Of a stretch of 64,000 nt of DNA, positions 1 to 64,000 are shown one piece after another. A program made the position numbers and the translations under genes. The stretch is from Phoronis australis (Eukaryota > Animalia > Phoronida). The stretch covers positions 713,397-777,396 of the forward strand of contig NMRA01000158.1 in NCBI GenBank assembly GCA_002633005.1, read 5' to 3'. Under the pieces are notes generated by a model. That model was not told where the DNA came from. It saw only the letters and a program-made list of their open reading frames with translations, and searched no databases. How positions within the stretch are numbered: the stretch's first letter is position 1; every line of letters begins with the position of its first letter.

Positions 1-340
1 TAGTCAGGAATGTAAAATAGAATTATAATGTTTGTATTGAATGAAAGTAGTGTCTGTTTGTAAGTCATGAAATGAAACAAACATCTGTCTTTAAACAGAA
101 GGGGTGGACAGAAAGACAACCTATCACAGATGTGGCACTGGGTGCTGTCCTAAGTTTACCGTCCTTTGCCTCAAAATTGCCATCTGCCACCAGGTGTCAC
201 TGAAGCTTCACCAAATGCATTTTCGAATATCAATTACACATATTCTGGAATTCATTGTTCACCCGCTAATCTTCCTGCCTATAAGAAGTACATATGGCAC
301 CGCACCTCAGTGCTGTTCCCGATCTAGACAAGACACGTAC

Positions 341-491
341 CCTGAGCAGTTCATCTCCCACACGAAGACCTTGCAGTTCAGCAGGACTACCTGGCTGCAC
401 GGCCGACACAAAGATGCCAACCGTGTTTCCTCCGGACAGCCGAATGCCTACACCCCCTTCTTTTCTGAACGTGATGTAGCGAACCTCTCCA
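341..491 (-). CDS. TJP1: ZO-1 PDZ3 first exon
   Basis: [51 protein letters not shown]; acceptor cgcag at 492-493, donor agg|gtacgt. Confidence 0.93.
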
Positions 492-3400
492 CTGCGAGTG
501 AGAACAAACATCAAGGAACAGCGGTCTTTATATAACTTTACATTTAGTTCTATTTGTTCACATACGTACTCAGCACTGACAAAAATATTTAACAAAAAAA
601 AAACATGCGTGCACAACAATACTATGAATCCTTGTGAAGTTCACACTGCCATCTGTTGGTCATATACCTAATGATTAAGAGTCTAAAAAGATTCATGTCC
701 CGACTGGGCTCAAACCTGTAACTTTATGTAGTGCATACACACTCTATCGTCCACTGAGGTATTGGGAACACTGGTTGATAACAGAAATCTTATCGGACTT
801 GGCTGAGCACATCTCACAAAAAAATCTTGAGTGAACATTAATACGCCATTTTTTATATTCATCAGATCAAACAGCATCTGCATGCCATGCAAAAAGTCGA
901 AACTTTGGGCATGCAGGAACAGGAATCTCTCTTGTCTTGAAGTCATAACGTAACACTATGTGACCAAAGGCATATAAGAGACTAATGCTAGGTAAGAGTG
1001 GATATCATAAAACCAGCACATTCATAAACAATAAAACTAACTTTATAAAAAATTCAGTGGCGTAAACAGCAAATCTTGAACAGAAGATTTTCAAATTGAA
1101 TAAAAAGATGAATATAATCATAACACAACAGCCTTTGCACCATCAAACAAGATGGCCATAGAATGCATTAATTGCATAAATCTATGTCGGGTAAGCAACA
1201 ACACATGAACACTGTCTTAAATCTAGAGAGACTGAAGTCAAGCAGGATTGCATGGCCCTTACCAAGGTGGTTTGACACGTTGTTGTGATCTAAGCCATCG
1301 CCTTGGAAATAGAAAAGTCAACTCCAGAGTAAGAAAAAAGGTGAACAAAAGGCGATGTATTAATGTTGCTATCCACCAGCACCACAGCTTCCCTGTTATG
1401 GGGAGTTTCAGTCAGTGGGAAAGTGCAACTCCTTGAGTTAAACACCTCTCAAAATAGGTGGATTAAACTGTAGAGATGCGCAACTCCCCCTGCACTGTGA
1501 AAGGCGAACTTCCACTGCAGTATAATCGCTAGATGTCGCAACATGCAACACACGTATTCAATACAGAGTGCAAATCAATTACGCCATCTGGTGTTGAATA
1601 TCAAGGGCAAACGGTAACTTCGATGTCACTATCAGAGGAGTTAGTGGGAAAGGTAAGGGAAGCTGCGCTGGACCGTTGTTTTGTTGATGGAAAAGCAACA
1701 CTTGTCACTTCTTAAAGCTGCCACAAACCACATACTGTCAAATAGACAAACTTTGGATTCAAACCACTTACTGATACAAAACTGGTCTTACTCAAATTAA
1801 AAGTAATGTCTGGACTGCAAGACACTATTTCGCCTATAATGATGCGAAGGATCAAGTTAAAAATTATTACACGTGGTTTCAAGAAATAATCTGCCGACGC
1901 TTCCTTCCAAGCCGTGAAATCACTTCTAATCTGATTAAGAAGCAATTTGATACTTATACTGTAATGGTAAGTAGTCTAAATCAAAAGGTAGTTTTTAACA
2001 GAGGAGTTCACAGCTGGTTTACCTTTAACAATATCATTATTTACAGTGAGACAGGAGAAGAGTGACTGTAAAACTGGCTGATGATTACCTGTAGTCCATG
2101 TGTTTACGGGACATGCCGGTGTCTTGTTGATCCTGTTTACCATAGTAGTTAACAGGTGGGGACATCTGTTGGCCAGAAGAACCTAAGGATAGAGAAAGTG
2201 TTAATTTGTTGAGGGGAATACAGTTTAATAAATGTCCTTTTACACTGAATATTTTAGGATTGAGGAAAAGGATTATATTTTAATCTTATCACTTAAAGCC
2301 GAAACAACGAAAATACACAACTTCAACAGATAACACACACATGAAGTTGAAAGTTAACGAGTAAATGAGATGTATATATGGCGTACACACATCAAGTGTG
2401 TAGGGATTCTCACTGCCAAACTCCATCATTATATGTCTGGATCAATAAAAAGTAATCAAATGCAAGTTTATTATTTTGTTGATACGAGACTTTAATCAGA
2501 TTACAATCACTAAGGCTATCGTTGCTCCACTTCTGATGGAGACCGAGTAAGCTTTGAAGACATCTTGGTCATTTTCCATCTGCAGATCTCACTGAAGTTT
2601 TGAGAGAGTATGCAGCTTGAACAGGAAGTGGGACAAAAATTGCCTCATAGATACCATGACAGATACTTTCTTGCCCAGTGAAAAAATCCTTCACGATTCA
2701 CCAGGCTCATTGGGTCATCTGCTAACATCGGTTTCTGTAGCGTGAGCAGATGAGAATCTTCCAAATCCCCCCTGAACAAGATTCTAGTACATCGCAGTAT
2801 AGGTGGCAGAAATGGTACTCGTTCATACAGTCAAATCGGCTAGAGCAACGCAGGTTAAGTGCTTCAGTCAAGAGCTCTACATAACCACAGCAACCAGGGT
2901 TTGTACCCAAGGCCAGAGAATGAATCTACAAAGTTTCAGTTGGGAATCCACTGGACTCACCAATGAGCCCAGTTACATTCAAAATAAAAGTAGGCGACTT
3001 GAGGGTAGAGCGGTCAGAACGACCGTGTCTTGTGACACACTTACGCATCGGCTCGGTATTGGGTAGAGGTGGCCGTGGGGGAGCATTGTCGAGTGGTGAC
3101 CTGGGCTGATCAGCAGACGGTGAATAACCCTTGTCCAGGTGATCAAATGCCAGTGGTAGTGCAGGTCTGTGGCGAGGTGGAGACGGTGATCGGTTTTTGA
3201 GCAGGTTGACGTTATTCTCCTGCTTGTGTAAGACATCTGGGGTCCTAGACTTGGTAGGGGTGAACTCTGTAAATATAACAAACATGTCAGGTTTCATTGT
3301 TATCAGCTCCAGTCTTATCCATACATGTATTCTGACAAGGTGTTGTATCATGTTTGAGAAGTTCTGAGTCATGTTGAAAAGGTCTGAGCCGTATTTAAAA

Positions 3401-5531
3401 CCATGAGCAGAGTTTGTGAAAAACTTGATTTTTTTTGCTTTTACGATATAAACAATTTAAACAGTATAATTGAAGAACGTTACTTATTTTTATTATCTTG
3501 TCGTAAAATCATAGTGGCCTTCCTCCCCAAGTGAATATAAGTTCTTTCCTGCCAAATACAATTCAATGCACAAACTCAGAATACAACTAGATATTTTTAA
3601 TTTATACCGACGTATGAAAATTTCTACAAGTTCTCCATGAGCTAAAATTTCTTTTACACCATTTATGAGTTATCGTGCATGGAAGCTTTATTTTCCTGAC
3701 TTCCAAGATGAGTATTCACTGACCTATCATTACCCAATGACCGATTTATAAAGACAACACTGATCACTCAACAGCGACTTACCCCCCTCCTTCAGCTGAC
3801 TCGCCTGACGACTGTGACGACCAACTTTTCCCTGACCTTTCACGACCGTCATGTGAAGTTTATCCTTTGCCTTGTCGACTATTTTCTTTGCTTCAGTAAG
3901 TGACAGCTGATCTGTTGACGTATTGTTGAGCTGTTAAAAACAATGTATAATGAGCTAGTGTACAACACAACACACAAATGCTAACAGAATAATACAACAC
4001 TAAACTCCTGACGAATTTGAGATTGGGTGTAATATGCCAGCAAATTCTTTTCAATACACATCTCATCATGCTAAGCTAGCTTTCACACAGCTCTTGAAGA
4101 CCCATGCTGTGCCAATTAGGTCACTTCAAAAATGTAATTATGTCACCTCAAACTATTGTAAATAACTTTGAGGCCAATAGTGCAGTACAATCAATCAGTG
4201 AATGATACTCGGTCCATAGAACGTCTAGTGTTAAGTTGGAGATGCAAATACGCCCTATCAAAAACGGTAATAAGTGTAGGATTACAAAACACAACCAAAG
4301 ATGGCGCTGCAGTGGCTTTAACAGACTTCGCCGTGTCCTCAAATTTTGAGGTATAAAATGAATTCTAACAGCAAAGGTTGTATATGTCCTACGGTAAACT
4401 GTACAACTCATACTTAAAAGGAGGTTTAATATAAGCAGTAACATATGCATTCTACGGAGGTATATCGGTGCATGTAGTTACATCATTTCATGAATAAGCC
4501 GGGCTCCCCAATTTCTCAGACCACCGCATGTAAAAGAAATGGCACATGCAATGTATTACTGGCTGATTGGTACAAACCTTCACTATTGAATCCCCCTCCT
4601 TTAACCCACCGTCTTGAGCAGCCAAGCTGTTGCCAATTATTTCTTTGATGTAAAGTTTATAACCCAACACAATACCAAATTCTGAAAAGAAAACATTGAA
4701 ATTTCTTAATATGAATGAGCAACTTTAAAAAAAAACTCGTTTTGTTTCACCACAAACACATACGTTCACGCAAAACAGTCTTTATGGCAAAAACACCTTG
4801 CAACATAATATAACAGCAGGAGTAACACCATATGCAATCAATAAAGTGTACATTCAACTTGCCAAAACCACAAGACATAATTAGCAACAGGAATCATGGT
4901 TAATGCAAGAAGCAATGAAGCATACCATCTTTTTTACTTTTCTTGGTCAACGTCACTTTGGTTGGGTTGGGGTCTGGCTCACTTCCTGCGGGAACGATGA
5001 TTTTTCGGCGAATAACCTAAACAAACACGAGAACAGAGTGTAGATAGAATTTCGCAGGTGACCCATGACCTCACGACTTACAACCCATCGTCTAATGTCG
5101 AAAAGCAGTAACAGCCGTGGGTATCTATAGCCACTTCCCAGAACACAACACCCTCTATTGTTCTGCTGTATCAACCCCCCCCCACAGTGGTGTGCGTCTG
5201 CACGGCACTTGCTCAGAAGTTGATCACAGCCCCTGTCCTAACCACTAGTTTACCTTTAGCTGGCCATTTTTAATTCAAATGCCAATTAACTGTTATTTAT
5301 TAATGCATAGTGAGGTGCAATGCAGACATGAAAAAATTGAAAAGTCGAGTGAGAAGCAATCAATAACTCTTTACTCGTCTGACTTGGTTCAAAAGTGTGT
5401 TAGCAACATTACCCTTAGAAAACTAGGTCAACCATACAATGCATTTTTCTGTCTCAGAGAAAGAGGAGAGTTGAATTCAGGATACAATGATTAGGTGCAT
5501 TAACACTGATATACATACATACATACATACA

Positions 5532-5562
<31 letters not shown>

Positions 5563-8500
5563 GCATACATATACATACATACATAATTATATAACATACA
5601 TATACACACATATACATATATACATACATACATACATACATATACACACATATACATACATACATACATAACATACATATACACACATACACATACATAC
5701 ATACATACATATACATACATACAGATACATACATATACATACATACACATACATACATACATACATACATATACAATTGTATGTATAGTAAGCACACTTT
5801 CAATGACAGGAGCATCAACTGACCTTTTAACGGATATTGAGACACTATGTGTACAAAAAATTGTGTGAAACCGGCTAGCAATTTCAGACAAATCGACGGA
5901 CTCTACCCAACTAAACTGTGCCGTCGAATTCATGTTGTGTAGTGGATTTAGAAACAACTTACAAAATTGAAAGCTGTGAACATATCAACTACATAATGAA
6001 TCAAGTAAAGTTGTTGATCTCCTTTGCCCGTTTATCGAACACATGATTCACTTTTGCCACTTGTTGGATTAACTATTTTATATCCCACAAATGTATGATC
6101 TGCAATGCAACACCGTTGACGCATAAAATCTCACCTGTTTCAGGCAAAAACAATTGCCAAATTAGACCTTTTTCCAAAGGCTTCAAATATTGTTGTGAAT
6201 GCCCATATTTTTTCGAAACATTGGCTGGTGGTAGATGTGGTCCGGTCGCCCATTCCACGACAATGACTCAAGTTCATTTTTTGACTTAAGTCTAAGATTT
6301 GTCTCAACTTCAAAACTTTGTAATTTCCACATGCGGCAAGTTAGTCAAAATTAAGACAAAACTTAAGTCGAAGACAAACTTTCTTGAAACAGACTTGAGA
6401 CAACTTAAAGTTTAATCTTAAAATTGACTGAAATTTAAAATTTGTCTGGGCTAAATCAGTTTTCTTGAAACGGGCCCCAAAACGTTAAACTAATAACCGA
6501 TTGTTAGGAGCTACTTAATATATTTTCTGAAAAAAATGTAAAATTAATTTTTACTCGTCTGCCACACTGTGTCCTAATTAATTTGGCAAGATTTTACTGT
6601 AAAAAAGTTCATATAAAGCTGCGTCCTAAGGAAATAATACTTCCAAAGGAAAGGGAACAGTATCAGGCTGTAATCAGTGCAACGGGCCCAGCCCTCTTGA
6701 GTGACCAGCACAGGTCTGTGTGCCAGACCGCCAACAATTATAATTCTTTTATGTCAGGCTGTCAACTAACATCATTTGGCATAGAAAAAACATCATACAA
6801 ACATGCTGGCACTTCTTGGACCCAGTGACAAAATGACGTTACATAACTGTCAACACAACGTTATGCCGACTACTCACCAAGTGTACAGTGTCGCCCCCTC
6901 CCTTCAGTGTCGAGATGGCCGTGGTGTAGTCCACGTTCTCCAGTGAATAGCCATTCACACTTAGCACTCGGTCATTAATTCTGCCAAACGACAACAAAAT
7001 AGCAATTGAAAATGCTCAGCACGCAACAGATAAAATCCTAGCCCAAGTAAAAGCATTTAACCCAATTAAGCGTAATACCTAAACCTTTATACAACATTTC
7101 TGGTTACAGGTGTTCCAATACAAAAACAATTTGTTCGTTTTAAATACAAGAGCAATTACGTAAAGAAAATGAATTTCAGATATACGTTTCAAAGCAGCAC
7201 TTACTGTAGCTTTCCCTCAGCAGGCCCAGCTTTGAGAACATCAGATATAGCTATGGATGGGTCACCATTAGCGAAGTGGGGGTTGTCACGGCCACCGCTG
7301 ACTGCTATCCCGAAGCCAAAGCCGGGCATTTTCGTCAAGGCAACATTGTGCGTCTCCCAGATGACCCGCTCCCCAATCTGAAACAATTCATCAGGAAGCT
7401 GTGAATTAACATGTTTTGTTTGTTTCTTTCATATGCTGGCTAAAACAAAAGCGTTTTTGACTGTGTTCTGGTTGGTAATGAAAATGCCAAGGTATGGAAA
7501 TGGTTGTTATGGCCACCTTGATGTTGACAGATGAGATAACCCAAAACTGCTGGAGTTTTCTTGCGTGCTTTTGAAGCGAAATCACTTCCACATGCGTAGA
7601 GATAGAGTGCCTCTATTTATTGTATTAATGAGTACATTACAGAGTGAACATAGCCTCGCTTTAAAAACGAAAAGGGCAGTGAAAAACAAAACTTATTGGC
7701 AAAAATTACCCTTTGTGGGCTGGCTAAAATATTTGCACTTTCACTGTTGAAAACTGCTAGTCTTCTCACCACTCCTGTGAACCTATTAAATGCCTGACAA
7801 AATATCTAACAATACACTGATAGCTCTATCTTTTGGAAGAAACTTTCATTTCTTCAAGGCCCATGAACAAAATTGTAGCAATCTAAAGTTTTGTTACATC
7901 TATAAATAAAGGTACACTTCTCCCAGCTGAAATTGCCCGTGTTATTAAGATTGTTTTTTAGCAGACAATACCTTTTCAGTAGACTGAGTTGATTATTTAC
8001 AACAGTTGGTTATCGGTCGATATTAGGATGTTTACTTGACTGTTGATCTAATATTTCACGTGACATGGCGCTATGCACACAGCTCAATCTGACATAGCAT
8101 ACGACCAGACAACGATCTCAAACCACCACCCGTTTTTGAAGCAGAGCTACTACCGCGGGATCATCTTGCGTGAGATCAGTTTGCACCACATTAGTTACTC
8201 AAATGAACACAAGGGGGTGTCAAGGACGTAGCAATATTCTCACACAGCTGTCCTCACTATCACACCACTTAACTCATTACTAATACATTTCCGTATGTGT
8301 AAATTACATAGCACCACTTAACACATTGCTTGAGATATTGTGCATATGAATTCTAGATAGCTAAGCAGTAGCACTATACTTTTAGACACCTAACAAGGCC
8401 CTAGAAGGCTCCGTAAATGAGAGCCGACGAGGAGCATAGTGCCCCGTGAAAATTTCCCGTGTTGAAATTGCCTTCTTGGAAATAAAATACAAGAGGCCCT

Positions 8501-11500
8501 ACACGTTATCTCACTGAGACATTATTAAGCAGCACAGATCAGTTGGGTCACCACAACGGTGCTCAAAATGAACATGGGACTCCTTTCCATACTCCAACAC
8601 ATTAGAGTACAACACAGGCAAAACTAAATAACAAGACAGGTGTTTCAAGGATTGCTTACTTATGACTAAGGAGATTTCAATGTATGCATAAACTGACAAG
8701 ACACATACTGATGTAAACAAGGAATGAGTTGAAACCATGCCAGCACTCCCTTTCATCTTGTCCTTGACACTCTAAAGGCGATTTTTTTTTCTGCATAACC
8801 TCCGAAAAAAATTACGAAGAGATCGATTTGTCTCACAAGACGAAATCCATATGACGAGACTGATGTCATGAATTTAGCTGCTTAGAACAATAATTCTGTC
8901 ATCCAACTTTTACGGCAGAGGGTATTTTGTGCCTTTGAACTATAATAACTTCTGTCCTTCTGGTAGGACAACTTTGCCCAATCTTGCCATCAATACACCA
9001 TAACTGTGTTATGGCTGGCGATGGAACTTTCATAGTACAAATGTTAAGCGCCACCTATGAGTAACAATTTATAAGGATGAACAGCTAAAGAGGAATTTTA
9101 CAACAATTTTTTAATTCTTAGTAATAATGCTGCTTTAAAATTACCACTGTTGTACTGTGACTTACAAAAATGTCAACAGTATGATGTATTCAATGCTGAA
9201 AGAATTTATCTTTCATCTATGTCAGACTTGGTTCATCTTATCTTTAGAACAAGGAGATTAGATCTAGTGGAAATTGCTTTCAAGATTTCAATGCCATTCA
9301 TGAAGACTGGACAGACATTTCATTCAACTGGTCTGTGGTTCTTCTTCAATGTATTAACATTCAGTGAAGCGTGCCTGGTTCAATAGCTGAGCTTAAACTA
9401 GTACAGGCCTAAGCTTATTTTTAATACCATTTAATAGGCAGAAAAATTGTCCGTTCAATCATCCAACTAGAGAAAACCATTGTGCACCTAGTCTACAGAC
9501 AGACTCCATACAGGAATTTTGAATAGGCACAGTACTTAACTCTGCATGATGCCCAAGTCGACTCTGAAAACTAACAATAATTCAATTTCCCTTTCATCAA
9601 TGGACACACTGCTTTCTAACATAAAAGGATAAGACATAACTATCTGTAGCTGTGGTACAAAGGTGTGCGCTTTGAGTTAGTTACACATAGGTACAACCAA
9701 GGACTAGCATGACTGCTGTTGCCATTTAGCCGGCATCATGTGAGTCAAACTGCCCTGACGGGGCAGCACTAAGACAACCCGGAACAACATATAAGCTGTT
9801 GCCATTAAGCCAGCTTCATACCCTAGAAGTCAATGACGCTGCTGCCATGCAGCCAGTGTTTCATCTCCGCAAGAAGAACAACACCACCACCTTCCAACCA
9901 GGCCCTGCCGCTCATCCACGTCCACACCAACCACAGCAAGGACAGAGGGCGAGATCGACCAATCTTGCAAAGCTGTCCGAGGGCTTCGCCCCCCCATCTA
10001 CTCTACTAGTACTAGTCACACATAGGTGAATGATTATCTAAGCCATCTACAGCTTGCCTGGCCCGTATTAATCAGCACCACAGAGTAATGGTAAATAAAA
10101 CGCCTAATCCAGAGATCAACGGATTTAGCACCCACATCCACTAATAAGCAACCAGGTGTGAGCCTTTCATTCACCCGCATGTAATCCATACATCTGGGCT
10201 AGTGCCAGTATATCAATCCTTGATCTGGGGCACCATGAAATGTAGAAGCCGCCTAATGACATACACAAAGTTGTACCTGAACAGAATCATCTGAACCTGC
10301 AATAGATGCACTGTCCTCTTCCTCTAGTCTCATACTAGCGCAGCACCTCAGCTCTACATCTAGAGCCACTGCAACATAAACCTGTCCATGTTAACTGTGT
10401 GGAGTCAATCCTTCAATTGGAGCCAATATGTTATATTGCCAAATAAATACCAGTCTATATTTGAACAACAGCACACAACAAGCTATTCAAACACCTGCAT
10501 TATACCACATACCACAGTTATTTTAGTCTAATGTTTGATAATAACATGATCAATAGGTTCTTGTTTCCGATTTGCAACATAAAATGTTATATTCTGATCA
10601 TAAGAAACCTGGGCAAGCTAGCTAAGCTATTAATTAAACTAAAGAAATAAAAATCGAGTGAAAAAATCGACTGAGTATTTCAACTTCAACCAACAATTTT
10701 GTTGAATTTTGCTCAATTCAAAAACACTAAGCATGAGACTGGAGCTATACGACAATATTGCACGCTGAAAAGAGCTTCCGGTTCATTGCCTCGATGTACT
10801 GAATAATCTACAGAGACTGTCTTCTTGCCATGTGAGAAACACATTGAAGTGCAAGTGAGTGTTTTTCTTTCCTGATGAAAGAACAAACACATGGATTGTC
10901 TGCAAAAATGTCTAAGCATAATGAATCAATGAGCTGTCATATTGACCAAGGTATATTCCTTTATACAAGCTAATTTCAATGGACAAATTAGAGTGCTCGC
11001 CAGGACATCAGGGGAATTCACAGGATACAATCTATAGGTAAATGAGTGGAATACTATTACAAGTGGACAGAGAATAAACATCGATATAATGTTCTTTCAT
11101 GCCAGATTGTTTTATATCAAACTGAACATACGTCCAACATAGAAAATTCTAACAGAAGAAGACTGTGTGCCAAGACTGGATGATATAAGTAATATACCAA
11201 AGCCAAACCACATTAATACCATAAACAATCGAATTAACGCCCACAATCATGTAAAGCCAACCAGGCAACCCCTTACTTTTGCTCACTTTCTATTTCTGAG
11301 AAATTTCACTTAAGCGCCGACTGCTCAAGCTAGCGGCCCTCTTTATTTGGTTCACCACACTGATTTTTAAGCAAAATAAAGTAAGGTTTCATATAAGCCA
11401 GAACATCACATTCTGTTAGTGGCTATGCCAAATGCATTAAACCATGACTGTGAATTTGAAACAGACAGTTACCTAGACTACTTGTCAGCTGTAGACTCAC

Positions 11501-14500
11501 AAGCTACATAACAACAAATTAATTTTTCAAAAGACCCTGTCTTTCCTCGCAATTTTAGGAACCATATCCCGGTCTTCTTTACTAAAGTGAAAGGCAGGTG
11601 ACATCTTTGAGGGTGACCTATATTTCCATACGGTTAAAATTCTTCAATTTGGAACAAAATAATTGCTAAAATTATTGAATTTTTAATTTTCAGAATATAA
11701 ATCGGTAAATAAAACAACAAGAATGGATCAACTGAAATTTGAAATTTTCGGAGGTAACAACTTCCTTTATCAACAAAAACAGAAATAAAGTAAAATCAAA
11801 CACAAAATGACAATTGACATATAAGATACGGTGTAATGAAAATGATACATTTTTGCATAAAAAATTCAATGACATATTTTAAGAAGTTTTTATGTTCAAT
11901 CCATGAGGTTCTATTGTGTTCAGTTTGTCTATCCAATATTGTTCTCTTTTAAGTCTGTGAGGGGTACTGGGGTGTTGGAGTTTTTCTATTATTTGTACAG
12001 AAAGATCTTGAATATTATGGTTTTTGGAATTGAAATGATTACCTATAGTATCAGAAATGTTTTTGTGTATTATGTTAAATCTAATGTTCAGAGGCGCACT
12101 ACATAGTTGCAAATGTTCAATTGTTCAAGATGCAAGCTGCAAACAAAAGGAGGAGTTTGTGCTTAATGTATCCACCTTTGCACCTTCCAAGATTTTGAAG
12201 ACATTCACATGTCAGTTCTAGAATTGCGGCAGGTATTTTTCACTATGTATTTTCTCCTTTCTCAAGTTGCAAACTAAAGTTACCCCAATACACATAATTA
12301 TTAGACAGGGCAGATTCAACTTGTCAACAATAGCCTTGCAGACAAATTCGTTGAATTTCAGGTTTGTCAACTTCAATTATTTTAAAGGTCATATAGATGG
12401 CGAGGATGACTGTCTAAATGAGGTAAAGCACCCATATTTAGGCACGCATGTTACGTGGTTTACATCAAGCTATGAAATTTCGGATTTCAGCACATCTCTG
12501 AGTTAAGTGCCAACCTCTGATTCCCAAAGTGCCTAGTAAGTTAACTCAAATATTCAGGGTATGCACACTTATTCATGCCTTCATTCCTAAACCAGACTAT
12601 GATATTCACCTAATTTCCCCTTTTCCAACAGTGAACTTTTCATATTGGCGATGTCTAGAGTAATGAGAGTGTGAAAGTGACTGCAATTAATCCCCACTCA
12701 GTTTCAGTGGACAAAAATTTAATTAATACGTTCCGCCATTCCTTAAGCCTTATTCATCTTATTTTCCACTCAATAGTGGACTTTTCATGTAGGTGCCCTC
12801 TAGAGTAACGAGAGCGTGAAACTGACTGTGCTTAAGATTTGATCCTGACTCAGATTCGGTAAACAGAAATTCCATTACTACATAGTGGTTCATTAATTTA
12901 AAAACAGAGGAATAAATCCCAATGTCGATCCCTCCCATTGCTTGATTAGATTAACCTCACTAATTTATTTTAACTTTTTTACATCGGCTGGGATCGAAAT
13001 TCTTCTGCTTTATCAGCTGCAGCCACTGATAATCAGGACACATATTCTTTGCAGGGAAAATGGGAAATTTATATGGAACGTGATGTCCTTACGTCTGATA
13101 TTTCAAGAACTTTGCCTTCTAGCATAAGCCATATTAGTACACCTCATTACACAACAGTGGAAATTTGCCGGAATTATGATAACAGGAAAAATGTTAAAAC
13201 CCAGTGGGCTAAAATCTCCCGTCTGCATTGCATGGGATTTATAGGTGGCCATGAACGGCTGTCCACCAAAGACCTGATCCAAGTGCCATTAGGCGGAATA
13301 GTGCATTTCAATATGACACAATATATAAAGGTAAATAAAACAACGAGAATGGATCAACTCAAATTTTCGGATATAATAACATCCTTCGTCAACAGAAACA
13401 GAACTAAAGACTTGTTTAATAAGACACAACTATTTCAAAAATCTGCGATCAAACACAACAGACAAACATCACTTCCTCTCTTACAGCTAATCTGCATGAT
13501 AACTAAACTATGTAATCGCTGGTTTAACTGCATATCTAATCACTGTTTTTAATCACTTTTCTTGAGAAGTTTTAATCAATACTCTGATGGCTACTTACCC
13601 AAGATACCAATCCTTTCCCTTCATTAATAAACAATTAATAATTGCTAAACTGCCATTAGTTAAACAAGCAGTAAGTTGGTTCACTTTAAGGTGAAGTATG
13701 CAAAGCATCCGTCTCAGCAGGTGGTCTCTAATTTCCCTCACTATTTGCCAATTAATATTAACAGTAACCTTAGCTGGCAACCAAATTAGAATTGAAGTTG
13801 AGACATTTCCTATCAAAATCACTATGTTGAAATGTCAATCAACTTGGGTAATACCGTATTGCTCCTGGGGGTCAAACTAGAGACTAGGTAGCCAACATAT
13901 GTGTTAAGTAGTTTAGAACTATATCCACAATTCTGTATATTTAGCCAAATCTCTATAGAAAATTAGCTCTGTAAAAGTTAATATTCTCTGAAAGTAGGAA
14001 GCCCATACTCTATGTTTTTTTAACTTACAGTAATACCAATCTATTATAAATTGGATCATATAATTAATGTGCCTTTTTATCAAATTTACATTAATAGTGA
14101 AACAATGATACCATTGACAAGAAGAAATTCAAATTGATATAAATAATTATTCAAGAAGATATATCAAAAATGCTGTTATAGTTTTCTAAAACATCGTTTG
14201 GTTGTCCTTCATAAAAACCATAAAAATCCTAGTTTTTGATAGTCCATCAGGCTAAATTGGGACATTTTAAAAACAATTAACCAAGATTGTTAGTGAGAAC
14301 AGCAGATAACGTTATAGTACTTGAAAGTCTGAAATGAATACAATCAACAATCAGCTATTTCTGAGACATGACAAAACAAAGTTAGCCAACAGTGGACATT
14401 TTGCTAGGGACCTATATAACCTTTATCAGATGATCAAGTTATGTTGAGTACCCAAAGGCAAAACACATGGGCCATCATGGAAACCATTAGTCCAACAATG

Positions 14501-17500
14501 TGTTGGTAAACACCACATCATCTCTTATGACTGGGACCTACCTCTGTCCAGCTATCATTGTAAACATTGGTATTCTTAGGATACTCCAAGCTGGACAAGC
14601 TGCCTGACTGGTGATACATGGTGGCAGTCCACTGCCCTACACACACACACTGAGAGCCTTGTTATACGATGGGTCATAAATCCCACATCACTGATATAGA
14701 AGGTCAACAGAAACAGCTTTGATCCACAGCTAGGCCAGTGGTTGTAACTCCAGGTTATCACTAACAATAGCTATAGTAAGAGATAGCAGCCACTCAGATA
14801 TCCCTAAGTCAATTTGTGTGACCAAGTTGAACTTTCACAGTACACTGGGTTCCAGATTTGACCTTCTCCTTTCTTAGGGGGCACAGCTACTAACAAAGGG
14901 TGTGACAGTGTTGGGACACTGCTTACATAACACGCCTTTCACAGCAAAACTCCAAGTTTACACACACTCCTCAATGAGTGTTACACCACAACTGACAATG
15001 TGGGTCACGTCAATACAATACATTTGTACTGATCCCTCCTCTGACGAAGCATTCACGGTCCGAACAAAACCGTCTTACTCCATTCCTTCACTAGCCCATT
15101 TCCGGGTATCAGAATAAAAGTAAAAGTTCCTTGATCACGAGTCAAATTAATTACAAAATGGAAATTGGTATGCATTCACTTGAACAGTACAGGTAGCTTG
15201 GAATCAGTTGATCTGTCAGGTCGCCACGCCTCTTTGACCTAATTCACTGGTACACCCCAATGACCACTTAACTCATTCAGGTGGAGATAAACGCTGTTGG
15301 TTTATCACCTCCAAGGCATCTAATGGGAAGTTTACTTAGAATGAATTTATTATCTGTGATAAATCAACCACTTGGTAATTTATAAAACCACTCAATAAGG
15401 GGTATGCGCTGGCATGCATAATTTATACACACTGCTGAGACATCAGGGATTACTGGCTTCCCTACCTTCATTGTACACAAGCACGCGTACACATACACAC
15501 ACACACATACATACACGCATACATACATATACATACATACAGGATATGCAGACAGAAGCTTATGGGGTCACCTACAGTCATACATAAAACCTGACGAAGG
15601 TGACGATTTATAGGGATATGCAGACAGAAGCTTATGGGGTCATCTACAGTCATGCATAAAACCTGACGATTTATAAGGATAAATCCAAGGACAAGACTAG
15701 CAACCTTTCAATCACCAATAACACTGCTATTTGTCTAAATTCTACACATTCACAAGTTAGCCAGTGTACTAAAAACCTGCTATCTGGCTATATTGTTGCT
15801 TGGCTAAATCGCTAGATTAGCCAGCCCGACAGTCATAGACAAGGTCTGGCTTAATTGAAGAATCCTTCGATTTTTTGCAATTTAAAGTCTTCAATTAAAG
15901 CAAATATTCAGAAATCTCTTGCTGAGTGTAACAAACACTCCTAGCTGTCAAAAGCATTGGCACAGTCCACCAGCACCCTGAACAGTCTCACACAAAATCA
16001 TCAGAATAGAGAGAGTATAACCCGTTTTTCTGGGTCTTTTAGTACTGTAATGCCCTCCCGGTCTTATATGCCATTGGAAGCCCTAAATAGATGTCAGTGT
16101 TTTCCATTGGATCGAACATACCTCCCAGAACAAGAGATGTGGACTTGGGTATAATTTGTCACACAGCTGGGACCGAGAGTTACCAAAGATTTCCGACCAT
16201 CTCCAACAGATGTCACACAGGCTTGATCAAGACAACAGTGGCAGACGAAACATTACTGATTATTTTGAAGCAAATCCAGCATAGATTCATAATTTTCCCT
16301 GCTTTGGTATAACACTGCATCATCTAACATTGACCGAGAGAGTGCCAGTTATTTTGTCTGATGTACACTCGTGCCAAGTTTCAATTCACCAAGTCTGACA
16401 CTACTTACAAGTGAGTACTGTAAAATCTCACCAATTTAGAACACAATATGGCAAACAGGTAAAATTTCATCTTCCCATAGGCACACAAAAGATATGTAGG
16501 ACCAAATTAATACTTCAACATGTCCCAAATTCCGGACATAAGCAACCATCAGACAATATTTTTAAAAGTGTGGAGATTCACCACCACCTTAGAAGCCCTT
16601 CCAAACTTTTTCCCGAAGTGTTGGAATGTTTGGCGAACAAAATTACAAATTGAATGGTTTTCGGAAAAAAAGCCAATGAGATTAAGTGGGAATCGCAGGT
16701 CAATGTTACTGATTCACCCATATGATGGAGAGAAGTGTATACCTCTCCCTTTAATTTTACTTGTGACACAAGCTTTAAATGGTTCCTTCCAAATATGGTT
16801 CCTTCATAACATTGTGGCAACAAATATATTTCTTGTCAGAATTGGTTTCAAGCAATCAGATCTCTGAACATTTTGTAAAAAAAGCCATACAATATGACCA
16901 TCTATAATGCGTCCAATGATTTCTGGTCAGCAATCAGTCATTGGTTATCTGCTTAAACACAATCTTTATGTATTCTGTGGTCTACACATGTTTTCATTGG
17001 CAAATCACAAATGACAAATTAAAGGTTCCGGTGCTATAAATTTAGGTTTTCAGTATATTTTTTAGTCCTGCAGAGAATTTAATACTTGAATAGAAAATGT
17101 ATGTCCTCGAATTTTTTTCCGCTTTGGCTTTTCATATTCCCAGCATATTTGAAGGCCTTCATGTCGTTGATTTCTCTTGATTTTGTAAAAGATGTGGTCT
17201 GATGAGAAGACCCACTTGCAAACCTGTGACAACTGACAGTACATCAGTCGCCAGTGCATTAACATCAGTGCTCATTGCTGACGACACTGAGATCTGAGAC
17301 AGGCACATCGAGCCATTTGTTCCATCTCCAGACCGAACTGTATTCGCTGGCTTCTAACACGCGAATAATAACTTATAGAACAACATAAAACTTAGAGCAT
17401 AAAACTTATCTGTACTAGTGCCGTTACAGCGATAGTTTTGAATTAGGTCAGTAGGGTAAGATGGAAATCGTGGAATATGACAAGAATCACACGAGCGCTC

Positions 17501-20500
17501 GCCAATTGCAGAAATTTATGTGGAATGAAATTGCGTATTTTTTACCGCGAAGCTGTTTCTCGAGAAAGCACACCTTCTAAAGCATCGTAGTATAAACAGC
17601 AGCTCTGGCACTCAACTTTATATCACCAGGATCTAATGCGGACAAAAAACAAGTCATCAAAAACATTTCCTAGAAAAACAACTCCTCAGCAACTTCCACT
17701 GTTTCATAAGCACACATATTTTGTTTCATATGCGGAGAATTATGTTATCAAATATACCTTCGGTCCACGCAACTCTGGTTTAAATAAAGATACTCACAAG
17801 TTTTCTATACAAAACATTGTTGCGGGGTCCTGTGACTGCAATGCATGGCCTGGCCGTCATAGTTTGCCAGGTACTAAGCCGTAGCTTAGTTGTTGACCCG
17901 GTAAGCGTAAAAAGTCCAGGTTAATGTCTGAACCCATAACACACACCAAAAAAACCGTATCCACACACCCAGTAGTCGGGAATTTTAATGACATTTCACC
18001 ATACAGGCAGGCGTTCTTTCACCTGACTAGACAAATCCAAAGTAACAGTGCCTCTTTGATCGTATTTCCACTGGTGCTATGTCTCGTAAGCTCACGCTGA
18101 CTAAGTGTGCTTCTGATCAAGCTGTAAGGAATGTGAACATACTCCATTTCCACATCTCACTGTGAGACTCACTTAGATTTAAGGAAGGGACACTAAGAAT
18201 TTATGTCCATGAATTGGAAGGATTATTTCAAGGCGTTAGTAGTATTGATTTTATAAACTCCAGGCATAACACTGACGTTTGACCTAATCAAAAAAAACAC
18301 ACAAACATGTCTGTGGAAATCAGTTATCTTTGAATGTATTTTCTAGTTCACGGTGAAATGAAGTCCACAATTGGGACAGGCAGTGCTGTTAGCAAAATCT
18401 ACAGGCATAGGAAACATGGTTACAAGTCAAAACATAATTAGTGTGTGGTATTTCGTCACCAATTTAGCACACAGTATGACAATTCACTCATTTCACACAA
18501 AAATAATTGCCAAAATTGTGTAATTTTTCTGTTTTTCAAAGGTTGTTTACTTTGCTGCAATTATTAAAAACTTAAACGTTTTATATCTGCACACTACCAA
18601 AGTTGCAACAGACTGAAATTTCCTTAATATTCGTTTTTAAGAAATTTGATAAAATTAAAAATTTACTTGTCTGCCATACTGTGTGTTAAATACATAAAGA
18701 ATTACCACATTGCAGACAAGTGTAAACTCACTTCCACAAATTTCTCAACAAAAAGGAAGATAAAGCAAGTTTTAGTCTACTACTGGTATTGTTTCTATTG
18801 CATTGTAGAGATGTCATAAAGCAACATGTAGCAACGTTTCTATTATTTCCATCATGGTGATAATCAGCTTTTGGAAAATAGAAATATGACATTTTTGACA
18901 ATTACTTTTGTGAGAATTAACACAAGAATCACACTAAACAATATCTATGGGTCTAAATTAACTGTTAGCTACCTGGAGGGACACTTCTGCAGCACATAAC
19001 AATTATGGTGGTTAATAACAGTTGTCACCTGATATTAAATACCACAGTGGGACATTTGGACCAAGGAGAGCAGGCGGCTAATTACCACAAGTTACACATG
19101 AACGCATACTGTGAATGACGGGAGTTCACATATTTCCCACAGTCCAGAAAGATACATATTCACATGAAAAAGTCGTTAAGGGACCAAAAGATTTTAAGAA
19201 TTTTTATGCATGGGTGAAAAAATACTTCGGATTTACTAGGTTTCAGTTTTACCAACTGAAGGCAGTTGCTAAGTGGACTCAAACTTCCATAATTGAAGTG
19301 TAGGATCGGTGATTAGGACAGTGGCGAGTGGGAGACACTGACAGGTGAAATTCCTCAAAAATGACTGAAGTGACGGGTCTAAACTGATTAACGTTTTATT
19401 TGCAAAGTCCAAATGAACTTGAGTTTGCAAACAAAAGTTTGTAGTGTAGATGGGTCGGCAAACGCGATCAAAAAGTTTGAGGCAAACGCTATCAAAAAGT
19501 TTGAGGCAAACGCTATCAAAAAGTTTGATAGTTTTTTATTAGTGCAAGTCTGGCAGAGTTACGGTAAAATCTCACCAATTTCGAACAAAATGCCAAAACT
19601 GCATTTTTCACATTTTTCACGGTCTTCTTTTATTGTTGTAAGGGCCCACTTGAGGAGGTGGTTTTCAACTTAATTTTAGTCTTAACCCACACATACCTCT
19701 TAAGCGTAAACAAGCGATCGAACTGTATCGATTCAGATTGGGGAAGAGCACACATGTAGATATTGGTTTCTGTGTCTGATAGTTTGTCCATGATCCCATA
19801 CCAGTGATACACGTTTGACATTCTCCAACAATTATTATGGCTAAACAACACTGAAGCAGCAACTGTCACTATGAGATTCACGAAAAGGTAAAAACTTAAG
19901 AAAACTATAAACAAAATCGTCAAAACCATAAATATCTTATTATGATATCTACGTTCAAAAAATCCAAATACCAGTCATTTTATAGAGGAAGTTCTTGACA
20001 GGAAGAGAAGTGCCCATCCACAGGATTCTTCTAGCAGACCACGTAGCGTCAAAACTCACACGATCTTGGTAATAAATGTAATAAATCGCCCATGTAGTGC
20101 AAAAGCGGAGACATATAGTGACTTGAGCCCACATATATATCTCGACTTAAATTGAGTTAAGTGTAAACAGGTTGTGAAATAATAATATTAATCATTCTAC
20201 TCTGCTACAATCCAAGTGAATAATGTAAAGGACAATCAAATATATAACACAGGCCATCTTCAATAGAGATTACTAGGGTACATGCACTTAACCTTTTACA
20301 AACAGGAGTAGGTATGTGGACAACGACCAGTTTACAAATGAAATATAAGGCAAGAGTTCCAGTCCTAAGCTGGGCTAGGAGGGAATGTGCAGGAGCCAGC
20401 ACAGAAACAAACTTGGGTTTAGTTATTTTAGATTACGTCCGTTCATTCTTTGATTGTTCAAATAGTTTCTTTCTCACATTATCTACATCACAAAAACTTG

Positions 20501-23500
20501 AATTATGAAAACAAGACGGAACAGGGCCATCCTGGATTACATAGCGATACGCTATATTTACCCACAATGCCGCAATATCTATCAAGCACTTTTATATTAT
20601 GCGCCAGTGGAGTTCCACATCTTCTTTGTTGTTGTAATCTTTACAAGTTTTTCTTTGCTGCTGCAAGTACTCTATTTGTCATTCCAATGGCAAGGAAGTA
20701 TTACTGCTGGGGCGTGGGCTGTAACTCCACGGGAGAAAGTTGTATAAACTTGGCAACGCCATGGATGCGTGACGTTATATTCTTTACCTTCACAACATCA
20801 AATCAAAGACAAGAAAAAGAAGAGCAAGTGGATTAAGCAAGTTTGTCGGGTTAATTTTGAACCGAACAGAATCCCCTTTTTTGAAGCCACCTTATCTATT
20901 CTGATAATTTTAAACGCTATAAACTTCGGCCATTTACACCATGACCTGTGAAGATATATCTGACCTTCTAAAATGAGGCACGGAAAACAATGCGCTTTCT
21001 TACCTCCAGCAAAAAGGCGAGTTCTATCGCTGTGTAATTGTGTAATCTGGGATGGCCCTTTATAAATATCACTATGGACTTTTTAACATTAAATGTCCAA
21101 CCCTGCCCTTTCTAATAACATATTAATTCCACAAACATAATATCCTTTTCGTAATTCATTTCTCAGTTATTCCCAAAGTTGTATCCTACTGAATTTCCAT
21201 CCATGGTTTATCTGTAGAATCCCATCTCCTGTATTCACAAAAAATGTGAATAGGTATAAATCTGTTTACCCTTAAATAAAAACGCGTGGCTTTGCTTTGA
21301 ATATTTTCAAAATGAACATAACATTTGTAACCTCACACAACAGAGGCACAATCTGAAGTTGGTGCTATACAAGAATCAAACGTTTTAAAAGTTAGACAAC
21401 CCATGTTATTATCAAAGCGAAAAATGCTCGTTCTTAAGCTTCGGCCATTGCGGTTACGTTTTCTTTAAAATAGAGATATTCGTAAAGAATAACTCCAAGT
21501 ATCTATATGATACTCAGTATTTGATTACTGAATTCCCAAATTTAAGAATGACAAAACTTTTTCAGTATGATTGGTTCTGATGTGAACAACATACGTTTTA
21601 GGTAAGTTGACATACCATTTTCTATTATAGTAACAAGCTCTTTTAAAAATTAAGCAAATCTTGCAGATTTTTCTCACTTTCAGATAGGAGAACAACGTCA
21701 TCCTCATAGAGCAAAACGCATTTAATCTTTAATCGGCCAACTTTACACCCCTATCTAATTCGTTGATGTCTTTAACTAGCTCAGTGTAGGTGATAAATAA
21801 TCTCCCTTGATGACCACCACTTTCACAGTTAAACAAGTCAGTGAAATACCTATCATTTAGTACAATACAGCTTGCAGGGGGGTTCATTATAAATCATTTT
21901 AATTGTACAATACACAGCTGGTACCCGTTTTGCGCAGAAACTAACATACCAGATTTTCTGGTTGTACGAAAACAAGCCAGCGCATTTGCTAGAAAATCTT
22001 TTATCCATAAAGAAACAAGAAATACAGGTGAGACAATACTGAAAATAACGTAACAAAATATCAAATATCAAAGCTGGATACTACAATGGAAAAATCCCAG
22101 GAAAGAAACCAAGGTGAAAGGGAAACCCCAAGGGAGACACCAAGGGGAAAGGGAAACCCCATGGGAGACACCAAGAAGAAAGGGAAACCCCATAGGAGAC
22201 ACCAATGTGACATGGAAATCCCAATGGAGAAATTAAGTGACACCAAGGTGAAAGGGAAAGTCCATGAGGGACACCAAGGAGAAGGGAGACACCAAGATGA
22301 AAGCACAACACCCAGAGCGAAAGAGACATTTTTGCAAAAATGTCACACCTCAGAAAGCAGCATGCTCCTCCAAAGAGACAAACCAGCAACAAGCAATCAA
22401 CCAGCTCCCTGTAAAAACACGTATTACCACAACTTACAGACTCAGCTTTCTCCCACCGAATCACACTGGGCAAAGAATCCTCTTTCATCTTTAATTGCTC
22501 GTTTTCCTTCAAAGCTTTCACGTGTGCTAGTATCTTTTCCCGATTCCACAGACTTCTCCGTTTTTTACCATGGCTGCATTCATTTACCTCCATCTCCCTC
22601 CTCTTGACATCAATCAGCTGAACTTTCCGTAAACGTTCTAGAATTAGCTCACGGTTCCAGTGACTGGAGTGGCCAGTGTCCTCCCCATTATCAGCCTCCT
22701 CGCTCAGAGACTCACGGTGCAGTTTCTTCAGTATACTGTTACGCTGCCAATCTACAGAGTTGCGGACCCTCCGAGTGCCCATTATTACGACAACAACCCA
22801 CAGCTATCATACCACATGCTGTAAACCATACCTAGCTAAATCAGGGTAGCACACCTTCTGCATGTTGCTAGGAAAAACACGGATAAATATCAGGTAAATA
22901 GACCAGCATCTTTGACTGAATATCGTCGAATCCCCCAAAAGCATGTGTTGCGTTAAGAAATCAATATGATGACAATGGAAACAGTAAAGCAGGAAACCAT
23001 TAAGAAAAGCTAATATCTGGTAAAAGCCAATTTAGCTTTAGATGTTAGACTCTGCAGTCTGCTGAATGGAAAAAATAAATTTCCCACTTAATCCTTCACT
23101 GTACATACTCATTTTCATTGCAGAGAAAGTCTAAGCCAGCCAATCCTATTTATAATTACACATCTGTTACAAAAAAGCAGTCCCTGAGAAATTCCTTAAC
23201 ACCTTTTTACAACCCTAGGGAATGTTTTAAAAAGGGATACACAAGTTTTTACAGTGCGTTTGTGCCAAGTAAAACAGAACTAATGCAGTAATTACCCTGG
23301 CACCTAGCTGTAACAGCTTGTACACCATGCTTTCAAATAAGTAACCATATTATCACATACGGTTCCGTACCAGCATTTGCTTCATTAGGCTACCTTAGCA
23401 ATGAGGCGTCAGCAAAAATTGTAATTAAGAGCAAAAAACCTGTGTCAAAGGATTCTGTGTTTTGTGATAATGAAAGCCGAGTGATGAATTACAACTGAGC

Positions 23501-26500
23501 TACATCACAGCTAATTGGACAGAAATTAATGTCAAACCTGCTGTTTGTGATAGTTCAAGGGCCTCTAACAATGATGGTAATATCACCAGCCAGATTTTTA
23601 ACTGTTGTCTAGAGGAAGCTATGGTAAAGCTACGTATTTTCATTAAAAAATGAGGAAATTAGCACTCTAAGACCATCTTGTTGTGTCCAAGAGATGAAAT
23701 TTTAACGTTGCGGTCCAGTTCCATCCAAAAGCATTTAAGTTGGGGCTTCATGGCATACTACTCTTTGGAGAATTTCATAAGTGGAAAAATGCCTAAAACA
23801 CTCTAAGAGGAGGTCTAACAGTGTTGATGAATGCATAATTTTCACAAGAGAACACAAGTTTAACTAACCAAAAGTCGTGGAAAACCATAAAAATGTATGA
23901 AACATCAAGAACTGCTTTTATAACAGCTTGAAGGAACAATCAAAGGACAGGAAAAATCATTGTGATCCAGAGCCATTGGCTCACACTCCATCTCAACCAC
24001 TCACAGACAGACTTTTGTACAGTCCATAAAAACAAAACGCAGCATATCACATAACAACAGGTAGATACGGTATGACAGTAAACCATCTGCCCATGGGAAT
24101 TAGCATGCCACTCGAGCATCCACGGATGCAAAATTCAAACAAACGTATGAAAAATCTCACACTTACTTTTCTAAGTCGTCTCCTGTTTTGGCTAACATTC
24201 CTGCGAGCCCGAGAATACGGCAGGACAGTCATTGAGCCGCCAATCCGTTGACTGTGTAGATCTAGATGGGGGCCAGGCCCAAAACGAGGCAAAGACGAGG
24301 TCGAATTGGCTCGACTTCGGCGGGAATTGTTATAATGGTAGTCGAAATGTTGTGGAGGGAGGTAGGATTGTGGTGCGTCATATCGCTCATACATTTTGAT
24401 TTCCCCCTGAATCAACAAGTTAAGGGTTGCCTGTCACTCTGAGTTTCTCTCTCCTGATGGCAACTAACGAAATTCCTCTAGCAAGTTTTCAACAGAATAG
24501 CAAGGTCATTGACAGAGAGGGTACGATTCTCCAACTCTCCGCCAACCAAACAACCCTGCGCTTTGCCTGAGACCAGTCATAACCTGTGATACATGGATTC
24601 CTAGTATGATGGATGACACATGTGCAAGATATCAGTTACAAGGCCAAGAACAAGCAGGTCTCTGGCCATCCAGAGATTATGCACATCACAAACTTGTTAA
24701 AACCAAGCTAAGTCCTGTGTTCTACCGTCCACCATAAGAAGCACAAAACCACAAATTGAAAGGAGTAATCTGGAGACGAAGAGCCAAGCTTCCCAATAAG
24801 TGTCATACAGGTCAGATGCTCCGCCACTAAATCCCAAGATTCCCGTAGGTTCCAGCATATAATCCAACAGCAATAGTAACTGCAGGAAAACCCTCCACAA
24901 CTGAAGTTGCCAGATGCCAGTAAAACTAACAGGCAATTTCACCCGCCAAAAGTCAAGGAATAAGATAGTCAGAATCCGCACTCTGGCTGAGGTTTGAGCA
25001 TGGAGCCAGAGTGCTGCCAAGGCTGTTGGAAAAATGAGGACAGCTGAGTTAACGAGCATTTATCCCTGGCCAGGGATGGAAGGTTGTATTCAACTCAAAC
25101 TATACAAGCACAGGCAACCATGACTGACTAGACTACACCAAGGAATGTGGGCACTTTCCTGTTTCCAACAATTCCAATCTGTTACCAAACACATAGACCT
25201 TGCCGTTGGACAAAATAACACCTATTTAATGGTAGATTCCCCTCTGTGGTCATGGCTAAGTGAACTAGGCCAAGACCAAAATGCCTCAAGAACAAACCAT
25301 GACAGATGGGCATAATTTAAATGCCAACTGCAGGTTATCAGTCACCACCAAAACATCAAATGGTAAAGGTGCACATGACATTGCCACAGGAAAAGTCATT
25401 TTGTCAGTGCATCCCACACCCCGAACAGTACATATGAAGAACTTGTTAACAATAAAATTTTTACAATGCAGTGTTACACTAAAGTGATAAGTACAGGCCT
25501 ACAGAGCAAACCATGGCAACAAACAAAACATTATTTTTATTAAGTTTGTTAAAAAATTTGATCATGCAAATATTTTAGCATAGCAAATGTGAAACAGGTG
25601 GACAAATTCTTGGCAGTTCACACCCCTTGTTTACCATTGCGTCATTACCCCTCCCTGTTCTAGGAACCTATTACTCACCTTCTTCTAGCAAATCAACCGT
25701 CACTAGTAAGAAAAACTTGTTACAACTATTTTATAGACATAGGCAAATCGCAAAATTATAGTTGACATTTTTGAACACCAAATGCAATTTCATGCAAAAT
25801 TAGTCGGTCGCTTGTATAAAATATATTTATGACTGAAGGCAAACTGATATCAATAACTATTATGTTCAACGGGCACAACCCCCCCCCCCGAGATCTTGCC
25901 ACTCAATAATGCATTTTAGGCCATCTTATTTCAGGACACAGACGCATAACATGTTTTGGGTATACTTTAGCTGTTTTTGCCACTAAGACGTGCATTTTTC
26001 TTACATGAAAAGTATAAAGTCACTTTTCCCAGATAAGTCTATAGCCAGCCTCAAGTACCTCGTCAAGATCTATTTCATGAGAGTGGCTCAAGATTTATAA
26101 TAATAATAAAAATTTGGTGTCTCCCTCCCNAGCAAGATATCAGTTACAAGGCCAAGAACAACCAGGTCTCTGGCCATCCAGAGATTATGCACATCACAAA
26201 CTTGTTAAAACCAAGCTAAGTCCTGTGTTCTACCGTCCACCATAAGAAGCACAAAACCACAAATTGAAAGGAGTAATCTGGAGACGAAGAGCCAAGCTTC
26301 CCAATAAGGGTCATACAGGTCAGATGCTCCGCCACTAAATCCCTAGATTCCCGTAGGTTCCAGCATATAATCCAACAGCAATAGTAACTGCAGGAAAACC
26401 CTCCACAACTGAAGTTGCCAGATGCCAGTAAAACTAACAGGCAATTTCACCCACCAAAAGTCAAGGAATGAGATAGTCAGAATCCGCACTCTGGCTGAGG

Positions 26501-29500
26501 TTTGAACATGGAGCCAGAGTGCTGCCAAGGCTGTTGGAAAAATGAGGACAGCTGAGTTAACGAGCATTTATCCCTGGCCAGGGATGGAAGGTTGTATTCA
26601 ACTCAAACTATACAAGCAGAGGCAACCATGACTGACTACACTACACCAAGGAATGTGGGCACTTTCCTGTTTCCAACAATTCCAATCGGTTACCAAACAC
26701 ATAGACCTTGCCGTTGGACAAAATAACACCTATTTAATGGTAGATTCCCCTCCGTGGTCATGGCTAAGTGAACTAGGCCAAGACCAAAATGCCTCAAGAA
26801 CAAACCATGACAGATGGGCATAATTTAAATGCCAACTGCAGGTTATCAGTCACCACCATAACATCAAATGGTAAAGGTGCACATGACATTGCCACAGGAA
26901 AAGTCATTTTGTCAGTGCATCCCACACCCCGAACAGTACATATGAAGAACTTGTTAACAATAAAATTTTTACAATGCAGTGTTACACTAAAGTGATAAGT
27001 ACAGGCCTACAGAGCAAACCATGGCAACAAATAAAACATTATTTTTATTAAAAAATTTGATCATGCAAATATTTTAGCATAGCAAATGTGAAACAGGTGG
27101 ACAAATTCTTGGCAGTTCACACCCCTTGTTTACCATAGTGTCATTACCCCCTCCCTGTTCTAGGAACCTATTACTCACCTTCTTCTAGCAAGTCAATTGT
27201 CACTAGTAAGAAAAACTTGTTACAACTATTTTATAGACATAGGCAAGTTGCAAAACAATAGCTGACATTTTTGAACACCAAATGCAATTTTATGCAAAAT
27301 TAGTCGGTCGCTTGTATAAAATATATTTATGACTGAAGGCAAACTGATATCAATAACTATTATGTTCAACGGGCACAACCCCCCCCCCCGAGATCTTGCC
27401 ACCCAATAATGCATTTTAGGCCATCTTTTTTCAGGACACAGACGCATAACATGTTTTGGGTATATTTTAGCTATTTTTAAGACGTGCATTTTTCTTACAT
27501 GAAAAGTATGAAGTCACTTTTCCCAGATAAGTCTATAGCCAGCCTCAAGTACCTCGTCAAGATCTGTTTCATGAGAGTGGCTCAAGATTTATAATAATGA
27601 TAAAAATTTGGTGTCTCCCTCCCACTTCACAATAGCTGAAAAAAGTTCAACTAAGTAATTAAGACCGCATCACAATCTAGAAATAATTTATAGACATTAT
27701 CTCAACAACTAAATGTTTTTTCATTCCCAGACACTTTGCACTTTTGCTAGTGAGATATTTTTTTAAAAAATAGTTGTGGGGAACGCGATACCAAATTTCT
27801 AAGTTAAGTCCGAAGTCACTTTTCAAGAAACAAAACACCGTTCTTAAAAGATTTTGGCACGACGCCTCTCTAACCAGTGATATACTGGTGATCGGATTCA
27901 TCATTTCCTGCCAGCAGAGAATGTATACATTACATGGCTTGCCTCAAATGTAAACATGTCTGCACACAGCAGGCCAGTAAAAAGTAAAACATGCAATAAA
28001 GTCTGCAGAATATGACTGGCATGCTGACATAAACATACAATCTAGAGGAATACCAGAGAAGTTCACAGGCCTACCACACTCATTTGGTTAAACATCCATA
28101 TCCCAATTTTCAAAATTTTCACTTTGAAATGGCCAAGATTAGTCAAGCATACGCTCACAAGATTAATGCAGACAGGACTTTTAATTCCTTGAAAGCACCA
28201 AGACACAACAACTTCATGAAGTTTCACCCCTACTAATGCCCACAATTCGTTACCAGTGCATTTTAATCTCGAGTTTTACTTGAATATCGACAGGTGAGAT
28301 AAAACTCGCTCAACTTTTCAAAACATTTTCTTTGTAAACGCTCATGCTTGGTTTAACACCCACATTTTGATTCTTGAATTTCTCAATGCTCAACAACCCA
28401 GGCAATATCCCGGACGAGTACAGTACATATCAACAACACTTGAAGAAGAGGTTTTGGAGGAATAAAGGAACAAGGGTAGACCCAATGATAACAACAAGAA
28501 TGTTATCTGGTGATTTGACAATGTTATGACTAAAGTTTGAACACAGGGATAACACTGACAAAAACATTTCACAATAAAACACTTTAATCACTATCGCTTT
28601 CAAATGAGCACCGTGAATGCAAGCAGTTTTTCATTTGCAAAAACTCTAACCAGGTACACAGGTGGGCTATCCCTGTAGGTGATTTTTTTTTCTAGCAGTT
28701 GGTTTGGTTTCCTCACCACCCAATTTACTTTTACGTAAAATTAAGTCAAAATACTTCACTCTCAGCTATCAATTACTGCAACGAGAAACAAATGCTTGAT
28801 CATGTCTGTGCATGTGCAACTAATTATATCCAAAATTGGTGAGATTTTATCGCAGAATCCAATGATAATGTTTTTGGCAAAAATGGTCTCTAATATAGAA
28901 CTTTCCCCTACAAACACCCTGTGTAACTACACCATCGCATGTGGCCATGACATTTAACCTTGACATTATCTTGTATTTTCCCTTAATAGGCATGATGAAA
29001 TATTAGATTACCAAAATAGTACTTTACAAGTAACACCAGCATAAATAAACTTGAGTGTGATCATTTGCTGTCACAGTTATTCTCCAGTTGTCAATGTTTT
29101 TGGTTCAACCCAGGCAAATTCATAACAAGTCAGGGTGAGCAACGTTAACACATAAATGTATCAGACATAATGACATTCCTTGCAAAAACCCCAACATGTC
29201 CAAAGAAAATAATGTCAAGTCACAAATCTTAACAGGAAAACTTGTTGATTTACAGTTAAACACCTGAATCACTTGCATTAGTAGGGACATAATGACTAAC
29301 CACCTTAATCCAAATATTTCAACAAGTCTTCCACCTACAAACCAAGTGTGCAAGCAGCACCACCTAGTGACAAGATGAGGAAATGAAATTTCTGATTTGA
29401 CACCACCTCAGTTACTGAGAGTTACAAATGTGATTTCAATGTGCAAGTCAAATGCAATAACATTGAAAAATAACACAATAATAATATGAATATTGCTATC

Positions 29501-32500
29501 CAGGCCTTTATGCACCTTACGTCCTGGGCGTCCTAGCACTAATCCGGAAGCCCTGGCAAGGACGCCCTGGCAAGGACGCCCAATGTATCATTTGGAGCCC
29601 ACTGTCAATATGAACCTTTCAACTTTGGACTCACACATTGTAATGAATACTAGGAAGACTCTGAAGGCTCACAGTGGGGGCTCTTTTTTCAAAGCAGGAA
29701 GAAATATACAATGTATATACAAAGTATATGCATTGTTGCTATTTTGACACTTGATTGACAGCATTATAAAAGTCTTGATCTAGCTTTTTTAGTAAAAATG
29801 CTCACCATAGAAGGCTGTTTTATAAACTTAGATGTAAAAACCTTGGTCTATGCATTTTTTGTAAAAAAATCTGTGTGTTTGGGGGTATTGCTGGGGGTGG
29901 GGGGTTACGCGTCGGAATCATGGACGCCCTGGAATATTTGGAACCCCGTTTTGGACACCCTATTTTCAAAATCTTGGATAAAGTACCGTTGCTATCTATG
30001 GTGGTTGTAAAGGGTTTTCAGTCTGAACTCTGTGGATGGAGTAATTGTAATTTCTGTCAATAGAGTTAATAAAAGATAATAACTATCGACGCAGTTAATG
30101 AGATATAGTACAGGTAAGTCTCTCAATGCAGTTAATAAGTCTATTGATAGACAGTAACTCTATTGGTCATTGCACTGGATATTTTTTGTCCAGTCTTAAA
30201 TAAGATAGTAATCTTATTGATCATTTACTGATAGTAACTATGTTGATATAGTTAGGACTAGGACCACTACAGCCAACGTAAATGACAATAATAAAATTCA
30301 ACGGATTCAAAAAACCACCTTGCGTCAAAATTTTAAAGTTAATCTATCTACTTTATTTCCATCTAGCTGGAAACTTGAGCCAAAACCAAGCAAGTAAAAG
30401 CTTTTGCAGAACTCTATAATAAAAAACAAGTTGTTACTGGCACCTCTGAGCTTCTCGTTTCAGACAGACATTTTGCCCCTTGGCTTGTGCTAAATTCGGA
30501 TTCTATTTTATAGGCAACCATGACAGCTAGGAATTTTTCATTTCAGAAAGTGAACATACCTCCTCAGTTTCTTGGTCAATTTCAAACATTTTCAATTTCT
30601 CTATTTTTTCTTTGTGCCGCCTCACTGGAGATCGCCCTCTTTTCCGCTCGGTCTCTGGACTGGAACTGACGTATTCATTCATTTCTTGATCTCTGCAAAA
30701 GGGTGTGATTGCAATAAACAACATATTAAAGCTCCATGTAGTGCCACCCTTGAAAAACATTATAATTGTGGTTTGTGTTTTCGTGTGGAACCATTCGTAT
30801 CGGTACTTTAACTCAGCACCATTGCCCCTGAAAGCACATGACAATAGAATAGCCTGAATGGAATTCATTGGCTGCTTCAACTGAAGATTCACTGCCACTG
30901 ACTTGATATATTCCACTTTCAAGTTCCTAGTTTAGGCTTGACCTCAAAAGACCTGTGTAGATCATTAATACAATACTAGATGTTGGAATTAAGAGTTTCA
31001 AAGAATTGAAGATGATACACCAGCATGGCCCTTATTATCTTCAAATCAACACGGTTAATTTTCACAATTTCAGCGAGAACAGTAAAAAAGAGTCGACTCG
31101 AAGTACTGCAGGTATTTGGGCCAAAACATGATCGTGAAATATTGCTCTGCTCAGAATCACAATAACATTTTAACAATTCTACACAATGAAATCAAAAATT
31201 TTTAAAATGATTCAAACATATATGACCAAGACTTACTAGACTCTTAATGTAAACACACCTTCACTTTTAAAAACTTAGAAATCATAAACACTAGATAAAA
31301 ACAACTTGCTTTAAGTACCACAAACAATACGAAATGTGATGACTGCTACCCTCTACAGTGAGAATCCGACACTAATTTACCACCAGCAGACTTACAATAT
31401 GAATATGAAAACTACTGCCCTCTTTTGTAAGGGATGAAAGGATTAATCTCTAGGCATCTGCACATCAATTTTCAAATATTAATCTCAAAACTCTACAAAA
31501 CCCTGCTTAATGGTTAAGTACATCAGAAGGTCTTAGAAAGACAAAATGTAGGAAGTAGAACTCGTGATATTTGCCTGAAGAAGGAAGCTACCACTTGACA
31601 GTGGCGGCACTTGATCGACTTCGCCAGTTCTGCCTGGTCAACTGGTTAGCACATCTGATTGGTTCTCTATGACGACTTCTGGCTTACAGACCAATGAGAT
31701 GTCTTAGCCGATTGACCCAGCAGAAACAGCGAAGTCGATCAAGTGCTGACAAGCGTTAAAATGTAAATTGAAGACACAAGTTTTTAACAAATCAAATTAC
31801 ATTTTAGGCAGATCATACTTCGCTCGGGCATTCATAACAGTAGCTGGTACCACTAGAGTGACTCGTTTCCCTGTAGTCGCTTGACCTAAGCTGCCCCTTG
31901 GTGATGGACTACTTTTCTCTGTAGCAGTCTGAGTGCTGGTACAGTTCTCATCACAGCATCCATTTGGTGTTCCATCTTTCTCCATAGGAGGGGCATTTTT
32001 TCTCACAGTCTTGGCATTTGCTTCAGGGCAACAGTCCTCCTCAGCACCCTTCAATACAATGACTTGCTCTCCCAAGGATGGGATATGTTTGCCAGGGGCC
32101 TGTACTCTTCCACCTTCCTCTACTCTAGTACCTTTCTCTTTCATGGTTTGGGCCTTGTGGACACAGTCACCTGTGGTTCCATCATCTTCCATTAAAGTGA
32201 CACATTCACTCATGGTTGGTGTACCCACCTCACAGTCTGCCATCATTCTTCCTCCCTCTGCTATAACAGTAGGGCCCCCGTCGCCACAGTCACCTGTTCC
32301 TTCGCCTTTTACTATGGCAACAAGCTTCCCATCACCACTGGCCGTGGTCCCACAACACCTCTCAGGGGGTGCGCCACCTTCCCCCGAGTCCTCTACCCCC
32401 ACCGCTACACACCCAGCTCCACCTTCTCCATTACAACTGGACCCTTCAAGTGACACTTGCAACAAATTGTCTATCAATTGCTGAAACGTCTCATGTTCTT

Positions 32501-35500
32501 CACAGCCTTCCGTTTCCATCTCAACAATCGGTCTACTTCAGGACTGCAGTATTTCTACTTCTCCTAATTTTCTCTTGCGTTTCTAAGTCCTAATAACTAC
32601 CATAAATCACACAACACTATGTGGTCCCACAAGATATCATTGTGCGAATGACTGGCCTTGCGAAGACTCAAAGAGAGTGGTCTGGTTGTGACAAGAACGG
32701 ATATCTATTGACATTACGTCTGGCAGCCAAAAATGAGGTAGTTAAGAAGATAAGGCTTGCAACTTAAGTTCAGTCTTGCCATATACTATTGTAATTAGCC
32801 AGATTTTGATGGACTATTATGTTACAGAATCTTGTTTTACTAGTCTGGATATCTCAATGCAGAGTAATTAAAGACAGGGTTGGAAGGTCTGGCTAGTGTG
32901 CAGTAACACTGATGTTAAGGACTCATTAGCAGTCATAGACTTCTCAATGAAATATGATCTTTCTATTAAAAGTCCAAGACTACAAAGTTGATAAAACAAA
33001 TTCAGATAAGAGTAAATATTAAATCATGTGATCCACTAGATGTATAGTTCATTATCAATGGAACAAACTACACAAAAGTCTTCCTTAACACAAAGTCAAT
33101 ATGCGCATAGTGATGACGTTTTTACTGGTCAAATAGCAGGTTAACCAGCTGATTCATCACAATAAAAGGGCTAAACAGACTTTGAAGATACCACCCTAAA
33201 ACCAACACTGTTCCAAGAACCAGTTATTAGTGGCGAAATGTGCAAGACATTGTGGATGACTGAATCATCATTCAAGTACAACAGCACACTGACACATTAC
33301 AGCTGAGAGATTTGCAAAGACCCTGATTTTAGATTTTGAAAAATTGTGAAATACATTTTTTCTGTTTTGTAAATAAGCAAATTCCATATTTTTTCGAAAT
33401 ACTTGCCTTACTCTAGCCGTCACTATCAAAAAGGATGTACAACTACTTAAACATGTGGACTACAAAGGTATCATTGATAGACTTGTGGACAGAATCGGTC
33501 TCATTTTATCAATTTGATAAAATATATTTCTAACTTTTTGGTGATATTAATTTTAAAGAGACAGAAATATTATATAATTATTGAAACTGAAACATGTGAA
33601 TTCCACTTCAAACCGGCAAATATGTGAAAGAACTCCAATTTCGTAATTTCTGTCCCTCTTTCGTTATCACAGAACAACAAGGTCTCAACAAGAAAAGAAA
33701 ATTTACCCGGGGGGTAGGGGTCCCAGGGCTTTTCTTCCAAATAACGGCTATGGTTTGAAACTGCACATGCGAAGTCCAGACCAATGAAATACCACCCACA
33801 GCAACCAGGACGGTGGGTCCCCGAGACAATGCCGGGTAATGAAAAAAGACCAACTACCCATACAAGATATAAAAAACAATTTACCTAGATAAGACAATCT
33901 GGCACAGAAGCAAAATTATGAACTCAAGAGAATACTAGAGAGGGTAAAATACCTACCTGAGTTGGCATCGCGTCCCCACCACTCCTTCCTCATATGTGAA
34001 ACCCTCCCCCAGTAACTGGTGCCTATTCTCTACCCCTTACCTGTTACTCATTTTCTGTGCTTTAACTGCAAGGTTCTCTAAACTCTGTATAGCTTTATCT
34101 CGCTCATTCTTCATCTCCTGACACTGTCTCACTGCCTCATCCCTCTCCTCCACGGCGCGTGCATTCTCCCTCAGAACAGCGTCCCTTTCTTTTAAAGCCA
34201 GCTCAAAACCCAACTGAAGAGCTTGTGTGGGGCTTTTATCCTCAGAGCCGTCCTCTGTAAATAACAACCACACTTGGTCACTCAACAGGTAGGAGTCCTA
34301 TCCCCAATAAACCACATGTGGAAACCAAATCTAGACAGGCATAGTCTTCACATGTTGATGAGACATGCCAAGAAGAGGTCTGGTCAGCTGAGTCATCTAA
34401 ACAGTGGATAGGGTAACTACCGGTACCATCAAAGTATCAACCACCCTCTTGATAGCCTTTGGCAATAAAATGTCAATAATTGAACCAAATCCTCCCCTAC
34501 TGCAATGAGAATTGATTCGATTGATTAGAAAAGGAACCTATGGACCATTGAAGATCAGTACTGGGCACAAAGGTCATAACAAACAAAGACACTAAAGAAA
34601 CATCAAAAAGGCAATCACAAGACATGGGAATGAGGCATTTTACCTAAAATGAAAGCAAACAATCAGAACATGAAGGTGAAAGTTGAATTACACAGGTGTA
34701 GTCACAATACAGAAAGAAAACAGTGCTCAAACTACCAAGATAAACAAGGAACTATGCACGCACTGTACAACATTATGGAAATCATTTCTTGATAATCTAA
34801 ATTCCTGTTTTCTAATGACAAAGCACCAGATTAGCCTCACTTTTCCAATATCATCCATAGTTCTGTGCCTAATGCAACAATTTATAAACTGTTTTCAAAA
34901 ACTCTGAGAAGCTAAAATGGACCCCATGTTTGGAAGTGAAGACATATATTTATATTTAGCTATGCACTTTAAACCTTACTTCTCTTGGTTAGTGCCCTGG
35001 GGGCTTGAATTTGATAATTTAAAAATTACAGGGTGAGCGTTCATGGAGCGTGGGTGCATAAAACCGAAATTTTAAGAAGTCAGGAGTGGGCGCTTACCTG
35101 AACAGTCACTATGGGAGCTACTTTGATGTCAGACTTTAAGTGTAAGAGTTCAATAAATCATCAACGAATTGTAAACAATGTGACAAGGGGCTTACCATCT
35201 AGAATGGAATAATCGCGCGCACAGCAGTTCAGTACCTTTGTTGCAATAGCTTTTTACATATCATATGACACTCGAATGATTGTTTTCCCTAGTTCTGCTA
35301 GGTGCCCCTAGTGTTGTATGATTCTGTTTGATCGCAAGAGGTTGCTTTGGTCAATGAACTGGAAATGAATGTTTGGTAAGAACACTTTTGAATTCGCTAA
35401 TAAATTTTAAGACATAAACCTTACACACTTATTAAGTTGCTGCTACCTGCGCGAATGTGTTCACCATTTTTTCACATAATTACGATATTATTAGAATACT

Positions 35501-38500
35501 CATTAGCCAAAAGCATACCGCAATTTACTCTTCAGTAAAGAACGCGACAGAACAGGTGTTGTCCTGGCCGCACAAGGCAAGATTCCATTGAAGCTGGCTG
35601 ATCGTTACTCAGAGATAAGAAGGTTGCAAATTTTTATGACGTAAAATTTTGATGGGCATTTTTATGAAAGTGGGCATTAACCCAGAGTACAGTTGAAAAA
35701 AATTAAAACCGCAATTATTTGTTACCAATTTGAAGGAAACTGGTCTGCCTAATTTCTATTTATTTGTAGTGCCATATTTTGCCAGGTGTTGCATGACAAG
35801 GTAGGTAGAAAAAATTAAAACCGCAATTATTTGTTACCAATTTGAAGGAAACTGGTCTGCCTAGTTTCTATTTATTTGTAGTGCCATATTTTGCCAGGTG
35901 TTGCATGACAAGGTAGGTAGTTGAAGATAGTTCTCGCTTTGAATTACAACCACTAACACATAGTGACAAGACGAATTTGTCAGTGATCAATAATTCACTG
36001 GAAATTGCAATTTTAATGATCTCAATCAGATAATATTTCTTAGACATATCTTGGTATAAAACATTTATCTTTGAAAGAAATTTGCAGGATCAATGAACAG
36101 AACTATTTTCATTAAGAAGTATCTTAGTAAATGTAATTTACCTTAAAACAGTGTAATTGGCTGGGAAATTGAAATAAGTAAAACTTGATATGAAAATTTC
36201 ATTTGCTGAGGTTGAATGGCAATAATTGAGCATCCCATCTCAAAACTTTGCAGCTTCAAAAACTTTCAACAAACGATGTTTTTTCTTGTATTCGGAAATT
36301 TTATCAACTTAAAGACCCTTGATGCCTTAAAGTTGAATTTTGTCTGATACCAATTCATCTACTGGCTAAAAAGGTATTGTTTTCACTAACTTTTTTACCA
36401 GTAGCGAAAACGCCAATATTGTGAACGGTTGCAAGAAACATTTTAGGTGACGTTTTGCTACCAGTTGATTTAGCATGTGCTGCTAATAATTACATATTGG
36501 TAAGCAGAGTTTACTTCCAAGGACTTTGATAGGCAAGGGAGAGTGTTCTTCACAAATGAAAACAAAAATTTGTCAGAAGTACACAGACACCATCAAACAC
36601 GCAAGAAGGGCAAATGTTCACAGTTGTGCGCATTTACCAGCTGAAGATTTTATGAACTGAAGACACTTTACAGGGAGTACCTAGCAGTAGTGCTCACGAC
36701 TAAAAATCCAAATGTGTCGGAAGGTCATTCTTGAAAACGTGATTGCAAATGCCTTCTAACAAGTTGGGGAAACAACAAGCCATGAGGAACACTGATGACT
36801 TTGCTCATTAGAGTTTATTGCAGAAAGTAAGCCCACTTTAAAACCAATAGCGATTCATGCTTTAAAACCAACATTGGTAATGAGAAAACAAAATTAACTG
36901 TTGAGGAATAAAACCAATTTGCCAACAACATGTCTGTCTGGCTTAAGTTCCTGCATTTTTTTCACTGAAAAGCAGCAAGCTTTCTACTCATTTGAAGCTA
37001 ACTTTATTGTTCCAGGCCTTGTTGGTTTATGGTGCTGTATTCTTAGCTGATGCTACAAAAACAAAACAAACCAATTCAAAACCCAACAGGCACAAGAACC
37101 CAACTGCATGAGCCAGACAGAAGAATTCATTCACCCTGTGCACTGTCACCATCTGTTTAGCTCAGTAGCACTCAGGCTGTGGTTTCATCCCCAGGAATCT
37201 CAATGAGTCAACCATGACTGCAACCTGATACTTGCACTACATAATGTGACTAAGTGGGTTTTCTATGACACTTTTTAACAAAGGAAGGCAACAAATTCAT
37301 TGGGGTTATTCTCTGGAATTAGGATTCAATACGGGGTGTCTAGAAACTGATCCAAAACTTCTTTTTTACAATTTGTCAAAACTACAATAAGGGTTTTTAA
37401 TATCAGTTATACAAAACATCAGTTGAACATGGAAAGTACTCAATTTTGAGAACGAGGCAATCTCATACTATTTCTGGATTAAGGTCTTGACAATTTGGCT
37501 GTCCAAGAATCCCAACAAAAGAAATTAACACCAGCACAAAAGGCTGGTGATTCTGAAACAAACCCCTACAAAAGCGTGACTTTTTCATGGAGACTACCTA
37601 CAAGTGGGTCCCCCTTTTTGTTCAATTTCTAAATTGGTGGGTGTCCTTTGTTTCCAGTCGTACCCCTGCGTCAAAAAATATAGCTGATTACCTTCAGGTT
37701 ATTCCAGGTATATCATTATTTGCACCAAAACAAAACTGGATGGTTGCTTAAGGCAGAGACCAGGATTTAGAATTAACAATTGACATTCTTATTTATAATC
37801 TGCAAAAGGATTAGCAGTGACAAAACATTCTGACACTCAGAACTTTATATACAAGCGATCAGATGCTGGATTTCAAACATCACACGTGAACAGACGAGGG
37901 GGTCACTTTGTCATTGTTTTTTTTTACTTTTTCACGCAACTTTAGATGAGCGGAACCCGTTCAACAGCAAAAAAATACAAAATTATGAGTTTTCAACTGT
38001 TTAAATGTACATCATACCAACTGAGGTCACCAACTTTCTGAGGGCTACCCCACTTGCACTGCATCCATCTGAGTCAGGTGTGTAATTGTACCACTGACCA
38101 CATCAATGTCTTACTTAAATTTCAATAATTCTCAAGCTGAGAAACGCTCGCCGATGTTTGTGAACCGCTAACAAGTGAACTGACAACCCATGCCTGATAC
38201 TGTGAAGCGTAATACCAGAATCGCTATCAACATTCCACAAAATAATTGAAGCACTAAATAATCTATTACTACTCACTTTACACCCATGGGAGCGGAAATT
38301 GTAACTCGGCTGCGATACATATTTAATGATTCGATCTAAAACCTTTGGTAGACTGCACTGGTCTCCTTGTACCCTACATGTGCCTAAGCTGATCTGTTGG
38401 TCCTTGGTTTTAAAAAAATAGTTTTAGGTTGGTACAGTGTGTTAGTCAGAGATCATACAAAGACATTGGGTTAATAATTAATTGAATCTGCAGGGGGTGT

Positions 38501-40044
38501 TTAACCAATTTTAAACACACAACTGCATCATCACGCACAATGACAAAACTTAGCATCAACTTTTAATAAGCAGAAGTTAACATTAACGCTCAGGTATAAT
38601 GTGGATACTGAGAAAATGGTAATAGTCCTGCATTATGAGAACCAGTTTTCTCCACTGAGTAAAGGGCATCAAACTGGTTCTCAAAATACAGGACCCCAGT
38701 TAGTGACTATTGACAGCAAGGCTTGACGATTAGCGTTACGTCAATTCCACAAATACAACCTGACAAAATTTCCAGCTGGCCAAATGGGATTTGAGCTTGC
38801 CAAAACAAGGAAACCTATATGCAGTCATGTGAGAGTCCTGCAGGCCTTCACTCACTAACAATATACAGTTGTGAATGGAAAAACGAAACATCTGAATTGA
38901 CAAAGTAGAAAATTTGAAACAATAGCTAAACGCAACGGGCAAATATCCGCCCCAAAACTCAAAAACGCCCCGGCAGTAGAATGAAAAAAATACATATAAA
39001 TCTTATGCACAATGACCATTGATTTCACATTTGGTTGAGCAGAAGTAGGTATGCGTCATGGTCGGACCCTGCTAGTTTCGACCAACTCCCGTTGCTTCAT
39101 TTCTTGTAGTAGTTTGGGTGTGTGATGAGAGAGGCAGATAGGCAGATGTACTCATAGGATGTCCAAAATGGCTTTCCCAATTTCTCGGCATCCTTGACCA
39201 ATGATCTGTGTGACAGCATTTTTATTATCTCAAGTCAAATTGGTAGTATGGTATAGTATATTACTAGGACCACATGGTTCTGCACTAAAGTTTTTGCATC
39301 TTACATCATTTTTAAGTCATTTTTATTATGCACAGGCCAATGAGCTCCCACAGCTGCTGCTGCAAGTTACTAGAGACAACTAGGCTCACTTGCTTACTTT
39401 ATTTGGGCGTCCAAATGTTGAACAAGACGTCCTAACGATAGGTAAGTCAAGTAGACAGGTGCCTCATGAAAATGGTTGCTGGTGCCGTTATTAGGTGAAA
39501 ATTGGTTCCCAGTAGATATTTTAAGAAGGAATCATTTACTTGACTTCTACCAGTGCAACGGTGTCTAATTTTGAATCCAATTGGCATGTTGCAATTGCCA
39601 AACGGTTTGCATTCTTCACTCTCAATCTGGGAACCCCGTCTCGGAGTCCAGACTTTTCAACACAAGTTACAACGTAAGTCACTCACTGAGCTGGAAGTGA
39701 ATTAGAGGGTGCATTGCAATGAATTTCAACTGTAACCTGTATAGGTCTATTTGTAAAAACTTACCTGGGCTATCTAAAAGGAAGCACGTCAATAAATGGG
39801 GGTATTCCTGTTCAACTGATGCGCAAAACTCTTGAAATGCGGACTGTCCTTTTCGGGAAAGGATGTCAACAAACGTCTCTGTACAGGTTCTTGGATCTGA
39901 ATTGTTTAAAATTTCTCTCTCCTCCAGTCGGCTGAACACTCCTTTCCGAACTAGTTTGGGTAAAACATGATTGACATCCAAATCTCTTATTATAGTAGCC
40001 CGGTGCTTTGCAAGCAGCCGAGCTGAGCCTCCTCTGGCCGACAT
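341..40044 (-). CDS. TJP1: Tight junction protein ZO-1-like MAGUK with N-terminal CARD and coiled coil (5' part; continues beyond left edge)
   Basis: Coding exons (minus): 40044-39765, 34254-34041, 30692-30560, 7377-7205, 6980-6878, 5016-4926, 4681-4578, 3930-3783, 3266-3045, 2182-2089, 491-341. All are GT-AG with matching phases (1713 nt = 571 codons). PDZ1 '[50 protein letters not shown]' is the ZO-family PDZ1 signature. PDZ2 '[31 protein letters not shown]' and PDZ3 '[36 protein letters not shown]' follow in ZO order. Joining of the three upstream exons is inferred from phase only. Confidence 0.85.
2089..3266 (-). CDS. TJP1: ZO-1 PDZ2-PDZ3 proline-rich linker exons (3266-3045, 2182-2089)
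   Basis: [11 protein letters not shown]...[14 protein letters not shown] and [30 protein letters not shown]. Phases 1/1 and 1/2 bridge the flanking PDZ exons. Confidence 0.8.
3783..5016 (-). CDS. TJP1: ZO-1 PDZ2 exons (5016-4926, 4681-4578, 3930-3783)
   Basis: VIRRKII...[77 protein letters not shown]; matches the ZO PDZ2 layout. Confidence 0.92.
5510..5775. repeat. (TACA)n degenerate microsatellite
   Basis: Long run of atac/acat units; explains the spurious MYVC-repeat ORFs. Confidence 0.95.
6280..6478. mobile_element. MITE fragment of the GGGGCCYGTTTC-ended family
   Basis: Ends ...tcagttttcttgaaacgggcccc and has internal GACTTAAG/AAGACAAA motifs shared with copies at 47309-47550 and 52121-52321. 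Confidence 0.55.
6878..7377 (-). CDS. TJP1: ZO-1 PDZ1 exons (7377-7205, 6980-6878)
   Basis: [35 protein letters not shown]...EGKLQ + [34 protein letters not shown]; canonical splice sites. Confidence 0.95.
11700..12112 (-). mobile_element. Penelope-like retroelement 3' remnant (GIY-YIG endonuclease C-terminus plus terminal repeat)
   Basis: ORF peptide [23 protein letters not shown]...[21 protein letters not shown] fits the Penelope GIY-YIG tail (HF...H...E..WI..L.T..P.GLN). Downstream non-coding part is repeated at 13325-13410. Confidence 0.8.
11738..11778 (-). ncRNA. Variant minimal type-I hammerhead ribozyme motif (Penelope-associated)
   Basis: UUGAUAA-A-GGAAGU(UGUU)ACCUCC-GAAAAUUU: U3:A8 covariant core, stem II, GAAA and palindromic AAUU stem III. 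Confidence 0.5.
12628..12880. repeat. Degenerate ~145-bp tandem repeat (two units)
   Basis: 'gtgaacttttcata..tctagagtaatgagagtgtgaaagtgactg' versus 'gtggacttttcatg..tctagagtaacgagagcgtgaaactgactg'. Confidence 0.6.
13325..13410 (-). mobile_element. Second copy of the Penelope terminal segment with hammerhead-like motif
   Basis: Near-identical to 11704-11790; UUGACGA-A-GGAUGU(UAUU)AUAUCC-GAAAAUUU with a fully paired stem II. Confidence 0.6.
15488..15675. repeat. (CA/TACA)n followed by a ~70-bp direct duplication
   Basis: ggatatgcagacagaagcttatggggtca..tacagtcat..cataaaacctgacga occurs twice. Confidence 0.8.
18461..18690. mobile_element. MITE with ATTTAG(C/G)ACACAGTATGGCAGAC-type termini
   Basis: Inverted termini aatttagcacacagtatgaca / gtctgccatactgtgtgttaaat. 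Related ends occur near 6555-6580, 16433-16460 and 56003-56030. Confidence 0.55.
19457..19529. repeat. 24-bp tandem repeat x3
   Basis: ggcaaacgc(g/t)atcaaaaagtttga repeated three times. Confidence 0.9.
20205..20500 (-). mobile_element. Decayed 3' end of a non-LTR (L2/CR1-group) retrotransposon ORF2
   Basis: Peptide [13 protein letters not shown]...KRLSAC....[14 protein letters not shown] resembles the LINE C-terminal 'LA.LR.G...L....RLC..C...EDE.H...CP.Y' zinc knuckle. Confidence 0.6.
20523..21059 (+). mobile_element. Non-autonomous DNA transposon with TIRs carrying a frameshifted THAP domain
   Basis: TIRs AGGGCCATCCTGGATTACA / TGTAATCTGGGATGGCCCT. Internal [14 protein letters not shown]...FFTF(fs)...[18 protein letters not shown] from 20687. 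Confidence 0.7.
22095..22330. repeat. Purine-rich ~30-bp minisatellite
   Basis: Units like ggagacaccaagg(g/t)gaaagggaaacccca, about seven degenerate copies. Confidence 0.85.
22438..22782 (-). CDS. Candidate alternative first coding exon C (115 aa, three W-[NQ]-R-x-x-I-L repeats)
   Basis: ataATGg start, 345 nt to tct|gtaagt (phase 0). A second possible phase-0 donor gag|gtaaat lies at 22588. Both fit the PDZ1 acceptor. Confidence 0.55.
24167..24394 (-). CDS. Candidate alternative first coding exon B (76 aa, [11 protein letters not shown]...RRRLRK)
   Basis: aaaATG start, 228 nt, ends at a consensus aaa|gtaagt donor. Phase 0 fits the PDZ1 exon acceptor at 7377. Confidence 0.6.
24624..27623. 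repeat. ~1.5-kb tandem duplication split by a single N (24624-26129 / 26132-27623)
   Basis: Near-identical copies with scattered SNPs/indels; junction at N 26130. Confidence 0.9.
29500..29990. mobile_element. Probable non-autonomous DNA transposon remnant
   Basis: Sub-terminal GGACGCCC motifs clustered at both ends; weak inverted termini caggcctttatgca / tggataaagtaccg. Confidence 0.4.
30560..30692 (-). CDS. Charged linker exon between coiled coil and PDZ1
   Basis: [44 protein letters not shown]. Phase-2 acceptor cttttgcag; phase-0 donor gag|gtatgt matches the phase-0 PDZ1 exon at 7377. Confidence 0.75.
31607..31746. repeat. 140-bp fold-back inverted repeat
   Basis: gcacttgatcgacttcgc...gcgaagtcgatcaagtgc, arms pair over ~60 bp. 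Confidence 0.85.
31801..32519 (-). CDS. Candidate alternative first coding exon A of the ZO-1-like gene (239 aa, G/C/E-rich)
   Basis: 719-nt ORF from gagATGg ending at at|gtaatt. Phase 2 fits the 30692 acceptor. GC-rich, coding-like island in an AT-rich intron. Confidence 0.55.
34041..34254 (-). CDS. Coiled-coil exon of the ZO-1-like gene
   Basis: [71 protein letters not shown] has heptad-like ERD repeats. The phase-1 acceptor (ttatttacag) fits the CARD exon; phase-2 donor ag|gtaagg. Confidence 0.8.
35695..35920. repeat. ~113-bp direct tandem duplication
   Basis: aaaaattaaaaccgcaattatttg...catgacaaggtaggtag twice, almost identical, with no N. Confidence 0.9.
38625..38694. repeat. 70-bp hairpin / mini inverted repeat
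   Basis: gtcctgcattatgagaaccagttt ... aaactggttctcaaaatacaggac. Confidence 0.75.
39765..40044 (-). CDS. CARD domain exon (first coding exon of the long ZO-1 isoform)
   Basis: [93 protein letters not shown] has the CARD pattern (HR..I..DL...L..L...GV.S..E...I; DIL..KG..AF..F......YP.L). Acceptor ttttcttttacag at 40054-40055, aaaATG start, donor g|gtaagt at 39765 (phase 1). Confidence 0.85.
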
Positions 40045-40207
40045 TTTGTAAAACTGTAAAAGAAAATCTGTCAAACGACCGTTTTAATTCCATTTCACAT
40101 ATTTAAAATTCAAAGGCAATGAATAAACGTGTTTGTTTTGTATGTGAGAACATATACGATTAACGTATAAGGCAATAAAAATATTCAAAAGACATTAACA
40201 ATTATAC

Positions 40208-40522
40208 CGATTGAACATTAAATTTCGGAGTTTGTTGAATTCGGATTCCATTCGATTCACAGATTATTTCAAAGGACGCCAAGCAAGTGCGCCACCACTC
40301 GTTTGTTTTGGTTCAGGAGGTTGCATTATTTAGTTTGTAATACTTTGAACGTTATTTCCATTTGATTATTTTTTCTTTTTTTTCTGTGATATATAAATAC
40401 AAAATCACAGTTAGTTTTTCTAAATTGAAATCAAAATTCAAAAACTGGGTATACAGAACATCTTCACCAAATCTTTTTCAGGATTAAAAACTACTGAACT
40501 CTCCGTTCTCTCATGCTGAAAA
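40208..40522. promoter_or_regulatory. Probable bidirectional promoter / 5' UTRs shared by the CARD-ZO-1 gene and LEO1
   Basis: Divergent start codons at 40044 (-) and 40523 (+). Candidate non-coding ZO-1 leader exon with donor cg|gtataa at 40208. Confidence 0.6.
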
Positions 40523-43500
40523 ATGGCTGAAATGGAAGAGTTGTTTGGAAGTGACAGTGAAAATGGTATTTAACCTCTCTCTGTGTAACTAAGAGCGATA
40601 TGAGGTGTTCTTAAGTACTAAAGCTGATTGTTGGCAGTTACAGAAGATACTGCTTTATCTGATTGCTTTGTGTTAGGGTTCTTTTGTGGGAGACCACTGA
40701 GTAACGGGCCATTTATTCAGTGATTGCCTGGCCATGGAGCCAAACAGGCCATTTTTACACTGATTGTCAGGGGATATGATTGAAAACTAAATTCTTTCTT
40801 AAACTTCATGGTTTACAGGGCCATGGCCAGGGATGATCCTTAGGGTAAATCCATAATGTCAACTATCCATAAGCGAACTGGCAAAATTCTGAAGTTGCCA
40901 ATTGTTGCTAAAATTCATTGGCAAGAGGCGAAAATAAAGAAATATCTGAAGTGAAAAATTAGCGAATCCAACAATTGTCTGCTGGGATTCCCAAGATAGC
41001 CCGGATAGCATTTTTTTCTGTTTTCGCCTGAACAGAAAATTAGTGGTCTCTCGTGTGCCTGGAGACGACTAATTCACCCCTTTTGCTGTTTAAAGTCCCC
41101 TACATCTTTAATTATGTCAAGCCAAAATTGTAAACTTCAAACTAATAAAGTTCTCGATTTACAGCAAATGTTCCGTTAAATAAATCCACTCAATCCACAT
41201 CTAGGTAGAAACGCTAACTTGCCATATTAAACCACCAAAATACCTCAAAACTCTTACCAAAACATTGAATTNCAAAAAATGATTTATCAGCGCTAATTTG
41301 AGACAAAAAGATTACAAACTTACAAATAAAGACTAAGGTAACGATTTTTAACACAAAATTGTCTTATAGTTAACTTTGAAGTCTGAAATCTGGTAATTTA
41401 CCGACGTGGGTTTTACACGGAGGCAGATATGGAGCACCGTGACCTTCTTTTTGATTGTCCTCCCTACATGGAGCCAAACAGGCCATTTTTACACTGGGGA
41501 TATGATTGAAAACTAATTTCTTTCTTAAACTTCATGGTTTACAGGGCCATGGCCAGGGATGATCCTTAGGGTAAATCCATAATGTCAACTATCCATAAGC
41601 GAACTGGCAAAATTCTGAAGTTGCCAATTGTTGCTAAAACTCATTGGCAAGAGGCGAAAATAAAGAAATATCTGAAGTGAAAAATTAGCGAATCCAACAA
41701 TTGTCTGCTGGGATTCCCAAGATAGCCCGGATAGCATTTTTTTCTGTTTTCGCCTGAACAGAAAATTAGTGGTCTCTCGTGTGCCTGGAGACGACTAATT
41801 CACCCCTTTTGCTGTTTAAAGATCCCTACATCTTTAATTATGTCAAGCCAAAATTGTAAACTTCAAACTAATAAAGTTCTCGATTTACAGCAAATGTTCC
41901 GTTAAATAAATCCACTCAATCCACATCTAGGTAGAAACGCTAACTTGCCATATTAAACCACCAAAATACCTCAAAACTCTTACCAAAACATTGAATTTTT
42001 GAGATGACATAGTATGTGACTTTAAAATACTGTTAATCTTATTTCAAGTTTTATAAACCCACTGACGTGGAAAGCTGGAAAATGTCTGGAAGTATATGAC
42101 TTACTAAATACAAATTGTTACTGTCTTGTTTCCTTTATGTATTGCTTGCTACATTCTTGTGTTAAAGGCTGGAATTCTAATTAAGTGACCCCATAGTTTG
42201 CTATGCCATAATTGATTGTGGTGTAAAGTTAAAATTACTTAATGTGTGAATCTGTTTGTTTCAGAAGACACTGCCGCTCAGAATACCCCAGGCAGTGCAA
42301 GTCCAGCTGGTTCCGCTAGTCCAGCCCAGTCACCACCAGGCGGCAACCGCAGTGGATCAGCCTCTCCAGCTAGAAGCCGCTCCAACAGCCCTGCTGAGAG
42401 CGGCTCACCAGATAGAGTTAAGTCGGGCTCTGAGTCTCCTGCCAGTGTAAGGAGTGGTTCTGCCTCACCAGCAGGAAGTAATGCGTCAGGTTCTCCAACA
42501 AACAGAAGTCGGTCCAATTCTCCAGCAAACAGAAGTCGGTCCAATTCTCCAGCAGGCAGTGGCAGCCCCCCGCCATCTCCTGGAGGATCCCCAGCTTCAG
42601 TCAAAAGTGACTCTCGTGCCAGAAGTAGATCGGCCTCACCAGCGCACAGTGAGGGTGGCAGTAAATCTCCCAGTCCTGCTGGGAGCCCAGGTTCGCCTAA
42701 GAATGCCACGAGTCCTGCCGTCAGTGCTGGTTCCAAGTCACCGAGTCCACGACGAAGTAGGTCGCCGTCAAAAAGTCCAGCAAAAAGTGGTGCTGGTAGT
42801 GACTCGAATGATGAGAAAGAAGTCGCAAAGAAACCACCTATAGACAGTGATGAATCTGAGGGTGAAGCTGACAAAGACGGTGGTGACAAACTTGGTGTGT
42901 TATTTCAGAATTGCGTTGTTTATTAAGAAAATTTTAATTGTGTAAAAATTTCTTAGTTATTCATAATGGGGATTTTAGTCACTAGAAAATCTGATATACG
43001 AAGTATGAGCTTCCTGGTGCAAAATCTCAAAACTAAATTTTATGCTCACAGCAATATAATTGGATCTTCTTGTATGTAGTCTATTGAACATGGTTTGTGT
43101 TGTCGGAGCCTATATTTTGCAATTGCACCTCCTGAACTATTGCCAAAATTACACACGACACCAAGAATTATACTAAAGGAAGAAGGTGAGCGATGTTTCA
43201 ATGCCTGTAAAAGTTTTCTTTTGTACTGCTAGGCAGTAAAATAGACACCAGAATTTCCTGCCTGAATACACTAACCGGAAGCCAAGATAGCTCACGAAGT
43301 AACTAGCACCCCCTTTAGGAGTTTCATTACAAAATATGGGAGTCGTGAATCTGTTGTCTATTGATCTATGGTTGTGAGACGATGATAGCATATACTGGGG
43401 ACGTGTGGTGACCAGTATTACTAGTCAGGCTTTAGCTGTTGTGTGGATAGAGAAACCAAGATGATAAGTACTTTCTGAAACCTCTGTGTCAGCTTTCATA

Positions 43501-46500
43501 ATATTTTGCTGAAAATATAGTTCATGTTAGTTATTCTCTGAATCTACTACAGCGATTTAGCCTTTGTACTTATTTTAGGTGTCCTTATTGCTTCTGTTGT
43601 TATTGAATTCATCAAATGGTCATGCCAGTGTGGTAGTAGTGGATTATTTTATTCCTCTTTTTAGGTGTGGATCATGCTGATTTGTTTGGAGATGCAGACG
43701 ATATCAGCTCAGCGTCAGAAAACGAGGCTACTAAAGAAAACGAAGGTTTTCAAGAGGTCTGTCTACAAATCTGTTAGTGGCTTTACCCTTTGTGTGTTTA
43801 GTTTAGGGGAATTGTTACTTTTTGTTTCGTTCCTTCCATCTTCAGACTACTGAAAATTTTACTGTATTTTTTATTGAGGTAAATTGAAAGAGTTGTTTGT
43901 TGGACCTCAGTGCCCAGTTGCATGAAGCAGTCCTAAATAGTTAAGTTCAGTTAAGTTCCTTAAATCTTTTGCGTATTTGTGTTGTTCTTTACTCATGGAT
44001 GTAACCTTTTTCTATCATTTAAATTATCTTTTTTATGAGCGCCTCTTTAACTAATGATATTTTCTAATATTAAAAATTGAACCTTAGTGTAATGACAATA
44101 AATAGGAAATCAGTCCTTAAATTAGGGGTATTGCATGGAAAGATCCCTACTTATTTAAAATAATATTGAGAATTCAAAGTAAAGTTCATTTTTGATTTGT
44201 ATCAAAGTCAACAATTGACTTAGTAGTGAAACTAAACAGCATAAGACAGGGCAACCAGTGTTTTCACTTGTCCACACATCTGCAGTAGATTTAGGGAAAC
44301 TTGCCGAGTCCCTATTTGGGACTGTCGTGACACCAGGGACAGGAGTATTCATGGCACTTGTTTAGTGCTTATAGCTGCATAACACTATTGAAGGTTTCTA
44401 GCTGATGTTGTTCCCATGTGCATTGAAGCCCATGTTTGGATTAACCGCCACCCTCACAATTTCCAAATTTTCATTTTTCCTTTGGCTCGTATTCTAATAT
44501 CGCATTTGTATGTAAAAAATGGTGTACAGTGAAATCTCATCAGTGTCGGACGCAAAAATTGCCAACATTTCTCATTTTCATTAGTCTGATGGTAGCTTTG
44601 GTACAAAACTTGAACATAGAAAAGGATTAATTTGGTGTTACATTTTTTATGAAAAAATGAAAAAATAAAATTTCAATTGTCCTCCATATTCCATCTTAAG
44701 TTGGTGAAATTTCATATGTTTGCAACTTTACTGTTGAGGCAAACGCCTGCACCCTACTTCGCAATGATTTAGTTTTTAAACATCCATTCTCGGCTGAAAG
44801 CTCTCTTCCTTGTGTAATATAGGCATAAACAAGTTCAGTACTAGCGTTAACGACTTAACATCATACCTGGCAGGTGATTCATGCAGGCTGCACTCCTTTT
44901 ACACAAAAAATGCTGGTTTGCCATTCACCAGTAATGCAAAGTTTCCATCTTGGCTTGATTCACATTACAGTGCTTGCTGAAAGGAGTTTTTTTGCATGTA
45001 TATTTCTTCTTGTTTAGTTATTTGGTGAAGACGAAGAGAACGAAGAGAAAGCTGAAGAGGAGAAAGAAGAGCAGCAAGAGACGAGGATAGAAGTGGAGAT
45101 ACCTAAAATAAACACAGACTTGGGCAGAAACGTCCACTTCCTAAAGTTACCCAACTTCCTAAGTGTTGAGACAAGGTATGTACAAAGGTGTCAGCCAAGT
45201 TACCACAACCTTACAGTATAATAGGGGCTTGATTTAGGAATGCGTGCACAATTTTGAAAAGTGTACGCTTTAGGGAAGGAGGGATCAAGGCATGCTGTTG
45301 ATGTATATTTTTGGTGTCAAAGAGTTGGCGTTGCAATAGGACAGGTTAATGCATGGATTTTTTCAACTAAAGAATGGTCTGTAGGAATATCAACGTAGTT
45401 TGTACCTGACCCAGGTGATATAGCATAGCTGAACTGCTTGACAATGGGCACATTTTGTATAATAAGAATTGACTTTGAGTTGATGAAGCACAAGCCAGTA
45501 CCTGAGTTTATTACAACCCTGATGGAAAATAAGAGCAATGGGCTTCTTGTGGTAGAAGTCATGTGATGGAGCAGGATCTACCGGTAAAATTATGAATTAG
45601 TATTACCCATTACAGTCTGTGGCTATGTACTTGCCTGTAGAGCTTTTCTTGAGTTTTAACAGTTGCTATTCTGGAACTTTAAGGCAGGTTTGCAGCAGTT
45701 ACAACAAGAGTAGCTGAATTGGATTTAATTCTCCGCGATGTTCACTTTTATTCGTTTGAATTCTGTTGTATTTCCTTTTATACTTGCTACTATGTGAAAG
45801 CTTTTTTGCTGGTGTCAATTATCTTGCACGGTGACTGAAGGAGCCCTGTAACCTGTGTTGTTGTAGGCCATTTGACACCAACACCTATGAAGATGAAATT
45901 GATGAAGACGAGGTGCTGGATGAGGAAGGTCGAGCAAGGACAAAATTAAAGGTGTGTTTGGGGGGTGGGTGCATGGGTGGGTGCGCATGCAGCTATAAAA
46001 CCGTGTTCTGTCCTACGATATAAAATTGGTCTCAACTTTTTCTTTACTCAGATGAAAAGTGGTTTCTGGTTTTGCATATAAGCGGCAGTTTGCAAACATT
46101 TCTAAGTCAGCATTCCACCTGTGGCCGCATCAGATGACCTCCTAACAAATATAAGTCTGAAAAGGTCTCTACCCCAACCAGGACTCGTACCCAAGAAATT
46201 CTGCTGTCTGTTCAGATTTATATATTTATGCAAACTGACAATTCGTTATTCGTTAAATGATTCGCTGTGACAAGTCGGGTCGTTGATCGTGTTGTAAGCA
46301 AATGCAAAGTGTCATGAGCTCCGTACCTTTATCTGCTAGTAATTACTATATTTTCTTGTCGATAGTGATTCGTTAGTGTCCCCAGCTATGTTTCATATTT
46401 TTAAATCTCATGAGACATGATCTCCTTTCTATAATTTCTTAGAGCAATCACTGGCTAGTGTGTACATATCGATTTATACGCTAGTTATTGTTGAGTCATT

Positions 46501-49500
46501 CTGGAGATGATGTTAATGCATTTATCAGTTAATGGAATGAAATGAAATGTCACATATGAAATTAATGAAAATTTCTATGGTAGTACCATGATGTTTAAGA
46601 AACCCTTTCAATGTTAAAACTGAATTAACTTTCATTTTAAAGAGCTAACTTTGATTCAGGCCTCTATTGCTATAAAACTGGACTCAAGTTGTTCCCTAAT
46701 CAAATTAAAGACATTTTCAGTTCCATTTGGTTTAGACTATGCTAAAAAATTCAATGTTTTCACATTGTGTCATTTGATTGGCCAAGCATGATCTCAAGTA
46801 ACTACAAAGTATCAGTTCTTATCAGGCACAGAAATCCCGTTCACCTGAGTAACGAACAAGTGGAGACCAGTGTCCGGTTGCATGAAGCAGTCCTAAATAG
46901 GGACTCAACTATGTTCCCTAAATCTTTCGCAAATTTATTTCGTTCTTTACTCACAGATGTATTTTCCTATCATTTTATCTTTATTATGAGCTCCTCTTTG
47001 ACTAATGACATTTTCTCATAATATAACTAAAACTTGAGCCCTTAATTAAGTCAAATTAATTAGGGACTTAGTCCTTAAATTAGGAGCATTACATTAAAAG
47101 ATCCCTACTTATTTTCAATAATATTGATAATTCAAGGTCTAGTAGACTTCACTCTCGATATAAATTAATGTCGCAAACTGACTTGGTTATCAGACTCAAA
47201 CACCATAAAAAGGACGATCAGCGAATTTACATAAGCCTACAAATATGCAGCAGATTTAGGGAACTTAGCTGAGTCCCTGTTTGGGACTGTTTCATGCAAC
47301 AGGGCACTGGTGTCTGTTTCTTGAAAAATGACTTAAGACTTAAGACAAATTAAGTCTTACACTCCCTCTGGACAAGTACAGAAAAAGGGTTTAGACAAGT
47401 AATTGTGAGCCATCATAGTATAGAAATAAATTGTAGAAATTAGCAGTAACGTGTGCATTCTCCGAAACTGAGATTTAATTATTTTTCGGGAATAGTCCAA
47501 TGGACTAAATATTTGTCTTGTGTATTAAGTCGTTTTTATGAAACAGGCCCCTGTTTTATAGCTCTGAGTGGTCTGAATCAAATGTTGCTTTTCATGTCTG
47601 AAACCGGTTTATAGCAGCTTTAAATGTTGCCCATAGATGATTGTAAGAATGTTGCTTTTCAGGTTGAAAACACAATAAGGTGGCGAACAAAGAAAGATGA
47701 AGAGGGAAATGATGTTCTAGATGAAGATGGTAAACCAGTAAGAGAAAGCAACGCCAGGGTAGTAAAGTGGTCGGATGGAAGGTGAGTGAACTGGTGGACT
47801 TTTTCCGGGAGGGGAGTCCTTTTAAGTTTCTATCTGGAACTCTGTGTCGAACGAAGTCTGTTGTAGAGAGACGTTTATGACAGCGATCCAGATCTGAGGG
47901 TCTCTCTGTGAAGTGTTTGCTGTTTGCATCCTGAGTTCGCTCATCAACGTTTTTTTGTAAATTTTGTTTTTCTATTACCTTGTATCGTCACGAGCCTATG
48001 TTAATTAATAACATATTCAAGAGTAATTAATGTGTTAAGTAAAAGAGTGCATTGATAGCTGGAACAAATTTAGATTGAGTGCCTGTGCATAGTTATACTA
48101 AGTTTCTGAACGCCAGTTCGGAAATTTGGGTTGTTGTGTTAATACTGTGTGTTGTTTCTTTCAGTATGTCGCTACATCTTGGTACTGAAATATTTGACAT
48201 CCATGCCATGAATCTCCAAGGAGACTTCAACCATCTGTTCATTCGGCAAGGCACTGGTTTACAAGGCCAGGCTATTTTCAAGACGAAGCTGACTTTCAGG
48301 TGAATTTCATAGCCTAGATTCGTGTAATGTCATCACTTAACAAATTAATTTGCATTGTGTGCCAATGAGGCATTGCTGTTGAAAAGGGCTTCCTTTGTTA
48401 CGGAGCATTCATTTTGTGAATTTTTTCAGACAGCAGTAAGGAATTGTGAATTACCTGTCAAGTTACCTGCTTGCTAAGAGAGTTCACAGAAATTCCTGTT
48501 AACAATCTTATGAGTAGCTGAGCATTTGCCTCAAAATAATAATCATAACGGAAATGCTAGCATTCTTATCAGCCACGTGATCACTATGCCGGATTAGCAA
48601 CCACTGGCTGTGTTGTAGTCATGTTTTAGTAAGAAGTCACGGTTGTTGCCAGATTTGATACCAGATCATCTAGTCGTTTGAAGTATTAAGCAATAAGCAT
48701 TCATCTGTAAGTTTTTTATGCAGCTGATAATAGGCTGTAACTGCTCTGTCTGATTAGTTGACATACATTGTGATTTTTCAAGACTGGAAAACTGAACTTG
48801 TTTTTTTTCTTGAGAGTAATAATTGTACATTGTCCGACTTTCTAGTTATCTGCAGTGTATTTTCTCTTCAAATTTTGTTTTTGCAAAAATTCCATTTTCG
48901 CCAATAACAAAGGCTTTCATTGCTAATCTCAGTTATGCCGCCGATTTTGTTTGCTCTACTATTCCAATTTGCTTTTCAGGCCACACTCAACAGACTCCTT
49001 TACACATCGAAAAATGACGTTATCGTTAGCTGATAGGTCAACAAAGACGCAAAAAATAAGAATGTTACCGATTTCCGGAATAGATCCTGAAAAGGGCAAG
49101 GAACAGTTAATTAAGGTGATTAAATAGTATTTACATTAACCTAAGAATTTCCATTTATGAATATAAGAAGTGTCAGTTATCACTGACAATTTAGTTGACT
49201 GTAAGATTATATTGGTCCAATGTGGTAGAGTTTTTAGCTGAATTTTACATACAGTAAGGTAACTAACTGTTCATGACAAAATCTTGAGAGAAAATTGTGA
49301 GAAACCTCGAGTTCAGGGTTGATATTCTAAATCTTTGACAACTCACTACCATTAGAATCAAACCACATAACACCCGCTTAATTAATTCATTTGTCCTGAA
49401 CATGTTCGTAATTTTTAAAACTATAGGGTCACATTTAACAGTTATGACTTGTGCTTTTAAAGGGAAAGCAACTGTTTTGGTGTTGCCTTTACAAAAAATA

Positions 49501-52500
49501 TAGATCTTTGGTTATCTTGGAAAGATTTTTTTGCATTGGTATTAGTAGAGAGTGTCATAAGCAGACGGTAAAAGGCCCGCAGTTTGGTTCTGTATTTCCA
49601 GACCTGCGTACCAAACTAAAAAGAAATGCATTGACGAACCTTTACATGTGCTGTGATAATTTCGTAACGAATTTATGTTCCCAGAAAGAGGAAGAAAAAC
49701 TAAGAGCCTCGTTGAGACGTGAAAATCAGCAAAGGCGGATACGCGAGAAGGCTCACTCCAGGGGTCTCAGCGCTTCTTATTTGGAAGATGAAGAGGACGA
49801 TGATGCCATCTCAATTGCTGCAATAAAAAAACAATACAAAGAGGGCGGTCGAGGTTGGTTTTCTTATTCTACGGGATGTCCTGACTGCTTATACCAGTTT
49901 TTTTGTCTGTGGTGAGAAAGAGTAACGTGTGTTGGCAAAGTGAGCAACATTATTCAGACTTGATATTGCACTACAAATATACAAATATCAACATTATTCA
50001 AACTTGATGTTGCATTACGAATATTTCCCGTTTAGTGAGTATCGCAGACAAGAGCTGTTTTCAAATATCAAGCTAGTCTATTGTTAATGCATTCCTAACA
50101 CTCTTGTCCAGTATCACGCACCAACTACCACCTTGGTTCTAAGGGTTACTGTTGAAGTCGGTGATAATTCGACGATTGCTCTGCCCCATGCAATTGATAT
50201 TGTTGGCCCTAAGCGCTAGGCGTACTTTTACTGTTGACAAAGTGCTTTGAAACGGGTTGGGTTTATGAGTGGCAGATGTAGTACAGTGAATTCATGTTGG
50301 CGATTACTACTGTGAATCCATGTTTGTGACAAATATTTTACAATATGAATTCTTATTGGGTTTTTACCTAGTTGTACTCAAGGCTTGGAATTTTCCGCGG
50401 AAACGCGGATTTCCGCTTTTTTCAAATGTTCTGTCCGTGCGTTTTATTATCTTTCCGCGTAAAAAAATCGGATTTGATATAAAATTTTCGTGGCAAATTC
50501 CTTTCTTACCGCGGCGTTGCCGACGACGTTCACCTCGAAAAGCGGAAGTTGCTCTTTATGTTTCGGAGGAACGTAAATTGTCAACATTGCCGGGGCATCT
50601 GGGATAGTGTGGTGGGATTTTCAATGGCATCTCGTGTGATTGTAAACCATGGTGACAAATACTACGGCTCTACAGCCAAAAATGTGTGGACGGACGAGCT
50701 AAGCAGACGCATGCTACTGATGGTGGTAACATTTTTTTTTAATCCCGATTTTTGTCGGCCTAAGGTTCATATCAACTATTTCAAGGCTGGGTAGCGCACA
50801 TAAAAGTTTCCGCGTTTTCTGTCATTGGTCATTCCAAGCGCTGTGTACTGTGCAAATTCATAAAGCTCTCGTTCAATAGGAACTCTTATAGGTGGCTATT
50901 GTATGTGAACTATTGGTGGTAACCATTGTGTAGTGTGAATGTAGAACTATTAGCTGCTGTGATGTGATCACAAATTAATCATACCTTGCCAGTTTGTGCA
51001 TTGTGTCTTTGTTAGCTCGACTTTTACTGTGCGTACATACCCACATGCATTCAACCTATTTTTCACTTTTTAGAAAAGTCCAATATTTATTCTTCCGACT
51101 CTGATGACATGTCCGGCTCAGACAAAGAAGATTCAAANCGCTTTTTTCAAACGTAAATTGTCAACATTGCCGGGGCATCTGGGATAGTGTGGTGGGATTT
51201 TCAATGGCGTCTCGTGTGATTGTAAACCGTGGTGACAAATACTACGGCTCTACAGCCAAAAATGTGTGAGGGTGGGAGTGGACGGACGAGCTAAGCAGAC
51301 GCATGCTACTGATGGTGGTAACGTTTTTTTTTTAATCCTCCCGATTTTTGTCGGCGTAAGGTTCATATCGACTATTTCAAGGCTGGGTAGCGCACATAAA
51401 AGTTTCCGCGTTTTCTGTCATTGGTCATTCCAAGCGCTGTGTACTGTGCAAATTCATAAAGCTCTCGTTCAATAGGAACTCTTATAGGTGGCTATTGTAT
51501 GTGAACTATTGGTGGTAACCATTGTGTAGTGTGAATGTAGAACTATGAGCTGCTGTGATGTGATCACGAATTAATCATACCTTGCCAGTTTGTGCATTGT
51601 GTCTTTGTTAGCTCGACTTTTACTGTGCGTACATGCCCACATGCATCCAACCTATTTTTCACTTTTTAGAAAAGTCCAATATTTATTCTTCCGACTCTGA
51701 TGACATGTCCGGCTCAGACAAAGAAGATTCAAAGACAAAAAGATTGATGAAAGCAAAGAAGTTGGACAGCGATGACGAAGTAAGTTCCTGTTCAACTATT
51801 TAGTACTCTCCGCTGCTAGTTTTTGGCTATCCGACCAACATGACTGAAGCATTCATGAGTGAAAATAGTTCCTTACTTATAAGTATGGCTTATGGGGGGC
51901 TCACAAACCACGGTTTTCGCACTCAAAAACACGTTTCACGGACATGGCTCACTGCAAACAAAGCACCTAGAAAAATTTATGTTTCCTCTGTGCCATCTGT
52001 CAACAAAGAGCTTTGAGATTACATTTAATTTCAGTTATGTATTTTACTGTAGTTTAGTATCTTTTTGTGTTAAACGACAAATAAAAATTTTTGTTTTCGT
52101 TTTTAATCAAAAACAAAATCTAGGGCCCATTCCAAGAAAACTGACTTAGCCAACTAAAGACAAATCTTAAATTTAAGTCAATTTTAAGATAAAATTTTCA
52201 TGTGTCTTTAGTCCGTTCCAAAATGATCTTAAGTTTGACTGAAGTTTTTGACTTAAGTTCGAATAAGTTACTAGATGTGGAAGTTTGGAAGTCAAAAATG
52301 AACTTAGTTTCTTGGAGCCCCGTGGTTCATTGAAATGTATCCTCAACACTTCATTCATGCCAGTAGTTGAGCGTCGTAGACTCTGTGGCCTAAGTTAAAC
52401 AGGCACTAGGCCCCTGTGGGCAGTGTGTGACCTATATTCCAGTGGATGAGTCTGCTATTGTTTGGTCATGCTGAAACCTTTAGATTTTGTTCATTCGATG

Positions 52501-53324
52501 TGCCAAGATGTAGATGGGCTATTTCCACGTGCCAGTCGATTTTGGTGACCTCAACCTCACAGCAAGAAAATAAAAAAAAATGTTGGGGTTAATTTCAAGA
52601 AGCAAGCTTCAGATTTTGTTCAATGCGGGTGGGGTATTATCAGGCATCAGAGGATTTTGGTGAACTTAGTCTCATTTTCAAGGTCACAGTACGAAAATCA
52701 GGTCGATTTTAATAATTGTACAACACCAGGTGAATGTGTAGTCGCACTGTGACAAATGCTTGAAATTTTGGCGATACTGCTTTAATAAGACAGGTAGTGA
52801 AAAATATTTTCCCCCTTTAGTTGTTTTGATTTTTTACTTCTTACTGAAATTGTTTGGTTGACAATAAATTGTTGATGCATTCTAAAATTTCATACTCCTT
52901 TCATGGTTGTGGTCAAGTATTTCAATTCTTGCATTAGAGAAAAGTGCCAAGAATCCTTTAAAAGTTCATGTTTGCAAAGCACCAATACGGAGCACTCTTC
53001 AACACCTTTTGCATGTGAGCAAGATCTAATTGAAAGTTAAAATTGTTGTTGATGTTGTATAGAATTTTCTTCTGCAATTGCGTGGATGTTAAGGTAGTTT
53101 TTACCGAATTTCAAAGCTAAAATTTCAGGCCAGTTTTCAAATGATCTAGTGTTTTTATCTGTGGTTTTGTCATAACTTTGATAAAGCTTCGTGAATTTTG
53201 ACAACTTTTTCTTGAAAATTATTGTACTTTTACACAGAGATGCTTTTTTTCATTGCAGGATTCTGATCAAGGACCGAAGAAGAAGAAGGCGAGAGTTGTT
53301 AGTGACGATGAGGAAGAAGACTAG
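40523..53324 (+). CDS. LEO1: RNA polymerase-associated protein LEO1 (PAF1 complex), ~580 aa
   Basis: Exons 40523-40565, 42265-42894, 43665-43756, 45018-45175, 45867-45951, 47663-47781, 48165-48299, 48980-49115, 49685-49853, 51670-51779, 53259-53324 (1743 nt, in frame). Motifs: [127 protein letters not shown]. Confidence 0.95.
40733..41997. repeat. ~530-bp duplication around N at 41272 (40733-41271 / 41467-41997)
   Basis: Near-identical copies in LEO1 intron 1; first copy ends at the N. Confidence 0.9.
43908..44343. mobile_element. MITE, diverged copy of the 46867-47310 family
   Basis: cagtgcccagttgcatgaagcagtcctaaatag ... gagtccctatttgggactg; internal similarity throughout. Confidence 0.75.
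46867..47310. mobile_element. MITE with ~59-bp terminal inverted repeats
   Basis: ccagtgtccggttgcatgaagcagtcctaaatagggactcaactatgttccctaaatct / agatttagggaacttagctgagtccctgtttgggactgtttcatgcaacagggcactgg. Confidence 0.85.
47309..47550. mobile_element. MITE of the GGGGCCYGTTTC family, abutting the previous element
   Basis: gtctgtttcttgaaaaatgacttaa ... ttaagtcgtttttatgaaacaggcccc inverted termini. Confidence 0.65.
50379..50843. mobile_element. Non-autonomous DNA transposon with 6-bp TSD
   Basis: TIRs CAAGGCTTGGAAT / ATTCCAAGCGCTG flanked on both sides by TGTACT; sub-terminal TTCCGCG motifs. Confidence 0.75.
50569..51733. repeat. ~570-bp duplication around N at 51138 including a truncated copy of LEO1 exon 10
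   Basis: 50569-51137 repeated at ~51150-51733; the first exon copy (51074-51137) is cut by the N. Confidence 0.9.
52121..52321. mobile_element. MITE of the GGGCCC-ended family
   Basis: gggcccattccaagaaaactgacttag ... aacttagtttcttggagcccc; similar to 6280-6478. Confidence 0.6.
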
Positions 53325-53403
53325 AAGTGATCGTCACGTGATAGAAATCAGCAAAATATTTTATTTGTAATGCTTTGAGAATGCATGTTGTACAAAAATG
53401 TCT

Positions 53404-53409
53404 AATAAA
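53404..53409 (+). terminator. Putative LEO1 polyadenylation signal
   Basis: AATAAA 80 nt after the stop codon, followed by a GT/T-rich tract. Confidence 0.6.
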
Positions 53410-53916
53410 CCATGTGTTTTTACCCATTTCTTTTGATTTCAACACTGTATCACATAATAGCTATCATTTCTGGAAAGTGGCATGACAGTAAAGCTTGCGC
53501 AAGTTGGATCTAACTTTACCGGCAGATTTTATCTGCACACTGGACAAAATATGATAGATTTCAAGGACCAAGTGAACAACGATCACGGAACTATGACCAA
53601 GTTGAATAAAGTCCTGATTGAACTTCTCGAGAACCGTTACTTTCAAACAAATAACTCGCAGCTTCACAGCTAAACCACTAAACTTCACTCATAGCCTCAA
53701 TTCACTAAAGAACAACTACAGTCCCTGTTTGCTCTATCATGATTCACATATCTCTGGGACAGATTAACAGCTTCGCTGGTAAACCACAACTTAACCCGCG
53801 ACCTAAATTCAAAAATCTACTGCTCTCCTGAGTTTCTTCCACATATTTACTCTGACAACTCCATGATAGCCTCATATACTGAGTGTATACTGCTGCACTG
53901 AAATCCACACGACTGG

Positions 53917-60620
<6,704 letters not shown>

Positions 60621-60891
60621 TTTCATCTTGTTTCATAACGAGGAGCACCAGAGACTACTTGGAAACAAGAATAAAAATAATCTGAAGTAAACAACATCAT
60701 AAACAAATTATAAGTATTTAAATATATTTTTTGCAATTTAATTATGGTTAAAATTGTCTTAAATAAAACATTTAATAGTATTAAAAATGTTTTTGTGTTC
60801 TAACTGCAGAACTATAATGGCGACTTCCATCCCCTAAGTTGTTTGTTGTTGTATGCAATCTGTTGCAGCGCTTATCTGAATAGAAACAGTC
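60621..60891. promoter_or_regulatory. Bidirectional promoter between KAT5 and POLR3F
   Basis: Only 271 bp between divergent ATGs. AT-rich core with YY1-like motifs on each side (AAAATGGCGG over the KAT5 start; TAATGGCGAC near 60816). Confidence 0.65.
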
Positions 60892-63597
60892 ATGGCTACG
60901 AATGAAATAGGTGTTAAGCAGGAACCACCAGAAAGTGTAGACCCAGTTGTACTTGAAATGAGGTAATTTATTTTGTCATGAGTGAGTTAAAGTTCGACGA
61001 AATTGAGCTGTAGGCCCTTCAACTGTTGAAGGTACGGCTTCAACTTCGTCCACACACATTGACCATTGTGATTGTCAGTGTCTTGGCAGTATGACACTGA
61101 CGGGACTGACGGTATATTATGTCTTTTTTAATTGTATGTGTGTCCGTTTTTGAACCTGCAAATTAAAAGAACAGCAGTAGCAAGTTCTCTTAACAGAAGA
61201 ATAGCCCTCTATTAACGTACACACTTGATACTGTTGTAATAAAGAAAGTCGGCTGCCTAAGCAGACACACAGGTTCGGGCCTATTAACGCGGTGCAACAG
61301 CAAAGTCCGGAGTATACTCACATTACGTCCGTACAGGATGGCAGCGAACTCCAGAAAGCCCAGACGATCTTGTCACGTGGTCTTGATGGGTGACTCGTCA
61401 CGTGATAGAAGGGTGAAGGCTCTTCTGGCGTTAGATGTCGCACCAGGCCAAGACCAACATTGTTAACAAAAGGACATCACAACATAGAGACGCCACAGCC
61501 GAGACTGACGTCGACATTTACTACAATACCATTATTTTCTGAATCTTATAGTCACGGTGATTCCAAAAATGTATTACTTGTACTGATTGGTCGCTTCTTA
61601 TCCATAATTTTTGAGTTTTTACAAGGCGTTCATTTGCAACGCGGATTTAGTGAGGCAGCCATTTTCAAAAGTGCGACACCTTTCGGAAGGATTGATAACT
61701 AACGGTTAACCTAGAGTGAAGTTGATTCTATGCAGAATGTGTTTCTGTGTTCGCTTATTTTAGCCTGCCAGTGATATCAGTTATGTTATTACCTAATTCC
61801 ACATGTTTGAAACAGTTTTTGCCTTTGAGACAACACATGTCCTCCATAGCACGAGCTGGAATCATGTCCGCAAGTTGTCAAGTGTTTTCGAGGACGACAT
61901 TTGTTTGTGAGAACATGTACTCGGGTGTTTTTTTCTTAAGAATAAGCTTTGAAGAGGCAATCCTTTATAAATGACTATTACTGTTTTTTAATCAGAGTTT
62001 TCCCAGTGTGCCTCGTGGTATCTTCAATATACTAGCCAATTTTGGGGTCTTCTGGTGAACCATCTTAAAGAAGTTGTTACATTATCATAACAAAACTTGG
62101 TTGGAAATGGGTGTGGAATTACATGTGGCCAAGTTATTCCTGTTGGTTACAGTGTTCTCACGCAACCTGTTTTGACACTTCAGTGTCGAGTTTGAATTTT
62201 ACCGTAACGAGCTTGGTTTAATTGCGTTCAGTTTGAAAACTCATGTAAGGAGTTTAAAGTACTAGGAGAATTTAGTTGTTTCTGAAGCAAATTAGGACAT
62301 TTTGGACTATGGCTACAAGCTCAGTGCATTTATTCCGAGACTTAACTAACATGCAATCTCCCCACAGTGTGGACGTGGACTTTTGAACACGTACATGGAG
62401 TTTCTAATTCCAGTCAATAATTTTCTCTAGTGGAGAACACTAGGTTATAGGATTGGATTGAAGTTAATCGTTAAGTGAAGGATGAAAGGACTTGAAAAAG
62501 GACATATTTTGTTGACAGGTAAGTTGCTGGTTGTTGTGTTTTTTGTTATATTTTTGTTCAGAAGTTATCTCCTGGAAATAACCTTCAGTTCGCAATTTCC
62601 ACAGGGTTCTACTGACCAATCTTATGCCCGTCGTATAGGTTGGTGGACCAACTGACCCCAAACGTAGTTTCAAGTGTCCGACATATTTATTTGGCCATTC
62701 AATTTCTTGTTTTTCAGAGTTATCGAACTATGCAAAGAATTTCCAAAAGGAATCTCTGACCAGGTGCTACAGAATGATATGCCTCAGTTTAACGCCAAAC
62801 AGAGGTTGATGGCCCTTAATAGACTTCTGTCTGCGGTACGCTTTCTAATCATTTAACCATCGCTTATGTGATTATGAACATATAATTGTCAACATTGACC
62901 TTGTTACAAATGGAGGAAAATGTCGTTTGTGCAATGGATTGTGGGATCATTTGAATGGCACAGAATATTCAGTCATCTGGTGTTGGGGTGGCTGGATATC
63001 TCATGTCGATCAACAGGTGTACTTCACGTTACTGTTGTGAATTCAAGATTAGATTTTTAACTTTATACAAAAACTGTCATTAATTGGGTCCTGTGGCCTA
63101 CTCTTTTTCAATGAAATTTACCAAAATAGGAATTTACATTTGTAGAAAAACACTGGTGTCAATAAATTGATCAAAGATGAAATTTCAAAAGCACTGTTAC
63201 GTATCCAGCTCTTTATTTTTTCATCAAAACAAAGTCCTACTTCAATAATCCATCATGCAAAAATGGAAGATATTAAAAACAATTCCTTACTTTGATCATA
63301 GCAATAGCGTGTTAAAATTTCATATGTATTCGATGAACAATTTTTGAGATGTGACGTTACAAAGTTAGCCACATTTGGAAATTTTTCTAAGGTCCTATGT
63401 TACTGCTTTTTGTATGATTGATTTGTGTCTTTTGCACTTGCCATGCGTCTTCTCTTTATATTTGGATATTTGTTACTCTTAAAGAGACTTACATAATTTG
63501 GAATACTGAAATTGTTATTTGTGTTTTAGGGACAAATTGAATTGCTCAAAAATGGAAACCAGTTGCTATATAGACTCAAAGATCCCGAGGCATCCAG
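60892..63597 (+). CDS. POLR3F: RNA polymerase III subunit RPC6/RPC34 (5' part; continues beyond right edge)
   Basis: Exons 60892-60962, 62718-62835, 63530-63597 give MATNEIGVKQEPPESVDPVVLEMRVIELCKEFPKGISDQVLQNDMPQFNAKQRLMALNRLLSAGQIELLKNGNQLLYRLKDPEAS, matching the RPC6 N-terminal winged helix. Confidence 0.92.
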
Positions 63598-63674
63598 GTA
63601 ATGGAGTGGTAGTAAACACTACATACTGAGTTGGGGAAATTTCTGACAAGCAAATGCAGCGTGTTTATTGTAAT

Positions 63675-64000
63675 TTTTATGCGCCCACATATTTATATGT
63701 GGACGCATTATGCCGTCATCTCTGTCCGTCCGTCCAGGCGGCGTCCGTCCGGCGTCTGGCGTCCGGCGTCCGCTGCTCTATCTCCAAAACCCTTTGACAT
63801 ACGTTCATGAAATTTGGCACATATGTTCCATTCATGAATGGGACGGCATGTGCGAACTTTCGGACGGATCCGACTACCGGTGTGCCCCCTAGTGGCAATT
63901 TTAGTTTTTTACGCTTACCTTTGTATCTTCAAAAGTCCTGAACGGATTTTCATGAAATTTGGTATGTAGGCACCTAGTAGTGAGATGACGCTATCCTGCC
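63675..64000 (+). mobile_element. Helentron-associated non-autonomous element (HINE/DINE-1-like)
   Basis: T-run start, sub-terminal hairpin gcgcccacatat..atatgtggacgc, (GTCC)n microsatellite, then repeated core 'ttcatgaaatttgg'. Confidence 0.7.

Follow-up and report, generated by a model that had tools for sequence, protein, structure and literature searches.

In Phoronis australis, the gene for an orthologue of the junction scaffold ZO-1 begins with an expressed CARD and coiled-coil front end, encoded by three exons that are spliced onto the ZO-type PDZ1 domain within one gene. It lies on the minus strand of contig NMRA01000158.1 (GenBank assembly GCA_002633005.1), in a window of 64,000 nt (forward-strand positions 713,397-777,396 of the contig) that comprises the whole stretch of DNA analysed and to which all coordinates below refer.

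The first coding exon (39765-40044; 280 nt) contains the ATG and the whole CARD in 93 codons, and ends in a phase-1 donor. The second (34041-34254; 214 nt, 71 codons, phase 2) specifies a coiled coil in which a heptad listing displays three ERD repeats, spaced 14 residues apart, and the third (30560-30692; 133 nt) a charged linker that joins PDZ1 from a phase-0 donor. With phases 1, 2 and 0, GT donors and AG acceptors, the three exons add 627 nt, or 209 codons, and the frame stays open without a stop into the exon for the first half of PDZ1 (7205-7377). These four exons match, in order, one annotated ZO-1-like protein of the brachiopod Lingula anatina (XP_013406126.2): the CARD with 66% identity (residues 1-93), the coil with 78% (residues 97-165), the linker with 51% (residues 173-204) and PDZ1 with 88% over 57 amino acids, although this half of PDZ1 alone scores below the cut-off of the Pfam PDZ model (E 4.6e-4). 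The corresponding identities with an amphioxus ZO protein are 60% (CARD), 63% (coil) and 62%.

Further downstream, the second half of PDZ1 (6878-6980) was located by tblastn with Lingula ZO-1, in frame and with GT-AG borders. PDZ2 (3783-5016) is distributed over three in-frame exons (5016-4926, 4681-4578 and 3930-3783; 52-83% identical to Lingula ZO-1 in tblastn). The proline-rich linker between PDZ2 and PDZ3 (2089-3266) comprises exon 3266-3045, 43% identical to Lingula, and exon 2182-2089, placed by frame and splice sites only; a putative exon of 39 nt at 1301-1263 is a guess. The first part of PDZ3 (341-491) aligns with Lingula ZO-1 from residue 523 onward (tblastn E 5.5e-18). The three upstream exons and the nine ZO exons from 7377 down, the putative one included, encode 584 amino acids without a stop as far as the start of PDZ3; the PDZ domains in this stretch come in the same order as in the Lingula and amphioxus ZO-1 proteins, at 47-88% identity. 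The gene leaves the window beyond 341, and the SH3, GK and ZU5 domains, which are present in the closest homologues, would lie outside it.

Transcription of the joined exons was assessed in three raw-read RNA runs (X1, X2 and X3) and one contig run (X4), chosen by species label; the counts given here rest on 18-19% of each raw run. The joint 39765>34254 is covered by three reads in X1 and three in X2, and the joint 34041>30692 by two and four reads, respectively. Five X2 reads, in complete agreement (1.0), run past 30560 with 30 letters identical to window positions 7348-7377, the start of PDZ1, so that all three joints are read-supported in X2; X1 has no listed loose end at 30560. RNA depth over the linker exon is 3-8 and is confined to the exon. 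In X3, the linker exon has a depth of about 4 and the CARD and coil exons zero, possibly a matter of sampling, and the X4 contigs include none on the exons, which says nothing either way. The sampled part of the runs contained no read spanning all three joints. First mates map to the plus strand, as expected of a transcript from the minus strand if the libraries were stranded in the usual way. The initial annotation had predicted from the sequence the 1-2-0 chain of three exons into PDZ1, and had named junction reads as its check and transcripts from the CARD exon ending before 7377 as the outcome that would make the CARD a separate gene. Sequence and RNA joints agree on the chain, and the joint from 30560 to 7377 speaks against such an ending.

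Other potential starts were sought around these exons. An open frame at 30931-30527, considered as an extended first exon, was rejected, since depth is near zero at 30691-30752 and only one or two reads lie upstream. On the minus strand of the 23 kb intron before PDZ1, three frames run from an ATG to a phase-0 donor: 24394-24167 (76 codons), 22782-22588 (65 codons) and 14619-14542 (26 codons). Judged by frame and donor, they could be candidate alternative first exons for PDZ1; the two of the three that were scanned gave no Pfam match. At the thresholds used, no frame leading from an ATG to a donor in fitting phase turned up in the two upstream introns. A 246-codon open frame (31797-32537, minus strand) in the intron that precedes the linker exon has no Pfam match and no listed joint.

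Two other genes lie in the window beyond the CARD exon, both on its upstream side. LEO1 (40524-49915, plus strand; Pfam Leo1 on three exons) presumably starts at the ATG at 40524 and would thus stand head to head with the CARD exon, its ATG 480 bp from the CARD ATG at 40044. A bidirectional promoter may therefore drive both the CARD isoform and a housekeeping gene, and LEO1 at that distance leaves little room upstream of the CARD exon for further exons. Beyond it, a MYST acetyltransferase gene (53917-60200, minus strand; Pfam MOZ_SAS E 1.5e-36) is one we take to be KAT5/Tip60-like. A tandem duplication of about 1.5 kb (24624-27623; 96-99% identity) and a repeat, almost exact and several hundred bases long, that flanks an N at 41272 on either side (40739-41995) are possibly assembly artefacts. 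Short repeats at 38632-38696 and 29500-29980, which draw very many mismatched RNA reads from elsewhere in the genome, are likely dispersed transposon fragments.

The first exon encodes a CARD. It matches the Pfam CARD model (PF00619) with E 2.4e-15 and 56.8 bits (cut-off 23.9), and its predicted structure is a six-helix bundle (pLDDT 87). In a fold comparison of this model, all the top matches are CARDs, the best being the Apaf-1 CARD (Z 15.1, rmsd 1.9 Å, 90 residues aligned); matches within one Z unit of it, including the MDA5 and caspase-9 CARDs, are ties, and identity with Apaf-1 is 13-19%. Foldseek with the same model returned nothing at E 0.001 or better, though the rows it listed were CARDs, and a protein atlas search gave generic CARD clusters only. 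Both the HMM and the structure prediction, the tests of the domain suggested at the outset, thus identify a CARD death fold.

The nearest named family is the CARD of DLG5 (profile-profile probability 99.5, E 2e-22), with which a signature in helices 5-6 is shared. Searched through a very large library, the CARD exon scores best on DLG5-type CARDs (42-51 bits); on single solved chains it reaches 17.4 bits with CARD9, 16.6 with Apaf-1 and 14.6 with CARD11. A profile of ZO CARDs gives 57-79 bits on DLG5-type rows, 45 on Apaf-1, 39 on CARD9, 35 on CARD11 and 22 on BCL10. The description of the domain as CARD9/11-like in the initial annotation is consequently weak: CARD9 and CARD11 score no better than Apaf-1 and far below the DLG5-type CARDs. 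Conversely, among CARDs a DLG5 CARD profile gives its highest scores to CARD11 and CARD9 (38.9 bits), once the top rows of that search, summed repeat matches with zero significant stretches, are disregarded; this ranking would leave a common origin open.

We inferred two trees of CARD domains, a careful one of 45 chosen rows and a larger one, by a quick method, of 151 rows, left after 39 near-duplicate or repeat-CARD rows had been dropped from 190; neither includes a CARD9 or CARMA sequence. The ZO-type CARDs occupy one side of a branch with 98/94 support in the careful tree (25 of the 45 rows) and of one with SH-aLRT 97 in the larger tree (117 of 151). The rows had been gathered by likeness to the window CARD, which favours a ZO clade, but every named full-length member is a ZO protein. 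The window CARD is sister to the Lingula ZO CARD (98/87) and falls with the ZO rows, apart from the DLG5-type CARDs, which form their own clade (99/98). The ZO clade reaches from brachiopod to mammal and is distinct from the DLG5-type clade, while the joining of ZO and DLG5 into one CARD group obtains a support of only 47/75 in the careful tree. A further clade (100/100) consists of small unnamed proteins (P0017, P0061, P0084 and P0133), mostly with two tandem CARDs, that share a YPHL-type end with the ZO and DLG5 CARDs.

CARD-bearing ZO-1 is widespread. Over the CARD exon, identity is 66% with Lingula, 60% with amphioxus and 53-54% with teleosts. XP_013406126.2 and the Branchiostoma floridae protein XP_035670919.1 have, like the Phoronis gene, the CARD, the same short coil, the linker and the PDZ domains; the Lingula, amphioxus and teleost proteins continue through three PDZ domains, SH3, GK and ZU5, an order also found in dog and deer mouse. 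The Lingula and Branchiostoma models are automatic and named simply ZO-1-like, and we found no account of their CARD in the literature searched. In Lingula, the CARD is an optional front end, present in four of the 12 isoforms read. Named full-length CARD-ZO models also occur in two snails (Littorina below the Pfam cut-off) and seven wasps (two of them flagged with PF00619), so that the suggested search of invertebrate ZO orthologues for CARDs was positive in brachiopod, amphioxus, snails and wasps alike. In a vertebrate-focused search, the best 120 of 152 matches are all of ZO-1 type by name or architecture, 106 of them with a precomputed PF00619 match, and represent at least 12 mammal genera, four bird, three lizard and four frog genera, sturgeon and many teleosts; ZO-1 models that retain the CARD come from animals as distant as brachiopods, wasps, dogs, cats and bats. 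Human, other primate and Mus sequences do not figure among these 120 of 152 matches, nor named cnidarian rows among the matches listed, which does not show absence. Judging from these comparisons, CARD-ZO-1 is not an invertebrate oddity.

Fragments limited to the CARD or to CARD and coil are found in a millipede, a centipede, a barnacle, planthoppers, Aplysia, an annelid, whales, a hamster, the Komodo dragon and a manakin. The stand-alone proteins from whales, hamster, Komodo dragon, manakin, planthopper, centipede and annelid are named hypothetical, "caspase-2-like" or "DEATH-like". By sequence, these nine entries of our analysis set (P0094, P0145, P0152, P0183, P0184, P0204, P0070, P0078 and P0083) group with the ZO CARDs, and they are likely split-off first exons of ZO genes.

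One vertebrate form has been cloned. Zebrafish tjp1b has three first exons, one of which gives rise to ZO1b-Alpha, with a CARD (PMC10703405). The view that characterised vertebrate ZO-1 begins without a CARD is contradicted by this isoform as well as by the models across jawed vertebrates. As in Phoronis, the CARD of ZO1b-Alpha sits at an alternative 5′ end and is spliced via linker exons to PDZ1 (PMC10703405), and the teleost CARDs, with the identity given above, belong to the same clade; the vertebrate forms differ in a basic extension before the CARD and in having no ERD coil after it. ZO1b-Alpha is described as mainly non-neuronal (skin, otolith, jaw), and the available text of that paper offers neither a function nor an evolutionary treatment of its CARD (PMC10703405). 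Already known, then, are the zebrafish CARD (PMC10703405) and many database models; under-described are the bilaterian-wide conservation and the short coil that gives a DLG5/CARMA-like order. We found no invertebrate, mammalian or bilaterian-wide account of CARD-ZO in the literature searched, outside which most subscription journals lie.

The combination of a CARD and an ERD-repeat coil on a ZO scaffold, noted at the outset as DLG5-like, is borne out by the exon chain and the heptad listing. DLG5 likewise has a CARD, then an ERD-repeat coiled coil, then a MAGUK core, but its coil is long, it has four PDZ domains and it is drawn without ZU5 (PMC4046881), whereas the PDZ exons here match ZO. The coil exon is predicted to form a helix of about 50 residues, and in a model of the Aplysia fragment the CARD is followed by a loose linker and then a single helix (106-156; pTM 0.48). 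A two-copy model, made on residues 1-166 of the Lingula protein and not on the Phoronis one, features a parallel coil in register (102-159) that CARD residues 86 and 89-90 contact, with a pair score of 0.53 against 0.00 for the best control, contact agreement between runs of at least 97% and pLDDT of at least 82. Of the solved pairs, 21 of 30 attained the mark for a dimer, and of the animal pairs 7 of 16; none of the 23 single chains did so, and only one of seven eukaryote pairs without an older solved relative. The Lingula result may possibly be a memory of the solved CARD9 CARD-coil dimer.

These data suggest how the front end might work. The CARD, coil and linker exons would be spliced onto PDZ1 as one of several alternative front ends; the coil would pair two ZO-1 molecules, as in the modelled parallel dimer, where the final CARD helix rests against the beginning of the coil; the CARD would add a CARD-to-CARD contact, with itself or with a related CARD such as that of DLG5; and this contact would cluster the scaffold at epithelial junctions. 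We give this proposal, of pairing by the coil and clustering by the CARD through an alternative front end, an even chance of being right. Alternative initiation in Phoronis australis, the location at junctions and the partner of the CARD are inferred here, and the first is supported by the Lingula isoforms, the three zebrafish first exons and the linker-only reads in X3. DLG5 is reviewed as self-associating via its N-terminus (PMC4046881), and by analogy the ZO front end is likely to be a pairing and clustering device too. The ERD coil is found in Lingula, amphioxus, snails and myriapods and was not seen in wasps or vertebrates; between CARD and PDZ1, ERD is missing from 127 of 134 long rows, as was also seen by eye. 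Because the CARD persists in vertebrates and wasps without the ERD coil, dimerising via the coil cannot be the general reason for CARD retention, and the loss of the coil in these two groups shows that the role of the CARD is independent of it.

The CARD could instead recruit a CARD-bearing caspase or an apoptosome-type partner, and so couple the state of the junction to cell death or extrusion. Insects have CARD caspases, with which the retention of the CARD in wasps is consistent; Apaf-1 comes first among solved structures with the ZO-CARD profile (45 bits; 38.8 with a CARD-coil profile) and also heads the fold list. Its low identity and the tied fold ranks of the MDA5 and caspase-9 CARDs detract from this, no caspase binding by a ZO CARD was found in the literature searched, and we consider such recruitment unlikely.

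In a signalling role of the CARMA/CARD9 kind, the coil would free the CARD, which would then seed BCL10-MALT1 filaments and so NF-kB signalling at junctions. Death-fold nucleation of a BCL10/MALT1-like or caspase type had been put forward in the initial annotation, and for the BCL10/MALT1 type the residues here argue against it. The order CARD-coil-MAGUK is that of CARMA1-3 (CARD11, CARD14 and CARD10), an LE..YP.L stretch at the CARD end is shared with CARD9 and the CARMA proteins, the modelled dimer with the last CARD helix on the coil loosely resembles CARD9 autoinhibition (PMC6624267), and annelids and molluscs have been reported to have BCL10. However, of the six CARD9 filament residues E15, R29, R35, D43, K58 and D66 (PMC6624267), which align to A12, H26, V32, L40, R52 and D60 of the window CARD, one is identical and one conservative. 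Valine takes the place of the essential R35 (V32 in the window CARD) in 57% of 84 invertebrate rows and in 97% of 33 vertebrate ones. CARD9 R70 is kept as R64. The basic patch of CARMA1, R35, K41, K69 and R72 (PMC3411838), is partly kept, mapping to R20, H26, a gap and C54 under an ungapped 12-residue offset if the numberings agree as assumed, and basic residues are common at positions 20, 26 and 54 across the ZO CARD family; R or K occupies position 54 in 72% of the invertebrate rows, and R in 88% of the vertebrate rows, but R or K is there in 10 of 10 DLG5-type rows as well. The LRQ motif of CARD9 occurs in none of 190 CARD segments. Moreover, the helix of about 50 residues compares with a coil of about 300 in CARD-CC proteins (PMC6624267), CARMA proteins have a single PDZ before SH3-GK (PMC2859873) against three here, and the CARD is kept in the seven full-length wasp ZO proteins, while arthropods are described as lacking CARD-CC and Bcl10 and as independent of them (PMC5978004). 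Nucleation of BCL10 by a ZO CARD is thus unlikely on the residues compared, and the CARMA-like role as a whole appears decidedly improbable to us.

There is a slimmer chance still that the CARD form is a minor relic, dispensable and without any binding function. Its read depth is low, several homologues score below the Pfam cut-off (guinea pig 20.8 bits, Littorina 16.4 bits), and in zebrafish tagged ZO1b-Alpha was not detected as protein and synaptic staining in the mutant was unchanged (PMC10703405). Yet the identity of the CARD across phyla and the invariant or near-invariant columns in the 117 ZO-type rows point to long purifying selection. The idea that the CARD and coil exons belong to a gene of their own further upstream, and that the ZO gene begins at PDZ1, is largely refuted and almost certainly wrong: the 23 kb intron does contain other candidate first exons, CARD exons are entered as stand-alone proteins in several databases and no single read crosses all the joints, but every joint has reads, X2 has them for all three, models continuous from CARD to ZU5 exist in many species and the zebrafish CARD form was cloned (PMC10703405).

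The CARD front end on ZO-1 also touches on the origin of CARD-bearing MAGUKs. By SH3 and GK, ZO and CARMA are sister groups and DLG5 is sister to both, and a sponge CARD-PDZ-SH3-GK protein was proposed as ancestral to the three (PMC2859873). Alternatively, CARMA is regarded as a vertebrate fusion of a CARD9-like protein to a ZO/DLG5-like MAGUK (PMC5978004), as also proposed in a preprint (10.1101/2023.03.06.531260). The main text of a survey of death folds, as available, mentions neither DLG5 nor TJP1 (PMC10055258). The early suspicion that the arrangement is old is vindicated by CARD-ZO proteins from brachiopod and amphioxus to mammal in one clade, and the CARD on both ZO and DLG5 favours, as far as sequence comparison goes, an ancestral CARD-MAGUK for those two families.

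The presence of a CARD on ZO and DLG5 bears on both published accounts of CARMA origin. A bolder reading, possible although we doubt it, is that the ZO-1 of the bilaterian ancestor was itself a CARD-coil-MAGUK and that ZO, DLG5 and CARMA inherited one CARD. On this view CARMA would be a paralogue on the ZO side whose CARD was retained, and not the product of joining a CARD9-like gene to a MAGUK in vertebrates; many mammals would also go on producing a CARD-ZO-1 isoform, so far unstudied, that forms death-fold assemblies at epithelial junctions. Reviews depict ZO proteins without a CARD (PMC4046881), and the conservation reported here suggests that one isoform of this intensively studied junction scaffold has been overlooked.
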